Shown here piece by piece: positions 1 through 64,000 of a DNA stretch of 64,000 nucleotides. The translations under genes and the position numbers were made by a program. The DNA is from Candidatus Daviesbacteria bacterium (lineage in GTDB: Bacteria; Patescibacteriota; Microgenomatia; Daviesbacterales; UBA10151), in assembly GCA_016176335.1 (NCBI GenBank), contig JACOXI010000004.1, forward strand, positions 146,303 through 210,302, given 5' to 3'. The notes under the pieces were generated by a model, which was not told the origin of the DNA, did no database searches, and was given only the letters and a program-made list of their open reading frames with translations. Numbering within the stretch: position 1 is the first letter of the stretch; each line of letters begins with the position of its first letter.

Positions 1-77
1 ACCCTTGGCAACAGCAGTAATTGTGGGGTACTTCTTCCTCAAATCCAAATCCGAGCTTGCCAAATTTCCGTAGGCGC

Positions 78-1811
78 CTACCAAAGATAGATATTTTTAG
101 ATCGTTGTCCCAAAATAAGACTGGCAATTGGATCATCTGGAAAAAGCTGTAAAGTTTTAAGAATAAATTGCCTGCCGCTTTCTATATACTGATTATTTAG
201 AAGAAAAAGACCTAACCTTAAATATGAAACATGATTGCCAAATTGGTAGGAAGTAGGGTCTAATTTGGCAGGGTCTATTATTGGCAATTGTTTCTGATTA
301 ATCGTTTCCGTTGTGGTGAGTACTACCGCAAAATCATCAATATAGACCAATTTCCATGCTTCATCTTTGATGACCGATTGTAAAAAATTCCTGCCCCAGG
401 GAGTTTGATCTGTGTGGGAAAAAATAATTGTTTTAAAGCCATATATTTTTTCCAGTTCCTTAAAATTATTATAGTCAGATTGGCCTGGTATGTAAATTCC
501 GTTAAAAAATTGAGCAGGATAAGCCTCCGGCCTGCCGTCAACAAAAATTTGGTATTTTGGGAAGGCTCTATAAATTATGTAGCTTCCAATATCAAAATTA
601 TTAAATAAGGGTTTCGGCAAATCTTTTGAAATCATAAAATCCAAAGCCCCTTTGGTGCTTTCCGCAAATTCTAAGTTTGGCCTGACTGGTTGGTCATTAA
701 AACGGTAATAATCCCCGTTTAGATAAAAATAACTTTCAAATAACAGAAGTGCGGCAGCTACTATGGTCAGTGTTTTTGTTAACTTGTTCCAGGGAATGAC
801 ACCAAAATTTTGCATAGTGGCTGGTAGGGATAGAAAAACTAGATATGGGAAGCTCCTGACGTTTAATAAAGCCAGAACCAGACCACCAACTGGCAGCAGG
901 ATATTTTTCATTTGCCAGTTTTTTCTGAAAAAGGCGACCAGTAGTGAAAGGCCTATCAGCACTGCTGATAATTTAACAAATAAAAAGTTAGGGTCTTTGA
1001 AATTGATGCTTTCCAAAAGGAACATGGTCTGATTCTCCACAATGGTGTAACCGTAATTTTTAGTAACATTGAGGGGGTATATTAAGCCTGTCAAGCCATT
1101 AGGATTGATAAGACTTATCAGGATCGATAGCAACAATACCGTACTCAACAACCTTATCTTCCTGCTTATTGAGTGGATTAGGAAAACAGCTTGCAAGGCA
1201 AGGCCTACAAAAAAATAGATATGGGTATTAATCCAGATCAGCTGAATTATAGGTAAAAAGAAAATTAACTTTCCTGCTGTGTCATTGCGAGGATCCTGAG
1301 CGTTAGTCGAAGGAGACGAAGCAATCTGATTATTTTGTGAGATTGCCACGCTCACTGTGTTCGCTCGCAATGACGATGTGAACTTTTCCAGAATATAATA
1401 AGTTAAAGCCGTAAATAGAAAGCTAAAAATTTCCGGCCGCAGCTCTGTTCTTTCCCGCAAAACATGAAGGAATATAAATCCCACAGGCAGAAGTAATGCT
1501 GTTTTTTCTTTTGGGATAATTTTTATGATTAATAAAACAGAAGAGAGGAAAATGACAATTTTCAAAAAAAGTAAAGGCGTAAGACCAACAGTTTGATGGA
1601 AAAAGTATACTAAAACTTCAAAAAGCCAATGAGTATTTATAAAGGGGAAATCCGGATTGGTATAAGAGAAAAGATTGGTTTTGGGAACTTGATGTGTCTG
1701 AACAATAATTTCTCCCAGTTTAAGATGTCTTCCCAAATCTTGATCAAACGCGCGATCTGTCCTAAACAAAAATGAGAAAGTAAAAAAAAGCAGCAGAATT
1801 TTAATCCACAT
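78..1811 (-). CDS. large polytopic membrane protein, GT-C-like glycosyltransferase or similar; function uncertain
   Basis: 577-aa ORF. The N-terminal two thirds are hydrophobic with many predicted TM helices, and there is a C-terminal soluble domain. It carries an in-frame GC-rich palindromic insert at 1281-1374. Confidence 0.55.
   Translation of the reverse strand: MWIKILLLFFTFSFLFRTDRAFDQDLGRHLKLGEIIVQTHQVPKTNLFSYTNPDFPFINTHWLFEVLVYFFHQTVGLTPLLFLKIVIFLSSVLLIIKIIPKEKTALLLPVGFIFLHVLRERTELRPEIFSFLFTALTYYILEKFTSSLRANTVSVAISQNNQIASSPSTNAQDPRNDTAGKLIFFLPIIQLIWINTHIYFFVGLALQAVFLIHSISRKIRLLSTVLLLSILISLINPNGLTGLIYPLNVTKNYGYTIVENQTMFLLESINFKDPNFLFVKLSAVLIGLSLLVAFFRKNWQMKNILLPVGGLVLALLNVRSFPYLVFLSLPATMQNFGVIPWNKLTKTLTIVAAALLLFESYFYLNGDYYRFNDQPVRPNLEFAESTKGALDFMISKDLPKPLFNNFDIGSYIIYRAFPKYQIFVDGRPEAYPAQFFNGIYIPGQSDYNNFKELEKIYGFKTIIFSHTDQTPWGRNFLQSVIKDEAWKLVYIDDFAVVLTTTETINQKQLPIIDPAKLDPTSYQFGNHVSYLRLGLFLLNNQYIESGRQFILKTLQLFPDDPIASLILGQRSKNIYLW
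1281..1374. repeat. 94-bp nested GC-rich palindromic element (GTCATTGCGAG...CTCGCAATGAC), in-frame within a CDS
   Basis: Nested inverted repeats are read directly from the sequence. Shared termini TCCTGAGCG...AGTCGAAGGA also occur at 28243 and 62906. There are no stop codons in the host frame. Confidence 0.6.
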
Positions 1812-1838
1812 GCCAAAATTGTATCACGCCACCAGTTC

Positions 1839-2546
1839 TTAATACCCGGTAAAATTCTCGATGTTAATATTTTCCGGATTGACTCCGGCTTCAAGTAATG
1901 TTTTCTGGATAGCATCAACCATAGCCGGGGGACCCACTACGAAGTAAAGTGGATTTTTGAGGTTTTTTGTGTAATCTTTAATTAATTGCACATCTACTCT
2001 TCTATTCTCTCCGACCCAGGAAGTATCCTCTGTCATTGTCAGTATCAGCCTAAAATTTGGCAAGGTCCGGGCAAGCTCTTGAAGCTCTTTTACATAAGCA
2101 GCAGAGCTTTGATCGCGGTTGGAATATATTAGAGTTATCTGATATGGCAGATGTTCCTCTTTAATGTAGGAAAGCATACTGATAAAAGGAGTAATGCCAA
2201 TTCCTCCGGCAATGAAAACCAGCGGCCTGTTGTTCTCACTGGGCAAAATAAAACCCCCGGCAATTGGGCCGATTTCTACCAAGGAGTTATTCGGCAGCTC
2301 TTGTAGGGATTTTTTGAAACCAGAATCTCGGATTCTGGTGGCGATAGTGATAATGTGCTTTTGATTGGGAGAATTCACTATAGAAAAGTGCCTTTTATTA
2401 GATCTCTCATCCGGATATGGGGGGGTAACTAGTGTGATAAAGGCGTATTGTCCAGGTTTAAAAGTAAACTGTTCATCTGGAATTTCAAATGTAACTTGTA
2501 ATGTTGCCTTGGCAATCTCTTTTTTGTCTATTATTTTCCCTTGCAT
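1839..2546 (-). CDS. ferredoxin-NADP reductase-like FAD/NAD(P)-binding oxidoreductase
   Basis: RHFSI (RxYS-like FAD motif) and a GGIGITP NAD(P)-binding motif. 235 aa. Confidence 0.75.
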   Translation of the reverse strand: MQGKIIDKKEIAKATLQVTFEIPDEQFTFKPGQYAFITLVTPPYPDERSNKRHFSIVNSPNQKHIITIATRIRDSGFKKSLQELPNNSLVEIGPIAGGFILPSENNRPLVFIAGGIGITPFISMLSYIKEEHLPYQITLIYSNRDQSSAAYVKELQELARTLPNFRLILTMTEDTSWVGENRRVDVQLIKDYTKNLKNPLYFVVGPPAMVDAIQKTLLEAGVNPENINIENFTGY

Positions 2547-2590
2547 AAAATTATTATATACTATTACTGTGTAGGTGTACCCACAGAACC

Positions 2591-2649
2591 ATTGCGTGAT
2601 TATTTGCGCGATTATTGCGCGACCAGCCTCGACTAGACGTCGAGTCTAG
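2591..2649 (+). promoter_or_regulatory. three tandem 11-12 bp repeats (TTGCGCGATTA-like), a CTAGAC-N5-GTCTAG palindrome and a TATAAT -10 box upstream of Fic
   Basis: Repeats at 2591-2602, 2603-2614 and 2615-2624. Palindrome at 2633-2649. TATAAT at 2662-2667. Confidence 0.5.
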
Positions 2650-2674
2650 GCGGGTATATGGTATAATTAAAGGT

Positions 2675-3733
2675 ATGTTTGATCCTATTTACTCAATATC
2701 ATCTAAAACAATTTCCAATATGACCGAGATTGCGGAAATCAAAGCAATCGTGGAAAGATCCAAAGTACTACCTTTAAATGAGGCACAACTTCGGAGACAG
2801 GCAATTTTGCGGATGGCCCATACTTCTACTTCTATTGAAGGTAATAAACTGGCCCAATTTGAAGTGGGTAAGCTGATAGAAGGTAAAGCAGTACGTGCTC
2901 CCCAAAAAGATATTTTGGAGGTGGAAAGTTACTATAAAGCTTTAAAGATTTTGGAGCAAATGTCCAAATCAAGACATGATATTACCTTTGAGGACATACT
3001 GAACTTGCACAAAATGGTCATCCAAGGCCAAGTGGACAAAGAAAAAGTTGGTAAGTTCAGACCATCTGATGTGTATGTATTGGGTGATCTGGGCGACGGA
3101 CGCGAAATGTTAAGGTTTAAAGCTCCCCCTGCCACAGTAGTGCCTGATTTGATTTCCGATTTATTAAGCTGGTTGAAACAATCAAAAAAACAAGGCGTGC
3201 ACCCAATTATACGGGCAGGTATATTACATCTTGAGTTTGTCTCCATCCACCCCTTTACAGATGGAAATGGTAGGGTGGCGAGACTCTTGACACAACTCCT
3301 GCTTTACAGAGATGGTTGGGATTTTAGAAAAATTCTGGTTTTGGAGGATTACTATAATCGCGACCGATTGTCTTATTACAATGCGGAGCAAGAAGTTCAA
3401 GGTAAACACTACAAAAAAGGTGTTGATTTTACCTTCTGGCTGGAATATTTTACAACGGGCTTTTTGGTGGAGGCAAGAAAAGTATTGGAGCAAATCCAAT
3501 CTATTGGTTTTGGTAAGGTCAGCAAAAAATCTGATCAGATATTTTTGGATCCGGATGAGATTCAGATCATGGATTTTTTGGCAACCACCGGCAGAATTAC
3601 CTCTGATGATGCCCGAGACATTTTAAAAGTCGCCAAAAGAACCGCTCAATTAAAGCTGAAAAATCTGTCAGATAAAAGATTACTTAGGATAAACGGTAAA
3701 GGTCCCAGTACTTACTACACTATTGCGCGATAA
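2675..3733 (+). CDS. Fic family protein (Fic_N + Fic + C-terminal wHTH)
   Basis: HPFTDGNGRVARLL Fic motif. N-terminal TSTSIEGN inhibitory-helix-like motif. ATG at 2675 with an AAAGG SD. The track ORF from 2615 starts at TTG inside the repeat array. Confidence 0.85.
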   Translation: MFDPIYSISSKTISNMTEIAEIKAIVERSKVLPLNEAQLRRQAILRMAHTSTSIEGNKLAQFEVGKLIEGKAVRAPQKDILEVESYYKALKILEQMSKSRHDITFEDILNLHKMVIQGQVDKEKVGKFRPSDVYVLGDLGDGREMLRFKAPPATVVPDLISDLLSWLKQSKKQGVHPIIRAGILHLEFVSIHPFTDGNGRVARLLTQLLLYRDGWDFRKILVLEDYYNRDRLSYYNAEQEVQGKHYKKGVDFTFWLEYFTTGFLVEARKVLEQIQSIGFGKVSKKSDQIFLDPDEIQIMDFLATTGRITSDDARDILKVAKRTAQLKLKNLSDKRLLRINGKGPSTYYTIAR

Positions 3734-3759
3734 CTTGCGCGATTATTGCGCGATTGACA
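3722..3759 (+). promoter_or_regulatory. second array of three TTGCGCGAT(T/A) repeats overlapping the Fic stop codon, followed by a TTGACA -35-like box
   Basis: ATTGCGCGATAAC, TTGCGCGATTA and TTGCGCGATTG sit in tandem. TTGACA at 3754-3759, about 114 bp upstream of the RRM gene. Confidence 0.45.
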
Positions 3760-3872
3760 CCACTTGCTATTTATTCGCAATAATGAGATAATAGTTTCAG
3801 TGTGGAGAGTGTATTTAGTTTTTTACTGTAATTCACCTCGCATGAATTTACAAAAAAAGGAGGTGAATTTTT

Positions 3873-4136
3873 TTGAATAATAATAGAAGATTGTTCGTAG
3901 GCTCCTTGCCTTGGGGAGTAGATGATGCAGGACTTGCACAAATTTTTTCCCAAGCAGGAACGGTTGTCTCGGCTCAAGTTGTAAAGGACAGAGATACAGG
4001 CAGGTCAAGAGGTTTCGGATTTGTGGAAATGACAACTGATGAGGAAGCCAATAACGCTGTTGCAAATCTTAACGGAACCGATATTGAAGGCAGAAAAATT
4101 GTTGTTAATATCGCCCGTCCAAGAGAAGACCGTTAA
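3873..4136 (+). CDS. RRM-type RNA-binding protein
   Basis: RNP-2 LFVGSL and RNP-1 RGFGFVEM motifs. Strong SD AAGGAGGTG at 3855-3863. Confidence 0.9.
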   Translation: MNNNRRLFVGSLPWGVDDAGLAQIFSQAGTVVSAQVVKDRDTGRSRGFGFVEMTTDEEANNAVANLNGTDIEGRKIVVNIARPREDR

Positions 4137-4756
4137 CTCAATACTCTGTAACGTAAAAAAACTTCAGAATCCAATTTCTTAACTGAAAGTAATTTGAGGT
4201 TTTTGATTTTTTCAGGTGGAAGTAAAATACCTTCCACCAGTGTTTTGGTGGCGTTTTTGGCAGTGCCAAATATCTTTGGAGCAATGGTTATAAAAATTTC
4301 ATCCATTAGGCCCTCCTTTAAAAAGGATCCTAAAATAGTAGGGCCGCCTTCCACTAAAACATGATTAAAGCCTTTTTGAAAAAGGAGGGTTGTTAGTGAT
4401 TTGATATCATTGGATACGGTGTTTACTTTCAGAGCCTCAAACTTTCCCGCTTTTGAAGTCACAACAAAGTAGGGTAAATTCTTGTTTTTGCCTAATCTTT
4501 TTCTCAAAGCGCCAAACTCACTCCTTCCAAGACTTTCTAAAGTTCTTTCTCCAAACTCAAATGCTAAATTACTGCCATGGATTAAACAGTCTGCATATGC
4601 TCTAAGTTCAAGTAGGACCTTGTGATCTTTCAAGCTGCCGATTGGCCAATATCCATTTTTTAAAACACTGACCTTTCCATCCAGAGTTTGAACGAAATTG
4701 GTATAGAAAAAGGGGCGTTGCGAAATTTTGGGAAATTTAAGATTGGGATAGACCAT
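4133..4756 (-). CDS. dihydrofolate reductase-like protein (RibD C-terminal domain family)
   Basis: TLDGKV motif and a VEGGPTILGSF reductase-domain signature. Confidence 0.7.
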   Translation of the reverse strand: MVYPNLKFPKISQRPFFYTNFVQTLDGKVSVLKNGYWPIGSLKDHKVLLELRAYADCLIHGSNLAFEFGERTLESLGRSEFGALRKRLGKNKNLPYFVVTSKAGKFEALKVNTVSNDIKSLTTLLFQKGFNHVLVEGGPTILGSFLKEGLMDEIFITIAPKIFGTAKNATKTLVEGILLPPEKIKNLKLLSVKKLDSEVFLRYRVLS

Positions 4757-5416
4757 TTACGGGGTTGCCATGTCCAGCTTCGGCAGAATTTTTTTGGAGG
4801 CAAGATATTGTAAGATATGTTTGACCACCACGTATGATATGGCAATTCCGGTTGCAAAAAGTAATCTTTCAGAGATAACAACAGGGATCAAAGAATTCCA
4901 AACCGCAGGCGGTAAATTAAAAACCCAAATCCAGGCGGCCCCGCCTACGGAGTGGGCTGTAAAGGTGGCTCCCAAACTCTTCATCCATAAATTAGACCTG
5001 AATCTGTAAGCAATCAAAGGTATAAGCCAGAATAGAGTGTAATATGGGACATGCCTGCCATTTGGGTGAGCTATAAATGCAATGATAGCCAAAATAGGGA
5101 CTAGTAGTATCCACTTTCCCCTCCCCTTCTGAATTGTTGCAAAATAATAGACAGCAAAAAGAGTCGGGAATAATCTAATGATGGCACCTTGTGTCCAGGG
5201 CACTTCCTTTATTAGATTATTGGTAACCAAAACAGTAAAAACTGAAGCTATCCCAAAAATAGGTCCTAAGAAAACTCCGGCAATTGGGGCAAAAAAATCA
5301 AATAAAGTAAAAGAAACATTTGATCCGGCCAGCTTATTAAAAGGAACCTGCAAAGAGGCAAAACCTAAAATGGAGAATAAAACAAAAAAGACCAACGCTT
5401 TGTTGAATCTTGCCAT
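4757..5416 (-). CDS. small polytopic membrane protein, possibly an ECF-type substrate-capture (S) component
   Basis: 219 aa with about 6 TM helices. It is translationally coupled to the DHFR-like gene. The family assignment is tentative. Confidence 0.4.
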   Translation of the reverse strand: MARFNKALVFFVLFSILGFASLQVPFNKLAGSNVSFTLFDFFAPIAGVFLGPIFGIASVFTVLVTNNLIKEVPWTQGAIIRLFPTLFAVYYFATIQKGRGKWILLVPILAIIAFIAHPNGRHVPYYTLFWLIPLIAYRFRSNLWMKSLGATFTAHSVGGAAWIWVFNLPPAVWNSLIPVVISERLLFATGIAISYVVVKHILQYLASKKILPKLDMATP

Positions 5417-5495
5417 AACATGTGTAAGCCTAATTCAACTTATTTAAATTGTCAATACTTCAATTTCCCCATTATTCTGGTAAAATACTAAACGG

Positions 5496-5577
5496 GCTGA
5501 TGTGGTGGAATGGTATACACGTTCGCCTTAAGAGCGAATGGGCTAAGCCCGTGTGGGTTCGACTCCCACCATCAGCA
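5496..5577 (+). tRNA. tRNA-Leu (anticodon TAA)
   Basis: Acceptor GCTGATG/CATCAGC. Anticodon stem-loop TTCGC-CTTAAGA-GCGAA. Long variable arm. T-arm GTGGG-TTCGACT-CCCAC. Confidence 0.85.
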
Positions 5578-5634
5578 CTGGACTGAAAAATAAGCTTGAA
5601 CCTAATTTTTTAGGTTACTTCACGAGTTATGGAG

Positions 5635-5988
5635 CTAGGGATTAAGGGGAGCGCGGTTAAGCTCTGGATCTCTATAGAATAGACCTTCCCCAACTGTAGA
5701 AAAGGGATCTTGCGTACCAGCAGGGACGAAAAATACGACTCCTCTTTCGGCAAAAGAACTTAGCGGTGGTCCTTCCACAACAAGAATTTCTTCTCTTCTT
5801 AGACTACGTTTAGCTCCCACACCTGGCCTTTCTAATTCCACGGGTTCTTCAAATAACGAAGCTATGAAACCAATCACTCTTCCTACTCGACTTCCTGGTA
5901 TAGTCCTTATAGAAATCTCTTCTGACTTGTCTGCGAAATCCAGCTCAGCTATACCGAGAGCGCGTAGTCCAAACCATTTTTCTCCCAT
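5635..5988 (-). CDS. hypothetical protein in a GC-elevated inter-tRNA segment
   Basis: 117-aa ORF. Composition is atypical for the window. No recognisable motif. Confidence 0.25.
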   Translation of the reverse strand: MGEKWFGLRALGIAELDFADKSEEISIRTIPGSRVGRVIGFIASLFEEPVELERPGVGAKRSLRREEILVVEGPPLSSFAERGVVFFVPAGTQDPFSTVGEGLFYRDPELNRAPLNP

Positions 5989-6065
5989 AATGCCGTGATT
6001 ATATCACAAATCCTGAAATGGCAACAACACCTCTTTATCGCTATATAGCGTGATATAATGATTTT

Positions 6066-6470
6066 GTGGATATATTTGAGGCTATTTGTTTAACTTTATG
6101 GTGGACAGAAGGCACTAAAGCAAGAAAAGGTAGGTGGAAATCCCTAATTTACTCTGTTGAAATCACAAATACTGATTCTATTATCATATCTACATTTTTG
6201 AAATATCTAAGAGGACGTATGGGTGTACAAAATGAGCGAATTAAAGTACAATTGCAGATACACCAAGGGGATAATCAGGAAGAATTGGAGAGTTTTTGGG
6301 AACAAGTCACTAATGTTCCTAGAAATCAGTTTAACAAGACCATAATAAGACCAGTAGGGCAAAAGGTTGGAAAATCAAAAGGAACTTGTAAAATCAGGGT
6401 ACATGATAAGGCGTTATATTTGGAATTGGCTAGCAGATTGGATAAATTACGGGGTGTAGGTCATCGGTAG
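6066..6470 (+). CDS. hypothetical protein, basic; 3' end overlaps tRNA-Pro by 21 nt
   Basis: 134-aa ORF. Only a weak resemblance to a degenerate LAGLIDADG-like segment (LTLWWTEGT). Not supported further. Confidence 0.3.
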   Translation: MDIFEAICLTLWWTEGTKARKGRWKSLIYSVEITNTDSIIISTFLKYLRGRMGVQNERIKVQLQIHQGDNQEELESFWEQVTNVPRNQFNKTIIRPVGQKVGKSKGTCKIRVHDKALYLELASRLDKLRGVGHR

Positions 6471-6521
6471 ACCGCCGCGTTTGGGACGCGGATGTAGTGA
6501 GTTCAATTCTCGCCACCCCGA
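6450..6521 (+). tRNA. tRNA-Pro (anticodon TGG)
   Basis: Perfect 7-bp acceptor CGGGGTG/CACCCCG. Anticodon stem-loop CCGCG-TTTGGGA-CGCGG. T-loop TTCAATT. Confidence 0.8.
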
Positions 6522-6626
6522 CAGCTCCGATTTTAGCCTCAATCTGGGGGGTTGACGTATCCCTTTGATGGTGAAACAATTAACTTGAAATCTCTAAAAC
6601 CAAACAGACGGTAACAAGGGATTTTT

Positions 6627-7106
6627 TTGTTGGAACAAAGGAGATCTATCATGCTTAAAACAGTTCATGTTAATGGATATAACAATGGAAACGGGATCAT
6701 TAAGAGTAACGGCATTGTTAATGGAAATGGACAGAAGAAACCAACCCTTCTAGAAAAGATCTCGTTCAAATTTATCGAATGGGTGGGTACCCCCTACTCT
6801 TTAATAGTACATTCATTTTTTTTCATCGGAGTCTTTGCTTTAAAATATGTGGGCTTTTCTGTTGATCAAATCCTTTTGATATTAACAACGGTTGTTTCTT
6901 TGGAGGCTATCTACCTGGCAGTATTTATTCAAATGTCGGTGAACAGAAACACCCAAAGTCTGGAAGAAGTGGAAGAAGATATTGAAGATATTCAGGAGGA
7001 CGTGACAGAGGAAGAAGAGGCCCACAAAGTCCTGCTTAATATCTCAAATGAGCTCAAAAATATCCAGCAGGATTTAAATACCCTCAAGAAAAAAGGCATA
7101 CTGTAG
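6627..7106 (+). CDS. DUF1003-family small membrane protein
   Basis: Two TM helices. Conserved ...IYLAVFIQMSVNRNTQ segment and an acidic C-terminal tail. Confidence 0.55.
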   Translation: MLEQRRSIMLKTVHVNGYNNGNGIIKSNGIVNGNGQKKPTLLEKISFKFIEWVGTPYSLIVHSFFFIGVFALKYVGFSVDQILLILTTVVSLEAIYLAVFIQMSVNRNTQSLEEVEEDIEDIQEDVTEEEEAHKVLLNISNELKNIQQDLNTLKKKGIL

Positions 7107-7108
7107 AA

Positions 7109-8236
7109 ATGGGTAAAATCTGGCCTTCGCTGACTATCTTAATCATGGTGGCGGCGATTTTAATCGTCTACTTGTTTGGACCCAAACAGGATACATTTAA
7201 GGCTTATGATGCAGATGGGGAAAAATATGCCTGGGATATTGCAGTAATAGCCTCCGGTTTGGAAGTTCCTTGGGATTTAGCTCCAACTGATGAGGGTGAG
7301 ATATTTATTACCGAAAGAGCTGGTAAGGTCAAGCTATTGAAAAAAGACGGCTCCATACAAACAATTACCAATTTTCCTCAGGTGGCCTCGGTTGGCGAAA
7401 GCGGCATGACAGGGTTAGCTTTGCATCCTGACTTTACCAACAACGGCTACATTTTTATCTATTATACCTATCGAAGTGGTGGGGAGACTTTAAACAGAGT
7501 CTCGAGGTTTACCTACAATAATAATAGATTGGCAGATGAACTGGTCATTTTGGATCAACTGCCAGGTGGTGTGATTCACAACGGGGGTAGAATGAGGTTT
7601 GGACCGGATCAAAAGCTGTGGATCCTCATAGGAGATGCATCCAGACCCCCATCTGCTCAAGATATTAAATCCTTATCAGGTAAGGTTTTAAGGATCAATG
7701 ATGACGGATCTTATCCGAGCGACAATCCTTTCAAAAACTCACCGGTTTTTTCCTTTGGTCACAGAAACCCGCAAGGATTGGATTTTCATCCTCTGACAGA
7801 ACAGCCAATAGCCACGGAACACGGAGAAACAGCTTATGATGAGATTAATCTGATTGAGGCCGGCAAAAACTACGGCTGGCCGGAGAATAAAAAGTGCTTT
7901 TCCGATAATCCCAGTTTTGAAAACCCCATCTTGTGCAGCGATGAATTTACCTGGGCTCCTTCAGGTGCGGCCTTTTTAGGCGCCGAGATTTGGAGGTTGA
8001 GAAATTCTTACTTTTTTGCAGGGCTTAGGGGTCAAATCCTAGAAAGAATAGACATAGTTGATGGTAAAGTAAAAGATAGGGAAACCATTATTAATAATGC
8101 TTACGGCAGACTGCGAGCCGTTGTCTCGGATAAAAAAGGCCACCTGTATGTTTCTACCTCCAATTTGGATGGCAGAGGAAATCCAAAACAGGGAGATGAC
8201 AAAATTTTAAAGCTTACTCCAAAAAAGATAGAGTAA
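7109..8236 (+). CDS. PQQ-dependent sugar dehydrogenase (soluble glucose/sorbosone dehydrogenase family)
   Basis: GLALHPDF..NGYIFIYYT, NHNGGRMRFGPD and GHRNPQG motifs. Confidence 0.85.
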   Translation: MGKIWPSLTILIMVAAILIVYLFGPKQDTFKAYDADGEKYAWDIAVIASGLEVPWDLAPTDEGEIFITERAGKVKLLKKDGSIQTITNFPQVASVGESGMTGLALHPDFTNNGYIFIYYTYRSGGETLNRVSRFTYNNNRLADELVILDQLPGGVIHNGGRMRFGPDQKLWILIGDASRPPSAQDIKSLSGKVLRINDDGSYPSDNPFKNSPVFSFGHRNPQGLDFHPLTEQPIATEHGETAYDEINLIEAGKNYGWPENKKCFSDNPSFENPILCSDEFTWAPSGAAFLGAEIWRLRNSYFFAGLRGQILERIDIVDGKVKDRETIINNAYGRLRAVVSDKKGHLYVSTSNLDGRGNPKQGDDKILKLTPKKIE

Positions 8237-8283
8237 TTTTTTCTCTTTGCATCTTAGGTTCAGTTTTTGTAAAATCTGTTTAG

Positions 8284-8355
8284 GCGGGTGTAATTCAGCG
8301 GTAGAATGTCACTTTTCCAAAGTGAACGTCAGGGGTTCAACTCCCCTCACCCGCT
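8284..8355 (+). tRNA. tRNA-Trp (anticodon CCA)
   Basis: Acceptor GCGGGTG/CACCCGC. Anticodon loop TTCCAAA. T-arm AGGGG-TTCAACT-CCCCT. CCA is encoded. Confidence 0.85.
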
Positions 8356-8469
8356 CCATACGGATTTTATCGAACTGGCAACTTTTAGCTTCAAAAAGTT
8401 GCTGAAATTTGTCAAAATATAATCCTATAACCTTATACCCTAAGGGGAATCGAACTAGCCTTAGAGCTA

Positions 8470-8667
8470 TTATTTTTCCTCTTGTTCAGATTCTTCAAAA
8501 CTTCCCATCCACTTTGACCCGCCAGAATGGCGAGGCTCGCCTAAAGGCGGCCCATAAAATTCCTGCATAATTGTACAGCTTAATAGATAAACAACTTCTT
8601 GTATATCTTTTAGTTCTTCCTCAGATGCGTTAGGATAATATTTTTTGATTATTTCCAGCGGTAACAC
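8470..8667 (-). CDS. small hypothetical protein
   Basis: 65-aa ORF. A hairpin CTAAGG-N13-CCTTAG sits just downstream at 8437-8465 on its strand. Confidence 0.3.
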   Translation of the reverse strand: MLPLEIIKKYYPNASEEELKDIQEVVYLLSCTIMQEFYGPPLGEPRHSGGSKWMGSFEESEQEEK

Positions 8668-8872
8668 TATAAATCACCTCCTAACTTACTCAGGAAGCAT
8701 ATTTTATCTGACCAAGGAGTGCGATCGGTTCTGGAACTTGTATCTGCTACACTTCATTTATGACTTAAAATTTTTATGATAAATTTGCTCAAAAAGTCAA
8801 AGCATAGGAGAAAACCCCACCCTTCCAAATAACTATTGCAACTTACCAACCTTTTTGAAACAATGAAAGTAT

Positions 8873-9772
8873 ATGGAGATTAAAAATATCAATCAATCAC
8901 AAATTCCCATCCAAAATTCAATTAAAAATCAATCATCCATTACCTCAGTGAAGAACGAAAAGGGCAATTTCTTACCAATCATAGGAATAGTCTTATTGAT
9001 TTTTATTGTTGGTACAAGTGCATATTATTTTGGCACGCAACGAAGTAATACTGCTCAATACTCACAAAATACACCAAACCCTACTTATCAAAGCGCTCCT
9101 ACAAATGTACCTTCCCCAACCGCAAACCAATCTTCATCAACAAGTAAATTCCAATACAACTTAGTAAAAAAGACTGTGAAAATTTCAGATGAGAATATCA
9201 TAAATGCATTTTATCAGGATAATCCCTACATAGAGATAAGTGCAGCAATAGAAAAAATCGACCCATCTAATAACCAAAAAGAGACTGTTGTCAAACCATT
9301 ATCAGATAATTTATTAGGCAAAATGATTGCACCGAGTGGTTGTTGTGCAAAGAAGTATGATATTCTTCAACATCAAGCAGTGCAGAATGACTCTTATCTT
9401 CTCTTTATCAGAGATAAGTTTTATATAGTTGACCTAAAGACAAAGCTTATTAGTCAAATGCCAACTAATTACCCAAAGGCATTTGCATTACAGTTTGAAG
9501 TATCTCCTGATGAAAGATTTGTCTTTTTAAAGAGTGGTGATAGGCACTCGTCAAATTATCAAGAAGTTATTGATTTAACTAACAAAATCTTATACAAACT
9601 GCCTGAGTATTATGTTGGTGATGAGGTTTTTAATGTATTTAAAGGTTTTGATAAAGATAAAGTAATCATCGAAAGCTCGAAAGGCTTTGATAAGCAAAAT
9701 CAACCGCAAAATACAGTAAACCTAAGCACTTATCCTTCAAAAACATTTAATTTCACTTTCGTTACTCAGTAA
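8873..9772 (+). CDS. hypothetical membrane-anchored or secreted protein
   Basis: N-terminal TM helix, a low-complexity Ser/Asn/Gln linker and a C-terminal globular part. Confidence 0.6.
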   Translation: MEIKNINQSQIPIQNSIKNQSSITSVKNEKGNFLPIIGIVLLIFIVGTSAYYFGTQRSNTAQYSQNTPNPTYQSAPTNVPSPTANQSSSTSKFQYNLVKKTVKISDENIINAFYQDNPYIEISAAIEKIDPSNNQKETVVKPLSDNLLGKMIAPSGCCAKKYDILQHQAVQNDSYLLFIRDKFYIVDLKTKLISQMPTNYPKAFALQFEVSPDERFVFLKSGDRHSSNYQEVIDLTNKILYKLPEYYVGDEVFNVFKGFDKDKVIIESSKGFDKQNQPQNTVNLSTYPSKTFNFTFVTQ

Positions 9773-9985
9773 TCCTTTTTGCAAGGTGTTCCTATATTTG
9801 AAGATTTTGATTCGGGAAAGGACAAAAAAACATTACAAAAATATATAGAAAAGTTTTCGATCGATAAAGGTATTATGCTTTCTCGTCATCGTCTGGTAAT
9901 GGTTTTACAAAAAATAGCATAATCAATTAGGGCATAGCTGCAGAAGCTAATCCCCCCTCAAAAGGGCAATTCCTTCTATATTGTA

Positions 9986-10486
9986 TTGATTGAACCGGAA
10001 TCAAAAACTAAAGTGGATATTTTTGACTATACTCAATCTCCAAAAGAACTGGTAGGAGTTCCTTTTCATGGGTATGTAGTGAATATACAAAGTATTGAAG
10101 ACCAGCTTGTAAAAACAGTTCTTGATACCTCAAAAGTTGTAGACAGGATTGTGGTAGATCCCAAACAGTTCCAGGATGCCAGATTGATGATGCAGGCAGC
10201 TGATATGAAGAAGGCTGAAGAAAACTGGAAAAGCAGAAAGTTTAAAAAATATCCCAGATCATTAGTGAAAGCTTTGGAGAAAGCCTGGGATATTGTCAGG
10301 AAAAATCCTGATTTGAGTAAGGAAAAGCCACATAGAAAATCAAAACCCTACATCTGCCCAGATTGCTCGCCTCGCTCTCGCCTCGATTCAGCGAAGCGGT
10401 TCGCAGGCGAAGCGGGTGTAAGTACATTACGCTTTCCCATTACATCCATGCAGCAGATATACAAAACTTTAGGCTACATAGAGTAG
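9986..10486 (+). CDS. hypothetical protein
   Basis: 166-aa ORF. The C-terminal 20 residues are encoded by a GC-rich repeat element (10365-10417). Confidence 0.5.
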   Translation: MIEPESKTKVDIFDYTQSPKELVGVPFHGYVVNIQSIEDQLVKTVLDTSKVVDRIVVDPKQFQDARLMMQAADMKKAEENWKSRKFKKYPRSLVKALEKAWDIVRKNPDLSKEKPHRKSKPYICPDCSPRSRLDSAKRFAGEAGVSTLRFPITSMQQIYKTLGYIE

Positions 10487-10496
10487 TGAGGTAATT

Positions 10497-10928
10497 TTAT
10501 TGAAGATGTTGGGCCAGACGCCGTTTCAGGTTGATAACGCGCTCGCCAACTATCACATCCTGTTTGGTATGAGCTGAAAATCGCAGTTTAGCTATTTCAC
10601 TAAAACTTACCCATGAAAAAGCGCTTTCTTTTCGGGGGATAAATTTTTGAGGGCTTTTTACTTCGGCATAAAACACGTAATTAATTTTGTCCTGTGTGTC
10701 GTGAAAGTAATCATAGACAGGATAAATATGCTTCATTTTAAGGTTAACCTTCAGTAGCTTATGCACTATTCGCTGAAACGTATCCTCCGCGTCTTCCCCT
10801 TCTTTACTTTCCCCTCCCAACATAGACCATAAAGGCACTGTATTATCTTTTTGTTTGGATTGAAGCAAGAGAATTTGGTGAGTTTTTAGGCTGTAAAGGA
10901 ATCCGCTTGCATAAAACGATTTATGCAT
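10497..10928 (-). CDS. NUDIX hydrolase-like protein
   Basis: GGESKEGEDAEDTFQRIVHKLL resembles a Nudix box GX5EX7REUXEE, with divergent positions. Confidence 0.5.
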   Translation of the reverse strand: MHKSFYASGFLYSLKTHQILLLQSKQKDNTVPLWSMLGGESKEGEDAEDTFQRIVHKLLKVNLKMKHIYPVYDYFHDTQDKINYVFYAEVKSPQKFIPRKESAFSWVSFSEIAKLRFSAHTKQDVIVGERVINLKRRLAQHLQ

Positions 10929-10951
10929 GGGTGCATTTTAACACATAGGGC

Positions 10952-11830
10952 TTACAAATTAAAGTATTTATATACAGCCTCGGAGATTTTGGCAATTGTA
11001 TCGCTGGCAAAAGTGACATCCCCAGTTTCCGATAAAATGACAATTACAAAATCCCCATTTGGAGAATGAGCAAGCTCCTGCTTGCAGCAGTAAACTATGC
11101 CCGCGTCATTTCGGATATTGGGAAGCTCCCCAGTTTTGTGAGCAACTAAGGTGCCTTCAGGCAAGTATTTAGGGATCCGGTCATTCCTTTGCTGGGCCAG
11201 CAATAATTCAAGCATTTTTTGGGAGTATTCAGTATCTATGATTTCGCCCCTGTATATACCTTCAAACAACTTCCCCAAATCCGAGGCGGTAGTTTTAAAT
11301 TCAGTATCAATGCTTGATTCATCCAAGCTGTATTTTTCTAAAAATTTTCGTATTTCCCCTTTTCCAACTTTCTCGATCAGGGCAAAAGCGGCATAATTGT
11401 GTGAGATGACTATCATCTGCTCGAGCGCGCTTTTGATAGTAAAATTTACCACCCCTGTCTCTAAATCAGCATCCTCCTCCTTAGATTCGAATTTTTCATT
11501 CAGTGCGGCTACATCTGCTGTAATCGAGTCGTCCTCGCTTATTTGCCCTTCCTTAATTTTTGTCAGGACAGTACCCAAAACCCAAATCTTGTACAGACTG
11601 GCGGGTTGAAATTTGTCATGCTCGTTTCTAACATATGTTTCTTTGCTCTTGAAGTTTTTTATATAAATTCCATACCTGCCTTCGGAGTCTTTCAAAACAT
11701 TTTCAACCACACTTTTCAAATCATCATCTTTCAAACGGAATGAAAAGTTATATGACACAGGTTTGCCAAGTTGAGAATAAGTTATTAATCCTCCCATCAA
11801 AAGAATTAAAAGTAAGGCCACTTTCTTCAT
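10952..11830 (-). CDS. class A beta-lactamase-like serine hydrolase, secreted
   Basis: Signal peptide. SxxK (ASLYK), an SHN element in place of SDN, and a KTG (AHKTGE) motif. Confidence 0.65.
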   Translation of the reverse strand: MKKVALLLILLMGGLITYSQLGKPVSYNFSFRLKDDDLKSVVENVLKDSEGRYGIYIKNFKSKETYVRNEHDKFQPASLYKIWVLGTVLTKIKEGQISEDDSITADVAALNEKFESKEEDADLETGVVNFTIKSALEQMIVISHNYAAFALIEKVGKGEIRKFLEKYSLDESSIDTEFKTTASDLGKLFEGIYRGEIIDTEYSQKMLELLLAQQRNDRIPKYLPEGTLVAHKTGELPNIRNDAGIVYCCKQELAHSPNGDFVIVILSETGDVTFASDTIAKISEAVYKYFNL

Positions 11831-11842
11831 TGAAAGGATATC

Positions 11843-12256
11843 TTAGAGGTTTTGCAGATCTGCTTCAACTGTGGCGAATTCTGTTTCCAGATCCAAAACA
11901 TTAACCTTATTTAATTCCGTATCCAATACGTCTTGGGTTTGAGGCGAAGATGGAGTCTGAATCTGACTTGGCTTTACCCCTCTATTATTTACATAAAAGT
12001 ATGCTCCTCCTATCAAAACAACTGCTATTACCAAACCTGCAACCATTATAAGAATCATCTTCTTTGAGGATTTGGGAGGCTCTCCACCAACAGGGGTAGA
12101 GGGTTGTTGAGATTGGGGTGAGTTCATACTCGGCACCTGAGGCGCTGATGGTGCAGGTTGAGGCACTGGACTTGGGTTTATCGAATTTAGGTCGTTAGAC
12201 CGCAAGCTTTGCTTATTATTGTCCATTTGATACATCTCCTTCATTGGATTTAGCAA
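11843..12256 (-). CDS. hypothetical Pro/Ser/Gln-rich membrane-anchored protein
   Basis: Low-complexity N-terminus, a single TM helix and a C-terminal coiled segment. Confidence 0.5.
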   Translation of the reverse strand: MLNPMKEMYQMDNNKQSLRSNDLNSINPSPVPQPAPSAPQVPSMNSPQSQQPSTPVGGEPPKSSKKMILIMVAGLVIAVVLIGGAYFYVNNRGVKPSQIQTPSSPQTQDVLDTELNKVNVLDLETEFATVEADLQNL

Positions 12257-12905
12257 CTCTTATGGCATTGGCAACTTTTTGCTTGGCATCAATGACCAGT
12301 TTTCTTAATTGTCCCAGGTCGGTGCGTAACTTCTCTTTTACTCCTTGCATATCTTTTCGTACGGTAGCTTCTGATGTGGCCTCTAGCACATAATCTTTAT
12401 CTGCTTGGAGCGCAACTGCTTCGTTGGCAGAGGATATGGCACCCCTTGCGTCGGCTATAGCGCTTCTTACTGCTGCCGGATCCTTAATATCTTTTGTGCC
12501 TGCGTTAACCCTTGCTTCCAATTTATCCAGAATACCTGACATGACTCCTAAATGTATATTCATGGCCCCAGTTACTTTTTCATTGATATTGGCCAAATTG
12601 ACATTTACTCTTTCTGCAATTTGAGCCTTTTTCTGATCTTTGAAATTTTGTAGCCTTGCTTTCAAAGCTGCTTCTTTTGTGGCAATACGCTCTTTTAAAG
12701 CTGTTAATCTTTCCTGAACGTTCGCTTTCCTTGTTTCTACTCTAGTTTCTTTTCTATCTCGAAGATTAGTTTTCCCGGTGGTTCCGGAGGTAGTTGCATC
12801 TTGCGCTAAAACAGCAGTTGCGGATAAAAAAATAAATAATAAGGTTAGGAAAATCGTTGTTAATTTGGAAAGTAGACCATTGGCAGTTGCAGTCATTACC
12901 TTCAA
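12216..12905 (-). CDS. hypothetical secreted coiled-coil protein
   Basis: Signal-peptide-like N-terminus. Lys/Glu/Ala-rich heptad-like sequence. Confidence 0.55.
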   Translation of the reverse strand: MKVMTATANGLLSKLTTIFLTLLFIFLSATAVLAQDATTSGTTGKTNLRDRKETRVETRKANVQERLTALKERIATKEAALKARLQNFKDQKKAQIAERVNVNLANINEKVTGAMNIHLGVMSGILDKLEARVNAGTKDIKDPAAVRSAIADARGAISSANEAVALQADKDYVLEATSEATVRKDMQGVKEKLRTDLGQLRKLVIDAKQKVANAIRVAKSNEGDVSNGQ

Positions 12906-12988
12906 TGTAACAGAAAAAATTAAGTTTTGTCAACCCCAATTTTGAGCTCCTTGACAAAAAAGCCTCATAGTATTAATATCACCTATTA

Positions 12989-13249
12989 ATGAGTGTCGAA
13001 GCGCCTGAAGTACCTGAAGCACCTATTAGAATGTTACGTTACCCCCATTTTATGAGAAATAGATATGGTGACGAATCAACCACCACAGTACGTGGTCGTC
13101 ATCGATTAAGAAGAGAACGAAATACACGTTCAAGGGGAATAGGATCAACTACCGGAAGATCTAGACCAATAATACCTCACGTTCGCGTGTTTAGAGCTAA
13201 TGATTTTGAATTCCCATTTGACGGTGGGAACGTAGATTCTGATAATTAG
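12989..13249 (+). CDS. hypothetical Arg-rich small protein
   Basis: 86-aa ORF. Low confidence. Confidence 0.25.
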   Translation: MSVEAPEVPEAPIRMLRYPHFMRNRYGDESTTTVRGRHRLRRERNTRSRGIGSTTGRSRPIIPHVRVFRANDFEFPFDGGNVDSDN

Positions 13250-13297
13250 TATCCTCTTTGATAAATTAAGCTTCAATTGATAGAATATAATCTATTA

Positions 13298-13370
13298 GCG
13301 CCCGTAGCTCAGTGGATAGAGCAGGACGGTTCTAACGTCAAGGTCGGGGGTTCGAATCCCTCCGGGCGCG
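13298..13370 (+). tRNA. tRNA-Arg (anticodon TCT)
   Basis: Acceptor GCGCCCG/CGGGCGC. D-arm AGCTCAGTGGATAGAGC. Anticodon loop GTTCTAA. T-arm GGGGG-TTCGAAT-CCCTC. Confidence 0.9.
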
Positions 13371-13462
13371 CTAGTTTGAAATTTTCCAATGAATTGGGAA
13401 ATTCTCAAACTATCTGCCAATGAGGGTTCAACTGCGCCGCTTCGCAAGAAGCTAGCTGTTCG

Positions 13463-13487
13463 TTCCCGCCTTTGGCGGGACGTTTTA
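13463..13487 (+). terminator. rho-independent terminator-like hairpin CCCGCC-TTT-GGCGGG followed by a T-tract
   Basis: Perfect 6-bp GC stem, then ACGTTTTAT. It lies between tRNA-Arg and a 15-bp duplicate of the tRNA 3' end. Confidence 0.5.
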
Positions 13488-13502
13488 TCCCTCCGGGCGC
13501 GC
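13486..13502 (+). repeat. direct repeat of the tRNA-Arg 3' end (ATCCCTCCGGGCGCG), att-like
   Basis: The 15-nt stretch is identical to tRNA positions 13356-13370. Confidence 0.6.
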
Positions 13503-13570
13503 AGCGTAATAAATTGCTTCCGCAATTTAAACGCTGCTGAGACGTAAAAATCTCTGATTTTGTACGTCTC
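13501..13570 (+). repeat. two adjacent perfect hairpins (GCAGCGT..AAATTGC-TTCC-GCAATTT..ACGCTGC and GAGACGTA-N16-TACGTCTC)
   Basis: Inverted repeats read directly, at 13501-13537 and 13539-13570. Confidence 0.55.
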
Positions 13571-13639
13571 GCCATTTGGGAAATTGCGAAGTCGTTTTTG
13601 TTATGATAAATTCAACCTAATAAGATTAAAGAAAGTAGG

Positions 13640-13891
13640 ATGAAAATTATGAGTGAGAGAGTGAGTGTCTTTGTCCTTGATGCAAAATTCTCGATAGATA
13701 CGGCAAAACCATGCCCCTATGGCAAAGGAACAATCGAGGATAATAATTGTGGTGAAAGACGGGAAGGATCAATGTATCCATTTTGCTACATGGAAGGAAA
13801 TCGATGTCCACAAGTCGTAATTGAACTATACATGAGACCGGCAAGCGAAGTATTACGTGCAATGGAACAAAACCACGCGCGCGAGAAATAA
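13640..13891 (+). CDS. hypothetical small Cys-rich protein
   Basis: 83 aa with 4 Cys in CPYG..C...C..C spacing. Several antisense ORFs overlap it. Weak. Confidence 0.3.
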   Translation: MKIMSERVSVFVLDAKFSIDTAKPCPYGKGTIEDNNCGERREGSMYPFCYMEGNRCPQVVIELYMRPASEVLRAMEQNHAREK

Positions 13892-13971
13892 CGGAAGGAC
13901 GGTTTTTTCCAAGAATGTATGTTAAGAGATACAGAAGGGGGAAGGGTTTTTACGAAAAAGTGCGCTAACAA

Positions 13972-15369
13972 TTATTGATAGGTTATCTCTTTTTTTCTTT
14001 CTCCAATATCCACCGGATAATTTCCGCTAAAACAAGATGTGCAAAGTAAATTCTCCGGTAAACCCACAGCTTTTATTAAGCCCTGATAAGACAAATAATG
14101 CAAAGAGTCTACCCCCAATTCTTTTGTAATTTGTTTAATACTTTTAGTAGCTGCAATTAACTCTTTTTGATCAGGTGTATCAATACCATAAAAATCAGGG
14201 AATTTAACAGGAGGTGATGAAATCAGTAAATGAACCTCCTTTGCTCCTGCGCCTCTGATCATTTTAATAATCTGTTTTGAGGTATTACCGCGTACTATTG
14301 AATCATCAACCACCACTACTTTTTTACCGGCAATAATATGCTTCATGGGGTTGAGTTTTTGTTGAATAATTTTGTGCCTGATATGCCGTTCAGGAGAAAT
14401 AAAAGTGCGGTGAATGTAGCGGTTTTTAATCAGCCCCAGGTAAAAGGGAATTCCCGATGCATTTGAATAGCCAATTGCAGCAGGAATGGCAGAGTCAGGT
14501 ACAGGTATGACAACATCTGCTTTGATTGTATATTCCTTTGCCAGCTGCTTTCCCAAATTTTGTCTCACCCAATCAACGCTTTTTCCCAAAAGAACACTAT
14601 CCGGTCTGGCCAGATATACAAATTCGAATACATCCAGCTTTTGGTTGCCTTTTTCAATCTGAATACTTTTTAAACCTTTCTCACCTATGACAATCATCTC
14701 CCCAGGTCTTACTTCCCTGATAAAAGTTGCACCGATAATATCCAGCGCACAAGTTTCTGATGCAACAATAAACCCCCCGTTTAATTTTCCAATACACAAA
14801 GGCCTGATTCCAAAAGAATCTCTTAATGCCACAATCTTTTTCTCGTCCATGACCAGTAAGCAAAATACACCGGTAAGAAGCGGATACGATTTTTTAATTG
14901 CCTCTTCCAGCAAAAAACCGTTCCTCATATAAAAAGCAATGGCGCGCGTGATCATCTCCGAATCATTTAATCCTTTTATAGAAATCTTTTTTCCTGTTAG
15001 GAATTGTTCTAATTTTTTAGTGGACGGAAGATTGCCGTTGTGAGCTAAAGCAATAAATTTGCTGCCACTAATTTTTTCCAAAATTGGTTGAGCGTGAGAT
15101 GCTATTGAATCGCCTGAAGTGGAATAACGGTTATGGCCAATTGCCAAAAATCCAACTAATTTCTCCAAGTCCTCTTCTCCAAAAACGTGGGAGACTAAAC
15201 CCATTCCTTTGTGTAAATAAATTTTTTTACCGTCTGAAGATGCAATGCCTGAAGATTCTTGGCCTCGATGTTGCAGAGCCCAAAGGCCGGGGTGCACTAA
15301 ACGTGCCGCCTCAAAATCCCGCCCCATTACTCCGAATATCCCACACCTTTCTCCTATTCGGTTTCCCAT
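13972..15369 (-). CDS. purF: amidophosphoribosyltransferase
   Basis: Short propeptide before the catalytic Cys (ERCGIFGV). PRPP-binding VVDDSIVRGNT. C-terminal Fe-S Cys cluster (CTSCFSGNYP). Confidence 0.92.
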   Translation of the reverse strand: MGNRIGERCGIFGVMGRDFEAARLVHPGLWALQHRGQESSGIASSDGKKIYLHKGMGLVSHVFGEEDLEKLVGFLAIGHNRYSTSGDSIASHAQPILEKISGSKFIALAHNGNLPSTKKLEQFLTGKKISIKGLNDSEMITRAIAFYMRNGFLLEEAIKKSYPLLTGVFCLLVMDEKKIVALRDSFGIRPLCIGKLNGGFIVASETCALDIIGATFIREVRPGEMIVIGEKGLKSIQIEKGNQKLDVFEFVYLARPDSVLLGKSVDWVRQNLGKQLAKEYTIKADVVIPVPDSAIPAAIGYSNASGIPFYLGLIKNRYIHRTFISPERHIRHKIIQQKLNPMKHIIAGKKVVVVDDSIVRGNTSKQIIKMIRGAGAKEVHLLISSPPVKFPDFYGIDTPDQKELIAATKSIKQITKELGVDSLHYLSYQGLIKAVGLPENLLCTSCFSGNYPVDIGERKKEITYQ

Positions 15370-15422
15370 AACCTAATATAACTATTTGAGCATGTAAAGT
15401 CAAGTAGTGGCATAATAGGTTT

Positions 15423-16226
15423 ATGGGTATTTTAACTGTCTTGCCATGCTGTTTTATTTTTTTATCATTTATCAATTTTAATCCCCTGCTTTCCTTGGAA
15501 AGAACTTTTGCCCAACCTATTTACCAGCTTAAGAAAATATTTAACCCCCAAATAATTAAACCTAAAAATAGCTACACCATAGTTTTGGTAGGTGATTCCA
15601 TGACCGATTACCTGGGTTCTGCCGACTATTTGAAAGAAAACCTCAAAACTTATTATCCCCAAAAGCAAATAAACATAAAAAACTTTTCTGTCGGATCAAC
15701 CAACATCCTGACCCTGCCGGATCGTTTACAAAACCTGACCAATTATAATGGCAAAATTTCCCAAGCTATTCTAAACACGGACTTTGATTTGATACTGATC
15801 GAATCTTTTGGTCATAATCCCCTGTCTGAATTTTCCCAAAATGACGGACTTAAAAAGCATAATGAGGTTTTAGATCAGGCTCTGGTAATGATAAGGCAAA
15901 GGCAACCACAAGCCCGGGTCATCTTTTTGGCCACCATTGCTCCGCATCTGGACAGGTATGCTGAAGGGGTTGCCAACCTCACAACGGAAGTAAGAAGGGA
16001 GTGGGCAAAACAAAGAGCAGCCTATATCAAAAATCATATCGAATATGCCAAAAGGCATAAATTGCCTTTAATTAACATTTATGAAAAATCTTTGGATGGC
16101 GGGGGAGGAGGAAATATAGATTATATTAATACAGGAGATTTCATACACCCTTCCCCCACAGGCATTAAATTTATCAGCAGGGAGATTGCAGATTTTATAT
16201 TTAAGAAGCGGATATTGCCCTTGTAG
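15423..16226 (+). CDS. SGNH/GDSL family hydrolase
   Basis: N-terminal signal or TM. VLVGDSMTDY GDS block. C-terminal DxxH-like FIHPS. Confidence 0.65.
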   Translation: MGILTVLPCCFIFLSFINFNPLLSLERTFAQPIYQLKKIFNPQIIKPKNSYTIVLVGDSMTDYLGSADYLKENLKTYYPQKQINIKNFSVGSTNILTLPDRLQNLTNYNGKISQAILNTDFDLILIESFGHNPLSEFSQNDGLKKHNEVLDQALVMIRQRQPQARVIFLATIAPHLDRYAEGVANLTTEVRREWAKQRAAYIKNHIEYAKRHKLPLINIYEKSLDGGGGGNIDYINTGDFIHPSPTGIKFISREIADFIFKKRILPL

Positions 16227-17178
16227 ATTTTAAATAATTAATTAACTTTTTAAGCCCTTCTTCAAGCTCAACCTTAGGTTCCCAGCCCAAATTTTGTTTG
16301 GCTTTGGTGATATCAGGACATCTTCTTTGCGGATCATCTTGCGGCAAATCTTGAGTAAATTCCACGTCCGATGTGGAACCGACCAATTCTTTAACCTTTC
16401 GGGCCAGCTCTAAAATAGTAAATTCATTTGGATTTCCCAAATTATACACTTCCCCTTTTTCTCCCTTCTCCATGGCCAGTATTATTCCATCTATCATATC
16501 CGAGATATAACAAAAGGATCTAGTTTGCTTCCCGTCACCAAAAATTGGTAAGGGTTTATTTTGTAATGCAGCCATCACAAACTCAATCACTACCCTGCCG
16601 TCTCGGCCCATTCTGGGGCCATATGTATTAAAAATTCGGATAATTCTGCCATCCAATTCTTTAGACCTCACAAAAGCTGAAGTTATAGTTTCTCCAAATC
16701 TTTTGGATTCATCATAAACAGATCTGGGCCCGGTGGTTGAAACATTACCTCGGTATTCTTCTTTCTGGGGGTGTTCCTCCGGATCACCATACACTTCCGA
16801 GGTTGAGGCAAACAAAAATTTTGCACCGAGTTTAACTGCTATTTCGCAAAGCTTCCAGGTACCTAAAGTATTAACCCGCATAGTCTCAAAAGGGTGAGAT
16901 ATATAACTCTTGGAGTTATTCTCATTAGGGGATGCGGGAGAGGCCAGCTGATAAATACAATTGACATTTGACAATTCAGATTTGACATTTTCTGGAAACG
17001 CCTTAGATACATCATGATCTATAAATTGGAAATTTGGGTTATTTTTTAAATGTTTGACATTATCCAGGTTGCCTGTTAGCAAATTATCTACACATACAAT
17101 TTGGTTGCCTTGCTCGATTAACTTATCGCAAAGATGTGATCCCAAAAACCCTGCCCCACCAGCTACAATAATTTTCAT
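16201..17178 (-). CDS. UDP-glucuronate decarboxylase / UDP-xylose synthase (NAD-dependent epimerase/dehydratase)
   Basis: MKIIVAGGAGFLGSHL Rossmann motif and an NTYGPRM..DGRVV motif. The track ORF extends to 17364, but the conserved start is ATG at 17176-17178. Confidence 0.85.
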   Translation of the reverse strand: MKIIVAGGAGFLGSHLCDKLIEQGNQIVCVDNLLTGNLDNVKHLKNNPNFQFIDHDVSKAFPENVKSELSNVNCIYQLASPASPNENNSKSYISHPFETMRVNTLGTWKLCEIAVKLGAKFLFASTSEVYGDPEEHPQKEEYRGNVSTTGPRSVYDESKRFGETITSAFVRSKELDGRIIRIFNTYGPRMGRDGRVVIEFVMAALQNKPLPIFGDGKQTRSFCYISDMIDGIILAMEKGEKGEVYNLGNPNEFTILELARKVKELVGSTSDVEFTQDLPQDDPQRRCPDITKAKQNLGWEPKVELEEGLKKLINYLKSTRAISAS

Positions 17179-17188
17179 TAAGATACTA

Positions 17189-17233
17189 TTATATCTTAAA
17201 TCTTCTATCAGATAAATATGGATTGGGTTTACG
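17189..17233. repeat. 45-bp direct repeat, copy 1 (duplicate of the dinB 3' end: last 14 codons plus stop)
   Basis: 43 of 45 nt are identical to 18167-18211. Both differences are synonymous in the dinB frame. Confidence 0.8.
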
Positions 17234-18166
17234 TTTGCATGTTGACAAATAATGTAACAATACTTTAATACTAAGACAACAGATGCCTGCTGAACTCCCA
17301 CCGGAAACTTATAGAAGATTATCTCAAGCCGATTTTCAACATATCCAGGACGACGATACAACACCTTCTATACAACCTCTGCCAACAAGTGAAACTCCTG
17401 TCTTTGATGTTCGCACACTAAGTGTGTGGTATGGAGACCGTTTTGCATTAGACATCTCTGATGGGTTTCAAATTCCCCAGGACAGTATTACGGCAATAAT
17501 GGGTCCTTCCGGTTGTGGCAAGAGTACTTTTTTGCGTTGTTTAGATCGGTTAATAGACTTGACAGGAACGGCAGTAGTTAAGGGAAAGGTAGTATTTAAT
17601 AACGAAGATATTCTGGGAGAAAAAGTTGACACCGTCCTTCTTCGCAAAAGAATTGGAATGGTTTTCCAAAAACCAAATCCATTTCCCAAGTCCATTTATG
17701 ATAATGTAGCATTCGGTGCACGAATTTGGGGATACCGAGGAAACATGGATGATTGGGTAGAATCATGTTTAAGACGGGCAGTACTATGGGATGAAGTAAA
17801 AGATACTTTAGACAAAGGCGGTCTGGCCCTTTCCGGAGGACAGCAACAACGTCTGTGCATTGCTCGCGCACTAGCAGTTAAACCAGAGGTCTTGCTTATG
17901 GATGAACCATGCTCGGCACTTGATCCCATTGCTACTTATGGAATAGAGCAACTCATGATTCAATTAAAACAAGAACATACAGTCATACTTGTTACACATA
18001 ATGTGCAACAGGCTGCGCGTGTTTCTGATTATGTAGGTTTTTTCTTAGGAAATGGCCAAAAACCAGGTAGGTTAGTGGAATTCTCAACTAATGAAAAAAT
18101 TTTTACAAGCCCAAACCTTCAACAAACAGAGGCATATATAATGGGCAGATTTGGATAGGTTGCTTT
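17234..18166 (+). mobile_element. 933-bp insertion carrying a lone pstB with its own TTGACA-containing promoter region, bracketed by 45-bp direct repeats
   Basis: Direct repeats at 17189-17233 and 18167-18211. The insertion separates dinB from the UDP-xylose synthase gene, which would otherwise be 10 bp apart on the minus strand. Confidence 0.5.
17283..18158 (+). CDS. pstB: phosphate ABC transporter ATP-binding protein PstB (orphan; no pstSCA nearby)
   Basis: Walker A GPSGCGKST. IGMVFQKPNPFPKSIYDNVAFG. LSGGQQQRLCIARALAV. C-terminal ...TEAYIMGRFG, typical of PstB. Confidence 0.88.
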   Translation: MPAELPPETYRRLSQADFQHIQDDDTTPSIQPLPTSETPVFDVRTLSVWYGDRFALDISDGFQIPQDSITAIMGPSGCGKSTFLRCLDRLIDLTGTAVVKGKVVFNNEDILGEKVDTVLLRKRIGMVFQKPNPFPKSIYDNVAFGARIWGYRGNMDDWVESCLRRAVLWDEVKDTLDKGGLALSGGQQQRLCIARALAVKPEVLLMDEPCSALDPIATYGIEQLMIQLKQEHTVILVTHNVQQAARVSDYVGFFLGNGQKPGRLVEFSTNEKIFTSPNLQQTEAYIMGRFG

Positions 18167-18211
18167 TTATATTTTAAATCTTCTGTCAGATAAATATGGA
18201 TTGGGTTTACG
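18167..18211. repeat. 45-bp direct repeat, copy 2 (the genuine 3' end of dinB)
   Basis: See copy 1. Confidence 0.8.
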
Positions 18212-19390
18212 GCGGATATCCGCGGTTCCTAAAAGTATTCCTCTTTGCAGAGTAAATTCACCGTAGCGGTTATTTATGCTATCAATTGTTTGTATGACCT
18301 TTTCTTGCCGACTGATTTCAGGCAAAAGACTCAAATTTTGAGGATTTTGTGGCTTCAGATTAGAGATAGACACACCAATCATACGGATCTTACCTCCAGG
18401 CCATATCTGATTAAAAATTTTCCAAGCAGTCTTAAATATCTCCAGCCCGTCATTGATATATGGAATGGTTATCTGCATACTTTCTCCATTAAACACTTTC
18501 CCAGCTGATCGGTACCAACAATGGACAGTTTTACCAACCAATTTTTTCGCCCGCAATCTTCGGGCTATTAATTCTGCTAGCTTAAATAGAATTTGCTTAA
18601 TCTCCACCGAATCATCAGTGTCGTGGTCAATGGTGTGCCGGTGGCCTATTGATTTGACCTCTGTTTTTTGCCAAAAAGGAATAATTGGACTCTCATCTAT
18701 TCCCCTGGCCATGTTATACAAGATTTGACTGTAACTTTTAAATGAGGCTAAAAGCCACGGTAAAGGAACCTGGCGCAGAGTCTTGAAGTTAAATATCCCC
18801 ATGTTGTTAAGTCTTGTTTTAATCCTTGATCCTATGCCGCAGATTTGATCTAGGTTGATGGTATCCAATATCGCAATGGCTGCTTTTTGATCAGGAATAA
18901 CCACCAAACCATCAGGCTTTTGTAAAGATCCGGCCAGCTTGGCCATTAATTTGTTGTATGAAATCCCAATTGAACAAGTGATCCACTCACCTACTTCTTG
19001 CTGTATACGTTTTTTGATCTCTTGAGCCAATTCTACTGTACCCTGTAACCTGTTACCTGTAACCTCTAGAAACACTTCGTCAATTGAAAATACTTCCAAA
19101 TATGGGCTGTAGTCCTTTAAAATACCTAAAAAACGTTTAGTTACCTCCAGATACTTATCAGAATCCCCTTGAACCAAAATAATTTGCGGGCATAATTTTT
19201 TAGCCTCCCATATTTGCATTCCTGTTTTTACTCCAAACTGTTTAGCCTCAATAGAGGCTGCCCCAATTACTGTCCTTTCCATACGATCTCCACCAGTTAC
19301 CCCAATAGGTTTTCCTCTTAATCTGGGATTTGCCTGTTGTTCAACAGTGGCAAAATAGCTGTTAAAATCAATATGGATTATGCTTCGCAT
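18167..19390 (-). CDS. dinB: DNA polymerase IV (Y-family)
   Basis: IDFNSYFATVEQ N-terminal motif. Palm, thumb and little-finger architecture over 407 aa. Confidence 0.9.
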   Translation of the reverse strand: MRSIIHIDFNSYFATVEQQANPRLRGKPIGVTGGDRMERTVIGAASIEAKQFGVKTGMQIWEAKKLCPQIILVQGDSDKYLEVTKRFLGILKDYSPYLEVFSIDEVFLEVTGNRLQGTVELAQEIKKRIQQEVGEWITCSIGISYNKLMAKLAGSLQKPDGLVVIPDQKAAIAILDTINLDQICGIGSRIKTRLNNMGIFNFKTLRQVPLPWLLASFKSYSQILYNMARGIDESPIIPFWQKTEVKSIGHRHTIDHDTDDSVEIKQILFKLAELIARRLRAKKLVGKTVHCWYRSAGKVFNGESMQITIPYINDGLEIFKTAWKIFNQIWPGGKIRMIGVSISNLKPQNPQNLSLLPEISRQEKVIQTIDSINNRYGEFTLQRGILLGTADIRRKPNPYLSDRRFKI

Positions 19391-19461
19391 AAGTAGTCGT
19401 CAGCTTTCAGTCTTCAGCTATCAGATTTCTTGTCTGACGACTGACGTCTGATGACTGATAG
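19391..19461. promoter_or_regulatory. nested inverted repeats (AGTCGTCAG/CTGACGACT and AGCTATCAG/CTGATAGCT) immediately upstream of dinB
   Basis: Read directly from the sequence. Could be an operator or a terminator between the 80-aa ORF and dinB. Confidence 0.35.
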
Positions 19462-19704
19462 CTATTCTTCCTCTACTGCCTCTAATATCCACTTCATCTT
19501 ACTGGTATCCAACCTTAATCTATAAAAGTTCCCGCCAGATGATACTGAAAAGTGGTAAAAAGTATTGCTGCCATTTTTAGAGGTATGGACTAAATTAATT
19601 TTTTCCACCTTAATTTGCCTGCCATGCCAGAAGAAATAAGAAGGGTGAATTTGACTGCCTTGAAAAAACACCCAGACATTAACAGGCTCTTGAATTTCTA
19701 GCAT
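19462..19704 (-). CDS. hypothetical protein
   Basis: 80-aa ORF upstream of dinB on the same strand. Confidence 0.4.
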   Translation of the reverse strand: MLEIQEPVNVWVFFQGSQIHPSYFFWHGRQIKVEKINLVHTSKNGSNTFYHFSVSSGGNFYRLRLDTSKMKWILEAVEEE

Positions 19705-19751
19705 AGACTACATTATTACCCAAATAAAATCCGAAAATCAAGAAGTAAACT

Positions 19752-21705
19752 TTATCTACGAAGCAGTCTTTCGAGAAGCGATCTATGATCCTGAGAGGGT
19801 TTACCGCTCAAGTGTCCTATGAGTATTGGTTGGGAGGTCTCTACTCTTTGTATTCTTCTTGCCAAGATCTGATCTGGGGTTAAATGACCAAACTCCAGTT
19901 CAACCCAAATCATATCTTCCCTGATAGCCAAAGCTGTAGCTAAAGGGTTACTTTGAGCTCCCCCTTTAGGTTCTCTAATAATCTTGTCTATTAGACCTCT
20001 CTCCGCTAAGAAACTGGCTGTGGGTTTCATTCCTTCGGCTGTCCTGATGATATCCTCATAAGTAGGATTTTATATAATATTTGTGCTGCTGATCTGGGTT
20101 CTGCCACATACTCCTGGGCGCCTTCTAACATAGCCGCATAATCAGTTGTAAAATCCAAAGCTAGGTGTCCTCCGCTACCGCCTACCCCTATCAGGTAGCC
20201 ACTGGTAAAATAAGGAAAGTCCAATTGAGCTTTTAAACCGTAGGCAATCCCTCTAAATTGAGTAGCTAACTCATCCTCTATTTTAGGCCTGGCACCAAAA
20301 GTGTGAACAAATGTAGTAATTTGATACTTTAATCTTTCTGCATACGATATTACTGCTAACTCATATTGATAATCCCAGGCAGTAGGATTAGAGTGAGATT
20401 GATCTATGGAGATTTTTCCATCGGGTCTTTGAATATAGCTGGGTTGATTACCTATCACCATTCTCATCAACCTTTTTGAGAGTCTGGGATCATCAATATA
20501 GGCTAAAGCGGCTACTATAGGAGGATACCTTAGATATTTGCTATCGTCTCTCCCGCTTGCTACTTTACCTGAAAACAGAGGTACAAAACCATCAAAAGTA
20601 TGTTGCAGGATGTATAAAGTGTCTGGCCGCCTAAGATCCCCGCTTAAAACCTTATGCTGATCCCAGACTGTTTCTGGTTTAATTGGAATAAATACCATTG
20701 GTAAATCTGCTCTTCGGTGTGACCTTAATACTCTACCTGGTCTAAAAGGTACATGAAAACCATTATGATCAAAATTTATACCGGTAATTTCACGATGATG
20801 TCTCGGTTTAGCAGGGGGTTGATCGGCATTAACTATAATATCCAGCTTCCTTTGCAAATAATTCAAGAGCTCTGCCAGATTATTTAGAATAACATGCACA
20901 GCTCTATTGTTTTCAAAACTATTTTCCACTGTTTGAGCCTCGGCAGGTGGTGTTTTACTCTCATATTCGCCAATAACATCAGGACCGGCAAAACCCATAT
21001 TGCTATTTACCATACCAATTACCGAGTCTGCCATCGGTAATCCGCTGGCAGTCAGACCTCCCCAAACATTTCCCACCAGTACAAACACCAAGGGCTGGTT
21101 AGTTTCTTTCTTAAACTGGTTTAGAGCATGAACAGTTCTTTTCATTTCTCTTAAGCCGCTACTCCTTCTTGTTGTCTTTGTCCACCCGAAGCACAAACTA
21201 CAATCATAGGCACATTAGCTTGGATAGCCAAATTCTTAGCTCTAATAAATTTTTCTCCGGCTACCACCCCCGAAGTACCAGCCATAAACTCCCAATTAAA
21301 AATAATTCCCATAAAATTATTTTTACCCAAAGTACCAATCCCGTATGAGACTGCTTCATTTCTACCTTTTTGGCGTTCCTTAGCCATTTTCTGCTCATAG
21401 GTCTCAACTGTTCCATCAGGTAATACTCTTTTTAAGCCTACGGGATCTTTGATAACTACTAAGTCACCATCTAATTCACGGAGATGAACAGCTCTCCTAA
21501 AAGACTGCATAAAGGCTGGAACATCAATTTTCGGCCTCCCTTCCAAAAAATGTAAATTTCTAAACAAGGCTAGAGAAGCATCCCCCGGATGATCGCCAAT
21601 AATATCAGGGGGAATGTTGGGTCCGTCAGCTTCCGGGTTTGTTGCACTCATTTTAGGGGGTATCTTAACAGAAAAAATTCTGCTAGTAAATGATGGCTCT
21701 TGCAT
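19752..21705 (-). pseudogene. fused acetyl-CoA carboxylase carboxyltransferase (AccD-like beta domain + AccA-like alpha domain), interrupted by two frameshifts
   Basis: Three consecutive ORFs in different frames: 21705-21151, 21196-20027 and 20030-19752. Beta-subunit motifs FMAGTSGVVAGEK..CASGG.RQQEG. Alpha-like GVGGSGGHLALDF.. and C-terminal REPKGGAQSNP. A 1-nt shift near 21155 restores QEGVAALREMK. Confidence 0.6.
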
Positions 21706-21753
21706 TTTCTTATAAGGCCTGATATATAATAAACCCTCTGCCTGCTTTTAAAT

Positions 21754-22626
21754 ATGCCGGCACAGTTTGAATTAGAACCATCCGAAGCTGCCTTAGAAAA
21801 AAGAGCCTCCCGCTCTAATGTAATGATTCACGGAACAATCGGTAATGAATTTGCCGGGAAAGTAGCAATAGTTACAGGTGCCAGTAAATTAGAACCAATG
21901 GGTATTGGGGCTGCTACAGCAATAGAGCTTGCCAGGAGAGGTTTGAGAGCTGTCACTATAACTTCCACTCTGGAAAGTGAATCTCGAGCTAAAGAAACTG
22001 CCAAAAGAATTGCTCAAGAGGGAACCTACGTTTTATGGATGGGGGTAGACCATCGCCAAACAGTCGATAATATAGCAGTTGTTGAAGAAACTGTTGGAAA
22101 GTTTGGAGAAGTAAATTACTTAGTTGGCAATGCGGGCAGAATGCACATTAAACCATTACTTCGGGAAACTCATGAAGCCATTGATGATGATCTTAGTTTG
22201 ATGTTAGGGGCTCATGCCCATATGTCCAAAGCTTTAATTGATATTTGTCGACGCACTAAGACCTTAGATAGATTACATGGGATTGTTTTTGTGGGAAGTG
22301 TAATTGGGGATTTAGGAAGCATAGGTCAGATTGGTTACGGGACAGCTAAATCAGGGATAGATGGATTAGTAAGAAACCTTTATTTAGAACTGGGACATTA
22401 CGGAACTCGTGTCAATGCCATTCATCCTGGTTTTGTAGCTACAGAAATGACACAAGCTTTGCAGGGTGAACAGGGAGAAGCTTTTGCCCAAAAAAGGATT
22501 GTCCTAGGAAGAATGGCCCAACCTGAGGAAATTGCTAAAACCGTAGCATTTTTATTAGGACCAGATGCAAGCTATATTACTGGAACTTCACTGGTAGTTG
22601 ATGGTGGATTAAAATTTTTTGGATAA
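21754..22626 (+). CDS. SDR family oxidoreductase (FabG-like ketoreductase)
   Basis: KVAIVTGAS..GIG. NAG. YGTAKSG (Y-x3-K). PG. IHPGFVAT. Confidence 0.8.
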   Translation: MPAQFELEPSEAALEKRASRSNVMIHGTIGNEFAGKVAIVTGASKLEPMGIGAATAIELARRGLRAVTITSTLESESRAKETAKRIAQEGTYVLWMGVDHRQTVDNIAVVEETVGKFGEVNYLVGNAGRMHIKPLLRETHEAIDDDLSLMLGAHAHMSKALIDICRRTKTLDRLHGIVFVGSVIGDLGSIGQIGYGTAKSGIDGLVRNLYLELGHYGTRVNAIHPGFVATEMTQALQGEQGEAFAQKRIVLGRMAQPEEIAKTVAFLLGPDASYITGTSLVVDGGLKFFG

Positions 22627-22628
22627 AT

Positions 22629-24236
22629 ATGGAATCAGATAGAGAATTAACATCAAACAACTTACCTCTGGCTGGAAAAACTGCATTCGTTACAGGAGGA
22701 AATCGTGATATTGGTGCAGGAACAATTCGAGCATTGGCTCGTCTTGGAATAAGTAGAGTAGGCAGTATTCATCGAGATGAAAGAAAGGCAAAACGTGAGC
22801 CAGATGTTGTTAATTATGCTGCTGCACATGGGACAGATGTTAAATTTACTCTCGGAGATATTACGACACCTGAAGGTATACAAACAATTGCAAATATGAC
22901 AAACACTGAACTTGGAGGAAATTTAGATATATTAGTATTAAATACTTCTGGCCAAGGAAGAGATGTAAATGTAGTTGCTGCGAATGCAATTGTTGACGCT
23001 CTTTTACCCAAAATGAATCCGGGTGGAACAATTATGTTCAGACAAAGTGTTCCGGGGCATTATTATGAAGAACTTAGGCAACAAGGACGAGAAGGAGAAA
23101 TTCCAGAGTTTTATAGAGGAATTGCAGAAGTAAAAGGTGAAGGAGAGAAAACACTTCGTGCAAGAATTCCTGAGTTTAATGCCAAAGGGATAAGATTTTT
23201 AGTAGATTGTCCCCCTGAGGTTGCGGGTACAGGTAATATTAGATTATTTACCCGATTCGATAGAAGTTTTTCTGAAAAACACCGAGCACTTCTAGCATCT
23301 TTAGGACTTCCTCATATTATTCCTATCGAAGCAGTTGCACATGTATCTTCTCAAATGCTTGCAAATTCAAATCTGCCAACTGGGTATATAGAACTTTACA
23401 GAGAAACTCGAGATGTGCGCGGACCGCTTTCAAGATTCTATACGGATAGAACAACATATGCAGATCAAGTTAATGACAGATATAATTTTGCCACATTTAC
23501 AGTTCCAGAAACACACACTGATCGAAGTAATGAACCAGCGAATATAGAAGCCATCGAGTTTACGCAGGAAGGTGCAGTTGCCACAACTCACATAACAAAA
23601 GCTCATGCAAAAGATCATTTTAGAGATGAAGTTGGTTTAAATCCTCTTCCTTTGCATAAACAGGTACGAACAGTAGTAGAAGTTGCAGGTGCGATAGTAA
23701 ATAATGGGTCAGATTCACCAAAACGAGTAAGACTTTCTTCATTTGATGGAATACAGTGCATGGGAGCAATTATTCCAGGAACAACAATGGAAACAAGAAT
23801 TACTGTGACGGATCGAAACGATACTTCAATGACCTTTGATGTCCAAATTTCGCGCGATGGAAAACCAGTCACTTCAATGCAACAAGTAACTTGTATTGTA
23901 GAAGATGCCCCATCCTTGGAACAGGAATTACGGGAAAAGTTCTTATTAGAGGATCAAATTATAGAAACAGCAGCGCAAATGGCAGGAATGTTATCTTGGA
24001 ATGCAAATCAAGGGCAGGATTTTTCCCCGCTATTTTTATCAGTGGGTTCGGGCAGATTTTTTGAAAGAGCAAAGGCTGGAGATATCCTAACAGGATTAAT
24101 TAACACCAGACCAACAAGGAGAGGGTCAGACTCAGATGTGCTAATGATAACTGATGGAAGAGAATTAGCAGATATAAGGAGAATTAACTCTATCGTTGTA
24201 AGAACTAATGTTGTCAGAAGAATTTTAGGAATTTAA
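22629..24236 (+). CDS. two-domain protein: atypical SDR-like N-terminal domain + C-terminal hotdog (MaoC/dehydratase-like) domain
   Basis: N-terminal GKTAFVTGGNRDIGAGTIRALA. C-terminal about 130 aa with a hotdog-like pattern. 535 aa. Confidence 0.6.
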   Translation: MESDRELTSNNLPLAGKTAFVTGGNRDIGAGTIRALARLGISRVGSIHRDERKAKREPDVVNYAAAHGTDVKFTLGDITTPEGIQTIANMTNTELGGNLDILVLNTSGQGRDVNVVAANAIVDALLPKMNPGGTIMFRQSVPGHYYEELRQQGREGEIPEFYRGIAEVKGEGEKTLRARIPEFNAKGIRFLVDCPPEVAGTGNIRLFTRFDRSFSEKHRALLASLGLPHIIPIEAVAHVSSQMLANSNLPTGYIELYRETRDVRGPLSRFYTDRTTYADQVNDRYNFATFTVPETHTDRSNEPANIEAIEFTQEGAVATTHITKAHAKDHFRDEVGLNPLPLHKQVRTVVEVAGAIVNNGSDSPKRVRLSSFDGIQCMGAIIPGTTMETRITVTDRNDTSMTFDVQISRDGKPVTSMQQVTCIVEDAPSLEQELREKFLLEDQIIETAAQMAGMLSWNANQGQDFSPLFLSVGSGRFFERAKAGDILTGLINTRPTRRGSDSDVLMITDGRELADIRRINSIVVRTNVVRRILGI

Positions 24237-24261
24237 TTTTGAAAGAAGTTATATAAAAAAT

Positions 24262-25632
24262 ATGTCAGGATATGTTGAATCATCTACATATTGGGAATCT
24301 GCCAGAGCCAGAGGTGTGACTTTAAACAGAACTCCCGAAACTCGGGTAGTTGTAACCGGGATAGAGGCTATGACTCCTTTAGGATATCTCTCGGAAACCA
24401 TGCAAGCATTCCGGGAAAGTCGATCAGGGGTAATTTCCAGGGAAGTTGGAAATTGTCATACCAGACTTCAGGCCCCTCTTCCTGAATTATTTGATCCGAT
24501 GAGTGAGCTTACTAGAGAAGAGAGAAAAATGATGGGCTTTTTAGGTGCAATGGAGGTTGTGATTGCTCGAAGAGCCGGCAAAGCAGCAGGAGTAATTGGA
24601 GAAAATGGCCGATTATTGGATAGGGTAGCTCATAAAAATAGGGTTGGGGCATGGATTGGCAGCGGTATTGCAGAAGCTCCATATTTAATTGAGGTGGATA
24701 AACACTTGCATCGGGAAGTTAATGGTGTGGTAGATCCGGTGGCAAACTCCCGCCGTATTTCACCGACCTTAGCAGTCAGAGTTTTTCCAGAAGAACCAAA
24801 TGGAGATGTAGCAAGATTACTTGGTTTATCAGGAGAAAGTGGTAACACTGTCGAAGCTTGTGCTACAGGCGCTTCCAATATATATCATGGATATAAGTCA
24901 ATCTTAAGTGGAGAAAATGATATTGTTTTTGTCGGAGGTTTTGAAGAAACTCTTAGGGAGCATGCCAGAATGGTTCTTGGTATTTTTGCCGGTATTAACG
25001 CTCTATCTACCAGAAACGATAGCCCGGAAACTGCCAGTAGGCCATTTGATAGTGGTAGGGATGGTTTTGTGGCAGCTTCCGGTGGAGCATTGTTAGTTTT
25101 AGAGGGATTAAATCACGCATTAAGAAGGGAGGCCCCAATTTTGGCTGAAGTTTTAGGAGCAGCCAAATCAATTGATGGGCATGCTAAGACCGAATCACTC
25201 CCACTTCGGATTGCAGATACTATTGCCCAAGCACTTTATGATCCTTCTACAGGAGGACTTTGGAAACCTGACGGGTTTTTTGCTCATGCTACTTCCACCC
25301 AAATAGGCGATAAAAATGAAGCTGAAGCTTTTCAGCTTGTTTTTGGTGATGAAACTGGAGATATTCCGGTTACTGCCATTAAATCGTTTATAGGGCATAC
25401 TTTAGGAGGAGCTGGAGCTGTTAATGCTGCCGTAGCAATACAATCTTTACTGGATGGAGAAATTCCTCATATTCTGAACTTACAAAACCCCGATCCTGAA
25501 ATTACTAACGCAGTAAAGATGACCTTTGTCAGAAATCATTTTATGAAACATCCGATGAGAACTGCATTAGCAGTGGCTTATGGTTTTGGCGGGTATAATT
25601 GTGCATTACTACTTGGGAGGTATATACCTTAA
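24262..25632 (+). CDS. beta-ketoacyl-(ACP) synthase (KAS I/II-like, thiolase fold)
   Basis: Active-site VEACATGASN. Catalytic His motifs FAHATSTQIGD and GHTLGGAGA. ASRPFD. Confidence 0.88.
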   Translation: MSGYVESSTYWESARARGVTLNRTPETRVVVTGIEAMTPLGYLSETMQAFRESRSGVISREVGNCHTRLQAPLPELFDPMSELTREERKMMGFLGAMEVVIARRAGKAAGVIGENGRLLDRVAHKNRVGAWIGSGIAEAPYLIEVDKHLHREVNGVVDPVANSRRISPTLAVRVFPEEPNGDVARLLGLSGESGNTVEACATGASNIYHGYKSILSGENDIVFVGGFEETLREHARMVLGIFAGINALSTRNDSPETASRPFDSGRDGFVAASGGALLVLEGLNHALRREAPILAEVLGAAKSIDGHAKTESLPLRIADTIAQALYDPSTGGLWKPDGFFAHATSTQIGDKNEAEAFQLVFGDETGDIPVTAIKSFIGHTLGGAGAVNAAVAIQSLLDGEIPHILNLQNPDPEITNAVKMTFVRNHFMKHPMRTALAVAYGFGGYNCALLLGRYIP

Positions 25633-25634
25633 TT

Positions 25635-26501
25635 ATGGCAGCCGAAGATAACGCCTCTAGAATTAATCATCCTTTCCAAGATGGCAGAATGAATTTTACT
25701 GCTTTCTCCCGCTGTCTCGAATACCGTAGAGAGGTTGCAGAGTTAATGTTGGAAGCTTTGCCTTATCTTCCAGAAAGATTTACTCAGGTTGATATTGGTG
25801 CAGGGAATGGTCTAGGCACTCAAGTAACAAAAGGAATGACAGAAGTATTTTTACGGAGGGCAGCAGTCTACGGTATAGATCCTGACCCGTATGCCATAGC
25901 GCAAGCTTCCAAAGATACCCCATCTTCTGAAAGGTGTGAAATTGCTTTCATAGAAGGATTTGGTCAGGACATTGAAACTTTAGTGGCAGGCAGAATTCCT
26001 AAGGAAGGGGCTGATATGGTATCTATATTAGATGCAGTGCATGAATTTCCACCTGATGCTCAGTTCCCCATTATACAAGCTGGGGCACGGGTTTTAAGAC
26101 CTGGTGGAATCTTTGTGATGAATAGTACTTTTACCTCAATTGCTACGGAGGAAAACCCGGCTGCATGGGGTTTCCCGGCAGTAAAAGCAGCATTAAAGTT
26201 TGGAGGAAGGAAGGCCAAACAACCAGGTCTTCTTCAGAGGCCTCCGGAAGAATATACACAAATGCTTCGAAACACGGGCTTAGAGGTAATTTATTATCAG
26301 GTTGTAGGTGTAACATTACCAACCAGTGCAATGGTAGCTATTTGTCAGTATCCGGGATTTGTAGAAGGTGTCAGAAAAAGTTTTGTATTTGATAATGAGC
26401 CAACCTTGGAGCAGTTAAGCGAGGAGCTTCAGATACGTTATGGGAAATCTAGGCCGCTGCCGCGTAAATGGGTTCGATGGATTGGTCAAAAACCTGCTTA
26501 A
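25635..26501 (+). CDS. class I SAM-dependent methyltransferase
   Basis: VDIGAGNGLGT motif I. The start is placed at ATG 25635 just after the KAS stop. The track ORF 25599 overlaps the KAS. Confidence 0.7.
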   Translation: MAAEDNASRINHPFQDGRMNFTAFSRCLEYRREVAELMLEALPYLPERFTQVDIGAGNGLGTQVTKGMTEVFLRRAAVYGIDPDPYAIAQASKDTPSSERCEIAFIEGFGQDIETLVAGRIPKEGADMVSILDAVHEFPPDAQFPIIQAGARVLRPGGIFVMNSTFTSIATEENPAAWGFPAVKAALKFGGRKAKQPGLLQRPPEEYTQMLRNTGLEVIYYQVVGVTLPTSAMVAICQYPGFVEGVRKSFVFDNEPTLEQLSEELQIRYGKSRPLPRKWVRWIGQKPA

Positions 26502-26527
26502 CTTCTTAATGGTAGAATATATGGTTC

Positions 26528-28237
26528 ATGAGCAAGTTTAACATTACCTTAGGACTTCTGTTTTTCCTGTTCGTTATTCCCTGTATCATGTTTCCTGCCT
26601 ATGCTATAGTTGATCCCCTGTCTGTTCCCAATAACAAATTTGGCATCCATATTATCTCCGCCACCCCCAATGAATCCTCTCCTGCTGCCCAGCTTGTCAA
26701 TACCAACGGAGACTGGGGTTATCTGACCTTCCTCATAGAGAGTAAGGATAGAAATGAAAATAAATGGCAGACATTTTTTAATGATCTAAGGAGGCGTCAC
26801 CTTATTCCCATTGTTAGACTGGCCACAAAACCCGTCAATGAGCATTGGGAAAAACCCTATGAGGGGGAGGAAGAAGCTTGGGCAGATTTTTTAGATAAAT
26901 TAAATTGGCCTACCAAAAACAGATACATTGTCATTTATAATGAACCTAACCATGGCAAAGAATGGGGCAATGTTGTTGATCCTGCCACATATGCCAAAGT
27001 TTTGGATAAAACCATTGATGCTTTAAAAGAAAAATCTCCGGATTTCTTTGTAATGAATGCCGGCTTTGATGCTTCAGCCCCACACCAACCACCCAATTAC
27101 TTTGATGAGGTTAGTTTCCTGTCGGAAATGGATAAGTCTGTCCCGGGTATATTTGAAAAACTGGATGGATGGGTTTCACACTCCTATCCTAATCCCGAGT
27201 TTGCAGGTTCACCAAATGGAATCGGGCGAGGAACAGTTAGAACCTGGTTTTGGGAACTGCAGCAATTAAGGATTCTGGGAGTAACTAAAAATCTTCCTGT
27301 TTTCATAACTGAAACAGGTTGGAAACATGCCGAGGGGTTAGTGTATAATCCCAACTTTCCAGCTGAAGACACTATTGCAAATTATTACAGAAATGCTTTT
27401 GAGGATGCTTGGTCCGCCCAACGTATTGTGGCTGTAACTCCTTTTATACTCAATTACCAGCAATTCCCCTTTGACCATTTCTCTTTCAAAAAAGTTAACT
27501 CCGACAGCTTTTATACTTCTTTCCAAACTATAAAAGATCTGCCCAAGACAAAGGGACAGCCCATATGGGAAAACTTAGCAAAGCTGACTAAGGGTGAAGT
27601 TTATTCTTCTGTGGTGGCAGGAGAAACATATACTATCTACCTTACATTTGAGAATGTTGGTCAATCCATTTGGAATGGCTCCACAGGTGATCAGGTAAGA
27701 TTGATTCCTTTGGAAGGAGGAAAAGAATTAGGTATTTCAGAAATTGAATTACCCAAGGATAAAAAGATTGAACCAGGTCAAAACTATACTTTTACCATTA
27801 AACTCAAAGCTCCTAAAAGCGGCTCTTTTAAAGTATCTTTAAATTTATTTGAGGGTCAAAAACCATTTAATTCAAAGCCTTTACAATTTACCACCCAGGT
27901 TAAAGCACCTGTCATCTTAAAAATCCTGACCAAATTAAAATGGAAGGATTCGGCAGCAGGAGAGTATATTTTGAAAACCTCTGGGGCAATCGGTGAATCC
28001 ACCCAAAAGGTGATTATAAATTCGGCCGGCAGATCCGAACAATTTGAAGCCAGGTACCTGTTGCCTGATTACACCTTTAAATTCAGTTTGGAAAGACCCA
28101 ACTACAAACTTCAAACCATCCAACAAACTCTCAAAAGCGGTGAAAATACCCTTAATTTTGGAGAACTCCAACCTGATCTTATATCAAATATCTTTAATCC
28201 TTTAGAGCTTTGGAAACTTCTTCCCTTTTCAAAATAA
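26528..28237 (+). CDS. secreted glycoside hydrolase, clan GH-A (GH5-like), with C-terminal beta-sandwich domains
   Basis: Signal peptide. NEPNHG (catalytic acid/base Glu) and ITETGW (nucleophile Glu) motifs. About 250 aa of C-terminal extension. Confidence 0.6.
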   Translation: MSKFNITLGLLFFLFVIPCIMFPAYAIVDPLSVPNNKFGIHIISATPNESSPAAQLVNTNGDWGYLTFLIESKDRNENKWQTFFNDLRRRHLIPIVRLATKPVNEHWEKPYEGEEEAWADFLDKLNWPTKNRYIVIYNEPNHGKEWGNVVDPATYAKVLDKTIDALKEKSPDFFVMNAGFDASAPHQPPNYFDEVSFLSEMDKSVPGIFEKLDGWVSHSYPNPEFAGSPNGIGRGTVRTWFWELQQLRILGVTKNLPVFITETGWKHAEGLVYNPNFPAEDTIANYYRNAFEDAWSAQRIVAVTPFILNYQQFPFDHFSFKKVNSDSFYTSFQTIKDLPKTKGQPIWENLAKLTKGEVYSSVVAGETYTIYLTFENVGQSIWNGSTGDQVRLIPLEGGKELGISEIELPKDKKIEPGQNYTFTIKLKAPKSGSFKVSLNLFEGQKPFNSKPLQFTTQVKAPVILKILTKLKWKDSAAGEYILKTSGAIGESTQKVIINSAGRSEQFEARYLLPDYTFKFSLERPNYKLQTIQQTLKSGENTLNFGELQPDLISNIFNPLELWKLLPFSK

Positions 28238-28242
28238 ATCCT

Positions 28243-28266
28243 GAGCGTAGTCGAAGGATTGCTATA
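28243..28266. repeat. minimal copy of the GC-rich palindromic element (ATCCTGAGCGTAGTCGAAGGAT)
   Basis: Shares both terminal motifs with the copies at 1291-1315 and 62906-62968. Confidence 0.55.
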
Positions 28267-28396
28267 TTTTGATCCACTTTGTCCCAGTTGACAGGGAAAT
28301 ATTTGTATTATATAGTAACAGTACCTGTTTAAATCAAGTCGCAAGACAAGATTTACATTAGCTTTAGAACTAGTATAAACAGGTTTTCTAAGAAAG

Positions 28397-28424
28397 TCCC
28401 GCAAGGGGCTTTTTTAGTGGGCCA
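28397..28424 (+). terminator. hairpin GTCCC-GCAA-GGGGC followed by TTTTTT
   Basis: Read directly. Lies 25 nt upstream of tRNA-His. Confidence 0.45.
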
Positions 28425-28449
28425 AAATCAGGTACAATATAGGCAGTAT

Positions 28450-28522
28450 GGTGGCTGTAGCTCAAAAGTAGAGCGTCTGTTTGTGGAACAGAAAGTAGCG
28501 GGAGCATTACCCGTCAGCCACC
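28450..28522 (+). tRNA. tRNA-His (anticodon GTG) with G-1; atypical D-loop and T-loop
   Basis: G-1 plus acceptor GTGGCTG/CAGCCAC. Discriminator C. D-stem GCTC/GAGC. Anticodon stem-loop TCTGT-TTGTGGA-ACAGA. The T-loop AGCATTA and D-loop AAAAGTA lack the usual GG and TTC elements. Confidence 0.6.
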
Positions 28523-28578
28523 CACTATAGGTTGATTATTCCCTCCTCTTTTGATATACTTGGTAATATGCCTACACG

Positions 28579-28881
28579 ATGGAAAGATTAAGGAAAAAAG
28601 TCATAATAGATGAAGCAGTAACACGAGCACAACAACTTGTTGTGGAGAGCCCTTTACAGATAGGGTCTATCGTTGCCCATCCAGATCATCCTAGAGCTTT
28701 AAAACTTAGAGGCATAGAAGGTGATACAGCTATACTACTAGATTTGGATCCTCAGACTAAAGGAGTAACTGAACTTCGGTTTCCTGCAGGTAAATTATTC
28801 GATCCCAACGTAGCACATCAAATAGCAATAAGTATTGCAAAAGGTCAACAACTGCTCCAGCAGATAAATTGGGCTAATTAA
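28579..28881 (+). CDS. hypothetical protein
   Basis: 100-aa ORF. Confidence 0.45.
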   Translation: MERLRKKVIIDEAVTRAQQLVVESPLQIGSIVAHPDHPRALKLRGIEGDTAILLDLDPQTKGVTELRFPAGKLFDPNVAHQIAISIAKGQQLLQQINWAN

Positions 28882-29012
28882 AGTCTATCTAGGATTCTAT
28901 AATTGATTCCATTGGGTACAAACACCGGATGGTCCGGAAGACCGCTACCTAACCAGGGAAGCCCCCGAGTTACTGTGGAAGTTAACTGTTAGAATCCACC
29001 GCCTGGGAGCTT

Positions 29013-29057
29013 GTAGTAGGTGTTCAGGTGCGACCTTAACCAAGGTGCGTCCTTAAC
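29013..29057 (+). repeat. 46-bp repeat, left copy (inverted partner at 33703-33753)
   Basis: GTAGTAGGTGTTCAGGTGCGACCTTAACCAAGGTGCGTCCTTAACA. About 41 of 46 nt match the reverse complement of 33703-33753. Confidence 0.75.
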
Positions 29058-29440
29058 ATAAGTTTATATCAAGCTATTCCACCCTTGAGATAGATATATA
29101 CAAGAGAGAGGAATCACCACACCCTATAGTTTGACTTCCAGGACTTTTTTCGTTATAATACACCGCTATGAATAAATTTCCAATTATCAGGGTACTTCAT
29201 TTTGTATATTTGGGGTTGCTTCTAACCTTTATTTTATTTTACGGTATATCAGCCAATCAAACTGCATAGTATCTGTGCTGAAACTTCGGTAAAAACTGTT
29301 CTAGGGTCAACCTCTAACGTTGATGCCTATGATTTCTACCAGCAGCTTTATAACGACTGTATCTCCCAAAAAAATATCAGTCTTGTTGGCTTTCTCGTCT
29401 ATAGCCTGTAATATATGTTATTATTCGTAAGCACATACTT

Positions 29441-29716
29441 ATGGAAAGAGATACCTTTACACCAGATAATCCAGAAGCAAACGACCTAAACAGGCAAGCA
29501 GAGTTGCTGTGGGGATTAACTGTTGAAATACAACGAAATAACCTGCCGAGCCAAATAATTGGGGGATTGCGCCTAATCTGCTTGGGAGCCTACAGACGCA
29601 TGATGAATCATGGTGAGCAAGGTTGGGCAGATAGAATTTTGGAGTATGCACAAAGCAGACACCCTACACATTCACAAAATATACAAGGCCAAGAAGTGGC
29701 AGATGCTACCCATTAG
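29441..29716 (+). CDS. hypothetical protein
   Basis: 91-aa ORF. Its 3' end overlaps the convergent hemolysin-III gene. Weak. Confidence 0.3.
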   Translation: MERDTFTPDNPEANDLNRQAELLWGLTVEIQRNNLPSQIIGGLRLICLGAYRRMMNHGEQGWADRILEYAQSRHPTHSQNIQGQEVADATH

Positions 29717-30304
29717 AACAAAGACATGCCAGATAGTGTGATTAAATTTTAGCTTTTTCCAGGCAAAAAAGATCAAACCCAAGGTATAAAATAACCCTCC
29801 TGTCAGAAGTAATATGATGATCTTAAAAGCTAGAATTGCCAGCAAAGATGGAAGAATGAAGACAGCTATCCATCCTAAAAATAGATAAGTTATCACCTGT
29901 AAAATTTTAAACTTCTCCATAAAAATAGACTTATAGACAATCCCTAGAATTGTGACCAGCCAGACTATGGCCAGGACTGTCAAACCTGAATTATTCTTAA
30001 GTGCAGCTAAAATAAATCCGCTGTAAGTCCCAAGAATCAATAAAAATATAGAACTATGGTCTAAAATCTTAAAAACCCTGTTTGCTTTAGTAAAATAAAG
30101 ACCGTGATAAAGGGTGGAAAAAGTATAAGTTAAGATAATAGTTGTCCCAAAAATACTAACTCCCAACACTTTCCAAAAATCATCACTTTTAAAAGCATTT
30201 ACCAAAAGTAGTATGGCGCCAATTATTGAAATCATAAGTCCCACCCCATGAGTGATACTATTTGTCACCTCCTCCAAAATAGATGTATACTGTTCAGCTT
30301 TCAT
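29672..30304 (-). CDS. hemolysin III family (PAQR/YqfA-like) membrane protein
   Basis: 7 TM helices. N-terminal ITHG. His-rich C-terminal motif HVFVLMGSICHF. Confidence 0.8.
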   Translation of the reverse strand: MKAEQYTSILEEVTNSITHGVGLMISIIGAILLLVNAFKSDDFWKVLGVSIFGTTIILTYTFSTLYHGLYFTKANRVFKILDHSSIFLLILGTYSGFILAALKNNSGLTVLAIVWLVTILGIVYKSIFMEKFKILQVITYLFLGWIAVFILPSLLAILAFKIIILLLTGGLFYTLGLIFFAWKKLKFNHTIWHVFVLMGSICHFLALYIL

Positions 30305-30391
30305 GTTTTAATGCTCCCAAAGCATATAATAACCCAAAATTTTACGGCAATTTGCATTTTGGGCACAATTTTGTAAAATATAATTAACCAC

Positions 30392-30769
30392 ATGGAATAT
30401 CTATCAATAATACCGGCTACAGCTTTAGGCTTTTTAACTTTGAAGGCCACTACCCACCCTCAATCACGGATCAGACAGAAACTGCCCAACATTAAAACCA
30501 GAAGAGTTCAGGTTTTCCCGGTCATCCGTTTTTACTTTTTCGGAAGAGTTATTCACCTGCATCACTGGATAAATTTTTCCATACTGTTAATCCTTTCAAT
30601 TTTTGTCACCGGCAATATCCTGGATTATGTGGTGACTAAAGGTTTACTTTTGGGAGGGATTATTCAAGGTCTAAGCTTGCCCGGAGAACACAGAAAAATT
30701 GTCTACAAAGATTTCTCCATTGACAGGTTGACCTCCACCACCCCACCCCTGCCCAGAAGACGATTATGA
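30392..30769 (+). CDS. hypothetical membrane protein
   Basis: 125 aa with 3 predicted TM helices. Precedes the efflux operon. Confidence 0.45.
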   Translation: MEYLSIIPATALGFLTLKATTHPQSRIRQKLPNIKTRRVQVFPVIRFYFFGRVIHLHHWINFSILLILSIFVTGNILDYVVTKGLLLGGIIQGLSLPGEHRKIVYKDFSIDRLTSTTPPLPRRRL

Positions 30770-31857
30770 GTATCTCCAATCTTCTAAAATCCGGTAAGAA
30801 AAGGGTCATTATTCCAGTGGCAATAATAATTCTTGTCATTTTTGGTTTTAATTTTTTTGCTCCCAAAAAACGGCTTCCTTTGCAATTTACCCAAGTTATC
30901 AGGCGTGACATAAAAGAAATTGTTGCTTCGTCAGGCACTTTAACAGGCAAGGATGTAGTCAATCTAAAATTCAAATCTTCCGGTAGAATCGCCTATATAA
31001 ATGTTAAGGCAGGAGATCGGGTTTTTGCCTACCAGACTATCGCCGGTTTGGATACAAAACTTTTGTCAATAGATTTACAGCAAGCACAAAATACTTTAAG
31101 AGATAAGCAGGCTAGCGCAGAAAAAGTGGAGGATGATGTCAAAGATCACAGTAAGGATGAGACCTACACCCAACGCTCAACCAGAACCACGGCCCAGGTG
31201 GCAAGGGATAATGCCGTAGATGCTGTAAAAGAGGCCCAGCAAGCTTTGCTTGACGCAAATATATACACACCAATTGCCGGAATTGTGACCCAGGCCCCCA
31301 TAACTTTCGGTCAATATGTTTCCTCGTCCGACCTGATTGCCCAAGTGGCGGATATTTCTTCAATTTATTTTGAAACTGATGTTTTGGAGGCGGATATCAG
31401 CAAGATTTCTTTAGGGCTCAAGGCAGAAATAACCCTGGATGCCTTTGGTGAAAAAGTATTCACTGGTGTTGTTGACCAAATTATCCCCCAAGCCAAAACT
31501 ACCTCATCCGGGGCCACAGTTGTTCCGGTCAAAGTGAAATTAGACCCAACCAAAATGACCTTTATAAACGGGCTTTCCGGCCAAGCCTCAGTCATTGTAA
31601 AAACATCCCAAAACGTCCTAACTTTACCGAGGGAGGCTGTCAGGGATGATAATACGGTATTTATACAAAAAAATGGCAGTGTCTCTCCTGCAAAAGTTGT
31701 CCCGGGTATTTATTCTGATACTGAAGTGGAAATAAAAGAAGGATTGGAGGATAAGGAAAAAGTACTGCTTAACCCTCCTGCAAATGACACCGGGACCCGG
31801 AATCGATCCCCGCTGCAAGGAATTTTTCGCTTCTTTGGAGGCTCAAGAGGCAGATGA
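30766..31857 (+). CDS. efflux transporter periplasmic adaptor subunit (HlyD/MacA family)
   Basis: N-terminal TM, biotinyl/lipoyl-like hairpin, coiled coil and beta-barrel. Overlaps the downstream ABC ATPase by 4 nt. Confidence 0.8.
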   Translation: MSISNLLKSGKKRVIIPVAIIILVIFGFNFFAPKKRLPLQFTQVIRRDIKEIVASSGTLTGKDVVNLKFKSSGRIAYINVKAGDRVFAYQTIAGLDTKLLSIDLQQAQNTLRDKQASAEKVEDDVKDHSKDETYTQRSTRTTAQVARDNAVDAVKEAQQALLDANIYTPIAGIVTQAPITFGQYVSSSDLIAQVADISSIYFETDVLEADISKISLGLKAEITLDAFGEKVFTGVVDQIIPQAKTTSSGATVVPVKVKLDPTKMTFINGLSGQASVIVKTSQNVLTLPREAVRDDNTVFIQKNGSVSPAKVVPGIYSDTEVEIKEGLEDKEKVLLNPPANDTGTRNRSPLQGIFRFFGGSRGR

Positions 31858-32531
31858 GTTTAATAATAAAGCTGTCTAAAATAAATAAAGTCTACAAGAC
31901 CGGGGAAATTTCCTTTCTGGCTTTAAAAAATATTAACCTTGAGGTCAAAAAAGGAGAATTCATTGCCATCATAGGTGCTTCAGGTTCTGGTAAATCTACC
32001 TTAATGAACATCATAGGCCTCCTGGATCACCCTACCTCCGGAACATATATTCTGGACGGGCAGGACAGTTCGGATTTTGGGGAGGACTATTTGGCGAAAA
32101 TCAGGAACGAAAAAATCGGCTTCGTCTTTCAGTCATTTAACCTGCTTGCCAGAACTTCTGCCTGGGATAATGTTGCCCTACCCTTAATTTATGCGGGAAT
32201 ATCAAGAAGTCAAAGACTGCAAAGAGCAAGGGAAGTTTTGGAACGGGTAGGGCTGGGTGACAAATTAGAGTCCCACCCGAATCAGCTTTCAGGGGGACAG
32301 CAGCAAAAGGTGGCTATTGCCAGAGCTTTGGTTAATAATCCGGAACTCATTTTGGCAGATGAGCCAACAGGCAATCTGGATTCTAAATCAGGCGGGGAAA
32401 TCATGAATCTTTTTGAAAAGCTTTCCAGTGAGGGTAAAACCATTATTATGATTACTCATGAAGCAACAATTGCCCGCCATGCAAAAAGGGTTATCAGGCT
32501 AAAAGATGGGGGTATCCAATGGAGACAATAA
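31854..32531 (+). CDS. ABC transporter ATP-binding protein (MacB/LolD/FtsE-like)
   Basis: Walker [10 protein letters not shown]. Signature [15 protein letters not shown]. Walker [12 protein letters not shown]. Confidence 0.9.
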
Positions 32532-33700
32532 ATTCAGCTCTAACATCAATCTTTGCGAACAGATTAAGGTCTTTCCTGACGATTCTGGGAATTGTGATTG
32601 GCGTCATGTCTGTCATACTGTTAATCTCTTTGGTGTCCGGCCTTAAAACTTATATCACCAACCAAATCCAAGGCTTAGGGGCAAACCTACTGATAGTAAT
32701 TCCCGGAAGAATTGGTGGAGCCCGCTCCCCCGGCGGGGTACAGGCAAATAGGTTGGTTTATGCTGATGCTTTAAATTTGCGCAGCAAGTTATCAAATGAT
32801 GCACAAGTCTCTGCTGCAATACAAAGAAACGCCACTTTAAAGTTTGGCAACAAAAACGACAAAGGAGTGGCTATTTTTGGGGTTGAGGCCACTTATCCAA
32901 AGATTGTTTCCATAAAACTTACAGCAGGCAGATTTTTCAATCAGTCAGAACAACAATCATCAAGAAAGGTGGCGGTAATAGGTACAACAGTTAAAAGTAA
33001 CCTTTTTGGGGAGGGCAGCGGCTTGGCACAAACAATTGATGTGGCAGGATTGAAATATACTGTCATCGGCATATTGGGGCAAAGAGGAGCCATCTTTGGT
33101 ATTGACTTGGATAATGCAATTTATATCCCCCTACCTTCTGCCGAAAGGCAATTTGGGATAGATCGCCTTAACACCATCTATATTTCTGCCAATAGTGCCG
33201 AATCAGTCGGGGATGTGCAAAATAAGGCAGTCTCGCTTTTGAAAAAAAGATTATCAGAGGACGAATTTACTGTACAAACCCAAGAACAAACCTTGTCCAC
33301 AATTTCTCAAATAACTGGGGTTTTAACTCTGGCTTTGGGAGGAATTGCCGCAATATCTTTAATTGTCGGGGGAATAGGCGTTATGAATATTATGCTTGTG
33401 TCAGTCACCGAACGCACAAGAGAAATTGGACTTCGAAAGGCTCTCGGGGCCAGACCAAAAGATATCAGAAACCAATTTTTGATTGAGGCTATGACTTTAT
33501 CAGGGCTGGGTGGTATTATTGGAATTGTTTTGGGAATTGGCATATCCCTTATTATTGGCAGATTTTTTACCACCACTGTCCCACTTTGGTCAGTGGCCCT
33601 CTCTTTTGGATTTTCCATGCTGGTGGGAGTAATCTTCGGAGTTACCCCCGCCATCCGCGCTGCCAGACTAGATCCAATTACTGCTTTAAGGTATGAATAA
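32519..33700 (+). CDS. ABC transporter permease (FtsX/MacB-type)
   Basis: N-terminal TM, a large periplasmic domain and a C-terminal FtsX-like 3-TM bundle. Confidence 0.85.
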   Translation: METINSALTSIFANRLRSFLTILGIVIGVMSVILLISLVSGLKTYITNQIQGLGANLLIVIPGRIGGARSPGGVQANRLVYADALNLRSKLSNDAQVSAAIQRNATLKFGNKNDKGVAIFGVEATYPKIVSIKLTAGRFFNQSEQQSSRKVAVIGTTVKSNLFGEGSGLAQTIDVAGLKYTVIGILGQRGAIFGIDLDNAIYIPLPSAERQFGIDRLNTIYISANSAESVGDVQNKAVSLLKKRLSEDEFTVQTQEQTLSTISQITGVLTLALGGIAAISLIVGGIGVMNIMLVSVTERTREIGLRKALGARPKDIRNQFLIEAMTLSGLGGIIGIVLGIGISLIIGRFFTTTVPLWSVALSFGFSMLVGVIFGVTPAIRAARLDPITALRYE

Positions 33701-33702
33701 AA

Positions 33703-33753
33703 GACAGGTGTCGAGGACGCACCTTGGCTAAGGTCGCACCTGAACATCTGCTA
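33703..33753 (-). repeat. 46-bp repeat, right copy (inverted relative to 29013-29057)
   Basis: Contains CAGGTG...CACCTG. A T-tract follows at 33765-33771. Starts 3 nt after the permease stop. Confidence 0.75.
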
Positions 33754-34359
33754 CTTGCCTATTTTTTGAGCATATTCTTGGGGACTTAACCATTCAGGCT
33801 CCGGCACTACTTTATAATTCGGATTTTTCACTATGGTTGGCTGGCCATTTTCTTCCACCATATAATAGGCAAAACCGCGCATTTTTTTAACAGGCTCATA
33901 ATCTGCATGGCCGGGTAAAGAAACAGGATCAGCTTCTTCAAAATTTACTGGTGAATCATCCTCTGTGACCAGCCAGGTCTTTCCAGTATTGACGGCCAGA
34001 TGACCTGTTCCCGATGGAATAAACACACTATCTCCTTTCTTTACCCTTATTGCATAAAAAGATTCGACCTCATCATCAATTGGGTTTCCGTTAGAATCTG
34101 TCTTCCTGTTTTGAAGAAGCACCATCCCTTCCCCTGCTAAAACCCAATATGTTTCATCAAGACGGCCAATATGATAATGTCCGTAAGTTTTTATATACTC
34201 TCCCCCAACAGTTCCTGTTTCCCAAACAGTGATATTTTTCTTATCCTTCCCACCTCTAATCATGTAATAGTGAATTTCCGGGCTTTCTGCTTCAGGGTGC
34301 ATCAGCACCTCTTTCATTTTCTCATGCTCTCTTGCGGCAAAAGGCTTTAACATATACAA
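33751..34359 (-). CDS. cupin-type glucose-6-phosphate isomerase (archaeal-type PGI)
   Basis: TYGHYH and GE..Y cupin motifs characteristic of cPGI. 202 aa. Confidence 0.7.
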   Translation of the reverse strand: MYMLKPFAAREHEKMKEVLMHPEAESPEIHYYMIRGGKDKKNITVWETGTVGGEYIKTYGHYHIGRLDETYWVLAGEGMVLLQNRKTDSNGNPIDDEVESFYAIRVKKGDSVFIPSGTGHLAVNTGKTWLVTEDDSPVNFEEADPVSLPGHADYEPVKKMRGFAYYMVEENGQPTIVKNPNYKVVPEPEWLSPQEYAQKIGK

Positions 34360-34374
34360 TTCCCATTATACATC

Positions 34375-35823
34375 ATGGATTCATTTGCTTTAATTATATT
34401 TGGTATTACCAGCAATCTTGCCCAAATTAAGTTAATCCCGGCGCTATATGACATGGCGGAAAAAGGGTTACTGCCGGAAAATATGTCGATAATTGGCATT
34501 GCCAGAAAACCAATGTCCCCAAAACAGTTTCAGAAATATTTCCACGAGACCCTACATCTGCAAAATATTCACCACCAGCATGAAATCAAGGAGGAAATTT
34601 TTAAACAGTTATCAAAAAGACTTTACTATGTGGATGGACATTTAGATGATTCACAATTTTTTGCCAAGTTAAAAGATTTCTTAAATAAGTTAAATAAATC
34701 CGGCAGACCATGTCATAACAGGATCTATTATCTGGCAACATACCCTGATCTATACCAGCATGTCTTTAAAAATCTGCAAAAACAGCGGATGAATCAGCAA
34801 AAAAATGGCTGGGTGAGATTGATGATTGAAAAACCAATCGGTCATGATCTTTCCTCTGCCAAAGCCTTAAATAAATTACTGTTGAAATATTTCACCGAGG
34901 ATCAAATCTATCGTCTTGATCATTACCTGGGTAAGGAAACACTACAAAATATTCTGACATTCAGATTCTCCAATGGCATTTTTGAGCCTTTGATAAACAA
35001 AGATTATATTGACCATATTCAAATTACAGCCAGTGAGGATTTTGGTATTGGTAGAAGGGGCGGTTATTATGATCAGGTGGGGGCTTTAAAAGATGTTGGT
35101 CAAAATCACCAACTACAGATGCTGGCTTTTTCCACTATGGATGCCCCATCGGAGTTTAGCAATGAGGCAGTTACCAAAGAGCGGCTGAAGATTTTACAAA
35201 AATTACAGCCTCTACCTCAAAAAATAGTTTTTGGACAATATGAAGGTTACAGAAACAAGCAAAATGTTAACCCTAAATCTAATATGGATACCTTTTACGC
35301 TTTCAAAACTTATATCACAAATGAACGCTTTGACAATGTACCAATTTATATCAGGGCCGGTAAAAAATTGAAACAAACTGTGACTGAAATTTGTCTGGTT
35401 TTTAAAACACCTGTCAACAGGTTGCTGAAGCATTTAGACTGTGGGGATGAGCCTAATGTGCTAATCTATCGGATCCAGCCGAATGAGGGGATTGTTTTAA
35501 AAATTTTAACCAAAGTGCCGGGACATGAAGCCAAATTGGAACCGGAGTATATGCAATTTTGCTACAGGGCTGACCCTCATAGTCATAAGATTCCTGACCC
35601 ATACGAGAGACTGTTAATAGACACCATCAGGGGTGACCAGACTTTCTTCAATGATGCAGAGGAGGTGGAGGCCCAGTGGGCTTTCATTGATCCTTTAGTT
35701 GAAAAACGTGGTAAGCCCATTATTTATAAACCAGGCAGCTGGGGACCAGAAAAGGCTGATGAGCTGATTAGATCAGACGGCAGAGAATGGCTTGAACCCT
35801 CAATGGACTTTTGCAGAATATGA
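34375..35823 (+). CDS. zwf: glucose-6-phosphate 1-dehydrogenase
   Basis: N-terminal Rossmann IFGITSNLAQIKLIPALY. RLDHYLGKE active-site motif. Confidence 0.93.
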   Translation: MDSFALIIFGITSNLAQIKLIPALYDMAEKGLLPENMSIIGIARKPMSPKQFQKYFHETLHLQNIHHQHEIKEEIFKQLSKRLYYVDGHLDDSQFFAKLKDFLNKLNKSGRPCHNRIYYLATYPDLYQHVFKNLQKQRMNQQKNGWVRLMIEKPIGHDLSSAKALNKLLLKYFTEDQIYRLDHYLGKETLQNILTFRFSNGIFEPLINKDYIDHIQITASEDFGIGRRGGYYDQVGALKDVGQNHQLQMLAFSTMDAPSEFSNEAVTKERLKILQKLQPLPQKIVFGQYEGYRNKQNVNPKSNMDTFYAFKTYITNERFDNVPIYIRAGKKLKQTVTEICLVFKTPVNRLLKHLDCGDEPNVLIYRIQPNEGIVLKILTKVPGHEAKLEPEYMQFCYRADPHSHKIPDPYERLLIDTIRGDQTFFNDAEEVEAQWAFIDPLVEKRGKPIIYKPGSWGPEKADELIRSDGREWLEPSMDFCRI

Positions 35824-36494
35824 ATAACCAAAACTCAATGATAGATAAAATAATCCAAAGCCCTCTTTTTTTAAGGCTTAAGGAAGTTACTGAAAATAAT
35901 GGTTACCATGATCATGAGGCAGTTTATGACCACTTAATAAAAACCAAAGACATAGCTCTAAGGGAAATTACCGGAAACTTTATCACCAATCCTGATGCAA
36001 AAAAACTTTTTTTGGAATTTGTTAATGATGATTTTCATGGAATAGAAAGATCGGAAATTATGGTTATAATTGCTCTTTTACATGATATTGGCAAAATATT
36101 GTATGTGAAAGATAACGGAACTGCGCATCCCCTAATGATTACCGATTCTTCCGGAATTACTATGTGTCCGGGACACGAATACTGGGGATCCACTATTGTC
36201 GAACGATTCCTTAATAATGTTTCCCTTAAGCCAGAAGTTATTAGATATATCTCCAATGCAATTAGGCTTCACGATACATTCAGTGAGGCCTACTTTATTG
36301 TAAAAAAAGACTGGCCGTTTGAAACCATGATAAATGATGTTAAATCCAGAGCTGAAGGATTTTATAAAGAAGCTATTTTTAATGTTTATTGCGATTGTTT
36401 TACTGCAACACCTTTTCAGGAAGCAAAACAGATGATTGTTAAAATATTTAATGAACCAAAATTATATGAAAAACGTGCATATGTCATCTCTTAA
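35811..36494 (+). CDS. HD-domain phosphohydrolase
   Basis: H...HD motif (ALLHDIGK) and additional His residues. Confidence 0.6.
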   Translation: MQNMNNQNSMIDKIIQSPLFLRLKEVTENNGYHDHEAVYDHLIKTKDIALREITGNFITNPDAKKLFLEFVNDDFHGIERSEIMVIIALLHDIGKILYVKDNGTAHPLMITDSSGITMCPGHEYWGSTIVERFLNNVSLKPEVIRYISNAIRLHDTFSEAYFIVKKDWPFETMINDVKSRAEGFYKEAIFNVYCDCFTATPFQEAKQMIVKIFNEPKLYEKRAYVIS

Positions 36495-37185
36495 AATCCC
36501 TCTTTTTGATATTGACTGGACACTCCTTAGAGGTGAGGAGATTAACAAAAAAGCCCACAGAGATGCCTATAATTTTGCTCTTCATTCAATCTACAACCTT
36601 CCCAGTCATGTTTCGCAAAGAGATTATTTTTCGGAAGGAAAGATAGATTCACAAGTTTTAATGGAAATAGCCAAACTTCATGGGGTTACTGAAGATGAAG
36701 CTAAAACCAAAGTTCATACAGCTTTAAGTACCATGGCAAAGTATTTTATAAAACATGCAGGTGAAGGGCATTATGAACCAATGCCCGGGGTAGTAAACCT
36801 ACTTTCTGATTTAAAATCCAAAGGTATACCACTGGGATTACTCACAGGAAATGTGGCAGAAATAGGCCGGGAAAAGTTAAGAAGGGCCGGCATTGCGGAT
36901 TATTTTGCATTTGGGGCATTTGGGTCAATGGCTTTCAAACGTGTAGATTTAATACAAATTGCAAAGGAAAAAGCCAGTAAAGTTTTGGGACAGGACATAT
37001 CCATTCACCGGTTTGTCATTGTAGGAGATTCACCTTTGGATATTGCCTGTGCTAGGGATGGTGGAATTCCTGTAATTGCAGTCGGGGCTGGACACTATAA
37101 ATCCCATGAGCTTTCACACGCAGATTTGGTTGTGGATTCACTAGAAGAACAAGGTAAGATTATCAAATTTTTAAAACTTGCTTAA
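36481..37185 (+). CDS. HAD-superfamily hydrolase (beta-phosphoglucomutase/phosphatase-like)
   Basis: Motif I FDIDWTL. Motif IV VGDSPLDIACARDGG. Start chosen at ATG 36481. The track ORF begins at 36436. Confidence 0.8.
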   Translation: MSSLKIPLFDIDWTLLRGEEINKKAHRDAYNFALHSIYNLPSHVSQRDYFSEGKIDSQVLMEIAKLHGVTEDEAKTKVHTALSTMAKYFIKHAGEGHYEPMPGVVNLLSDLKSKGIPLGLLTGNVAEIGREKLRRAGIADYFAFGAFGSMAFKRVDLIQIAKEKASKVLGQDISIHRFVIVGDSPLDIACARDGGIPVIAVGAGHYKSHELSHADLVVDSLEEQGKIIKFLKLA

Positions 37186-38138
37186 GATTTCTTAACAGGA
37201 TGCCTACCGAATTGCCACCTCATGGCAGCCACCACTTTGTTTCTGAAGCCCGAAGGCGAATCTTCTTTATCTTTATCCGAATTTTCCCTTACAGCTAATG
37301 CTGCCTTAATAACAGGTACATCTATACCCATTTTATCTGCAATCTCTATAGTCCAATGAGCTTCTGCTTTTCCCTTACCAGCTCCTCCTGCTGAACCAAT
37401 AACAGATGAGATAGTCTTAAGATCTGGATCCTCATTTAATTCTTTTAATGTCCAGTCAACCAGTCTTGAATCAATAATTGATTTATTATTATAAACTCTA
37501 AAAACCTCTTTCAAATCAAAGTTAAAATCAGAATACTTAAGTATTGCTGCCCCTTCCCCAATTGCCTCCATCATGCCATACTCAATCCCATTATGCACCA
37601 TTTTGGCAAAATGTCCTGCCCCTACAGGGCCTAAGTGCCCATAGGCCCCAGGGGCTGCCTCAGCTCTTAAAACAGGTTCTGTTTTTTCAAAATCCTCCTT
37701 AGACCCTCCTGCCATCATGCAAGCCCCATGTCTTGCCCCTTCAACACCACCAGAGATTCCCACATCCATAAAATGAATCCCTTTTTCGGATAACTCTTTG
37801 GCCCTTCTTAAAGTTTCCTGATAAAATGAATTTCCCCCATCAATAATTAAATCACCTTCAGATAGTTTGGGAGTTAAATCACCTAACACAGTATCCATGG
37901 CATCAGCTGAAACCATCAGCCAAATTACCCGGAGGGTTCCCAGACTCTTAACCAGTTCATCAGTTGTTTCCGAAATTGTGAGATTTTCTGATCCGGATTT
38001 TAACTGGGAGGCCTCTTGCTTCAACTCTTCTCTTGGTTGGGGAGACCTATTCCAGGCAACAACTGTAATACCATGCTCCAAAAGATTGAGCACTATATTC
38101 TTCCCCATTCTTCCAAGTCCTATAAATCCAATCTTCAT
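37182..38138 (-). CDS. gnd: 6-phosphogluconate dehydrogenase (decarboxylating), short form
   Basis: MKIGFIGLGRMGKNIV NAD-binding motif. 318 aa, YqeC-like. Confidence 0.88.
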   Translation of the reverse strand: MKIGFIGLGRMGKNIVLNLLEHGITVVAWNRSPQPREELKQEASQLKSGSENLTISETTDELVKSLGTLRVIWLMVSADAMDTVLGDLTPKLSEGDLIIDGGNSFYQETLRRAKELSEKGIHFMDVGISGGVEGARHGACMMAGGSKEDFEKTEPVLRAEAAPGAYGHLGPVGAGHFAKMVHNGIEYGMMEAIGEGAAILKYSDFNFDLKEVFRVYNNKSIIDSRLVDWTLKELNEDPDLKTISSVIGSAGGAGKGKAEAHWTIEIADKMGIDVPVIKAALAVRENSDKDKEDSPSGFRNKVVAAMRWQFGRHPVKKS

Positions 38139-38247
38139 TAAGATTACTATAATCCACCCTGTTTCTTTTGTAAATTATCAATCTACTTGACACATGGAAT
38201 GTGTAAAGTAACAATAATGTATATCTTTCAAATTACGACCTATAGCA

Positions 38248-39024
38248 TTGACTTTATCAAATATTTCTGCTAAAATTTATACCATGACACCAAAAGAAAG
38301 ACCTTCTTTTTGGAATCAACCAATCACAAGACGTGAAATATTAAAAGTAACTGTTTCAACAGCTGGATTAGGTACAGCTATTTATCTTGCTGGGGATTTT
38401 ATTGCTTCCCAAGAGGAGGAAGATGCTCAATATTCGCTTTCTGAACGGATCACAGATGGCCTGGAGTTCATGAAAACTCAAGGACTTACTCCAGCACAGG
38501 ATGTCTTATATGGATTTACTTATCCATCTACAAAAGAGGTTGCTCAACAATATCTTAATGCTCTGATCCCTTGGTATCTTAATCCAGACAGAAAACCCTG
38601 GCTTGTTGTTATAGAAGAAGGTAACACCAGTTACTTCTTCAGACGAGTAAGGCGGTTTATAGGGTGGGATAAAAATATTACCGAAGAAGCCGACGGGACA
38701 GTTATTCGGGCAACCAATGAGGAGGAAATTGACCTCCTTTACCTAAACCCTTCTTTTCAGAAAGCCAATCATACAGAAAGGGCAGTTACTTTATATCATG
38801 AAGGATTACACCTGTTTTACCAACCCCCAGATTTAGATGATTTTCTGGCCAGTGAGAGCATGCCTAATATAGGCCAAATACTTTTAAGTAGACTATATAT
38901 AGAAAATGGATTCCTGATTAGAGGTGTTAATCGTCAGCTTTGGGCTGCATATGATCAAGCTGTCCAACAAAAAAACCCCCAAATCTGGGAACAAGCATTA
39001 AAAGATGCTTACAAGGTAAACTAA
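38248..39024 (+). CDS. hypothetical exported protein (Tat-like N-terminus)
   Basis: TRREILKVTVSTAGLGTAIYLAG resembles a twin-arginine signal. No other motif. Confidence 0.5.
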   Translation: MTLSNISAKIYTMTPKERPSFWNQPITRREILKVTVSTAGLGTAIYLAGDFIASQEEEDAQYSLSERITDGLEFMKTQGLTPAQDVLYGFTYPSTKEVAQQYLNALIPWYLNPDRKPWLVVIEEGNTSYFFRRVRRFIGWDKNITEEADGTVIRATNEEEIDLLYLNPSFQKANHTERAVTLYHEGLHLFYQPPDLDDFLASESMPNIGQILLSRLYIENGFLIRGVNRQLWAAYDQAVQQKNPQIWEQALKDAYKVN

Positions 39025-39151
39025 TTATTCAGTTAAAATTACATTGTCCATACAATAAAACTATGTTCCCACTTGGAATATGGGTATTCGGATACTTAAG
39101 AACTTAAACCACTCTTGTATTTATTAATTGTAAATTGTACATTTTAAATTA

Positions 39152-39967
39152 ATGTACCTAGTTTTTGATATTGGTGGGACAAAAATGAGAATAGCGGTAT
39201 CCTCAGACGGTAGGCAAATCACTCAATCCAAAATTATCCCCACACCGAAAGATTTTGACCAAGCCATTCAAACTTTCAAAAAAGTGGCAGATGAAATTTC
39301 TGGGGGAAAAAAAATTGAGGTCATAGCTGGAGGGTTGGCCGGGCCCTTAGATAAAGATAAAACTATGTTAATTACCAGTCCTCATCTGGGTGGGTGGATA
39401 GAAAAACCCTTCAAGGCAGAACTTGAGAAATTGTTTGGTTGTCCAGTTTATCTGGAAAATGATGCTAATCTGGCTGCTTTGGGCGAGGCAACTTATGGTG
39501 CAGGAGTTAATCATAAAATTGTGGCTTATCTTACCATCTCAACAGGTGTGGGAGGTGGAAGGGTAGTTAATAAAAAAATTGATGAGAATTCATTGGGATT
39601 TGAGCCCGGCCATCAAATTATTGTGCCTGATGGCAGTCCCTGCAACTGTGGAGGCAAAGGCCACTTGGAATCTTATGTTTCAGGATCAGGATTGGAAAGA
39701 ACTTATGGTAAGAAAGCAGAAGAAATCAAAGATTCCAAAATTTGGGATGAAGTAGAAAGATATTTGGCAATCGGATTAAATAATGTCACTGTTTTGTGGT
39801 CGCCGGATATCATCATTTTAGGCGGATCTGTTATGCAGAGTATCAACATAGAATCCGTCAGGACCTACCTGAAAGAAATTTTAACCATATTTCCCAGAGC
39901 CCCCAAAATTGAACTTGCAAAATTAGGAGATTCTGTTGGACTTTACGGAGCCCTTTCCCTTATTTAA
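39152..39967 (+). CDS. ROK family sugar kinase (glucokinase-like)
   Basis: DIGGTKMR. ROK zinc motif CNCGGKGHLE. Confidence 0.85.
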   Translation: MYLVFDIGGTKMRIAVSSDGRQITQSKIIPTPKDFDQAIQTFKKVADEISGGKKIEVIAGGLAGPLDKDKTMLITSPHLGGWIEKPFKAELEKLFGCPVYLENDANLAALGEATYGAGVNHKIVAYLTISTGVGGGRVVNKKIDENSLGFEPGHQIIVPDGSPCNCGGKGHLESYVSGSGLERTYGKKAEEIKDSKIWDEVERYLAIGLNNVTVLWSPDIIILGGSVMQSINIESVRTYLKEILTIFPRAPKIELAKLGDSVGLYGALSLI

Positions 39968-40643
39968 CAACTCTTCTTAAAAACTCATCCAATGCCCGTT
40001 TTGCCGAGTCTTGGCCTCCCAATCCGAAAGCCAAACCACCTGCTATGGCCAACATGGCCACAATTCCGGTAAACAAAATCCTAATCAGATCTGCTGCAAC
40101 ACCGAGCTGGTTTAACACCACCAGGGCGGTAAAAAATACTATTGCATACCTGGCAGCAGTACCTAACAGGTTGGCAGAAGTTGACCCCAAACCCTTGGAT
40201 GTGTGTATTACCAAATCATGGACTAAATTAGCTACCACCAAACCTATAAAACCTATCACCACTGCCACAAACACATTCGGGATATAGAACAGGAACTGGT
40301 TTAGAAGCTCTGTTACCTTGGGAAGTCCCCAAGCCTCTGCGGCAGGAACCAAAAACAATATTACTACTGTCCACCGCACCAATTCTGCCAAAAGATTAGG
40401 CCAAACATTCCTTTTGACTCCAGTATCTGACTTTAGTTGATTAAACCAATCAGTGACACTGCCAAACCACTCCTCGACTCTTAAAATCTTTAAGAATCTG
40501 ATCAAAGCCTCCTTAAGTAAGGCTGCAACAACCAATCCAACCAAAAGTAAAATCAAACCTGCCAAAAATTGAGGTAAATAACCACCCAACCCTGCCAAAG
40601 ATGTTGTGACAATCGAACCAATAGTTAGACCAATTACTTCCAT
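39960..40643 (-). CDS. membrane protein with conserved-TM-helix repeats (MscS-like N-terminal type)
   Basis: Repeated hydrophobic helices each followed by a LGxxxxxxL pattern. 227 aa. Confidence 0.45.
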   Translation of the reverse strand: MEVIGLTIGSIVTTSLAGLGGYLPQFLAGLILLLVGLVVAALLKEALIRFLKILRVEEWFGSVTDWFNQLKSDTGVKRNVWPNLLAELVRWTVVILFLVPAAEAWGLPKVTELLNQFLFYIPNVFVAVVIGFIGLVVANLVHDLVIHTSKGLGSTSANLLGTAARYAIVFFTALVVLNQLGVAADLIRILFTGIVAMLAIAGGLAFGLGGQDSAKRALDEFLRRVVK

Positions 40644-40736
40644 TTATTTCACCCCCTCCCCAGGCAGATTAAGATCATCATAATCATACGCAAGGGCGTA
40701 ATGTCAATACCCTGATAAATTTGGTAGAATTAGAAA

Positions 40737-40809
40737 GCCCCCGTAGTATAACGGATAAAACATCTCGCTTCGGACGAGAAGACTGCAGGTTCGATTCCTG
40801 TCGGGGGTA
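40737..40809 (+). tRNA. tRNA-Arg (anticodon TCG)
   Basis: Acceptor GCCCCCG/CGGGGGT with G1-U72. Anticodon stem-loop TCTCG-CTTCGGA-CGAGA. T-arm GCAGG-TTCGATT-CCTGT. Confidence 0.75.
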
Positions 40810-40887
40810 CAAGCCACGGGGGTTCGTTATTCGAGCAAAGCGAGAATACGAGATTTATCCCTCCAGGGGCGTAACTAATTGGAGTTT

Positions 40888-41811
40888 TTAATCTTTCTTC
40901 GTTTCCTGCTGTTTCTGAACCCATTTTACGCTTCTTTGAAAAAGTTGTACAAGATTTTTAATATCCGGCCGCTTTCCCAACATAAAAATGCACCGCTTGA
41001 TTCCAAACCGTAACTGATCATTGTTTAACTCCGCCAACAACTCATTAAACGAAGAGCGCTCTCGAGGGTCTTTGGCCCAAGCTGCGCTGCTAAACATAAT
41101 CATCTGTAATACTGCATCAGTTTTTGGATGGCCGTCAAAAAGCTGCGGTATTCTTTCAGAGCTTACTGCCTCCCAACCTTCAGGAATATGAGGTAATAAC
41201 TTCTCTAACTCTGCTAAGGTCCAAAATCTGCCTTTCTCTAACTCCTTCTCGTCTATATGAGGCACACTAACCAAAGAAGGTTTTGCTCTGCTTTCACTTT
41301 GAACAATGATCTCTCTTGGATCTATTGGCACGGCATCACCACTATTGTCGTGAGAAGGTGACAAAGAGAGACCTGAGGAATTAGGTAGAAGGAGAGAAAA
41401 ATTTAGCTTTTCTCTTAAGGGATGCTTTCCCAGTGCCTCTGCTACCCTACCTATTCTCTCAATCCGTAGAGTGTTTTTTTTGCCGCCTCGTTCTTTAAAT
41501 TCCCAAGACAATACTGCAATAATCCTCACCCCATCTTGATCAAGAGAATATCTAATTCCGTTTCCTTTTCCCTTTGGATGTCTTACCAAATCTAGCAAAC
41601 CGTCTCTCCCGGCAGTATTAATAATATTAAAAAGTTGAAATCTACCCAGCCCAAAAGCACTAGAAAATAGCATCGGTACTCTACTTGTTTGTATGGGCCA
41701 TTCCAAAACTTCTTGTATTCTCGGTTCAACGGATTGTCCCAAAAACGCTTTAAGGTTCTGATTACTTATCCCCTCATAGCTATATGCCGACTCAATGCTT
41801 CTTGTTGCCAT
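40888..41811 (-). CDS. hypothetical protein
   Basis: 307-aa ORF between tRNA-Arg and the island boundary. No recognisable motif. Confidence 0.5.
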   Translation of the reverse strand: MATRSIESAYSYEGISNQNLKAFLGQSVEPRIQEVLEWPIQTSRVPMLFSSAFGLGRFQLFNIINTAGRDGLLDLVRHPKGKGNGIRYSLDQDGVRIIAVLSWEFKERGGKKNTLRIERIGRVAEALGKHPLREKLNFSLLLPNSSGLSLSPSHDNSGDAVPIDPREIIVQSESRAKPSLVSVPHIDEKELEKGRFWTLAELEKLLPHIPEGWEAVSSERIPQLFDGHPKTDAVLQMIMFSSAAWAKDPRERSSFNELLAELNNDQLRFGIKRCIFMLGKRPDIKNLVQLFQRSVKWVQKQQETKKD

Positions 41812-42043
41812 ATAATCAAAATTTTTGGCATTATACTACCTCCAGCCATTTTTTTCATCTCTAGTGAGCCGGCTAGTACCTTAAACCTGCTTCGCCCGCT
41901 CAGCGAGGCGAGCAGACTGCGGGAATTCTCCAAATTATTCCTTCATGACGGTCTAAACTCCGAATTTGCCTACCTTTTTCTTTAGAAAAAGGCAAGCTCT
42001 GCTTATACATTTGGCCTAAAAAATGCATAGTAAAGTACAACAG

Positions 42044-43102
42044 TCATCTCTCCTTTAAAACATAATACGTGGCTTTACCTTTACCTTTTCTATCAATTAG
42101 ACCTAAATCTATTAATTTCTTAAAATCCAATGCTCGAGTGGCTTTTGCCCGTTCAATTAGTTTTGCATAATCACGATCAGCAATAAATCCTTTCTCTTTT
42201 ATAAACCTAAGTATTTTCAAGTGATGGGGTTGTAACTTAGTTTCTGGGCTTATTCCAACTTCCGGAAGTAGTTTTTGGACTCTTAAAAGTTCATCAATTA
42301 TTCCTTCTGTAAAATATTCCAGCCATGAGGTGAAATCAGTTTTATCTACCAATTCATAATAATTGCCAAACTCTCCTACAGTCTGAAAATATTTAGTAAC
42401 ATTTTTGTTGTAGTAATTCTCGAAGCTAAACAAGTTAAAAGTGTTCAGTCCCATTTCAGCAAGCAATACTTTTGTAGTAAGACGGGTTGTTCTTCCGTTT
42501 CCATCCATAAAAGGATGAATAATTACCATTTGTTTGTGGAATATACCCGCTAAAATTAAAGGATCAATTTTATTTCTATTGTCATTTATAAATTCTACTA
42601 GGTCTTCTATAAGTGTCTTTATATCTTTTGCATCAGGCGGTAAGTAAATAACTTTTCTAGTCCTTGGATCATTTACAACTACTGGTTGCTCCATCAATTT
42701 TCCAGATTCAAACTTAGGCAATAGTCCAACAGTCACTTGCTTTTGAATTTTTAACATCAGCTCAAGAGATAATCTTACTTTTGCCTTTTCAAGTTTTTCA
42801 TTTAAATTCTGGAGTGCCTGATTGTAATTTAAAACCTCCCTTTCACTATCTCTTAATACGCTAGTATCAAACTTGTTTATATGTGCAGGCTTTGTTTTGA
42901 GAATTTTTTTAACTTCTGTTAAAGGAAGGGGATTGCCTTCGATACTGGTTGAAGCATAAGTTGACACTGCCCTTGCTGTTTTTTCAAGTTCTACTAACAC
43001 AACGTGGGGAAATCGTCTATTATTGAGTTCATTTACTAAAGTATTAATTCTTTTAATCTTTGCCAGGAGACGATCCGTAATTGTATAGCGGGGGTTAAGC
43101 AT
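42044..43102 (-). CDS. Fic family protein (paralog of 2675-3733, same length)
   Basis: HPFMDGNGRTTRLTTKVLL Fic motif. N-terminal STSIEGN. C-terminal wHTH-like tail. Confidence 0.85.
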   Translation of the reverse strand: MLNPRYTITDRLLAKIKRINTLVNELNNRRFPHVVLVELEKTARAVSTYASTSIEGNPLPLTEVKKILKTKPAHINKFDTSVLRDSEREVLNYNQALQNLNEKLEKAKVRLSLELMLKIQKQVTVGLLPKFESGKLMEQPVVVNDPRTRKVIYLPPDAKDIKTLIEDLVEFINDNRNKIDPLILAGIFHKQMVIIHPFMDGNGRTTRLTTKVLLAEMGLNTFNLFSFENYYNKNVTKYFQTVGEFGNYYELVDKTDFTSWLEYFTEGIIDELLRVQKLLPEVGISPETKLQPHHLKILRFIKEKGFIADRDYAKLIERAKATRALDFKKLIDLGLIDRKGKGKATYYVLKER

Positions 43103-43142
43103 ATAGTCTAATTATAAGCGGAGCTTGAAATACTCCATGGTC

Positions 43143-43168
43143 GTATTATAGACGATTAGTAGACGATT
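43143..43168 (-). promoter_or_regulatory. two direct TAGACGATT repeats (11-bp period) abutting a TATAAT box upstream of the second Fic gene
   Basis: Repeats at 43149-43157 and 43160-43168. TATAAT on the minus strand at 43145-43150. Confidence 0.4.
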
Positions 43169-43717
43169 CTCAATGGGTAAAATTTCGATCCCTGTGGCCA
43201 AGTTGAATCATCAGATAAGAGGACCAATTCCTGAGGCTGGTAGCCCTAGAGAGGTCATACAGATGGATACTGTGGATTTTGGGGCTGTGTTGCCTTTACA
43301 GGAGTAGATATCTTCACCAAAGAAGTTAATGTTAAGCTGTATCCATCACTCACCGCTAAAGATGGGTTAGATTTCTTAAGTTCCTCTTTTGATTCAAGGT
43401 TCCATCACACTAATCTTTTGCAAACTGATGGAGGCCCTGAATTTAAGGCTGAATTTAAAGCTAATGTATTCAAATATGCAGATAGATTCAGAGTAGCCAG
43501 GCCATATAAAAAGAATGAGCAAAGCTACATTGAGAGTTTTAACAGATCACTCAGAAAAGAGTGTTTAGGCTGGAGTAAGTATAGGACTAATCAGTTGTCA
43601 AGCCTAACTAGAGAACTAACAGATTATTTGATGTATTATCATACTAAGAGGCCTCATATGAGTTTAGGTATGAAAACTCCTGAGAGGTTTTTAAAAGAAC
43701 TAGTGTCGGATATTTAA
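43165..43717 (+). pseudogene. remnant of a DDE (rve integrase-core) transposase, IS481/IS3-like, frameshifted and N-terminally truncated
   Basis: Fragments in two frames: ...REVIQMDTVDFG, then GVDIFTKEV...LQTDGGPEF...RPH.SLG.KTP, which is the typical C-terminal rve segment. Confidence 0.7.
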
Positions 43718-43818
43718 GTGTACATACCGCACAATATATTGAGTAACTAAGGCCTCGCTTTCTTAATTGTTTTTATCAATTTCTTGCTATATAATTCATA
43801 GCAATTCTGCCTAACAAA

Positions 43819-44622
43819 ATGGTTGACATACAAAATCAGAATGATACCAGACAAATACCACTTGAGATGGTAGGAATTAAAAATATTGCTTTGCCCTTGT
43901 TAGTACCTACAAAATCCGGTAAACCGCAAAATGTAACAGGACTTGTCAGCTTTTATACTAATTTGCCTCACAATAGTAGAGGTACTCATATGAGCCGCTT
44001 TGTCGAAGTATTATACAGAAATCGTCGTAATCATTTAACTTTCCAGCAACTAAAACATATTGCTGGTGAAGCCAAAAAAAAACTTAAAGCTGAAAAGGCA
44101 TATCTGGAAGTATCTTTTACCTATCTAATAGAGAAGAAATCTCCAGTATCAAAAAAGTATAGCTTTCTAGACTATGAATGCAAAGTCGCTTCTAAAGTTA
44201 ATTCAGGTGATTATGAACAAAGATTAACTGTTAATGTCCCAGTATTATTACTTTGTCCATGTAGTAAGGCAATCAGCAAATTTAATGCACATAGCCAGAG
44301 GGCAACTGTGACTATTGAGGCAGATTTTATAGGTGAATTTTGGATTGAGGATTTAATAAGGTTGATAGAGAAAGAAGGAAGTTGTGAGATTTACCCGTTA
44401 TTAAAAAGAGCGGATGAAAAATATGTAACTGAAAGATCGTACGACAATCCTAAGTTTGTGGAGGATATTGTTCGTGATATTGCCTTGAAACTAAAAAAAA
44501 CCGCAAGTATCCAGTCTTTTGTTGTAGAATGCGAAAGCTATGAATCAATACACAATCATAATGCTTATGCCAAATTCGTAAGTGATAGTGTCAAAAAAGG
44601 AGCCAGAAATGTTAATAGCTAA
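43819..44622 (+). CDS. folE2: GTP cyclohydrolase FolE2/MptA family (GTP cyclohydrolase I type 2)
   Basis: Conserved ...NSRGTHMSRF segment and the 267-aa length typical of COG1469. Confidence 0.75.
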   Translation: MVDIQNQNDTRQIPLEMVGIKNIALPLLVPTKSGKPQNVTGLVSFYTNLPHNSRGTHMSRFVEVLYRNRRNHLTFQQLKHIAGEAKKKLKAEKAYLEVSFTYLIEKKSPVSKKYSFLDYECKVASKVNSGDYEQRLTVNVPVLLLCPCSKAISKFNAHSQRATVTIEADFIGEFWIEDLIRLIEKEGSCEIYPLLKRADEKYVTERSYDNPKFVEDIVRDIALKLKKTASIQSFVVECESYESIHNHNAYAKFVSDSVKKGARNVNS

Positions 44623-44953
44623 AGAATTTACTTTTGATTCTGCTCATAAATTACCTAACTATAATGGTTTATGTGCAAATTTGCATGGGCATACTTACAA
44701 ACTGGTTGTATGTCTGAATGGAAAAATCAAAGAAGACGGAATGGTGATTGATTTTAGTGTGCTTAAACAAAAAGTAAACGATAAAGTCATTAAATTATTA
44801 GACCATAAATTTTTAAATGATTTGATTGATTATCCTACTGCAGAAAATATTGCAGTTTGGGTATGGAAACGATTAATTAAGGAATTGCCGCAGTTATATG
44901 AGATTTCTTTATGGGAAACACCAACCAGTCACGTTATTTATAGAGGTGATTGA
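44609..44953 (+). CDS. queD: 6-carboxy-5,6,7,8-tetrahydropterin synthase
   Basis: CxxxHGH (CANLHGHTY) motif. SD AAAAAGGAG at 44594-44602. Start at ATG 44609. Confidence 0.88.
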   Translation: MLIAKEFTFDSAHKLPNYNGLCANLHGHTYKLVVCLNGKIKEDGMVIDFSVLKQKVNDKVIKLLDHKFLNDLIDYPTAENIAVWVWKRLIKELPQLYEISLWETPTSHVIYRGD

Positions 44954-44962
44954 ATATAGAAT

Positions 44963-45706
44963 ATGGCTGAGAAATATACACCAACTCCACTTGAGGCACA
45001 AAGAATTAAAATGCAACCGGATATGTTGAAGGTTTCCGGTGACGGGGTGTTTTTTTCTATACAGGGCGAGGGAAGGAGTTTGGGGTTGCCATCTGTTTTT
45101 TTACGACTTCATTTTTGCAATTTACGTTGTAGCTGGTGTGATACAAAATATACTTGGGATAAAAATTCTCCTGAGTTTTGGCAAGAATCCCAAGATTGGA
45201 CTATAGATCGGGCTAAGGCAGAGATCACGCGTTTTCCTGCCAGGAGATTAATAGTCACAGGAGGAGAACCACTGCTTCAGCAAAGAAAGATCGTGAATCT
45301 ATTACAACAAATGCCTGATTGGGAAGTAGAAATTGAAACATCAGGCACAATAGCTCCGTTACCAGAGTTACAAGAACGTGTTCAGTTTAATGTATCGCCA
45401 AAGCTGGATAATTCTGGAAACCCAAGAGTAGTTAGACTTAAACCTCAGGTTTTGCGTGCACTAAACGAATTACCTTTAACCAGTTTTAAATTTGTAGTTC
45501 AGGATCCAAGTGATTTTGCGGAAATCCATCGAATTGTTCAAGACTGTGGTTTAGACCAGTCAAAAATAATTATTATGCCCGAAGGATCAACGCAAGAAGA
45601 CATTAGAAGACATGGTTTGATGGTTGTTGAGGATGTTAAATTACAGGGTTGGAGATTAATGCCCAGACTTCATATAGACCTATGGGGACACCAAAGAGGC
45701 ATCTAG
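44963..45706 (+). CDS. queE: 7-carboxy-7-deazaguanine synthase (radical SAM)
   Basis: CNLRCSWC radical-SAM cluster motif. Confidence 0.88.
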   Translation: MAEKYTPTPLEAQRIKMQPDMLKVSGDGVFFSIQGEGRSLGLPSVFLRLHFCNLRCSWCDTKYTWDKNSPEFWQESQDWTIDRAKAEITRFPARRLIVTGGEPLLQQRKIVNLLQQMPDWEVEIETSGTIAPLPELQERVQFNVSPKLDNSGNPRVVRLKPQVLRALNELPLTSFKFVVQDPSDFAEIHRIVQDCGLDQSKIIIMPEGSTQEDIRRHGLMVVEDVKLQGWRLMPRLHIDLWGHQRGI

Positions 45707-45713
45707 CAATTTA

Positions 45714-46421
45714 TTATTTAGCATTATATTTAAGGGGATCAGTTAAGCCTAAACTTTGGAAAGCTGCTTGACGGGATCTGCAGTTACTGCAACCACCACA
45801 GGAGAGTTTTGTGGCGTTATGACAAGACCAGGTCAATTCAAATGGCACATTTAAACTTGTCCCTGTTTGCACCACCTGTGCCTTATTCATATGAATTAAA
45901 GGAGCTATAATTTGAATATCTGTTTTAAGCATAGTTCCAAGTCTAGTAAGTTGTTGAAATGCTACCATAAATTCAGGTGAATTATCAGGGCAAATTCGAT
46001 CGCTGCCTGTTGAACCAATGTATACTCTATCAGCACCTGAAACCTCAGCGAGAACCACTCCAACTGCAAGTAAAATGGAATTTCTAAAGGGAACATATTC
46101 AAACCTTTCGTTTGATTCATTAAGTTCAACATCCCTTCTAAATAGTCCAGACCCCCCGAATCTTTTTAACCAAGGTAATCTAACTGTATCAAGGGTTATT
46201 GCTTGAAAATGAGCTGCCAAAGTGGTAGCACTTCTTCTTTCCTTACTTGCTGTTTTTTGTCCGTACTCTACAAAAAGGAATCGGGTTTGAAAACCGTCTC
46301 TTTGGGCAACAGCTACTGCTACAGCGCTGTCTAAACCTCCACTTACTAAGCAAACAGCTAGTGGTTTGGATTCCGGTGTTATCATTGGCGCTATGATAGC
46401 AATGTAAATAGCAAATATCAA
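45714..46421 (-). CDS. queC: 7-cyano-7-deazaguanine (preQ0) synthase
   Basis: PP-loop SGGLDS. C-terminal zinc Cys cluster CGGCSNC. The start may be the internal ATG at 46385. Confidence 0.88.
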   Translation of the reverse strand: MIFAIYIAIIAPMITPESKPLAVCLVSGGLDSAVAVAVAQRDGFQTRFLFVEYGQKTASKERRSATTLAAHFQAITLDTVRLPWLKRFGGSGLFRRDVELNESNERFEYVPFRNSILLAVGVVLAEVSGADRVYIGSTGSDRICPDNSPEFMVAFQQLTRLGTMLKTDIQIIAPLIHMNKAQVVQTGTSLNVPFELTWSCHNATKLSCGGCSNCRSRQAAFQSLGLTDPLKYNAK

Positions 46422-46444
46422 TATGATACACTTAGTGTTAAATT

Positions 46445-47308
46445 ATGGGCGAAAGAGGTAGAGATATTACTGTAGTAATAGCAAACTCTGAAGATGAATC
46501 AGTCTTTAACTGTATTGACTCAGCTAATGGAGGAGCAAAAATTGTGGTGTCTCTTACTCCATACGCACCTATAGAAGCTAGGCTTTCTAGGTTAAACATA
46601 CCCTTTGTAGTTGTACCCAGAGGAAATTTGAGTATAACCTATAATTCTGGGATTGAACTAGCCACAACTAACAAAGTTATCATAATGGATAGCGACACAG
46701 TATTTACACCCAGAGCAATTGAGCAGTTAGGACACGGATTAGAACAATACGACGCTTGTAAAGCCAGACTCTCGTTTCAATATGATGACACCCAAACCTT
46801 GAGCGGGATAGTCGCGAATGCTAGGGATTTTATTAATTCCTCCCCGACTAGGGCGTACACACCGGGTCTTGCGCTTAGAAAAGATATTAGGAATCAAATG
46901 GGCGGTTACTTCTTTAATGAACAAATCAGGTGGGCCGTGGACTCAGAATTTTCATACAGATTTCATAAAAACGGACTACAATTTGGTTATATACCAGATG
47001 CGGTGGTTAACCACCCTGCAGTTTCTATAAGACACGATTTAACAGAAGCTTTTTTAATGGGATTAAGTAAAAGAAGGGCTGTTGATTTGGGAGTGAGGGA
47101 GGGAAATGAGGATGTACTTCCTACCTTAAAAAGAATACTTTCAGGAGAGACTTTCGCAAAAAGAGGAAAATTATTTAAAGAAAAAGGGGTGAGCACATTA
47201 CTTTATATGTTGACTTGGGATTTACTTTATAATTTTGGTTATAACTTAAGAAAATTAGGATTATCCGGTTCAACAGAAGAAAGGATATGGCGAGGTTTCG
47301 GAAGATGA
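46445..47308 (+). CDS. glycosyltransferase, GT-A fold (GT2-like)
   Basis: N-terminal VVIANSEDES and a DSD (DxD) motif. Translationally coupled to the carbamoyltransferase by an ATGA overlap. Confidence 0.55.
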   Translation: MGERGRDITVVIANSEDESVFNCIDSANGGAKIVVSLTPYAPIEARLSRLNIPFVVVPRGNLSITYNSGIELATTNKVIIMDSDTVFTPRAIEQLGHGLEQYDACKARLSFQYDDTQTLSGIVANARDFINSSPTRAYTPGLALRKDIRNQMGGYFFNEQIRWAVDSEFSYRFHKNGLQFGYIPDAVVNHPAVSIRHDLTEAFLMGLSKRRAVDLGVREGNEDVLPTLKRILSGETFAKRGKLFKEKGVSTLLYMLTWDLLYNFGYNLRKLGLSGSTEERIWRGFGR

Positions 47309-48987
47309 GCAAAGAACAAATAATTTTGGGTATAAATGGTTATTCAAGAAGAGTTCACGATGCTTCAGCATGCATAGTGGTTAATGGAAATTTAGTTGCT
47401 ATGGCTGAAGAAGAAAGATTTACAAGAAGAAAAAAGGCTTTTGGGGAAGTTCCTCATAATGCTATTGCTTTTTGTCTTGATAGAGCCGGTATAACGGTGG
47501 ATCAAGTAGACTCTATAGCTATTGGTTGGAATTTTGATAAAGTATTTGGGAATATAGGAGCTAAACCACCCACTCGGGATGAACTTATAGATCTTTATCT
47601 GCCCTCGGATAGGTTTAAATATTCTAAAAGACCAGAATTAGAAATGGTTTCTCATCATCTGGCTCATGCCGCCTCGGCATACTACTTATCAGGTTTTCCG
47701 GAGTCCTTAGTACTGGTAATTGATGGCCAAGGTGAAACACAATCAACGAGTGTCTTCACTGCAAAAGGCAAAGGCGTTTCACTTATTAGAGAATTTGGAG
47801 TAACAGATTCACTGGGATTTTTTTATGAAGCTGTCAGTGAATATGTAGGTTTATCAAGACTGGATGTTGGCAAAACAATGGGATTGGCAAGTTATGGTAG
47901 CCCAATATACGAATTTGGTTTATTTAGATTAGTTGAAGGAGGATACTCAGTTGATTTGATTCCCCCAGCTCAGCGGGAAATGGATTTACAACAGGAGGTT
48001 ACTAGATTATGGAGAGATTATTTAGAAGGGAAATTTGGACCAGCTAATAGAGTAGATTTGGCCTATGATTCTACTCGCGCAAGATTTAAAAGAGAAGTTT
48101 CCTTTGGAGATACTTATAAGAATGTTACTGCCTCAGCGCAAAAAGCTCTGGAGGATGTGGTGAGGCATTTGATCACTCTTTATGCTGCTGAATACCAAAT
48201 GAAAAATCTGTGTATAGCAGGAGGTGTAGGTCTGAACTGTTCAATGAATGGAGTAATAGCTAGAGACGGAATCGTAGCGGATTTTTTTGTACCTCCTTTT
48301 TCTAACGATGCTGGAGTATCAGTTGGTGCGGCTTTATATTTATCTGATCAAAAACCAACTACTAGATTAGAATCAGCATCACTCGGACCTGAATTTTCAA
48401 ATGACGCTATTGTTACTACCTTAAAATCGCTTGGAATTGATTACAGGTCGGTAGATGATATTGGCAGCTATGTGGCTAAACTTTTAGCTGAAGATAAAAT
48501 AGTTGACTGGTTTCAGGGAAAAATGGAAGCTGGACCAAGAGCATTAGGAAATCGAAGTATATTAGGAAATCCTACAAATAGAGCAACTCATCATAGATTG
48601 AATGAGATAAAAAATAGAGAACCCTGGAGACCTCTAGCTCCCAGCTTTTTAGCAGAAGATTTAGCAAACTATATGCAAGACAGTTCAGATTCACCTTTTA
48701 TGTTAAGAGCTTTTCTGACAAGACCAAATAAAGTAAGTGAAATACCGGCAGCAGTTCATATTGATGGAACTTCAAGGGCACAAACAGTAACAGAAAGGAC
48801 TAGTCCCCTGTATTACAGACTAATCAAGGATTTTAAACATATTAGTGGAATCCCTGCTGTTATGAACACTTCATTTAATCTGGAATATGAACCAATAGTT
48901 TGTTCACCCCATGATGCAATAAGAACCTTTTATTCAAGCAGTGCTGATTATTTGGCCATTGGAGATGCGCTTATTTCAAAAAGATAA
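47305..48987 (+). CDS. carbamoyltransferase (NodU/CmcH/TobZ family)
   Basis: N-terminal ILGINGYSRRVHDASACIV ASKHA-like block. C-terminal YrdC/Kae1-like carbamoyltransferase region. 560 aa. Confidence 0.88.
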   Translation: MSKEQIILGINGYSRRVHDASACIVVNGNLVAMAEEERFTRRKKAFGEVPHNAIAFCLDRAGITVDQVDSIAIGWNFDKVFGNIGAKPPTRDELIDLYLPSDRFKYSKRPELEMVSHHLAHAASAYYLSGFPESLVLVIDGQGETQSTSVFTAKGKGVSLIREFGVTDSLGFFYEAVSEYVGLSRLDVGKTMGLASYGSPIYEFGLFRLVEGGYSVDLIPPAQREMDLQQEVTRLWRDYLEGKFGPANRVDLAYDSTRARFKREVSFGDTYKNVTASAQKALEDVVRHLITLYAAEYQMKNLCIAGGVGLNCSMNGVIARDGIVADFFVPPFSNDAGVSVGAALYLSDQKPTTRLESASLGPEFSNDAIVTTLKSLGIDYRSVDDIGSYVAKLLAEDKIVDWFQGKMEAGPRALGNRSILGNPTNRATHHRLNEIKNREPWRPLAPSFLAEDLANYMQDSSDSPFMLRAFLTRPNKVSEIPAAVHIDGTSRAQTVTERTSPLYYRLIKDFKHISGIPAVMNTSFNLEYEPIVCSPHDAIRTFYSSSADYLAIGDALISKR

Positions 48988-49026
48988 TCTTTAGGTTAGA
49001 ATACAAGATCTAAAATAAGAAGCACT

Positions 49027-50280
49027 ATGGAACGCTTTCAACAGTTACAAGAAGAATTAATTGAAGGTGCCCGCATTCAAGATGAGTATGATTTGAGTAC
49101 TATAAATTTGATTGCACCTGCCAGCCCTACTCCTTTAAAGTATTTCTATGATCTACCTTTAAGACATAATGCGATAGCTGAAGGTTTACTAGGCCATAGA
49201 CCATATGCTGGTGTTGAAGGTTTTAATAGAATTGAAAGAATAGCAGTCGAAGCCGCTTGTTTATTATTTGGAGCAGAGCATGCCAATGTTCAGCCTCATT
49301 CAGTTAGCCAGGCAAATCAAGCTGTATACCAGGCACTCCTTGATAACGGGGATCGTGTATTGGCAATGAGGTTTCAAGATGGCGGACATTTGAGTCATGG
49401 ATTAAGGTTTAATTTTTCAGGCCGTTTCTTTGATTTTAATTTTTATGGAGTCGATAGAACAACAGGATTAATAGATTATGATGCGTTAGAGGAAAAAGCA
49501 GTAACCTTTAATCCAAAACTAATTGTTTGTGGCGCATCTTCTTATCCAAGAGCAATTGATTTTGAAAGATTAGCTGCTATTTCGACTAAAGTAGGTTCTT
49601 GTTTAATGGCTGATTTATCGCATCCAGCTGGATTAATTGTTGCAAACAGATTTCCTAAGCCTTTCCCATACTGTAATGTAGTTACGTTTACACCAGATAA
49701 AACAATGCTCGGTCCCCACGGTGGGATAATATTGTGCAAAAATGACTTAAGTGAGCAAATAGATAAAGCAGTTCACCCTGGGGTTCAGTCAAGCGTCCCA
49801 TTAAGAAGAATATACCAGATGGCTCAATGTCTAATTGATGCAAGTAAGCCGGAGTTTACAGACTACATAGACAGGGTAATTAAAAATATGAAAGCATTTG
49901 AAGCTGAATTTGGTAGAATTCCCAATATAATGATAACAGGTGGAAGCGATACACATCTGATGGTTATAGATACTAAGAATACGTTTGGCTTAACTGGTAA
50001 ACAATCTGAAGAATTATTAGAAACTCTCGATATTTTAACCAATAGACAGGTTATTCCCGGAGAAACACTTAAACCTTATGTGGCAAGTGGAGTAAGGTTA
50101 GGCACATCCTGGATAACTGCCAGAGGCTACAACGAGGTTGAAGCCAAAGAAATTGCAGAAATAATTTTAGATAACTTATCTGACCCAGCAAACCTAGTAG
50201 TTCAAGCAAGATCAAAGGAAGCAGTTAATAATCTTTTAAAAATTAAGAGAGCAGATGATGTTTGGTATGAGGAAAGTTAA
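49027..50280 (+). CDS. serine hydroxymethyltransferase-family PLP-dependent enzyme
   Basis: NLIAPASPTPLKYF... and NVQPHS.SQAN.AVY...GD.VL.M...GGHL.HG blocks align with GlyA. A biosynthetic context suggests a tailoring role. Confidence 0.8.
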   Translation: MERFQQLQEELIEGARIQDEYDLSTINLIAPASPTPLKYFYDLPLRHNAIAEGLLGHRPYAGVEGFNRIERIAVEAACLLFGAEHANVQPHSVSQANQAVYQALLDNGDRVLAMRFQDGGHLSHGLRFNFSGRFFDFNFYGVDRTTGLIDYDALEEKAVTFNPKLIVCGASSYPRAIDFERLAAISTKVGSCLMADLSHPAGLIVANRFPKPFPYCNVVTFTPDKTMLGPHGGIILCKNDLSEQIDKAVHPGVQSSVPLRRIYQMAQCLIDASKPEFTDYIDRVIKNMKAFEAEFGRIPNIMITGGSDTHLMVIDTKNTFGLTGKQSEELLETLDILTNRQVIPGETLKPYVASGVRLGTSWITARGYNEVEAKEIAEIILDNLSDPANLVVQARSKEAVNNLLKIKRADDVWYEES

Positions 50281-50283
50281 TTA

Positions 50284-50961
50284 ATGAGTGAAGAAATAAA
50301 TAATAAAGCTTACCCGGAAGTCGACAGTTTAATTAAAGAAACTGATGAACCCGACTATATTACTCATGCATTTGCTGATATTGGTATTCCATCTCTTATC
50401 ATTCTTCGAAGTGTGTTTAGGGTTGACAACTCTTTCTTAGGAGGTTATTTAGCTAGAACACTACACGCTAGTAATGAATTAGCTAAACGCAAATCTGTCT
50501 TAGATTTAGGCTGCGGTTGTGGTTTACAAGGACTAGTCTGTGCCTTACATGGAGCAAAGAGCGTTCATTTTAGTGACATCAATCAATCTGCAGCAAAAAA
50601 TAGTCGCTTAAATTCTATTTTACTAGATGTAAATAATGTGAGTTTCAGTACTGGTGATTTATTTGCCAACATCCCACCCAGAAAGTTCGATCTCATTATT
50701 TTTAACCCACCGTCAATAACAGGTACACCTTCCAACGATTCCGAAGCAGCGTTTTTTCGCGAAGACAGAGTAGTAGAAGATTTTTTCAAATTATTTCCAG
50801 GATATTTAAGAAGAGAAGGAGTTGTAATAATGCCTGGATCATCTAAGTTTGAAGGTGATACGTCCCCAATGAGTATGATTAGAAGGTACAACCTAGGCTA
50901 TGAGATGGTAAGCAGAGAAGAAGATGATACGACAAAATATGTTGTTTTATTTAAACCTTAA
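50284..50961 (+). CDS. SAM-dependent methyltransferase (small-domain type, FNPPS motif)
   Basis: LDLGCGCGLQGL motif I. DLIIFNPPS motif IV, as in N-methyltransferases of the HemK/PrmC class. Confidence 0.65.
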   Translation: MSEEINNKAYPEVDSLIKETDEPDYITHAFADIGIPSLIILRSVFRVDNSFLGGYLARTLHASNELAKRKSVLDLGCGCGLQGLVCALHGAKSVHFSDINQSAAKNSRLNSILLDVNNVSFSTGDLFANIPPRKFDLIIFNPPSITGTPSNDSEAAFFREDRVVEDFFKLFPGYLRREGVVIMPGSSKFEGDTSPMSMIRRYNLGYEMVSREEDDTTKYVVLFKP

Positions 50962-50973
50962 TTTAAACTTGAT

Positions 50974-51657
50974 ATGATACCAGAAAAACCGCTAGGTATA
51001 AATCGGCCTGAGTATTCGTTTGTTAATCCAAACACCTTGCTTTTTTTAGCGGGTGCTCCATTATCAGGAAAATCTACGATTGCACCTTTGGTAGCATCTA
51101 GGATTGAAGCATGCTCAATACAAAATATGGATATATTCCGCTTACTAGCCCAAGAAATGGAAATGATCAAACCTGAAAGGAAGAGGAATGCATTTGTGAG
51201 TTTCGGAGCTTGTGATAGTTATGTTTTTGTAGGAGACGGTTCTTATTCACCTGAAAGTCTTATAATTGGATTTAATTCATATGCCCGAGTAGTGAGTTCT
51301 TTTTTAAGCAAGGTCGTACCAAGATTAGAAGTCCAAGGAGCTCAAAGAGTATTATTTGAAGGTGTTCAGTTAACACCTCAAGTCGTATCACCATTTTTAA
51401 CAGGCAATAATAAATTAATAATAGTTACATTAGATATAGCTAGATTAGAAAGTAATAGAGACAAACGGTATGGCCAAGACAAAGAACTTCTTCAAAGATA
51501 CTCATCAGAAAAAATACTCTTAATACAAGAAGAGCTTGTCAGACAAGGTCGAGAGCTTTCCCCAAATAAAGTTTTTTTTGTGAATAATTCAGCTGATTAT
51601 ATAGATTCAGCTGCCGCAGTTATTCGTCTTCTGATCACGGAAGGTGTAATCTCTTAA
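50974..51657 (+). CDS. P-loop NTPase, probably a small-molecule kinase
   Basis: Walker A GAPLSGKST near the N-terminus. 227 aa. Confidence 0.5.
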   Translation: MIPEKPLGINRPEYSFVNPNTLLFLAGAPLSGKSTIAPLVASRIEACSIQNMDIFRLLAQEMEMIKPERKRNAFVSFGACDSYVFVGDGSYSPESLIIGFNSYARVVSSFLSKVVPRLEVQGAQRVLFEGVQLTPQVVSPFLTGNNKLIIVTLDIARLESNRDKRYGQDKELLQRYSSEKILLIQEELVRQGRELSPNKVFFVNNSADYIDSAAAVIRLLITEGVIS

Positions 51658-51705
51658 TTTTAATTCATTTAAAAATTTACCTCCTTGCTTTGGTATACTT
51701 AATGT

Positions 51706-52452
51706 ATGACTTATGAGGAATTAAAGAAAGTTTATGATCAGGTTGGACAGCGCTCAGGTTGGGACTTTTCAAAACTAAAGGATGAAAGGGAACCAGTTCC
51801 ATGGAACTATTTAGATGTTGTAAAAGCATATCTTCAAGATACATTCTCGGTATTGGATGTAGGAACGGGCGGAGGGGAAAAGTTCATAAAACTTTCTGAG
51901 TTTTTTACCAAAGGAGTTGGTGTTGATCCTGATCCGGACATGATTAAAACTGCTAATGTTAATAAAAAAAAAGCTCAAAATAGCAAAGTAACTTTTGAGC
52001 AATTTGGTGCTGAAAATTTAGAAAAACTTAATCAAGTATTTGATTTAATCATTAACCGTCATGCTCCTGTAGTTGCTGATCAAATAGTAAAAGTTCTTAG
52101 ACAGGGCGGATATTTTATAACTCAACAAGTAACCTCAAAAAATATGCAAAATTTTAGGGATATTTTTAATATATCCCAATTTGTATCTAAATGGCATAAT
52201 AATCTGGATACAATGGTTCCAGAATTTAAGAAGCTTAAGTGCAGAATTGTTGCAACAGGTGAGTATGATGTAAATTATTGGGTTAAAGACGTTAAGTCTT
52301 TAATATTTTGGTTGAAGGCCATAGATATGCCAAAGGGTTTTAATATGGAGAATCACTGGCAACAAATTAATGAAATAGTTGAGAAATTTACCACTCCTCA
52401 GGGAATAGTTTCAAATGAACATAGACAACTCCTCATTACCCAAAAATTATAA
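51706..52452 (+). CDS. class I SAM-dependent methyltransferase
   Basis: VLDVGTGGGEKF motif I. Confidence 0.75.
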   Translation: MTYEELKKVYDQVGQRSGWDFSKLKDEREPVPWNYLDVVKAYLQDTFSVLDVGTGGGEKFIKLSEFFTKGVGVDPDPDMIKTANVNKKKAQNSKVTFEQFGAENLEKLNQVFDLIINRHAPVVADQIVKVLRQGGYFITQQVTSKNMQNFRDIFNISQFVSKWHNNLDTMVPEFKKLKCRIVATGEYDVNYWVKDVKSLIFWLKAIDMPKGFNMENHWQQINEIVEKFTTPQGIVSNEHRQLLITQKL

Positions 52453-52559
52453 AAAGAATTTTCATTCTACTCTTCTTGCTTGGATTATTAGATAGTTTGG
52501 AATTATATTTGGTTTTTAATAAAGACATGTGCTAAAATTAGCAGCTCATAGTTAATCAA

Positions 52560-53582
52560 ATGGCAAAGCAAGAACTTAGAGGTTATAGTCCTACTCTTCT
52601 GGAAGACGTTCAAAGACGTCTAACAGAGGTTGACGTATCTCCAAATGAGGGGATTGGGCAGCATTTCTTGGTTAATCAAGAAGCTGTAGATTTATTGGCA
52701 CAAACAGTAAACCAAGGAGCTACAGTTATAGAAGTGGGATGTGGGGTTGGACATGTAACTGAAAGATTAGCAGAAAGAGCCTCCAGATTACACGGCATAG
52801 AAATTGACCGTAGATATCATCCCTTACTGGAAAAAATTATGAGTGCTCGAAGTAATGTGTTTATCACTTATGCAGATGCCTTAAAAACGGATTTTAATCG
52901 AATGCTAAAAGACGATAACGAAGGACAGATTGTTGCAAGTTTACCATATCATATTACCGAACCTTTCATGCATAAAGTATCACCTTTAAAATTAGCTAGT
53001 GTGTCTTTAGTAATGGGAAGAAGGTATGCCGATTCAATAGCCGCTTCATTTAATTCAGGCGATTTTGGTAGATTGAGTATTTTAACTACAACTTTTTTTG
53101 ATGTTGAAACATTAGCAACTATTCAAAGAGATGGATTCTTCCCTATTCCAAGAACCGATTCGGCAATAGTACAACTTAGGCCAAGGGACGTAAGGGAAGT
53201 TGGATCAAACAGGAAAGATGCAATATTCAGACATCTATTTCTTACATCAAGGCAAAATACAACATTGAGAAAAGGATTAAAAGAAGGATTTGATGCATTT
53301 GAACAATCAAGAGATGGAATGGGTTTGTCTAAGGAGCAGCGCAATCGTAAATCCAGATCAAATACGCGTTTACGGTTAAAATCAATAGTAGATAGCATGA
53401 ATCGTGGCGAAATTGATTTTAGCGATAGAGGCGGTAGAGATAGAGGAGCCTTTTCAAAAGATATCTCCGCTGTTAGTAGAAATGCTATAGGTAAATTAGA
53501 TATCCCACATTCAGTGCTAGACAAACCATTTAGTTTATTAAACAACTCTGAACTGAGAATGCTATATAAGTCATTAGGTTAA
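52560..53582 (+). CDS. rRNA adenine N6-methyltransferase family protein (KsgA/Erm-like) with an about 60-aa C-terminal extension
   Basis: GQHFLVNQ. VIEVGCGVGHVT. IEIDRRY. ASLPYHITEP. These are the KsgA/Erm signature blocks. Confidence 0.78.
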   Translation: MAKQELRGYSPTLLEDVQRRLTEVDVSPNEGIGQHFLVNQEAVDLLAQTVNQGATVIEVGCGVGHVTERLAERASRLHGIEIDRRYHPLLEKIMSARSNVFITYADALKTDFNRMLKDDNEGQIVASLPYHITEPFMHKVSPLKLASVSLVMGRRYADSIAASFNSGDFGRLSILTTTFFDVETLATIQRDGFFPIPRTDSAIVQLRPRDVREVGSNRKDAIFRHLFLTSRQNTTLRKGLKEGFDAFEQSRDGMGLSKEQRNRKSRSNTRLRLKSIVDSMNRGEIDFSDRGGRDRGAFSKDISAVSRNAIGKLDIPHSVLDKPFSLLNNSELRMLYKSLG

Positions 53583-53586
53583 TGAT

Positions 53587-54420
53587 ATGGAATATAAAGA
53601 AATAGGCGCTGTTAAGTTATCAGCACTTGGTATTGGTACTTACGGTTTTGGTGGAGGGCTCACTAGAGATACCTCAAACGACCGAAGGGACATTGAAGCT
53701 CTTCAATATGCTATAGAGCTTGGTATGACCCATATTGACACTTCTGAGATGTATGCTGATGGCCATAGCGAAGAATTAATTGGACAAGCTATCAGAGATT
53801 TTGATAGACACAGCTTATTTGTCGCTACCAAGGTTTTTCAATCAGGTTTAACATTCAATGGTGTCATTGAGGGGTGCAAACAGAGTCTCAGAAGACTCGG
53901 TACGGACTATGTTGATCTTTATTTAATCCATTGGCCAAATTTAAAAATTCCCTTATCAGAGACAATCCAAGCCATGGATGAGTTAGTCAGACAAGGTTCA
54001 GCAAGGTTTATTGGGGTCAGCAATTTTTCTATTAAACTGTTAAAACAAGCTCAGGAGTTAAGCCATCATCCTATCTTAACTGACCAAGTAGAGTATTCTC
54101 TTTTGGTAAAAAATCCAGAGAGTGATTTACTTCCATATTGTCAAAAGAACGATATTTTTTTAACAGCATATAGACCAATAGGAAGAGGTAGGATTAGGGC
54201 TGGAGTTAATCAAGTGTTAGATGATGTTGCCAAAGAACACAATAGAACTGCTGTTCAAGTAGCTTTAAATTATCTTATTTGTCAGGAAAATGTTTTAGTT
54301 ATACCAAAAGCAGCACAAAGACATCATCTTGAAGAAAATTTAGGATCAATGGGTTGGAGATTAGATCAAGAAGATATCAGAGCGCTCCAACAAGCATTCC
54401 AGACAACTATTGCAGTTTAG
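53587..54420 (+). CDS. aldo/keto reductase
   Basis: DTSEMYADGHSEE. LYLIHWP. 277 aa. Confidence 0.88.
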   Translation: MEYKEIGAVKLSALGIGTYGFGGGLTRDTSNDRRDIEALQYAIELGMTHIDTSEMYADGHSEELIGQAIRDFDRHSLFVATKVFQSGLTFNGVIEGCKQSLRRLGTDYVDLYLIHWPNLKIPLSETIQAMDELVRQGSARFIGVSNFSIKLLKQAQELSHHPILTDQVEYSLLVKNPESDLLPYCQKNDIFLTAYRPIGRGRIRAGVNQVLDDVAKEHNRTAVQVALNYLICQENVLVIPKAAQRHHLEENLGSMGWRLDQEDIRALQQAFQTTIAV

Positions 54421-54517
54421 GGTTATATAGGTTATATATTTCATAGTTTAAGTATATTGACTTCGGGTTAGTTTTGGTCTAATGTAAAACTACAATATTT
54501 TTTGAAAAGTTCTTTTG

Positions 54518-54541
54518 CGAGCAAAGCGAGCAGTCCCGATG
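54518..54541. repeat. GC-rich motif GCGAGCAAAGCGAGCAG plus hairpin GTCCCGAT-gata-TATCGGGAC
   Basis: The 12-mer GAGCAAAGCGAG also occurs at 40823-40834, next to tRNA-Arg. An 8-bp perfect stem follows. Confidence 0.45.
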
Positions 54542-54690
54542 ATATATCGGGACAAAATTTTTGCGTTCCTCGTTTTTTGTTCTTTTTAACCGGCGACTTG
54601 TGCCGGAATTTAATCGGGGCTTTGCAGAGCTCTGGCTGACCCCTCCCAGTCAGAGCCAACCTTCGGACTCCTTTAGGATTTCCAATTCAG

Positions 54691-54764
54691 TGAGCCGGCT
54701 CGGGATCGAACCGAGAACCTACTCCTTAAGAGGGAGTTGCTCTAACCAATTGAGCTACCGGCCC
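54691..54764 (-). tRNA. tRNA-Lys (anticodon CTT)
   Basis: Reverse complement gives acceptor GGGCCGG/CCGGCTC. D-arm AGCTCAATTGGTTAGAGC. Anticodon stem-loop ACTCC-CTCTTAA-GGAGT. T-arm TCTCG-GTTCGAT-CCGAG. Confidence 0.85.
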
Positions 54765-54855
54765 GTGCTTTATATTCTAGCAAGTTGTTATCTGAAGATC
54801 AAAATGGTATGATTAGCACCTGCTTAATGGACCCCGCCATAGCGGGGTTTTTTAA

Positions 54856-56685
54856 ATGATTATGAATAATATAAGGAATGTGGCAATTATAGCTCATGTT
54901 GATCACGGCAAAACAACTTTAGTTGATGCCTTGCTCCGCCAATCCCAAACTCACCTTTCCAAAGAGGTTCAAGCAAAAGGTGACCTTATAATGGATTCAA
55001 ATGATTTAGAAAGAGAGAGGGGAATTACAATTTTTTCCAAAAACGCTTCCGTAAACTGGAAAGGCACCAAAATTAATATTATTGATACCCCCGGGCATGC
55101 TGATTTTGGAGGAGAGGTGGAAAGGGTGCTAAAGATGGCAGACGGATGCCTTTTGCTTATTGATGCCAAAGAAGGCCCAATGCCCCAGACAAGGTTTGTA
55201 TTAAAAAAAGCCCTTCGGATGGGACACAAAATTATTGTGGTAATAAACAAAATTGATAAGCAGAGCTTGCGACTGCCTGACGGCAATCTTAAGCCTGACG
55301 TTGAGGCTATCAACAAAGTGGTCAATAGGACATTCGATCTATTTTTAGAACTTGGCGCTGATGAGAAAACAGCCTACTTCCCTACTATTTATTCATCCGG
55401 TAAGTTAGGTAAAGCAGGTCTGGGGACAGATCTTTCTAAGATGGATGATATTGCCCCGGTTTTTGATGCAATTTTACAGCATATCCCTCCACCCGCAATT
55501 ACCAGTGATTCTCAAAAATCCTTACAAGTTTTAATTACTTCAACAATTTATGATAATTTTAAAGGAAGAATTGCAACAGGCAGGGTTTATGCGGGAACTA
55601 TCAGAATGGGTCAGGAAGTTGCACATATAACCCGGGATGGTGCGGTAAAAAAGTTCAAATTGACTTCTCTACTTGGATTTGAAGGATTGGATAGGGTTGA
55701 TATTACGAAAGCTTTCGCAGGGGATATTATTGCCCTCTCAGGTATTCCTGATATAACCATTGGAGAAACTCTGGCAGATCCTGATAATCCGGTTGCTTTA
55801 CCGCTTTTAGATATTGAGGAATCAACAGTAAGAATGAAGTTTGGAGTGAATACTTCCCCACTTGCAGGAGTGGAGGGTAAGTTTAAAACCGCCAGACAGA
55901 TTAGGGACAGGCTTTATAAAGCTGCTGAAGCAGATGTGGCTTTGAAAGTGGAAGACGGAGAATCCGGTGATTTACTGGTTTCAGGCAGGGGTGAACTTCA
56001 TTTGGCAATTTTAATTGAGAGACTGCGAAGAGAAGGATACGAATTCCAGGTTGGCAAACCCCAGGTTATTGAAAAAGTAGAAAATGGTAAAACAAAAACT
56101 CCATATGAAAAGCTGGCTTTGGAGGTACCGGAAGAGTTTTCCGGTTCTGTTATGCAAAAAATGGGACTTAGGCATGCCACCCTTTTGGATATGACCACGG
56201 GGAATGGCACAGTATTTTTAGACTTTATTATTGCCACCAAAGAGCTTTTTGGGTACAGGAGCCAATTTGTTACAGATACTAAGGGTCTGGGGACAATCAG
56301 CTCCTCTTTTTTTGAGTATAGGGAAGATTCGGGCGGAAAATTTGAAAGGAGTAACGGGTCCTTGGTTGTACATGAAGATGGCACCACTAAACTATACGCT
56401 CTAACAGGAGCCCAAAGCAAAGGAACTTTGTTTGTAAATCCGGGAACGAAAGTCTATAAAGGGCAGGTGATAGGACAAAATTCAAGGTTAGACGATATCA
56501 GAATAAATGTCTGCAAGGAAAAACAGCAGACAAATCACCGCTCATCTGGTGAGGGTACAGCCGAACACTTTAATACTCCAAAACTTATGAGTTTAGAAAA
56601 TGCCATTGAATATATAGATGATTCGGAGTTAGTTGAAGTAACACCCAATAATATTCGTATCAGAAAAATTGATTTAAACAGATAA
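54856..56685 (+). CDS. typA: translational GTPase TypA/BipA
   Basis: AIIAHVDHGKTTLVD. DTPGHADF. NKID. BipA-specific C-terminal domain. Confidence 0.93.
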   Translation: MIMNNIRNVAIIAHVDHGKTTLVDALLRQSQTHLSKEVQAKGDLIMDSNDLERERGITIFSKNASVNWKGTKINIIDTPGHADFGGEVERVLKMADGCLLLIDAKEGPMPQTRFVLKKALRMGHKIIVVINKIDKQSLRLPDGNLKPDVEAINKVVNRTFDLFLELGADEKTAYFPTIYSSGKLGKAGLGTDLSKMDDIAPVFDAILQHIPPPAITSDSQKSLQVLITSTIYDNFKGRIATGRVYAGTIRMGQEVAHITRDGAVKKFKLTSLLGFEGLDRVDITKAFAGDIIALSGIPDITIGETLADPDNPVALPLLDIEESTVRMKFGVNTSPLAGVEGKFKTARQIRDRLYKAAEADVALKVEDGESGDLLVSGRGELHLAILIERLRREGYEFQVGKPQVIEKVENGKTKTPYEKLALEVPEEFSGSVMQKMGLRHATLLDMTTGNGTVFLDFIIATKELFGYRSQFVTDTKGLGTISSSFFEYREDSGGKFERSNGSLVVHEDGTTKLYALTGAQSKGTLFVNPGTKVYKGQVIGQNSRLDDIRINVCKEKQQTNHRSSGEGTAEHFNTPKLMSLENAIEYIDDSELVEVTPNNIRIRKIDLNR

Positions 56686-56702
56686 ACCAAATTTAATGCT
56701 TT

Positions 56703-58076
56703 TCAACGTCGGAGATTGATCTCCAAGACTTTGTCCAGTCTGCTCTTTACCCTTTTTGTGTAAACCACATTATATTTGGGGAAGTATAAAAAGGTAGCCG
56801 GAGCATCTTCCAAGAGAGTTTTTTGAAAATCAAAATACAAACTTTTTCTTTCTGCCTCAACTATCACTTTCCTGCCGTCCTCCAAATCCTTGTCAACTCT
56901 TTTTGAATCATACTTAGTTAAATTGGTTTTTGTTTGGGTGGCATGCCACAAGAGATATTGATCAGGATCGGTAGGAATGCTTTGCGTAATTAAAAGTGCT
57001 TGAAAGTTTTGCGGTATGCCGGATTCAATCCGCAGCTTCACATCAAATCCCAGGGTTTGCCATCTTTCAACCACCGCTCTACCTATATCCTCCAGATTGG
57101 GAGTAGCTGTTAAAATAATCTCCGCCTTCAGCATATCCTTGGCTAAGGCAGATTTGGCCCGATCTAAAGCAGCCTCTGCCTCTTGGGTATTAGATAAGTA
57201 TTTTTTTGCGGAAGCATCATAGGCCCAAAAAGTAGGAGGATAAGGATTGTTGGCTTCGATCTTGTCCGCAATTTTGGGTGTGATATAACTTAAAGCCTGA
57301 CGTAAAGATCTGTTGGATAATAAGGAATCGTTTGTATTAAATAAAATCGAAACAATTTTTGTGAAATCCGGACTTTGCGATATATTGACTTTGGGATTTT
57401 CCGAAAATAGTTTTGGGTTTGATATACCCATAATTGAGGAAACCTCACCCAGATTAAAACCGGTTATGGCCACTTTTTCATTAGGGTAAAAACGGATCTG
57501 GACCATCGGCAGGTTCGGATTATTACTCTCCAAGACAATTTTAGTGATAAAAATTCTGCTCTTTTCAGTCCTAGTTACTTGATATGGACCTGTTCCAATC
57601 AACGATCCTTTTTTGAAAACAGGTTGTGTCAAAAGCGATGGAAGAGGAGAGTAGGACTCTTTTAGGTTGAACTGAATAGTTTTTTCGTCCGGGAAAGTGA
57701 CTTCTGTATTGGGGATATTAAAAATAATGTCCGAAGCTTGTATAGGTGTGCCGTCACTCCACAAAAGACCATCCTTAAGCCTGAATCTAAATTCGGTGGC
57801 GCTATTATTTATTTCCCAGTCTGTCACAATATTCGGTTTGACCCTACCGTTTTCATCTGTTGTAACCAAACTTTCCGAAATGAGTTTGGTAACCTCCAAA
57901 GGTATATCGTGTTCTTGGTATGTTCCTATTAGACCAATTCTCACCATATTTGTCGGATAAAAAAAGCTAAATTTAAATTGCAATAAAAAAATCGCAGCAA
58001 AGAAGATTAAACCAAACCAAAACCAACCAATGTGTCTTCTGATGACTTCCAAAACAATTAGTATCCAAACTTTCAT
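56703..58076 (-). CDS. membrane-anchored solute-binding protein, family 5 (OppA/DppA-like)
   Basis: N-terminal TM, followed by an SBP_bac_5-like domain. Confidence 0.55.
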   Translation of the reverse strand: MKVWILIVLEVIRRHIGWFWFGLIFFAAIFLLQFKFSFFYPTNMVRIGLIGTYQEHDIPLEVTKLISESLVTTDENGRVKPNIVTDWEINNSATEFRFRLKDGLLWSDGTPIQASDIIFNIPNTEVTFPDEKTIQFNLKESYSPLPSLLTQPVFKKGSLIGTGPYQVTRTEKSRIFITKIVLESNNPNLPMVQIRFYPNEKVAITGFNLGEVSSIMGISNPKLFSENPKVNISQSPDFTKIVSILFNTNDSLLSNRSLRQALSYITPKIADKIEANNPYPPTFWAYDASAKKYLSNTQEAEAALDRAKSALAKDMLKAEIILTATPNLEDIGRAVVERWQTLGFDVKLRIESGIPQNFQALLITQSIPTDPDQYLLWHATQTKTNLTKYDSKRVDKDLEDGRKVIVEAERKSLYFDFQKTLLEDAPATFLYFPKYNVVYTKRVKSRLDKVLEINLRR

Positions 58077-58077
58077 T

Positions 58078-58293
58078 TTATATGATAAGACCGATTAGGG
58101 AGGCTAATATAAAAATACCGGAAAGGGCAATGGTTGCATAAAAAAGCAATTTCTCCGCCCCCCGTTTAGTTCGGTAGAAAGAAAGATCACCCCCAAAAGC
58201 AGTGCCAATTCCAGACCCTTTTTGCTGGATAATGATCACTAAAATAAGCAAAATTCCCAAAATAATTTGAATAATAAAAATTACAGATTTCAC
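58078..58293 (-). CDS. secG: preprotein translocase subunit SecG
   Basis: 71 aa with two TM helices flanking the LLILVIIIQQKGSGIGTAFGG loop typical of SecG. Confidence 0.75.
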   Translation of the reverse strand: MKSVIFIIQIILGILLILVIIIQQKGSGIGTAFGGDLSFYRTKRGAEKLLFYATIALSGIFILASLIGLII

Positions 58294-58355
58294 GAAGATA
58301 ACATTATATCACGAAGTAATACAAGCTTTGCGAAGTAAGGGGCTTATACCATTAA

Positions 58356-58754
58356 TTAGCGGGACAACCACTGCAGGAAATGGGTGATAAAGCCAATTAA
58401 AAGTGATGCTAAAACAGCCACCCAAAAAGTGGAAAGGTCTAAAGAGGGAATAATAAATCCCCCAATTGTGCCGCCAGGATAAAAGTATGGCAATAATTTA
58501 AAATCGGAAATGGTAGTTAGTGCGAATAGTGCCACTATGTTTGTTACCCAAGCAAATAAACCCAAAGTCAAAAGATTAAGTGGTAAAAGCAGTACTTTAA
58601 GAAGGGGCACTAAAATAAGATTAATAACCATAAAGGCAAATGAGGCGATAAAAAGACTCTTTACTCCGCCTGAATAGCTTAAACCGGGGATCAACCTTGT
58701 TGTTATCCAAAGAGATGTCAAGTTAATAAGAAAGTAGCGAAGTAGTGTTTTCAT
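58356..58754 (-). CDS. small polytopic membrane protein (YvlD/DUF360-like)
   Basis: 132 aa with 4 TM helices. Confidence 0.4.
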   Translation of the reverse strand: MKTLLRYFLINLTSLWITTRLIPGLSYSGGVKSLFIASFAFMVINLILVPLLKVLLLPLNLLTLGLFAWVTNIVALFALTTISDFKLLPYFYPGGTIGGFIIPSLDLSTFWVAVLASLLIGFITHFLQWLSR

Positions 58755-60004
58755 CCAGTAATTATTGTATCACGCAATTTTCTATGATAACTTATGGCAA
58801 ATCTATGTGCTTCATCCCGTAATTTCTGTAAGAGCTTCAGTGACAAACTTTTTCTTGACAATTTAATAATTTCTCCTTCCGGCGGATATAGCCATTCCAT
58901 ACGTTTTGCCAGGCCAAATACCGGGATTCCGAATTTTACTGCCCTCGCCTGTCCTTTCCCCCCGTCAACTATAATTAAATCAGGAGTAGGCCATTCTTTG
59001 TGATTTAATCGGCGTCTGATTATTTCTCCCATCATCCCTGTATCATTAGGCTTTGAATTCATGCGAATCCTAAATTTTCTGTACTGGGATTTATCTATCT
59101 CACCCGAGGATATAACCACCATTGAACCGACAGCCTCTTTACCCGCTATATTGGAAATATCATATCCTTCAATCCTATGGGGTAATTTAGGCAAGTTCAA
59201 ATCTGTTTGCAGCTGCTTTAGCGCAAGTTGTTTCTCCTCTTGTAAAAAATTTGGGTTCTGTAAATACAAATCTGTTCTGTTTGGTTGGGTTAAATATGCA
59301 ATACCTTGAAGCATTCTTTTAATCTTTAGGGCTTGTTCAAACATTTGCTCATCTGATAACCTCATCATATCCAAAGTTAACTCCGACACCAACTTCCTCT
59401 TTTTCCCATCCATGAATTTGGAAAACCTATTAATAATTTTGCCATAATCTTGTTTGTTGATTAGTCCAACACAGGCCCCCGGACAAAGTCCCAAGTGATA
59501 GTAAAAACACGGACGGAACCGTGTTTTGCGATAACAAGGATTAGAACACCATGGAAAAACTTTTCTTAACTGTTTTAAAGTATCCCAAACATTCCTGCTT
59601 GATGGAAATGGCCCCCAATATTTTTCTGTTTTTTCCAAATCAGGTTTTCTGGCGGTAATGACTTTTGGAAAGAATTCTCTGGTAATGGCTATGTACAAAT
59701 AATCCTTATCATCGGTCAGTCTGACATTAAAAGGAGGTCTGCATTTCTTGATTAAGTTTGCCTCCAGGATCAATGCTTCCAATTCCGACTCAACCACAAT
59801 AGTTTCTAAAGATGCTATCTCCAAAATCATAGCTTTGGACTTGATGTTCCCATATGACGAGCGGGAATTCGAAAAATATGAGGCCACCCGATGGTAGAGT
59901 TCGATTGCCTTACCCACATATATCACATCGCCTCTCTTATCCTTAAAGATATATACTCCACTCTTGTGGGGCAATTTAGACCGGTCTAAAAAATTCGGAA
60001 GCAT
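58751..60004 (-). CDS. uvrC: excinuclease ABC subunit C homolog, short form lacking the C-terminal (HhH)2 domain
   Basis: GIY-YIG GVYIFKDKRGDVIYVGKA. UvrC endonuclease region FDISN..G...VGSMVV, PDLIIVDGGKGQ. Only 417 aa. Confidence 0.8.
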   Translation of the reverse strand: MLPNFLDRSKLPHKSGVYIFKDKRGDVIYVGKAIELYHRVASYFSNSRSSYGNIKSKAMILEIASLETIVVESELEALILEANLIKKCRPPFNVRLTDDKDYLYIAITREFFPKVITARKPDLEKTEKYWGPFPSSRNVWDTLKQLRKVFPWCSNPCYRKTRFRPCFYYHLGLCPGACVGLINKQDYGKIINRFSKFMDGKKRKLVSELTLDMMRLSDEQMFEQALKIKRMLQGIAYLTQPNRTDLYLQNPNFLQEEKQLALKQLQTDLNLPKLPHRIEGYDISNIAGKEAVGSMVVISSGEIDKSQYRKFRIRMNSKPNDTGMMGEIIRRRLNHKEWPTPDLIIVDGGKGQARAVKFGIPVFGLAKRMEWLYPPEGEIIKLSRKSLSLKLLQKLRDEAHRFAISYHRKLRDTIITG

Positions 60005-60005
60005 A

Positions 60006-61898
60006 TTATTTTTTTTGAGACTTTTTTAAAAACCTTCTTCGGTAGAGAAGAACAGCCAATATAGCCCCGTATAAAATGACCATAGCCAAAACTATTCCCA
60101 TTGCAAAAAGCGGTATTGTTTGAAAAAGAAAGAATGGTTCAACTGAAAGCCCTTTCGTAAATTTCATACTACCTACATAAACTGCAATCTCATCATCAAA
60201 TTTATCAAACAGTGATTTGGTGCGGATATTATATTCAAAGGTGACCATACCAAATGCCGGGATTGGACCTAAATTCTTACTAAGGGAGTCCAAAATGCTA
60301 ATTTTTTTACTACCTACCGCAAAAGCTGCTGAAGGAAAAACAGCATTGCCTGAATTTGTAATGTTAACCTTTATTTTTGAGGGGAATCCCGCAAAAATGG
60401 TTTTTGGTACATCAATTTGTACTCCGATTGCAGGTTTGCCTAAAAAATCAACATCAGTCAAAGAAACTTTGACATCATGGGAATCTTGCCCAATATATTT
60501 GTATGATCCTGCAGGCACCGGTTGCTCCGAAGAAGCACCTCTTATTGCAAAAACAAAGTGATTTAGATCCAACTTATTAAAGTAATCTACTCCTCCTGTG
60601 GTGTTCTCCCAAGTCGGGTCAACCATTACCCAACCTTTTCTCTCATTCCAGTATTCCGGCCAAGCGTGTAATACATCTTTAGTCAGGGATAGCGGTCGTA
60701 AAGCAGGATTTGCCGTATATGCGAAGCCGTCGAGTTCTCTTGCTGCAATTCCGGCGGCCCGGGCCAATGCTATAAACAAATCTGTAAATTCCATGCAGAC
60801 AGCGGAAGTTGGGTTGGAAAGAACTGTTGTGGCACCTAATCTTTCAATGTTACCCTCCTTAAGTCTTGCAGGGTTGTATTTTAGGGAATTGACAACATAC
60901 CTATAGATAAGTTCTACTTTCTTGGAAGAATCAGCTGGCGGATTGGCACCTAAAATGCCTTCCAATGTTGTCATAATTTGAGGATTATCTTTTTCCCAAT
61001 ACTTTGAGCCTTCAGTATACTTTTTCCTTAAATTTTCACTTATTACCGGTTCTTTGGCTTTGGAGGTGGTGTAAAGTTTTGCGGAACCTAACACTTTAAC
61101 ATCCAATCTCTGACCCCTTGTAAGTTTATACCAGGCCAAATAGTTACCGTCCAAATCTACAGTTACATTAACAGGTGGCGGCGTAATTCTCTGAAATATC
61201 ACGTCCTGAAAAGCTGTATCAGGAGGTAATGCTATGTTTGTCAGGATTGGAACTATATTATTATTCTCAAGATGAAAGGTCAGGTCAAAATCAAACAGTT
61301 GATTGTTCCCGAAACTTGCAGAAACCCCCGCAGTTGCCAGTTGATCTTTGTTGAAGGTAAAAAACACTTTACCGGAACTTGAAGTCTGACTTTTGGGTGT
61401 TGGACTGATTAGGGTTGGCTCACCAAAGCTTTGGGGTACGGACAAGGTTAAGTTGTAATTTTCCAAATTGGAAACTGAAGAAATTCTGGGAGCACGCACT
61501 TCCCAAATCTTGCCAATTCTTTCCGCAAAATCTTTGGATTTAAATTGCAAAGTCCAAGGTATCTCTTTTCCCAAACCTGCCACCTGTTGGTTAAACTTAA
61601 CCGTGATAATTGTTGAGGTATCTTGTAGCTTTGATGATACTTCCAAAGCTCCACCCGGGTCAGAGCCTTTAATGTCAAAAATGTCTGTTGCTCCGATTGT
61701 CAGTTTAAACTCGCTGGCATAATACTGGGAAGTTAAATTACGCAAGGTGACTTTTTCGGTGACAGTTGTGATTCCGTCGGATGAGATGTCATACACCACA
61801 TCATAAGAAGTGGCAAACTCTTGAGCATAAGTTTTTGGGACAAAGAAAAGGGCAAAAAATAAACAAAATACCAACAAAATCTTCTTAAACATTCCCAC
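60006..61898 (-). CDS. transglutaminase-like enzyme, exported, with a C-terminal TM anchor
   Basis: Signal peptide. Core AVCMEFTDLFIALARAAGIAAR (Cys-His-Asp transglutaminase fold). C-terminal TM plus a basic tail. Confidence 0.75.
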   Translation of the reverse strand: MGMFKKILLVFCLFFALFFVPKTYAQEFATSYDVVYDISSDGITTVTEKVTLRNLTSQYYASEFKLTIGATDIFDIKGSDPGGALEVSSKLQDTSTIITVKFNQQVAGLGKEIPWTLQFKSKDFAERIGKIWEVRAPRISSVSNLENYNLTLSVPQSFGEPTLISPTPKSQTSSSGKVFFTFNKDQLATAGVSASFGNNQLFDFDLTFHLENNNIVPILTNIALPPDTAFQDVIFQRITPPPVNVTVDLDGNYLAWYKLTRGQRLDVKVLGSAKLYTTSKAKEPVISENLRKKYTEGSKYWEKDNPQIMTTLEGILGANPPADSSKKVELIYRYVVNSLKYNPARLKEGNIERLGATTVLSNPTSAVCMEFTDLFIALARAAGIAARELDGFAYTANPALRPLSLTKDVLHAWPEYWNERKGWVMVDPTWENTTGGVDYFNKLDLNHFVFAIRGASSEQPVPAGSYKYIGQDSHDVKVSLTDVDFLGKPAIGVQIDVPKTIFAGFPSKIKVNITNSGNAVFPSAAFAVGSKKISILDSLSKNLGPIPAFGMVTFEYNIRTKSLFDKFDDEIAVYVGSMKFTKGLSVEPFFLFQTIPLFAMGIVLAMVILYGAILAVLLYRRRFLKKSQKK

Positions 61899-64000
61899 TA
61901 TTGTAACATCTTCCTTGCTAGATATTGGCCTGTGTAAGAGGATTTTATTTTGGCAATATCTTTGGGAGAACCTTCAGCAATAACCTGTCCGCCCTGATCC
62001 CCGCCTTCCGGGCCTAAATCTATTACCCAGTCGGTATTTTTAATTACATCCAAATTATGCTCAATAATAATTACAGTATTTCCGAAGTTTACTAATTTTC
62101 TTAATATATTTAATAGCCTTTCTATGTCCGCAAAATGCAAACCGGTTGTGGGTTCATCCAGAATATAAATTGTCTGTCCTGTCGGTCTTTTGGAAAGCTC
62201 TGCAGATAGTTTAATTCTTTGGGCTTCACCTCCGGATAAGGTCGGGGCACTCTGGCCCAATTTTATATAACCTAAACCTACATCATCGAGCACTTGAAGT
62301 TTATTTTTAATATTTGGTATATTTTCAAAAAATCCCAAAGCCTCCGCAACGCTCATGATCAAAACCTCGGCTATATTTTTATCTTTGAAATGAATGTCCA
62401 AAGCTTCTCTGTTATATCTTGCACCATTGCAGCCTTCACAAGTCACATACACATCCGGCAAAAATTGCATTTCTATTTTCAGCTGACCTTCACCCTCGCA
62501 AACCTCACACCTACCCCCCTTAACATTAAAAGAAAATCTTCCAGGCCCATAACCTTTGATCTTGGCTTCTCGAGAGGAAGCAAATAAATCTCTGATAAAA
62601 GTAAAAGCCCCGGTGTAGGTGGCCGGATTTGAACGGGGAGTGCGACCAATTGGTGATTGGTCAACCAAAACCACTTTATCTAATAATTCCAACCCTTGCA
62701 ATTCCCGAAAACGGCCAGGTTTTTCTCTGGATCCGTAGATTTTTTGAGCCAAGGCCTTATATAAAATATCGTGTATAAGGGTTGACTTACCTGATCCTGA
62801 AACGCCGGTTATTGCAATAAATTTGCCTAAAGGAAAACTGACATTGATATTTTTTAAATTATGTTCGGCAGCACCCAAAAGTTTTAAATGACCATTTTGA
62901 GTAGATCCTTCGACTCGTCTTCGACCCTGAGGCTCAGACCCGAAGGGCTGCGCTCGCTCAGGATGACCTACGGTCACCTGTTTTTTTCCGGAGAGATATT
63001 GCCCTGTCAAAGATCTAGCGCTCTTTTTGATCTCTGAAGATGTTCCTATAGCCACAATTTCCCCTCCATGCTCCCCTGCTCCGGGTCCGATTTCAATCAA
63101 AAGGTCGGAATTTTCCATAGTTTCCGCATCATGTTCATTCACAATCACGGTATTACCCAAATCACGAAGTTTTTTTAAAGTATCAATCAATCTGGAATTA
63201 TCCCGCTGATGCAGTCCGATTGAGGGTTCATCCAAAACATACAGCACTCCTGATAATCCCGACCCGATTTGGGAGGCAAGCCTGATTCTTTGTGATTCTC
63301 CGCCTGCCAAGGTCATAGAAGCTCTGTCCAAAGTTAGATAATCCAACCCTACATTGATTAGAAATTGAATTCTGGATTTAATCTCCTTTAAAATCGGTGT
63401 AGCAATTTGCATTTCCCGATCAGAATAGGAGACATTTTTTACCCATTCCAGTGCTTGAGAAATAGATTGGCTTGTGACTTCCGCAATATTTAATCCTTCT
63501 ATGGTTATGGATAATGCCTCCTCTTTCAACCTTGCTCCGGCGCAACCCGGACAGATTTCTTTCACCATGTATTTTTCAATCTCCGCCTTAACATAATCTG
63601 ATTCGGAACTGTCATATCTTTCTTTAAGATATGACACTAAACCCTGAAAAGTTGAATAAAAATGAGTCCATTTTCCCTGCCTGTTTCTGCCCTCAACTTT
63701 AAACTGTTGTTCCCCTGTCCCCCTAAGCAATACTTTTTTTGCTTCCTCGGGAAATTTTTCCAATCTGGTATTCATATCAAAACCGTACTTTTTTCCCACA
63801 GCCTCAATTACCCTGGTAAACCAGGTTTCATTAGTGGCCAGTTTGCTCATGGGTAAAATGCCTCCCTCTGCAATGGAAAGAATTGGATTCAAAATCGTTG
63901 CCTCGTCAATCAAAAGAAGCGATCCTAAACCGGTGCAAAGGGAACAGGCACCATGAGGTGAATTAAAAGATAAAAGACGGGGCTCAATTTCTGAAAAAGC
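61898..64000 (-). CDS. uvrA: excinuclease ABC subunit A (partial; N-terminus beyond the window end)
   Basis: Two ABC ATPase modules, zinc-finger Cys pairs and GVSGSGKST. The reading frame continues past 63913 to the window edge. In-frame GC-rich insert at 62906-62968. Confidence 0.93.
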   Translation of the reverse strand, partial: AFSEIEPRLLSFNSPHGACSLCTGLGSLLLIDEATILNPILSIAEGGILPMSKLATNETWFTRVIEAVGKKYGFDMNTRLEKFPEEAKKVLLRGTGEQQFKVEGRNRQGKWTHFYSTFQGLVSYLKERYDSSESDYVKAEIEKYMVKEICPGCAGARLKEEALSITIEGLNIAEVTSQSISQALEWVKNVSYSDREMQIATPILKEIKSRIQFLINVGLDYLTLDRASMTLAGGESQRIRLASQIGSGLSGVLYVLDEPSIGLHQRDNSRLIDTLKKLRDLGNTVIVNEHDAETMENSDLLIEIGPGAGEHGGEIVAIGTSSEIKKSARSLTGQYLSGKKQVTVGHPERAQPFGSEPQGRRRVEGSTQNGHLKLLGAAEHNLKNINVSFPLGKFIAITGVSGSGKSTLIHDILYKALAQKIYGSREKPGRFRELQGLELLDKVVLVDQSPIGRTPRSNPATYTGAFTFIRDLFASSREAKIKGYGPGRFSFNVKGGRCEVCEGEGQLKIEMQFLPDVYVTCEGCNGARYNREALDIHFKDKNIAEVLIMSVAEALGFFENIPNIKNKLQVLDDVGLGYIKLGQSAPTLSGGEAQRIKLSAELSKRPTGQTIYILDEPTTGLHFADIERLLNILRKLVNFGNTVIIIEHNLDVIKNTDWVIDLGPEGGDQGGQVIAEGSPKDIAKIKSSYTGQYLARKMLQ
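62906..62968. repeat. GC-rich palindromic element inserted in-frame in uvrA (adds about 16 aa: HPERAQPFGSEPQGRR)
   Basis: Termini TCCTTCGACT...CGCTCAGGA match the TCCTGAGCG/AGTCGAAGGA family. Local GC is about 65% against about 38% flanking. No frame disruption. Confidence 0.6.

Follow-up and report, generated by a model that had tools for sequence, protein, structure and literature searches.

A probable FAS-II-like operon with a fused SDR–double-hotdog protein beside a carboxyltransferase pseudogene in a Daviesbacteria genome

CPR bacteria are generally held to be unable to make fatty acids, and in bacteria that do make them with a type II fatty-acid synthase (FAS-II) the carrier gene acpP usually lies within a fab operon. 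According to the available text of one account, Nealsonbacteria, a CPR group, carry FAS-II homologs without AcpS or FabD, and ACP-independent synthesis has been raised as a possibility (Probst et al. 2020, PMC7242380). Two further precedents bear on what follows: the use of FAS-II to lengthen exogenous fatty acids (PMC11586512), and the Asn-Xn-Ser-Xn-Tyr-X6-Lys signature of BsFabL, which departs from the classical Tyr-x3-Lys (PMC9260719).

We analysed a 64-kb stretch of DNA (the window) from Candidatus Daviesbacteria, a groundwater bacterium with a tiny genome, that holds a four-gene plus-strand operon and a minus-strand carboxyltransferase pseudogene (Table 1). The operon, in which the ketoreductase (KR), didomain, ketosynthase (KS) and methyltransferase (MT) genes are separated by 2, 25 and 2 nt, appears to encode every step of chain extension, two of them fused in one protein, plus a methyltransferase. 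An earlier sequence-only reading had described a tightly spaced, type-II FAS/PKS-like module, perhaps in a reduced-genome host; the tight spacing, the type-II FAS/PKS-like character (KS, KR and dehydratase, DH) and the reduced-genome host are supported, NCBI naming the proteins as those of Candidatus Daviesbacteria, a CPR bacterium. We lean, with modest confidence, towards a FAS-II-like acyl-chain elongation operon of a CPR lineage whose carrier is encoded elsewhere.

Table 1 Features of the locus, in window coordinates
Feature	Position	Strand	Basis or remark
GDSL lipase/acylhydrolase	15423..16226	+	Pfam Lipase_GDSL_2; 4 kb upstream of module
Fused AccD(beta)-AccA(alpha) carboxyltransferase pseudogene	19752..21705	-	Three frames; Pfam and NCBIfam AccD/AccA matches
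Carboxyltransferase piece, AccD N-part	21705..21151	-	Own reading frame
Carboxyltransferase piece, AccD C-part and AccA	21196..20027	-	Own reading frame
Carboxyltransferase piece, AccA C-end	20030..19752	-	Own reading frame
Carboxyltransferase frameshift 1	21151..21157	-	1-nt deletion: L001 GCT CTA AGA vs window GCT TAA GA; stop 21153..21151
Carboxyltransferase frameshift 2	20060..20080	-	Non-triplet deletion, A-rich stretch TATAAAATCC, in place of L001 segment 'SGKRR'
FabG-like 3-ketoacyl reductase, classical SDR	21754..22626	+	adh_short_C2 2.4e-42; YGTAK = YxxxK
SDR-plus-hotdog didomain, 535 aa	22629..24236	+	Domain matches, AF2 models
Didomain N-half, SDR with FabL-type enoyl-reductase signature	22629..23453	+	N114, S140, Y162-x6-K169
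Didomain C-half, FabZ-type double-hotdog dehydratase (predicted)	23454..24236	+	Family profile, AF2 fold
KAS I/II-type ketosynthase	24262..25632	+	fabF model end to end; Cys200/His342/His379 triad intact
Class-I SAM-dependent methyltransferase	25635..26501	+	Methyltransf_11/12/25; most likely start ATG 25635, per gene calls on identical contigs
Secreted or membrane-anchored protein, 569 aa	26528..28237	+	26 nt downstream of methyltransferase; module membership uncertain

With bacterial type II FAS the module shares a discrete Cys-His-His ketosynthase, a FabG-like ketoreductase, a dehydratase with FabZ-type His and Glu residues and an SDR with an enoyl-reductase signature, and its relatives add FabD-like, FabH-like and AccD/AccA-like genes. 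Unlike that system, acpP and acpS are unlinked, the predicted enoyl reductase (ER) and dehydratase are fused in one protein, the dehydratase takes the form of a pseudo-dimeric double hotdog that has one composite site, a methyltransferase adjoins as an obligatory neighbour, the host belongs to the CPR, and the module proteins score far under the curated cut-offs for FabF, FabG and AccA/D. The Nealsonbacteria homologs are likewise FAS-II-like genes of CPR bacteria without ACP-processing genes, as far as the available text of that account goes (PMC7242380); the lineage here is Microgenomates (Daviesbacteria, Levyibacteriota), and an ER-DH fusion, a linked methyltransferase, a mosaic module and a carboxyltransferase pseudogene do not figure in that same text.

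Two of the proteins match familiar FAS-II enzymes in kind, and the earlier assignments of an SDR ketoreductase and of a KAS I/II-type ketosynthase with intact Cys/His/His residues stand. The ketoreductase has the YGTAK motif (YxxxK), in line with the Asn-Ser-Tyr-x3-Lys pattern of FabG-type reductases, and no Yx6K, and its best NCBIfam models are FabG equivalogs (170 bits, under their cut-offs). The ketosynthase aligns with TIGR03150 (fabF) over residues 28-451 against 2-406/407 at 259 bits, below the cut-off of 494 bits, and shares C200, H342, H379 and K374 with FabB and FabF, as expected of an elongating FAS-II ketosynthase. Its relatives form a graded series of identities from 88% down to 37%, the named members of which are CPR bacteria, whereas ordinary FabF proteins reach only 33-37%. 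The clade holds about 75 clusters above the FabF score level, and most of its occurrences are in genomes of CPR bacteria (Daviesbacteria, Levyibacteriota).

The didomain is the most unusual component. The proposed SDR-hotdog architecture is confirmed by AF2 models of an SDR-fold N-half (pLDDT 90.4) and a double-hotdog C-half (pLDDT 88.5), but the accompanying label of a 'KR-DH' fusion is probably wrong, and the N-half is a candidate enoyl reductase. Its catalytic residues N114, S140, Y162 and K169, which do not vary in family alignments of 18 and 10 members, spell the FabL-type Asn-Xn-Ser-Xn-Tyr-X6-Lys signature on a classical NADP(H) Rossmann motif, and the Gly motif, TGGNRDIGAG (TGGxRDIGAG in the family), is of the NADPH type. 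The family is small, with ~20 full-length members among 1.84 billion representatives and 34 matches at E <= 1e-30. A Yx6K SDR adjoins the ketosynthase in ~17 non-redundant loci. This SDR may be joined to a double hotdog or to a single one, or may stand by itself, though still between KR and KS; in two loci (L009 and L014) the didomain occurs without a ketosynthase within 4-10 kb. The stand-alone SDRs beside the module are all YxxxK and none is Yx6K, so the KR and ER roles appear to be separate. With B. subtilis FabL, the NADPH-dependent enoyl-ACP reductase III, the fused SDR has in common the Tyr-X6-Lys signature, the classical SDR scaffold and a TGxxxxIG-type NADP(H) motif; it differs in having 21 residues from Ser to Tyr, in its fused dehydratase, in a catalytic half without significant similarity, and in that its ER role is a prediction made here. 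Because the catalytic half does not significantly match FabI, FabL or InhA in sequence and Foldseek ranks classical ketoreductases, including polyketide KRs, above a single FabI match, the case for an ER depends on the signature together with pathway logic.

The C-half places a His330 motif, 'DHF..LPLHKQ', in hotdog 1 and a Glu446 motif, 'LLEDQIIETAAQ', in hotdog 2. The two motifs, which show little or no variation in the family, correspond to the catalytic His and Glu of FabZ/FabA dehydratases, and the family profile finds only FabZ in the PDB (best E 1.2e-5), with IExAAQ aligned on FabZ IEAMAQ. Foldseek places the mammalian FAS DH region first, with PKS DH domains and hotdog thioesterases next; at the level of the fold, double-hotdog thioesterases score about equal to dehydratases. 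The type I FAS/PKS dehydratases (mammalian FAS DH, CurF/CurK DH) have the same double hotdog, with His in the first and an acidic residue in the second, but carry HxxxGxxxxP and DxxxQ/H where the C-half has FabZ-like motifs (GHF..PG, IExxAQ); the C-half, moreover, lies outside any megasynthase, and its partner ER would be an SDR rather than an MDR.

The order of SDR and double hotdog also recalls the arrangement of peroxisomal multifunctional enzyme type 2 (MFE-2), which likewise acts on 3-hydroxyacyl/enoyl thioester substrates. In contrast to the didomain, with its Tyr-x6-Lys and FabZ-like hotdog, MFE-2 combines Tyr-x3-Lys with a MaoC-type hydratase motif, uses CoA esters and is catabolic. 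The didomain has no MaoC match in Pfam and FabZ as the only PDB match of its C-half profile, and an MFE-2-like dehydrogenase/hydratase identity was set aside for the lack of a MaoC match and for the Tyr-x6-Lys spacing.

Given a FabL-signature N-half and a FabZ-type C-half, the operon would encode KS, KR, DH and ER. The ketosynthase would condense acyl and malonyl thioesters, and the FabG-like SDR would reduce the 3-keto group. The double-hotdog half could then dehydrate the 3-hydroxyacyl intermediate, using the FabZ-type His of hotdog 1 and the Glu of hotdog 2, and the fused N-terminal SDR, with its FabL-type signature and NADPH-type Gly motif, would reduce the enoyl product. The always-linked SAM methyltransferase may act on either primer or product. 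The operon encodes no carrier (ACP with its synthase), malonyl transfer or malonyl-CoA supply, and these would have to be provided by other parts of the genome or by the host. The most likely role, we infer, is to lengthen or remodel acyl chains that have been scavenged, and not full de novo synthesis.

The methyltransferase, correctly recognised in the sequence-only reading, belongs to the class-I fold family, and a related enzyme accompanies the ketosynthase in at least 12 related loci. BioC, the malonyl-ACP O-methyltransferase, was considered for it and rejected: the window protein has no TIGR02072 match at E <= 0.1, the BioC matches of five of the six module methyltransferases are weak (best 6e-10) and no better than their UbiE matches, and the module neighbourhoods showed no bio genes.

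Searches with phmmer seeds and PROSITE PS00012 found no ACP, PPTase, BCCP or FabD-like acyltransferase (AT) in the 64-kb window, and FabH (KAS III) is missing there too. The predicted local absence of ACP, acyltransferase, FabD and FabH thus holds for the entire window; of the FAS-II complement, ACP with holo-ACP synthase and FabD with FabH are not encoded there and must act in trans, if used at all. FabH-like KAS III genes do occur in relatives (L012, L013 and L017). FabF-type ketosynthases and FabD normally need ACP and none was found, so a working pathway rests on genes outside the region seen.

Several features would also fit a specialised-metabolite, type-II PKS-like cluster, in which a KR-DH or MFE-2-like didomain performs no enoyl reduction and the product is an unsaturated or hydroxylated, methylated acyl signal or surface lipid under Crp control. 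An obligatory methyltransferase beside a ketosynthase is more typical of secondary metabolism, Crp-family regulators are linked to the module in four relatives (L001, L017, L055 and L056) though not in the window, two KS genes occur in L001, the accessory genes vary between loci in a mosaic way, and both the ketoreductases at the top of the N-half Foldseek ranking and the MFE-2-like domain order would suit such a cluster. We nevertheless judge it rather unlikely. The invariant Tyr-x6-Lys has the spacing of an enoyl reductase and not of a ketoreductase, a separate classical KR usually adjoins, and the C-half matches FabZ and not a MaoC hydratase-2. Both KS proteins of L001 keep the active-site Cys, so the pair contains no CLF, and genes for ACP, cyclase, thioesterase and export are absent.

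That the module operates independently of ACP is a more doubtful proposition. It draws on the 379 kb from 30 related loci (flank visible up to 10 kb per locus) in which no ACP, AcpS/Sfp or BCCP was found, on the scarcity of FabD-like acyltransferases, missing from most loci, and on the Nealsonbacteria homologs described, in the available text, without AcpS or FabD (PMC7242380). A flank of at most 10 kb per locus, by contrast, leaves room for ACP elsewhere in these genomes, and the FabD-like malonyl transferases of L001, L056 and L016 point to ACP as their acceptor. To our knowledge, moreover, FabF-type ketosynthases and FabZ-type dehydratases are ACP-dependent in all characterised cases. It is improbable, in our estimate, that these bacteria have a self-sufficient synthesis or elongation route without canonical ACP, running on CoA or another carrier and built on a FabL-like ER/FabZ-like DH fusion with a dedicated methyltransferase; within such a route, the fusion of a FabL-like ER to a FabZ-like DH would, no less tentatively, be previously undescribed. 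If the ACP-free route were true, at least some Microgenomates would be producing or tailoring acyl chains themselves, against the standard view of CPR bacteria as lipid auxotrophs.

The state of the carboxyltransferase raises the question of whether the cluster as a whole is on its way out. The minus-strand gene had been read as a fused AccD-AccA protein split into three frames, and both the domain matches and an intact homolog agree: the three pieces are colinear, at 56-61% identity, with the 657-aa protein of L001, whose closest solved homologs are the ACC carboxyltransferase beta subunit, over residues 61-286, and the alpha subunit, over residues 330-610. The breaks fall at L001-protein residues 171/172 and ~526-532, with no further stops, and the beta and alpha crotonase-fold domains remain recognisable. 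Four independent assemblies (L002, L003, L005 and L007) have exactly the same sequence at frameshift 1, frameshift 2 is present in L002 and L003, and the window sequence is identical in seven read sets. Searches of the window and of the related loci gave no BCCP-like ORF as its partner. An accessory fused AccD-AccA carboxyltransferase has recently become a pseudogene in this genome.

Extending this to the remaining genes, so that the module would be a non-functional remnant after loss of the carboxyltransferase (malonyl-CoA supply), acyltransferase and regulator, seems very improbable to us. The two frameshifts fit it, as do the absence from the window of the acyltransferase, Crp regulator and second KS of L001, and dN/dS values that are higher in the didomain (0.44, which could reflect relaxed constraint) and the ketoreductase (0.31, vs L055) than in the ketosynthase (0.09-0.11, vs L055, L056 and L058). 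Against it, none of the four core ORFs is truncated or lacks a catalytic residue that is invariant in its family, dN/dS is below 1 in every one of them (0.11-0.44), and the read sets agree. Most relatives with an intact core (L013, L012, L055 and L058) also have neither carboxyltransferase nor acyltransferase nearby, so both are accessory. The earlier suggestion of a decaying cluster is therefore right for the carboxyltransferase and wrong for the four core genes, which are intact and under purifying selection.

Elevated GC and lateral acquisition had also been proposed. The 6.75-kb cluster region is the nominal GC maximum of the window (0.412 vs 0.392 overall), but an excess of 2 points (z = 1.7) hardly amounts to the 'noticeably higher' GC that had been reported. 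The cluster genes have GC3 values of 0.20-0.32, which do not exceed the mean over genes (0.33), and tetranucleotide distance is ordinary, with 9% of equal-size windows equally far or farther. With so small a GC excess and GC3 unraised, composition gives no sign of transfer within the window. Exchange of DNA does happen, as mosaic identities and a 4.5-fold dS discordance between adjacent genes show, and in L059, from a genome of 60% GC, an MT-KS-KR trio adjoins a phage-type integrase; the exchange observed, however, is between versions of the same module. A recent acquisition from a FAS-II-bearing donor outside the CPR is highly improbable given this ordinary composition, the lack of an integrase or transposase near the window module, the graded CPR ketosynthase series and the conserved setting in L001, where the module lies between the same two flanking genes (62-70% identical to those of the window).

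Two named cluster types were likewise rejected. An aryl-polyene pathway, floated in the sequence-only reading, would call for two ACPs, a KS/CLF pair, two DHs, an aryl-activating ligase and LolA/MMPL-type export genes but no ER, and does not fit a locus with one KS, an ER-type SDR, no ACP pair or CLF, and no export genes among the neighbours examined; an aromatic type II PKS would have a KS-beta (CLF, Gln for Cys), ACP, and cyclases or aromatases, none of which is present.

Finally, two neighbours recur beside the module. Homologs of the 569-aa protein downstream (62-66% identity) adjoin it in L001, on the same side, and in L058, on the opposite side and strand; glycosidase-like matches of this protein are weak (GH5, E 0.003; PslG, E 0.5). 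A GDSL lipase is encoded close to the module in the window and in both L010 and L057, and the window enzyme is a possible functional associate that could serve lipid salvage. The L057 lipase is 52% identical to it and adjoins an AMP-binding enzyme (acyl-AMP ligase).

ORF listing and Pfam/NCBIfam matches agree on the gene content proposed by the sequence-only reading: four closely packed plus-strand genes (spacings of 2, 25 and 2 nt), hereafter the module, beside a fused AccD-AccA carboxyltransferase (CT) split into three minus-strand frames. Elsewhere the window carries seven tRNAs and genes of housekeeping type, and neither an integrase nor a transposase lies close to the cluster. The NCBI protein names of the didomain and the KAS identify the host as Candidatus Daviesbacteria, of the CPR/Microgenomates lineage. 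Directly beside the module, 26 nt after the methyltransferase (MT) gene, is a gene for a 569-residue protein with an N-terminal signal or transmembrane segment (26528-28237), which, given the short gap, may be co-transcribed with the MT. Homologs at two related loci (L001, 10396-12108; L058, 3-1403, minus strand) are 62–66% identical and lie on differing sides and strands; similarity to glycosidases is faint (GH5, E 0.003; PslG, E 0.5). On the other flank, an 80-residue ORF (19462-19704; weak DUF6504 match) adjoins a DinB-type DNA polymerase IV gene (18167-19390), and the two may form a functional unit, since the ORF is 70% identical at the L001 edge.

Coordinates and strands of the cluster genes in the window
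Feature	Position	Strand	Source
CT piece 1 (AccD-AccA order)	21705..21151	minus	ORF listing, Pfam/NCBIfam
CT piece 2	21196..20027	minus	ORF listing, Pfam/NCBIfam
CT piece 3	20030..19752	minus	ORF listing, Pfam/NCBIfam
FabG-like SDR (ketoreductase, KR)	21754..22626	plus	Pfam/NCBIfam
Didomain, 535 aa, SDR at N-terminus	22629..24236	plus	Pfam/NCBIfam
KAS I/II ketosynthase (KS)	24262..25632	plus	Pfam/NCBIfam
Class-I SAM methyltransferase	ATG 25635..26501	plus	Pfam/NCBIfam

Searched exhaustively with HMMER, 1.84 billion representatives yielded 34 proteins matching the didomain at E ≤ 1e-30, ~20 of them full length, and closer didomains occur at L055, L056 and L058. Residues N114, S140, Y162 and K169 of its N-terminal half are invariant in an 18-member alignment, and a second alignment, of 10 catalytic halves, agrees. 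The classical SDR/KR signature is Asn-Ser-x10-Tyr-x3-Lys; the NADPH enoyl-ACP reductase FabL of B. subtilis carries Asn-Xn-Ser-Xn-Tyr-X6-Lys on a classical scaffold, and Tyr-Lys spacings of x5 to x8 are found in other enoyl reductases (PMC9260719). The stand-alone SDRs adjoining the module are all YxxxK proteins, none having Yx6K. The initial description of the didomain as a KR-dehydratase fusion is probably wrong, given this invariant FabL-type Tyr-x6-Lys signature and the separate YxxxK SDRs beside the module. In an AF2 model of the didomain (pLDDT 90.4, pTM 0.88), Foldseek assigned the N-terminal half to the SDR fold without telling KR and enoyl reductase (ER) apart, and a profile of the catalytic half found no significant sequence match in the PDB, so the ER call rests on the signature and pathway logic, which together make an enoyl reductase the fairly probable identity of this half. 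The C-terminal half matched only FabZ in profile searches of the PDB (best E 1.2e-5); its invariant IExAAQ aligns with the catalytic-Glu motif of FabZ, and a FabZ-like GHF..LPGH His motif lies ~115 residues upstream. Folded alone (pLDDT 88.5), this half is a double hotdog whose best structural match is the dehydratase (DH) region of mammalian FAS; hotdog thioesterases and PKS DH domains rank next. Most likely, then, the didomain joins an ER of FabL type to a pseudo-dimeric DH of FabZ type, a predicted enzyme architecture that is new and testable, and read as an ER-DH it gives the operon KS, KR, DH and ER. A ~418-residue form, with a Yx6K SDR and a single hotdog bearing both His and Glu motifs, occurs at L018/L045 (143-1396), L044 (226-1485), L046 and L052; the double hotdog of the window could have arisen from this form by duplication, or the single hotdog by deletion.

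The window and ~20 related loci define a compact operon that is under purifying selection and, by motif and fold, encodes the four reactions of an elongation cycle, regularly in company with an MT and in no case with an ACP gene linked to it. Named hosts are Daviesbacteria, Levyibacteriota/Levybacteria and one 'Patescibacteria group' MAG. Three typical module loci of 36–44% GC (L015-L017; GTDB records CAZKYX01, CAYRYY01 and CAZQSX01) are titled 'uncultured Gammaproteobacteria', labels that look doubtful; L015 is 99% identical to L010. Two module-embedded proteins of L056, of 436 residues before KR (5495-6805) and 224 residues after MT (11606-12280), lack a Pfam match.

Gene order at module loci (L-numbers) and protein identity to the window (%)
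Locus	Gene order	KR	Didomain	KS	MT
Window	psi-CT, then KR, ER-DH, KS, MT				
L001	CT, Crp, FabD-like AT, then KR, ER-DH, KS, KS, MT	49	66	34	none
L055	TPP-enzyme, Crp, then KR, ER-DH, KS	83	89	88	not comparable
L056/L057, first part	MT, Crp, AT				
L056/L057, continued (identities for L056)	436-aa unknown, KR, ER-DH, KS, MT, 224-aa unknown, AMP-binding enzyme, GDSL lipase	75	23	70	29
L058	KR, ER-DH, KS, MT	32	25	77	38
L013 = L019 (Ca. Levyibacteriota)	KR, ER-DH, KS, MT, FabH				
L012	KR, ER-DH, FabH, MT				
L010, L017	ER-DH, KS, MT, +/- FabH and Crp				
L016	KR, ER-DH, AT				
L018, L044	single-hotdog SDR, then KS				
L050, L051	KR, free-standing Yx6K SDR, KS, MT nearby				
L054	KR, free-standing Yx6K SDR, KS				
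L047, L048	free-standing Yx6K SDR, KS, MT nearby; KR not detected alongside				
L009, L014	didomain alone				

Identity to the window is discordant from gene to gene, as is dS between neighbouring genes in the comparison with L055, the window's closest relative (KR 0.34, didomain 0.125, KS 0.57), indicating that the core recombines as cassettes among carriers with variable arms. DNA homology between the window and L055 is confined to 21841-25641. Across window 21754-25632 and L055 2180-6057, sliding DNA identity varies from 0.73 to 0.97 within the KAS gene, a pattern suggestive of intragenic recombination tracts. Values of dN/dS (KR 0.31, didomain 0.44, KS 0.11; 0.09–0.11 in the deeper comparisons of KS with L056 and L058 and of KR with L056) place the core under purifying selection. 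Such cassette recombination bears on how reduced genomes retain and lose pathways.

The proposal that the cluster is decaying holds for the CT, which is broken by two frameshifts, but not for the selected core. L001 carries an intact 657-residue fused CT; the solved homologs nearest to it are ACC CT-beta for residues 61-286 and ACC CT-alpha for residues 330-610. The three window pieces are colinear with this protein (56–61% identity), with two frame breaks and otherwise without stops. At the first break one nucleotide is deleted (GCT CTA AGA in L001, GCT TAA GA in the window), and the second is a deletion of non-triplet length within A-rich sequence. The window is matched at 100% identity by seven Logan assemblies from different runs, of which four span the first break and two the second; sharing of the breaks by independent assemblies excludes assembly error. 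Programmed frameshifting is unlikely, as a slippery motif is missing, the reading frame of the L001 ortholog is unbroken and the lesions are plain deletions. The CT is a real, recent pseudogene. At L055, a 426-residue thiamine-diphosphate enzyme (17-1297, minus strand; TPP_enzyme_N, E 1.7e-6) and a Crp-family regulator fill the CT slot, and this enzyme might be the source of an alternative starter unit.

Bacterial FAS-II is the closest known system, from which the module differs in having no local ACP/AcpS, FabD, FabH or intact ACC. Of the earlier suggestion of a type-II FAS/PKS-like module in a reduced-genome host, the FAS-like character and the CPR host stand, whereas the module does not belong with aromatic type-II PKSs; nor does it have an aryl-polyene architecture or fall with MFE-2 or BioC systems. 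The window MT is a generic Methyltransf_11 protein, with weak similarities to UbiE, BioC, Mtf2 and ArsM that are all far below cut-offs and point to no particular acceptor, giving no support to a part in BioC-like pimelate synthesis. Across 30 loci totalling 379 kb, searches turned up no ACP, AcpS/Sfp or BCCP. The lone PROSITE phosphopantetheine pattern match is an antisense ORF within a KAS gene, and the two small module-linked proteins of L010 and L017 (110 and 294 residues), considered as cryptic carriers, lack both a DSL motif and homologs in the other loci. FabD-like acyltransferases (ATs) in three relatives imply an ACP acceptor somewhere.

Our analyses establish the catalytic motifs, folds, conserved gene linkage and selection of the module. 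In the proposed cycle, KS would condense on an acyl thioester, followed by FabG-type reduction, FabZ-type dehydration by the C-terminal half of the didomain and FabL-type enoyl reduction by its N-terminal half, with the carrier, malonyl transfer and malonyl-CoA presumably coming from outside the operon. GDSL lipases/acylhydrolases are encoded no more than a few kb from the module in the window (15423-16226), L010 (16137-16835) and L057 (6299-7108), the last being 52% identical to that of the window and adjoining an AMP-binding acyl-activating enzyme. The lipases at three loci and the L057 AMP-binding enzyme suggest that the module may serve to salvage exogenous acyl chains and lengthen them; E. 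faecalis, whose FAS-II elongates exogenous acids, provides a precedent (PMC11586512). One account states that CPR bacteria are generally held unable to make fatty acids and treats the origin of their membrane lipids as an open question, and passages of the same paper describe Nealsonbacteria FAS-II homologs without AcpS or FabD and raise ACP-independent synthesis (Probst et al. 2020; PMC7242380). The limited literature searched contained no description of an ER-DH fusion, a linked MT or this module in Microgenomates. The operon offers a definite candidate, amenable to cloning, for extending or tailoring acyl chains in CPR and, if a carrier is absent genome-wide, would constitute an ACP-independent bacterial pathway.

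The cluster had also been taken for a lateral acquisition of noticeably higher GC. Its GC (0.412 vs 0.392 for the window) is nominally the maximum among 6.75-kb stretches, but z is just 1.7. In the cluster genes GC3 (0.20–0.32 vs a gene mean of 0.33) is not raised, so the excess sits in codon positions 1-2, and tetranucleotide distance is unremarkable, being equalled or exceeded in 9% of windows of the same size. These results provide no compositional evidence for recent transfer. Moreover, the L001 module has the same two flanks, a DUF6504-like 80-residue ORF (70% identical) and a 569/570-residue protein (62%), and relatives of the window KS are graded, at 88, 82, 78, 77, 75, 72, 71, 70 and 64% identity, with ~65 clusters below them at 37–49% and canonical FabF at 33–37% (≤224 bits). 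Shared flanks and graded relatives argue for descent within a lineage and against import from a FAS-II organism, and lateral acquisition also sits poorly with the absence of nearby mobility genes. At L059, a locus on a 591-kb contig of 60% GC, an MT-KS-FabG-like KR trio (7659-12198) directly follows a phage-type integrase; its KS is 47% identical to that of the window, a terminase gene lies at the locus edge, and the trio may be mobile in non-CPR genomes.

Follow-up and report, generated by a model that had tools for sequence, protein, structure and literature searches.

Two inverted copies of a 46-nt sequence enclose genes for a hemolysin-III family protein and a MacAB-type efflux system in the 64-kb stretch of Candidatus Daviesbacteria DNA analyzed here (the window). 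The question that this locus raises is whether the two copies delimit a mobile unit that carried these genes, act on the transcripts of their neighbors, or belong to something not confined to this locus. We propose, with a probability of roughly 0.78, that they are two independent, worn copies of a REP-like palindromic repeat family of Daviesbacteria and related Microgenomates, the likely partner of which is a RAYT-like Y1 transposase.

The inverted repeat pair and its neighbors

The two copies were located by repeat search and pattern scan:

29013-29058, plus strand: left REP-like copy
33709-33754, minus strand: right REP-like copy, with cores at 33731-33741 and 33714-33724 in the minus-strand reading

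Over their 46 nt they are complementary at 41 positions (89%), they lie 4650 nt apart, and a repeat search returned no longer or better inverted repeat within the 64-kb window. The initial annotation had recognized this match correctly; its right arm, given as 33703-33753, has to be shifted, and the arm was said to begin 3 nt past the permease stop, when it begins 8 nt past it and the CAGGTG stem (33705-33710) 4 nt past it. Exact matches to the 26-nt core, GGTGCGACCTTARCCAAGGTGCGTCC, number two in the window and none in 100 dinucleotide-preserving shuffles. In the left copy, two direct 11-nt cores, AGGTGCGACCT (29026-29036) and AGGTGCGTCCT (29043-29053), are set at a 17-nt period, with GTGTTC as the left foot and TAACAT as the right.

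The genes around and between the copies are as follows:

28922-29002, plus strand: truncated paralogous fragment of the 91-aa ORF below (TPDGPE..ELLWKLTVRIHR; tblastn, direct repeat D1, translation)
29441-29716, plus strand: 91-aa ORF, the intact paralogue of the fragment, between the two copies (tblastn)
29672-30304, minus strand: hlyIII, Hemolysin-III family membrane protein (Pfam PF03006, E 3e-37)
30392-30769, plus strand: p125, 125-aa membrane protein, conserved upstream of the operon (homologue at 6601-6944 of locus L010)
30766-33700, plus strand: MacAB-type operon (Pfam, synteny)
30766-31857, plus strand: HlyD-type MFP (Pfam)
31854-32531, plus strand: ABC ATPase (Pfam)
32519-33700, plus strand: MacB_PCD/FtsX permease (Pfam; stop codon 33698-33700)
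33751-34359, minus strand: cupin-type glucose-6-phosphate isomerase, cupin-GPI (Pfam)

The Pfam assignments agree with the earlier naming of the hemolysin-III and MacAB-type genes, the former on the minus strand and the three operon genes following on the plus strand, and likewise with the statement that no transposase gene lies between the arms. The 91-aa ORF matched no family in the Pfam search; its truncated relative, 63% identical to it over 27 aa (tblastn, E 2.8e-5), ends 10 nt short of the left copy. The permease and cupin-GPI genes converge on a 50-nt space that the right copy fills. Cupin-GPI ends, on the minus strand, in a TAG stop codon (33751-33753) that sits within the GTAG that opens the copy, a detail that the initial annotation overlooked, and the C-terminus of the window cupin-GPI is 2 aa longer than that in the relative L040, which is without the element.

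The operon is resident, not cargo

An inverted repeat of this length and quality at both ends of a 4.65-kb segment with no transposase inside is what one would expect of a non-autonomous transposon-like unit that brought hlyIII and the MacAB genes to this place, which was the first reading offered by the initial annotation, and the Y1 transposase-like genes of relatives described below are likewise bracketed by these elements. The gene order of relatives argues against it. In four of them (L010, L039, L040 and L041) the MFP-ABC-FtsX operon occupies the same locus adjoining cupin-GPI and G6PD, together with p125, with neither the bracketing repeats nor hlyIII (no match in L010, no PF03006 domain in the other three). 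Permease identity over these four loci is 83-86%, and homologues 77-88% identical are found in many Daviesbacteria; judged by this conservation, the MacAB-type operon is a core Daviesbacteria operon.

The placement of the elements points in the same direction. L010 is collinear with 26.6-35.8 kb of the window at a nucleotide identity of about 70%, and it has a single copy, 94% identical to the window's, in a place of its own 270 nt upstream of the MFP gene; in the window one copy is 1.7 kb upstream of the operon and the other just downstream. A pattern scan found no copy in the 46 kb of syntenic DNA from L039, L040 and L041, and the permease-cupin gap of L040 is an empty 26 nt. The sequences directly outside the two copies, ctgggagctt (29003-29012) and ttgcctattt (33755-33764), have no common direct repeat that could be a target-site duplication, and the GC content is 0.34-0.44 both inside and outside the segment, with no shift in composition. 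Because hlyIII is absent from the operon loci of the relatives, the supposed cassette is no unit. The genes between the copies are old residents and not cargo, and synteny, the lack of a target-site duplication and the uniform composition together refute the copies as terminal inverted repeats of a transposon with hlyIII-MacAB cargo, a reading to which we give very little probability.

The same comparison bears on a further suggestion of the initial annotation, that of a long-range pairing element. In this reading the left copy would base-pair with the right one within a single long transcript and so regulate the operon. The complementarity at 41 of 46 positions would permit such pairing; however, hlyIII lies on the opposite strand between the copies, the pair is conserved in no relative, and each copy folds on itself. 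We find this reading hardly credible.

A dispersed family of modular palindromes

The two copies belong to a family whose core is the 11-nt sequence AGGTGCGWCCT, itself dyad-symmetric (AGGT-N3-ACCT) and repeated at a 17-nt period. An element has two or three such cores, arranged as direct or inverted units and bounded by the feet (A)TGTTC and GAACAT(A/G), and measures 42-60 nt; each window copy has two cores. Exact-pattern scans found the two-core element in L003/L010, L001, L002, L009, L011, L017, L022, L026, L027 and L030, all on AT-rich contigs of Microgenomates type, and the family pattern had no match in 20 trials with the shuffled window. Two copies are present in the 64-kb window, and in one metagenome sample (Ga0213870) seven contigs, which may represent several genomes, have copies at unrelated genes. 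Both window copies have GTAG; the copies beside the Y1 genes and most other members do not, and no conserved GTAG (or CGTC) tag is found 5' of the hairpin foot across the family.

Copies lie directly after a GATase_3 (gatD-like) gene in two relatives, between VTT-domain and methylase genes, between GT2 genes, and directly after stop codons in L026, L030 and L027; some lie upstream of a gene start. Others are in frame within genes, namely purL (on two contigs), a GT2 (glycosyltransferase) fusion and a class-I aaRS fragment, and are placed in tolerant linkers such as the purL interdomain linker and the GT2 junction. The purL linker with the element is equal in length to those of homologues without it, which is not as a simple insertion predicts.

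Folding energies of the well-preserved copies as single-stranded DNA are -13 to -20 kcal/mol, with z scores of -5 to -10.7, so that the single-strand stem-loop typical of REPs is present in the family. The window copies fold weakly, at -7.4 to -9.9 kcal/mol with z -1.4 to -2.3, the left copy at -7.4 to -8.5 kcal/mol within the same range of z. Since their feet are eroded and their folding is weak, both window copies are probably old and inactive.

These distributions speak to the idea, raised in part by the initial annotation, that the copies represent a dispersed terminator-like repeat. Dispersal at unrelated loci in related genomes holds; the likeness to a terminator is limited to the minus strand of the right copy, where the hairpin in the RNA would be followed immediately by UCUUUUAUU. 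On the plus strand the T-run (33762-33767) starts 19 nt past the CACCTG half-stem (33737-33742), and because of this distance the right copy is no canonical terminator in that direction. The layout of an intrinsic terminator, a G+C-rich stem with a U-tract directly after it, is absent from the right copy on the plus strand, from the left copy and from most family members. Taken to its full extent, the idea would make the element an intrinsic terminator of a generic kind, active in both directions and recurring through convergent selection without any mobile-element biology, and the position of the right copy between convergent genes, its minus-strand hairpin, and the copies that directly follow stop codons would suit it. 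We nevertheless consider it quite unlikely: in addition to the general want of a T-tract, copies are found in frame within purL, GT2 and aaRS genes and just upstream of the Y1 gene start, and the element is 94% identical between genomes that share about 70% identity in their genes, which implies a shared sequence-specific partner rather than convergence. As a secondary role, the right copy probably does provide the cupin-GPI transcript with its terminator hairpin.

The partner need not act on a folded strand. Palindromic symmetry is evident from pair counts in 14 elements (72% paired in register versus 27-48% when slid). Because those counts give no covariation above shuffles, a double-stranded protein-binding site has to be weighed as well, in which the tandem 17-nt units would be bound by, for example, an efflux-operon regulator or a nucleoid protein, with the Y1 gene merely one target among others. 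The dyad symmetry of the cores, the fixed period and the presence of the element close to the MacAB operon, in the window as well as in L010, are in keeping with this. The position of the copy relative to the operon differs between the window and L010, however, L039-L041 have none, and further copies lie at unrelated genes and within coding regions. In addition, the Y1 gene is consistently flanked by the units on both sides, with co-varying units in the Curtissbacteria locus (see below), and this is the signature of a transposase-repeat pair. We hold the binding-site explanation to be unlikely.

A Y1 transposase-like gene flanked by the repeats

In five independent Daviesbacteria loci, a gene for a 225-aa HUH/Y1 transposase-like protein of the IS200/IS605 superfamily lies between uvrA and uvrB, a fixed position that has, on both sides, the same duplicated 3' end of uvrB. 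The Y1_Tnp gene is flanked on both sides by two or three units of the repeat in L011, L035/L036, L046 and L047; in L033/L034, where it also lies between uvrA and uvrB, the flanking units are degenerate variants, and in the Curtissbacteria locus L037 they co-vary (AAGGTGCCACCTT, AAGGTTCAACCTT). A flanking by repeats on both sides, as known for RAYT genes, is thus found in all of these relatives. The unit beside the start of the Y1 gene in L046 and L047 is identical to the last 18 nt of the left window copy, AGGTGCGTCCTTAACATA.

The motifs YH..RG, MPNHxH (HUH) and SRYIHLN (with the catalytic Tyr) are invariant in 17 sequences of the protein, which matches Pfam Y1_Tnp at 2e-10. For the Daviesbacteria and Curtissbacteria proteins the best NCBIfam match is REP_Tyr_transpos (E 8e-9 to 1e-12), at scores of 35.5-48.2 bits that are below the curated RAYT threshold of 80 bits (NF047646) and compare with 179 bits for E. 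coli RayT. Alignment to E. coli RayT by hhalign is weak (E 0.024), with the HUH and YIxxNP motifs aligned. Among PDB structures the AlphaFold model matches 4ER8, the RAYT-REP complex of E. coli, best (E 1.5e-5), ahead of the TnpA structures from IS608 and ISDra2.

No Y1 gene lies within the 64-kb window. One further gene is relevant here:

61913-64000, minus strand: uvrA, truncated at residue 299 by the window end (tblastn, 80% identity to UvrA of L033)

In the relatives the Y1 gene lies directly past the start of uvrA, and because uvrA lies at the window end, its expected home in this genome is just outside, about 1 kb past the end. None of the best 120 Y1 homologues is on a 219-kb contig like that bearing the window permease, and there is a weak hint that the gene may be missing from the window's genome.

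Comparison with known systems

The arrangement described above is of the kind known as REP/RAYT (REPtrons, REPINs) from Proteobacteria such as E. coli; the repeat family itself we regard as new. Both have short imperfect palindromes, and among the copies found here these, too, tend to stand at the ends of genes with convergent or co-directional neighbors and at times within genes; both have an HUH/Y1 gene at a fixed chromosomal locus with its own repeats on both sides; in both the repeat sequence co-varies with the enzyme lineage; and 4ER8 and REP_Tyr_transpos are the top structural and NCBIfam matches, respectively. Intragenic REPs and links to uvr genes have been described (PMC3733652). The Daviesbacteria family differs in having no conserved 5' GTAG tetranucleotide, in its modular two or three 11-nt cores in either orientation instead of one hairpin or a REP doublet, in a 225-aa protein with a C-terminal extension that scores below the 80-bit cut-off, and in its host, a Candidate Phyla Radiation (CPR) lineage; a literature search found no paper linking RAYT or REPIN with Patescibacteria or CPR.

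The family also behaves like the 'TIR' repeats of TIRtrons. In these, inverted repeats without GTAG bracket tyrosine transposase genes (TIRYT) and also make up dispersed families of moderate abundance (Di Nocera et al. 2013, PMC3733652), scattered as single units, dimers or clusters and in some cases partly self-complementary (PMC3733652). The Daviesbacteria system shares the bracketing of a Y1 gene by non-GTAG inverted repeats and the dispersed copies, a likeness at the level of gene and repeat arrangement. IS200/IS605 elements (IS608, ISDra2 TnpA) have in common with it the HUH/Y1 fold, the HUH and catalytic Tyr motifs and subterminal hairpins by the gene; unlike them, the Daviesbacteria gene is found at one uvrA-uvrB site in five independent loci rather than as multiple scattered copies, its loci are without tnpB, and the repeats occupy many sites without the gene. 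Rickettsia palindromic elements and other intragenic palindromes resemble the family in their in-frame copies in tolerant coding linkers. The Rickettsia elements are about 100-150 nt long as against 42-60 nt, and the Daviesbacteria element differs further in its candidate dedicated transposase and in the absence of a net length gain in purL.

A possible course of events

If the proposed REP-like origin is right, the Y1 enzyme would recognize the long imperfect hairpins that well-preserved copies are predicted to form in single-stranded DNA, and would have distributed them among gene ends and, now and then, in frame within tolerant linkers of genes. The left copy would then have come to rest beside a gene fragment in the variable region that follows tRNA-His, and the right copy where little space separates the convergent permease and cupin-GPI genes, and their opposite orientation would be coincidence (one chance in two).

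A more far-reaching version appears to us tentative and on the whole doubtful: Daviesbacteria and other Microgenomates might possess two RAYT-like Y1 enzymes, both domesticated and vertically inherited and each with its own cognate repeats, type 1 between uvrA and uvrB and type 2 directly upstream of the MacAB operon, with the 17-nt-period units of type 1 written in frame into the linkers of essential genes at unchanged length. This, if true, would mean that the units are written by replacement (copy-over) and not by plain insertion. The Microgenomates hosts belong to the CPR, and their genomes measure about 1 Mb.

Inverted repeat pair around the efflux operon

The 46-bp inverted repeat described in the initial annotation is real; its arms are complementary at 41 of 46 positions and lie 4650 nt apart, and they were returned as the best inverted repeat by a repeat search of the 64 kb window. 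The 26-nt core of the arms occurs twice in the window, compared to zero occurrences in 100 shuffles. Each copy consists of two 11-nt cores in tandem, AGGTGCGACCT and AGGTGCGTCCT, 17 nt apart. The hemolysin-III and MacAB-type efflux genes noted between the arms are borne out by Pfam.

29013-29058, plus strand: left repeat copy
Between the arms: 91-aa ORF, no Pfam family
Between the arms, minus strand: HlyIII (Pfam)
Between the arms: 125-aa membrane protein (p125), no Pfam family
Between the arms, plus strand: HlyD-type MFP, ABC ATPase and MacB_PCD/FtsX permease (Pfam)
33709-33754, minus strand: right repeat copy

The right copy had been placed 3 nt past the permease stop, and in fact starts 8 nt after the stop codon at 33698-33700; the T-tract said to follow its stem is present, but the plus-strand T-run lies 19 nt away from the stem. 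On the minus strand, the right-copy hairpin is followed directly by UCUUUUAUU, and the TAG stop (33751-33753) of the convergent minus-strand cupin-GPI gene falls inside GTAG, the first four bases of the right copy. The right copy thus provides the stop codon of cupin-GPI and would plausibly act as the terminator of that gene. A simple terminator scan flagged neither window copy, their loops exceeding the length that its rules allow, and Rfam searches of the whole window at the gathering threshold and of 28150-29500 at E<=1 gave only tRNAs near the repeats.

We rejected the possibility that the bracketed hlyIII/MacAB segment is a mobile unit with the repeats as its termini, since the operon is found at the same locus in relatives without bracketing repeats. 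The window's permease is 100% identical to a protein that NCBI lists under Candidatus Daviesbacteria, and homologues 77-88% identical are present in many Daviesbacteria. One relative's contig, L010, is collinear with the window over 26.6-35.8 kb at ~70% nucleotide identity, sharing a 569-aa ORF, a conserved non-coding block, tRNA-His, p125, the MFP-ABC-permease operon, cupin-GPI and G6PD; L003 carries the same locus. The L010 locus lacks hlyIII, and its single repeat copy, 94% identical to the window's, sits at another place than in the window, ~270 nt upstream of the MFP gene. Synteny extends to L039, L040 and L041, three loci that hold the operon between the same neighbours, with permeases 84-86% identical and zero repeat copies in the two-core scan; the permease-cupin gap of L040 is an empty 26 nt. 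With the position of the operon thus kept in L010, L039, L040 and L041 without the repeat pair, the transposon reading falls. Inspection by eye revealed no target-site duplication, there being no shared direct repeat just outside the arms, and GC content is unchanged across them. The MacAB operon is therefore ancestral at this site, and the repeats arrived later and independently; their inverted arrangement around the efflux cassette is an ordinary coincidence of two repeat copies. A false lead is thereby removed: with hlyIII/MacAB not being a mobile cassette, there is no sign at this locus that an efflux system was recently acquired by horizontal transfer.

We note that two MAG records, L003 (CAYICZ010000012.1) and L002 (CAYNFQ010000008.1), are titled 'uncultured Gammaproteobacteria', taxonomic labels that look wrong; L003 is syntenic with Daviesbacteria, with ~70% identity to the window over the locus that L010 also carries, and L002 is similar to Daviesbacteria.

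A dispersed family of modular repeats

The alternative reading of the window repeat as a member of a dispersed family held up: it recurs at unrelated sites in contigs of relatives. We defined the family by exact-pattern scans of genome and metagenome collections, the former giving three matches, together with a two-core scan, under relaxed criteria, of all loci retrieved. Its build is modular, with two to three cores, AGG-TGCGW-CCT or the inverted AGG-WCGCA-CCT, in a strict 17-nt period, and the alignment shows feet of (A)TGTTC to the left of the cores and GAACAT(A/G) to the right; the GTAG tag is not conserved. Members sit in unrelated surroundings on AT-rich, Microgenomates-type contigs, seven of which come from one metagenome. 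Among viral contigs, the only match was in a coding region, of no apparent relevance.

Sites of family members
L026 and L030: directly after the GATase_3 stop, same position in both relatives
L027: between a VTT-domain gene and a methylase gene
L017: between GT2 genes, and also in frame joining two GT2 domains
L009: in frame in a class-I aaRS fragment
L002 584-625 and L001 701-742: in frame in the variable purL interdomain linker (..THVQVAPSLRSHLNM..), in two MAGs, one of them Daviesbacteria

Intragenic REPs have been reported, many of them in uvr genes (PMC3733652). The purL element was considered as a net insertion of 14 codons and this was rejected, the linker being equal in length to that of element-free homologues; a simple insertion leaves this equal length unexplained.

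An integron attC or XerCD dif-like site was also considered, since the cores contain GGTGCG, which the XerC arm of E. coli dif has too, and both were rejected. Examined by eye, the elements do not have the RYYYAAC/GTTRRRY cores; their own two cores are direct repeats instead of inverted arms separated by 6-8 nt, and the vicinity contains no integrase gene. Separately, arrays of three to six tandem 17-nt units with the core GGTGCGSCCT were seen in unrelated contigs, some GC-rich (L012 600-700, L016 3130-3220, L019 5845-5900 and L021 1630-1680), those of L012 and L016 being at the 3' end of AraC-family (HTH_18) genes. Such arrays may represent distant kin of this repeat type in other phyla; alternatively, the resemblance may be coincidental.

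A Y1 gene flanked by the same repeats

In L011, two elements lie within 800 bp and enclose a 225-aa ORF. This ORF has a Pfam match to Y1_Tnp (2e-10), and its best NCBIfam match is the REP-associated tyrosine transposase (8e-10, below cut-off). Homologues of this protein, Y1 type 1, number thousands, from sources named Davies-, Levy-, Shapiro- and Curtissbacteria. We compared the neighbourhoods of L011 and six further loci. The gene is placed between uvrA and uvrB in L035/L036, L046 and L047 and has two to three units of the window-type repeat to either side; the flanking units are degenerate variants in L033/L034 and co-varying units, AAGGTGCCACCTT and AAGGTTCAACCTT, in Curtissbacteria L037. 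Over its final 18 nt (AGGTGCGTCCTTAACATA), the left copy in the window exactly matches the unit beside the Y1 gene start in L046 and L047. In every Daviesbacteria locus (L011, L033, L035, L046 and L047), the 3' end of uvrB, coding RDQIKEL, is found as a short duplicate on both sides of the Y1 module, which indicates a single old insertion, vertically inherited. A tblastn search of the window with four Y1 proteins of types 1 and 2 gave no match; the window ends inside uvrA, and the home of the enzyme gene is therefore expected ~1 kb beyond the window end.

The Y1 protein is an HUH/Y1 enzyme closest to RAYTs, under the curated RAYT threshold. The motifs YH..RG, MPNHxH (HUH) and SRYIHLN (catalytic Tyr) are invariant in 17 of 17 sequences. 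A PDB profile search gave ISDra2 TnpA (E 0.002), and hhalign aligned the HUH and YIxxNP motifs with those of E. coli RayT, weakly (E 0.024). The best PDB match of the AlphaFold model (pLDDT 73, pTM 0.75) is 4ER8, the E. coli RAYT-REP complex (E 1.5e-5), followed by IS608 and ISDra2 TnpA at ~2e-4. Against the curated RAYT model, Y1 proteins score 35.5-48.2 bits, under the threshold of 80, compared to 179 for E. coli RayT.

A second subfamily, Y1 type 2, 33-36% identical to type 1, has its gene immediately 5' of the MacAB MFP gene in two relatives (L039 3940-4614 and L041 5392-6114). Its flanks carry another hairpin family (CACCCGGTG / CCACCC..GGGTGG type), relics of which occur in L010 both 5' of the MFP gene and past the permease-side ORF; none of these hairpins, CCACCC..GGGTGG or CACCCGGTG, is present in the window. 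A duplicate of the permease 3' end flanks the Y1 module in L039. In the window, 26 N-terminal codons of the 91-aa ORF recur as a truncated paralogue (28922-29002 versus 29459-29536; 63% amino acid identity, E 2.8e-5), which ends 10 nt before the left copy. This abutting fragment is in line with the gene-end duplications beside Y1 modules.

Relation to REP/RAYT systems and possible mode of action

REP/RAYT systems have been studied mostly in Proteobacteria. Our observations are of a dispersed palindromic family and of a Y1 gene that keeps a fixed locus and is flanked by members of that family; the repeats co-vary with the enzyme lineage, and their positions differ between otherwise collinear genomes. 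This points to a REP/RAYT-type partnership in a lineage of the Candidate Phyla Radiation (CPR). The arrangement is that of REPtrons, RAYT plus REP; the TIRtron/TIRYT class (Di Nocera et al., PMC3733652) is an even closer match, because the GTAG tag is missing in the Daviesbacteria family. Our full-text literature search found no paper linking RAYT, REPIN or REP with Patescibacteria or CPR; new here are the repeat architecture, the divergent 225-aa enzyme family and the CPR host lineage.

By analogy with IS200/IS605 TnpA and E. coli RayT, whose mechanism is established, the Y1 enzyme would bind the hairpin in single-stranded DNA, cut beside it, and probably have spread the repeats. Well-preserved copies, of which L011 862-903 is an example, fold strongly as single-stranded DNA at -13 to -20 kcal/mol (z -5 to -10.7). 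Those of the window, with mismatched feet and a weak fold (z -1.4 to -2.3), are read as old and eroded. Hairpin pair counts show symmetry, with covariation no greater than in shuffles, which leaves recognition as duplex DNA by another protein as an unlikely alternative.

The repeat architecture is unusual, with 11-nt cores in a 17-nt period and either orientation, and the transposase-like gene is fixed between uvrA and uvrB. The presence of one, probably two, REP/RAYT-type systems in small streamlined genomes bears on the question of selfish passengers versus domesticated functions, and the repeat family offers a compact, well-defined substrate for biochemistry.

Other features of the window

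Two further repeat pairs were seen in the window: a 45-nt direct repeat at 17189-17233 and 18167-18211 (96% identical, 978 nt apart), and a 46-nt pair at 2577-2622 and 3708-3753 containing a tandem TTGCGCGAT(T/A)A motif. Just upstream of tRNA-His, a 135-nt non-coding block (28286-28420) is 88% identical to L010 2008-2142, compared to ~70% for the neighbouring genes. It had no Rfam match and is a candidate small RNA gene. Its sequence features include a promoter-like start (TTGACA-17-TATATAGT), a long stem (ACCTGTTTA..TAAACAGGT), a hairpin of the form GTC-GCAA-GAC, and a terminator (AAGTCCCGCAAGGGGCTTTTTT).

Follow-up and report, generated by a model that had tools for sequence, protein, structure and literature searches.

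A probable 7-deazaguanine metabolite cluster with a KsgA/Dim1-derived methyltransferase in an accessory island of Candidatus Daviesbacteria

The genome of a Candidatus Daviesbacteria (Patescibacteria) bacterium is ultrasmall. A 64-kb stretch of its chromosome, referred to here as the window, carries the genes for the 7-deazaguanine base preQ0 beside putative tailoring genes and a relative of the rRNA methyltransferase KsgA, and the locus raises the question of what the base is made for. The best explanation, with a probability of roughly 0.6, is a diversifying cluster for a glycosylated, carbamoylated and methylated 7-deazaguanine metabolite, with self-resistance provided by an rRNA methyltransferase. 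The putative biosynthetic genes are tightly packed within 10.6 kb (43819-54420), and no transporter or regulator was found within the cluster.

The cluster lies on a 12.8 kb segment (41.9-54.7 kb) which is an accessory and compositionally foreign island in the chromosome, situated in a variable region 3′ of tRNA-Lys. The GC content of the island is 36.6% vs 39.8%, and the lowest segment of equal length elsewhere is not below 39.1%. GC3 is 0.255 in the island and 0.348 in the flanks (p = 3e-6), with the change falling exactly at both proposed borders; at the left border the unk307 gene has a GC3 of 0.35 and the neighbouring Fic gene 0.25. Two Daviesbacteria relatives (L043 and L050; TypA 81-82%) contain tRNA-Lys, TypA, tRNA-Arg and ROK within 3.5 kb and lack the cluster. 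The orthologous tRNA-Lys adjoins TypA in both, and the gene on its 3′ side is different in every genome. The first-pass annotation had proposed an acquired block, and this is supported in the sense of an accessory segment, foreign by GC and GC3 and absent from the conserved locus of two relatives. The same gene order in relatives without the repeat, which it had named as contrary evidence, is not that of L043 and L050, which keep the neighbourhood and lack the cluster.

Two further elements occupy the left end of the island. A Fic-domain gene (42044-43102, minus strand) encodes a SoFic-type protein, a candidate single-gene defence (Pfam Fic, 57.8 bits; PADLOC SoFic, 143 bits over the full length). 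In other genomes it was not seen to accompany the cluster, and the gene is island cargo outside the biosynthetic cluster. It is followed by the remnants of a decayed IS3/IS481-type transposase in two frames (43173-43717, plus strand), with NCBIfam matches to both IS3 and IS481. The rve_3 domain is matched at 54 bits by 43418-43717, and the N-terminal fragment (43173-43307) contains a DDE-like ‘VIQMDTVDFG’ stretch. The GC3 drop, the cluster-free relatives and this decayed insertion sequence with a SoFic-type gene at one end support the island status independently of any terminal repeat. Beyond the last cluster gene lies a terminator-like hairpin with a T-run (54533-54563, plus strand), a consensus match of a kind no more frequent than in shuffled sequence.

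The window holds exactly two copies of the 12-mer AGTGAGCCGGCT, one at 41863-41874 and one at 54689-54700, each on the plus strand, with identity ending at 12 nt on either side. The left, distal copy is the putative left island junction and lies at the GC3 switch between the unk307 gene and Fic. The right, proximal copy comprises the last 10 nt of tRNA-Lys(CTT), through discriminator A73, and two trailer nucleotides. This tRNA (54690-54764, minus strand by ARAGORN; 54691-54764 by Rfam, 69.3 bits) has its 3′ end facing the island, an orientation consistent with an element inserted 3′ of tRNA-Lys. Both the exact repeat and its overlap with the minus-strand tRNA had been described in the first-pass annotation and are confirmed. 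Its description as a ‘classic attL/attR signature’ could not be upheld: the repeat is only 12 bp long, there is no integrase, and the search it had suggested for the empty, island-free junction found none. Taken as pre-specified, this 12-mer has an expected chance occurrence of 0.01, and the window holds 448 different recurring 12-mers. When the window letters were shuffled with the seven tRNAs kept fixed, the 3′ end of one tRNA or another was touched by a direct 12-mer repeat in 39/300 shuffles (p ~0.13). Taken by itself, the repeat thus does not reach significance, and at this look-elsewhere level of 13% it is weak support for integration.

The enzymology of FolE2, QueD, QueE and QueC is established, and all four genes, as listed earlier, were confirmed by Pfam and NCBIfam. 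FolE2 (43819-44622, plus strand), the GTP cyclohydrolase of the first step to preQ0, matches PF02649 at 294 bits and NF010200 at 275.6 bits (cutoff 215). The 6-carboxytetrahydropterin synthase QueD (44582-44953, plus strand) matches PTPS at 123 bits and TIGR03367 at 99.2 bits (cutoff 89.25). QueE, the radical-SAM 7-carboxy-7-deazaguanine synthase (44963-45706, plus strand), has four QueE NCBIfam models as its best matches, all below cutoff, together with a CxxxCxxC motif at C52-C59; its orthologues hold the same position in related clusters. The preQ0 synthase QueC (45714-46421, minus strand) matches PF06508 at 171 bits and TIGR00364 at 135.8 bits, just under the cutoff of 150.3, and contains a C-terminal Cys cluster. 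Tgt, DpdA, QueF and QueA were found neither in the island nor in a Pfam scan of 54 window ORFs (QueD and the 53 ORFs that make up the full set of at least 150 aa, with six other ORFs of 100-149 aa outside the scan), which bears out the earlier claim that QueF, Tgt and DpdA are missing. All four were also absent from every related cluster examined, no preQ1 riboswitch was found with Rfam, and PADLOC gave no match to Dpd systems.

Downstream of these genes, a GT-A fold family-2 glycosyltransferase (46445-47308, plus strand) contains a DSD motif at residues 82-84. Its single-sequence GT2 match is weak (21.4 bits, cutoff 23.3), and a 12-sequence profile (A5) matches GT-A/GT2 enzymes, among them chondroitin synthase, SunS and DPMS. 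Orthologues with 58-74% identity are found in L001, L002 and L004, and GT2 homologues with 28-33% identity in L005, L006 and L012. The following gene (47287-48987, plus strand) encodes a TobZ/NodU-family O-carbamoyltransferase with PF02543 and PF16861, matching TobZ over its full length (412 bits, E = 4e-122). An MTS/HemK-like N-methyltransferase with an NPPS motif (50284-50961, plus strand; PF05175, 55 bits) has orthologues of 50-52% identity in L024 and L027, placed between the SHMT and RrnaAD genes. A class-I SAM methyltransferase (51706-52452, plus strand; Methyltransf_31, Methyltransf_25 and Methyltransf_11) has an orthologue of 51% identity in L001. The last gene of the operon encodes an aldo-keto reductase (53587-54420, plus strand; PF00248, 222 bits; GC3 0.26), which starts 5 nt past the stop codon of the RrnaAD gene, is absent from other clusters and is specific to this variant. 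The earlier gene list thus stands for Fic, rve, the preQ0 genes, the GT2-like enzyme, the carbamoyltransferase, the SHMT-like and P-loop proteins, the RrnaAD enzyme and the aldo-keto reductase; its count of three SAM methyltransferases besides RrnaAD is reduced to two class-I enzymes, those at 50284-50961 and 51706-52452.

A diverged SHMT-family PLP enzyme (49027-50280, plus strand; PF00464, 313 bits) is a cluster-specific paralogue, which from residue 47 onward shares ~45% identity with SHMT of bacteria. It carries APASPT for ASENF, T(P/L)DK for TTHK, GPHGG for GPRGG and NRQ for NKN. These swaps are kept in 10/10 cluster copies, nearly all of them invariant, marking a conserved, altered active site in a presumably neofunctionalised enzyme. 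An orphan P-loop protein (50974-51657, plus strand), a presumed kinase with a GxxLSGKS Walker A motif, is in every case found next to this paralogue. The P-loop protein has no Pfam match and a weak likeness to 2-phosphoglycerate kinase and APS kinase, and a search of 1.84 billion representatives yielded just 33 relatives.

The proposed immunity enzyme (52560-53582, plus strand; PF00398, 121 bits) is a KsgA/Dim1-derived paralogue of rRNA adenine methyltransferases, here called RrnaAD-like. The label Erm-like given to it earlier is not supported, as KsgA scores higher than Erm both with the models (149 bits, cutoff 171, vs 100 bits, cutoff 212; both below cutoff) and against the PDB (KsgA 179, ErmC′ 83). 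It has kept SAM motifs I-III and the motifs of the adenine pocket intact, and in motif IV the window protein has Ser in place of Asn. An AF2 model (pLDDT 86) has DIMT1, Dim1 and KsgA as top folds and predicts the two-domain KsgA/Dim1 fold with the C-terminal RNA-binding domain retained. The family is marked by an LP[YF]HITEP signature and a charged, K/R-rich insertion of 60-70 aa. Its members score from 744 down to 162 bits at ~95% coverage, compared with at most 91 bits and 55% coverage for canonical KsgA. This gap to canonical RsmA supports a rare, cluster-linked family distinct from housekeeping KsgA, with which the first-pass annotation had noted that grouping would count against its proposal.

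A profile of this family, run against 185,579 species genomes, gave 24 loci in Patescibacteria. The preQ0 genes adjoin the RrnaAD-like gene in at least 13 of the 24, in differing genomic contexts; others are partial modules (three) or clipped by contig ends (five), and three (L019, L026 and L029) have the gene with complete flanks and no cluster. The RrnaAD-like gene is the sole non-preQ0 gene common to every cluster variant, and is present twice in four clusters. Carbamoyltransferase homologues (45-79% identity) occur in clusters with preQ0 genes, GT2 and the RrnaAD-like gene, the flanks being all different. Gene order is shuffled among clusters, and the tailoring genes, which differ from set to set, include the TobZ-like carbamoyltransferase, the SHMT paralogue and the P-loop protein as well as DegT aminotransferase, FAD oxidase, GT4, GT2, PIG-L, APH, GFO/IDH, radical SAM and Fe-ADH-like genes, together with sets of BpsA_C with AdoMetDC and of OCD, PALP and Ala racemase. 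The same core in other contexts, with reordered genes and exchanged tailoring enzymes, supports the reading of this locus as a natural-product cluster. Some members of the family have no recognisable glycosyltransferase, among them the L027 cluster with its preQ0 genes, SHMT, MTS and two RrnaAD copies. Glycosylation is thus not a feature of the whole family, and the SHMT/P-loop/methyltransferase module may instead be the centre of the chemistry that is conserved. No description of the cluster family was found in the searchable literature, and its variants occur in some two dozen uncultured relatives, a group for which such chemistry is not described.

In the metabolite pathway predicted from these homologies, FolE2, QueD, QueE and QueC would make preQ0, as the free base, from GTP. 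Because neither a transglycosylase (Tgt/DpdA) nor QueF is present, the base probably serves as a small-molecule scaffold. The GT2 enzyme would glycosylate it, a step with precedents in huimycin (HuiG) and streptothricin (StnG), and the TobZ-like enzyme may O-carbamoylate the sugar from carbamoyl phosphate and ATP via carbamoyl-AMP. Methyl groups would be added by the NPPS-motif and class-I methyltransferases. The SHMT paralogue, together with its obligate P-loop partner and the aldo-keto reductase, may build or modify a further substituent, presumably through PLP aldol-type chemistry, a phosphorylation and the reduction of a carbonyl group. The KsgA/Dim1-derived enzyme would act in the manner of Erm and other rRNA methyltransferases of producers, methylating an adenine in the rRNA of the producer itself and so sparing its ribosome from the product.

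The same small-molecule cluster could use the KsgA-like protein as a biosynthetic N-methyltransferase on the exocyclic amine of a deazapurine metabolite, with immunity, if needed, coming from the P-loop or APH kinases. This is rather unlikely. The (S/N)LP(Y/F) motif IV is indeed a general amino-methyltransferase motif, the Ser of the window protein would suit such a role, the NPPS-motif enzyme puts amine methylation plainly in play, and the APH-type kinases of related clusters are classic resistance enzymes. However, the full two-domain architecture is kept together with the RNA-binding domain and the K/R-rich insertion, a base derived from preQ0 lacks an N6 amino group, and a gene found in all variants irrespective of the tailoring set is more readily explained by immunity than by a single step of tailoring. 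Quite improbable is a lineage-specific hypermodification, in which an unrecognised enzyme (the GT2-like protein, for example, or a Tgt encoded elsewhere) puts a 7-deazaguanine derivative into rRNA, tRNA or DNA, and RNA is the substrate of the KsgA-like and TobZ/Kae1-like enzymes. The lack of a Tgt/DpdA homologue in the clusters and the Pfam-scanned ORFs speaks against this, as do the rarity, patchiness, foreign composition and variable location of the clusters, which are unlike modification of the translation apparatus. DegT, PIG-L, GT4, APH, Fe-ADH-like, radical SAM and GFO/IDH genes, moreover, represent sugar or aminoglycoside-type tailoring with no part in known RNA modification. It would nevertheless agree with the known cellular uses of preQ0, all of which, beyond actinomycete antibiotics, concern nucleic acid, and with rRNA as the substrate of KsgA-family enzymes. 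The Kae1-like and YrdC-like domains of TobZ are related to the t6A machinery (TsaD match), MTS-domain enzymes frequently methylate rRNA or tRNA bases, and the cluster has no exporter.

Membrane-associated assembly would need no exporter either, and loci for envelope polysaccharides, too, typically contain GT2, GT4, DegT, PIG-L, carbamoyltransferase and alanine racemase genes. The cluster might accordingly decorate a surface glycan or lipid with a carbamoylated, methylated sugar, its preQ0 genes providing an uncommon aglycone or head group for such a structure in place of a diffusible antibiotic. This is highly improbable, as no cluster contains a flippase, polymerase, undecaprenyl-phosphate transferase or other lipid-carrier enzyme, the partner common to all variants is a homologue of rRNA methyltransferases and has no role in envelope synthesis, and APH-type kinases occur in the clusters. 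Scarcely credible, and largely refuted, is an ordinary, vertically inherited core genome in which queuosine precursor synthesis and housekeeping glyA (SHMT) and ksgA are syntenic by accident and the 12-mer is a chance repeat. The SHMT does exceed its NCBIfam subfamily cutoff (371 vs 335), the methyltransferase scores higher with KsgA than Erm, and the repeat has its 13% look-elsewhere probability. Against this, the whole block is missing at the conserved locus of two relatives and has a GC3 sharply below its flanks, the SHMT and KsgA homologues travel with preQ0 genes in unrelated contexts with their non-canonical motifs conserved, and the P-loop partner is exceedingly rare.

For the favoured metabolite cluster, whose product chemistry is deduced from the genes and whose self-resistance enzyme, with its substrate and target, is proposed by analogy, known systems offer a measure. 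A 2026 survey used ‘full pathway, no Tgt/DpdA’ as its criterion for secondary-metabolite clusters. The huimycin locus combines preQ0 genes with a methyltransferase and a glycosyltransferase, with a carbamoyltransferase nearby (PMC7439116). On the favoured reading, the Daviesbacteria cluster would be a variant within the huimycin/toyocamycin class, set apart by aminoglycoside- or streptothricin-like tailoring.

Comparative evidence gives good support to the reading of positions 41863-54700 as an island that carries a putative deazapurine-metabolite cluster with an rRNA-methyltransferase partner. The island opens with a Fic gene on the minus strand (42044-43102) and the remnants, in two frames, of a decayed rve transposase (43173-43717). 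The cluster itself begins with the genes for FolE2, QueD, QueE and QueC (43819-46421). These are followed by a GT2-like protein, GT2L (46445-47308), whose single sequence falls just below the Pfam cutoff, a carbamoyltransferase (47287-48987), a protein of the SHMT family (49027-50280), an MTS/HemK-like methyltransferase with an NPPS motif (50284-50961), a P-loop protein (50974-51657), a class-I methyltransferase (51706-52452), an RrnaAD-family methyltransferase (52560-53582) and an aldo-keto reductase (53587-54420). Searches with Pfam and NCBIfam bore out the gene list of the first-pass annotation apart from one count: three SAM methyltransferases had been named besides the RrnaAD enzyme, and two are counted here, the MTS/HemK-like and class-I proteins.

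The genes of the cluster are packed, with intergenic gaps of -40 to 108 nt, and the final gene is followed by a terminator-like hairpin, which is a consensus match only. Promoter and terminator scans of the window performed no better than on shuffled sequence. The Rfam scan detected only tRNAs and no preQ1 riboswitch. The deposited proteins HYS96_03675 and HYS96_03700 of a Candidatus Daviesbacteria MAG are 100% identical to proteins of the window, and the deposited carbamoyltransferase gene model begins 6 codons after the start as delimited here.

The complete set of FolE2, QueD, QueE and QueC is present in one cluster, and the same set is found at 13 related loci. As the first-pass annotation had stated, Tgt, DpdA and QueF are missing from the island. 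Neither these nor QueA were detected among the 54 window ORFs searched with Pfam (all those of at least 150 aa, plus QueD) or among the scanned ORFs of the sister clusters, and there is no TGT-fold Pfam match. QueG/QueH were not found within the window. PADLOC returned none of the Dpd components DpdA, DpdB and DpdC, merely a generic QueC match and a weak QatC match. By these scans, the window holds neither a de novo queuosine pathway, of which QueF, Tgt, QueA, QueG/QueH and the preQ1 riboswitch are all missing, nor a Dpd DNA-modification/restriction system. The features that were found, a full preQ0 gene set, no incorporation enzyme in the scanned ORFs and tailoring enzymes that vary between relatives, are those of a preQ0 secondary-metabolite cluster. 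As a transglycosylase is absent, the free preQ0 base would serve as the scaffold. The expected product would also keep a guanine-like base, unlike a toyocamycin-type nucleoside, since no phosphoribosyltransferase or guanine-to-adenine enzymes were found.

Along its full length, the carbamoyltransferase can be aligned with TobZ, which O-carbamoylates tobramycin (412 bits; TobZ 9-572 to query 13-565), and it contains both the Kae1-like N-terminal and the YrdC-like C-terminal domain (PF02543, 159 bits; PF16861, 215 bits). The profile of GT2L matches the GT2 structures of chondroitin synthase, SunS and dolichol-phosphate mannose synthase, as expected of a GT-A enzyme. Its DSD motif is conserved, apart from three orthologues that have DD, and the protein also shows a W-x-E-D-x-E motif.

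The SHMT-family protein is approximately 45% identical to bacterial SHMT from residue 47 onwards and passes the NF000586 model (371 against a cutoff of 335). Its motifs are altered: ASENF has become APASPT, YAEGYPG has become IAEGLL, RYYGG has become RPYAG, TTHK has become T(P/L)DK, GPRGG has become GPHGG and the THF-contacting NKN has become NRQ. These changes are conserved in 10/10 cluster copies and almost all are invariant. Judged by its sequence, the protein is probably a neofunctionalised paralogue under purifying selection rather than glyA. The P-loop protein, which is always found next to it, has no Pfam family and resembles kinases only at the level of the Walker-A motif, also when profiles are compared with the PDB. 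A search of 1.84 billion representative proteins retrieved only 33 relatives at E <= 1e-3, of which about two thirds are clear family members and many are fragments.

The RrnaAD-family enzyme had been described as KsgA/Erm-like; of the two, the likeness to Erm did not hold. Membership of the RrnaAD superfamily is clear (PF00398, 121.4 bits against a gathering cutoff of 24), and the enzyme falls below the cutoffs of both the ksgA equivalog TIGR00755 (149.1 bits; cutoff 171) and the broad Erm model NF000499 (100.1 bits; cutoff 212). Against solved structures, the family profile scores 158-179 bits with KsgA/Dim1 (179 with KsgA) and 83 bits with ErmC'. The AlphaFold2 model (pLDDT 86) has a two-domain fold, and its top Foldseek matches are DIMT1, Dim1 and KsgA at E = 6e-21. 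On account of the model scores, the structure-profile scores and the superposition of the AlphaFold model, the enzyme is regarded as KsgA/Dim1-derived and not Erm-like.

Descent from KsgA does not make it the housekeeping enzyme. The homologues form a discrete set, running from 744 down to 162 bits at approximately 95% coverage, and after a gap the canonical RsmA proteins follow at 91 bits or less, with 55% coverage and lengths of 268-290 aa. In all members, LP[YF]HI(T/S)EP replaces NLPYNI and a C-terminal L-x-KPF-x-x-L-N-N-x-EL is conserved; most also contain a charged, K/R-rich insertion of 60-70 aa in the C-terminal domain. Across 185,579 species genomes, this signature was found at no more than 24 loci, most of them next to preQ0 genes, and the near-universal, single-copy distribution expected of KsgA/RsmA is not seen. 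No second KsgA homologue was found in the window. Four clusters of other genomes have a pair of RrnaAD-like genes, which are neighbours in L018 and L027 and lie at opposite cluster ends in L015 and L024. In L018, L024 and L027, one of the two copies is short (254-289 aa) and is without the insertion. These two-copy clusters recall some macrolide producers, which have paired mono- and dimethylating Erm enzymes. The score gap of the discrete set, its own signature, its rarity and the two copies in four clusters argue that the cluster enzyme is not a housekeeping KsgA.

The SAM motifs I-III are intact, as are the adenine-pocket motifs (S/N)LP(Y/F) and FxPxP(R/K). The protein is therefore predicted to be an active amino-methyltransferase. 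A 1.8 kb Logan contig encodes a protein of 414 aa (P0173) in which the first ~85 residues of FolE2 are joined to an RrnaAD-like protein, so that the two genes again lie side by side. It was discounted as a functional RrnaAD-FolE2 fusion, as a truncated FolE2 N-terminus is joined in frame; the joint probably arose by deletion or as an artefact of assembly.

Carbamoyltransferase homologues with 79, 64, 62, 54 and 45% identity are all located in clusters with QueC, a GT2 protein and an RrnaAD protein of 320-343 aa. The genes for GTP cyclohydrolase, QueD and QueE are also present in these clusters, except at the 54% locus (L005). The flanks of each carbamoyltransferase-bearing cluster differ. One genome from each of 185,579 species was searched with a profile built from the RrnaAD-like proteins. 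The scan detected 24 Patescibacteria loci, from Gottesman-, Woese-, Levy-, Ames- and Shapirobacteria and from Microgenomatus, one of them in a complete Woesebacteria genome (CP055308.1, 802,554 bp). At the other ten loci, the match was an ordinary KsgA gene (26-32% identity) from Firmicutes, Spiroplasma or unclassified MAGs. The preQ0 genes lie beside the methyltransferase at 13 of the 24 loci; three have partial modules, at five the contig ends within 2 kb, and at the remaining three the flanks are complete but contain no cluster.

Gene order is shuffled between loci. The module of SHMT paralogue and P-loop protein recurs in the window, L001/L010, L002, L004, L013-L015, L018 and L024, and an MTS methyltransferase is inserted into it in L024 and L027. 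Other recurrent modules are carbamoyltransferase with GT2, PIG-L deacetylase, APH kinases, BpsA_C with AdoMet decarboxylase, and OCD with PALP and alanine racemase. Further ORFs of the sister clusters were identified as DegT/DnrJ/EryC1 aminotransferases (six loci), an FAD oxidase, GT4 and GT2 transferases, GFO/IDH/MocA and Fe-ADH-like proteins, a radical-SAM enzyme, an HDAC-like deacetylase and more APH kinases. A conserved core, swappable tailoring of the sugar or aminoglycoside type and a rare, patchy distribution are together the signature of a diversifying biosynthetic gene cluster.

In the closest sister clusters (L001/L010, L002 and L003), OCD-like and PALP genes and an alanine racemase lie between queE and queC. 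The OCD and PALP pair resembles 2,3-diaminopropionate synthesis of the SbnB/SbnA type, and by this analogy hints at an amino-acid appendage in these variants. Several of the cluster-bearing MAG records (L010, L011, L013, L022, L027 and L028) are titled 'uncultured Gammaproteobacteria' or 'Pseudomonadales', yet in gene content and closest homologues they resemble Patescibacteria. The taxon labels given by the submitters are probably wrong.

The segment is an island on four lines of evidence that are independent of any terminal repeat: composition, relatives, cargo and location elsewhere. Its GC content is 36.6%, compared with 39.8% in the remaining window, and none of 59 equal-length windows elsewhere fell below 39.1%. 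The mean GC3 of 13 island genes is 0.255 against 0.348 for 34 flanking genes (Mann-Whitney p = 3e-6). This shift lies exactly at the proposed borders, between the left-flank gene (0.35) and Fic (0.25) and between the aldo-keto reductase (0.26) and TypA (0.34). Two Daviesbacteria relatives (L043 and L050, TypA 81-82% identical) have tRNA-Lys(CTT), TypA, tRNA-Arg(TCG) and ROK within ~3.5 kb and no preQ0 cluster. The tRNA-Lys/TypA module of both is inverted relative to the window. On the 3' side of tRNA-Lys, each genome has its own, non-homologous gene, which makes this flank a variable locus, and the genes of L043 and L050 are unrelated to the left-flank gene of the window; a simple empty-site reconstruction is therefore ruled out. 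The cargo includes the decayed IS and the full-length SoFic-type gene, the latter matching the PADLOC SoFic defence model over its full length (143 bits). In other genomes, the cluster is located in unrelated contexts. An IS common to the clusters as their mobilising element was considered and rejected, the rve remnant being just 26% identical to an IS near one other cluster. The window contains a second Fic-domain gene (2615-3733), of native composition (GC3 0.39).

The first-pass annotation had proposed an integrative island bounded by a tRNA gene. The repeat on which this was based is real: the 12-mer AGTGAGCCGGCT occurs as an exact direct repeat at 41863-41874 and 54689-54700, and these two + strand copies are the only ones in the window. 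The tRNA-Lys(CTT) gene is on the minus strand at 54690-54764 according to ARAGORN and 54691-54764 according to Rfam. As its coordinates overlap the right copy, that copy comprises the final 10 nt of the tRNA, including the discriminator base, and 2 nt of trailer, just as had been described. The left copy has the orientation expected of an element 3' of tRNA-Lys. No extension of the repeat past 12 nt and no other terminal repeats were found at the island. For this one pre-specified 12-mer the chance expectation is 0.01, a figure which ignores the look-elsewhere effect. In the window, 448 different 12-mer words recur, and with the seven tRNAs fixed and the rest shuffled, a direct 12-mer repeat at some tRNA 3' end arose in 39 of 300 shuffles. 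Since shuffling yields an equivalent repeat this often, the 12-mer alone does not prove an att site, and the case for one is weak. Annotation covered every island ORF of 90 aa or more; none is a tyrosine or serine recombinase, and the sole mobility gene among them is the decayed rve transposase. Both the lack of an integrase and the failure to find an empty junction speak against a classical integrative element.

No empty junction was found in same-strain Logan contigs or in JGI metagenomes. Same-strain Logan contigs with the left-flank gene are identical to the window past the 12-mer, and their ends lie at 41942, about 42000 or 43423. On the right side, the contig begins at 54621, and no Logan contig represents an island-less junction. 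Three samples' contigs all end at 41942 and another begins at 54621 (L045, L047, L048 and L049), each break point being ~70 nt inside an island end. Such recurrent breaks near both ends suggest branching of the assembly graph, through a repeat or strain variation. In relatives with 92% identical TypA, the contigs end within or at tRNA-Lys. The JGI metagenome scan gave no relatives of the left-flank protein, and a metagenome search for the exact 3' half of tRNA-Lys gave no match. A longer tRNA-3'-end repeat than that of tRNA-Lys is present at 13298-13502, where the last 16 nt of tRNA-Arg(TCT) (ATCCCTCCGGGCGCGC, 13356-13371) are repeated 131 nt downstream at 13487-13502. The pair encloses ~115 nt of non-coding sequence and could be what is left of an att pair, or a small insertion.

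Two further regions of the window were recorded. A MacB-type tripartite exporter, with HlyD-like adaptor, ABC ATPase and FtsX permease, is encoded at 30766-33700, ~10 kb upstream of the island. It looks like core sequence and not island cargo, because adaptor, ATPase and permease genes also lie beside the neighbourhood in L043 and in the same-strain contig L044; it could nonetheless serve as an exporter. The region 20027-28237 is a small ketosynthase-containing cluster. It encodes two acetyl-CoA carboxylase carboxyltransferase-like ORFs, an SDR, a protein of 535 aa whose N-terminus is SDR-like, a beta-ketoacyl synthase, a methyltransferase and a protein of 569 aa and no known function, and extends up to tRNA-His. 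In genomes of this type, fatty-acid synthesis is usually absent.

The reading preferred here, with a probability of roughly 0.6, is that the cluster directs the synthesis of a glycosylated, carbamoylated and methylated 7-deazaguanine metabolite, with immunity provided by the KsgA-derived rRNA methyltransferase. FolE2, QueD, QueE and QueC would convert GTP to preQ0; the enzymology of these families is established. The free base would then be used as scaffold and glycosylated by GT2L, for which HuiG and StnG are precedents. The TobZ-like enzyme would carbamoylate a hydroxyl of the sugar and the two methyltransferases would add N- or O-methyl groups. Side-chain elaboration of unspecified chemistry may be performed by the SHMT paralogue, the P-loop protein and the aldo-keto reductase. 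The KsgA-derived enzyme would methylate the rRNA of the producer. We infer all steps after preQ0. Of the first-pass proposal of a horizontally acquired deazapurine-metabolite cluster, the island and the type of cluster are thus supported comparatively, and the later biochemistry is put forward as inference. The main weaknesses of this reading are that the cluster contains no transporter or regulator, that a recognisable glycosyltransferase is missing in some family members (L027), and that the substrate of the methyltransferase is putative.

In a rival reading, the methyltransferase acts on the metabolite and not on rRNA. Its RNA-binding domain is kept and enlarged, which argues for an RNA substrate, and action on the metabolite is considered unlikely. 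The odds on a lineage-specific hypermodification of nucleic acid are low. The FolE/QueD/QueE/QueC module is common to the window and to Dpd, phage DNA-modification and queuosine systems; the downstream enzymes of those systems were not found among the scanned ORFs. Decoration of an envelope glycan by the cluster is very improbable. An ordinary core region is scarcely credible beside the compositional borders and the relatives that have these genes and no cluster.

A bolder extension of the preferred reading is that ultrasmall Patescibacteria (Microgenomatia) make a family of ribosome-targeting 7-deazaguanine antibiotics, N-glycosylated with a carbamoylated (amino)sugar. The KsgA/Dim1-derived enzymes would then be a new self-protection family, and the invariant pair of SHMT paralogue and P-loop protein a new PLP-dependent tailoring of deazapurines. 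This is offered tentatively, as a possibility that is more doubtful than the cluster assignment.

The closest characterised system is the huimycin/dapiramicin class of preQ0 N-glycosides. In the hui cluster of Kutzneria albida, a carbamoyltransferase gene directly adjoins the hui genes (PMC7439116). Both hui and the window have four clustered preQ0 genes, no tgt or dpdA, tailoring by a SAM methyltransferase and a glycosyltransferase, and a carbamoyltransferase. HuiG is a PF13439 (GT4) enzyme (preprint 10.64898/2026.04.15.718813), whereas the window glycosyltransferase is GT-A/GT2 and is not of the HuiG type. The LuxR regulator of hui is missing in the window cluster, and the carbamoyltransferase beside the hui genes is not needed for huimycin. 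The SHMT paralogue, the P-loop protein and the KsgA-like gene are all absent from hui and present in the window. The hosts also differ, being an actinomycete for hui and Patescibacteria with a genome of roughly 1 Mb for the window. In the toyocamycin/sangivamycin (toy) system, GTP cyclohydrolase and QueD/QueE/QueC homologues make preQ0 as precursor, as in the window, but its phosphoribosyltransferase and guanine-to-adenine enzymes have no counterpart there.

Streptothricin offers a conceptual lead. N-glycosylation of a guanidine-type nitrogen is catalysed by HuiG in huimycin (PMC7439116) and by StnG in streptothricin (PMC7435583). It has been reported that streptothricin F binds 16S rRNA, with the guanine mimic at C1054 and the carbamoyl sugar at A1196 (PMC10187937). 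In both cases, a guanine-mimicking base would be N-glycosylated and its sugar carbamoylated, and related Patescibacteria clusters combine GT2, PIG-L deacetylase, carbamoyltransferase and GNAT in a streptothricin-like manner. The streptothricin base is streptolidine, whereas that of the window would be a true 7-deazaguanine, and the beta-lysine machinery is missing in the window. Known streptothricin resistance acts by acetylation and not by rRNA methylation. As a lead only, the analogy makes a ribosomal target with immunity through rRNA-adenine methylation plausible.

The likeness to aminoglycosides lies in the TobZ homologue, in the DegT, PIG-L, GT4, FAD oxidase, radical SAM, Fe-ADH-like and APH proteins of the sister clusters, and in a linked rRNA-methyltransferase gene. 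The aminoglycoside core is an aminocyclitol, whereas the window core would be preQ0, and the KsgA/Dim1-derived family is not one that aminoglycoside producers are known to use.

Patescibacteria, carbamoyltransferases and rRNA methyltransferases all go unmentioned in a 2026 genome-mining survey of 7-deazapurine clusters. The literature search gave no description of these clusters, an absence which is no proof of novelty. Patescibacteria (CPR), with genomes of ~1 Mb, are generally regarded as almost devoid of specialised metabolism. The present family of 10-12 kb clusters occurs in about two dozen species and takes up ~1.2% of the complete 0.80-Mb Woesebacteria genome, CP055308.1; this share and the recurrence point to a chemical weapon or signal under selection in episymbiotic bacteria. 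If the preferred reading is true, 7-deazapurine natural products extend beyond actinomycetes, aminoglycoside- or streptothricin-like tailoring is added to a deazaguanine core, and a new rRNA-methyltransferase family, a possible resistance determinant, is at hand. Rated against the known systems, preQ0-based secondary metabolism is familiar. What is new is the phylum, the logic of the tailoring, a dedicated paralogue derived from KsgA, and two enzyme families of unassigned chemistry: the SHMT paralogue, whose active site is rewritten, and the P-loop protein with its few relatives.
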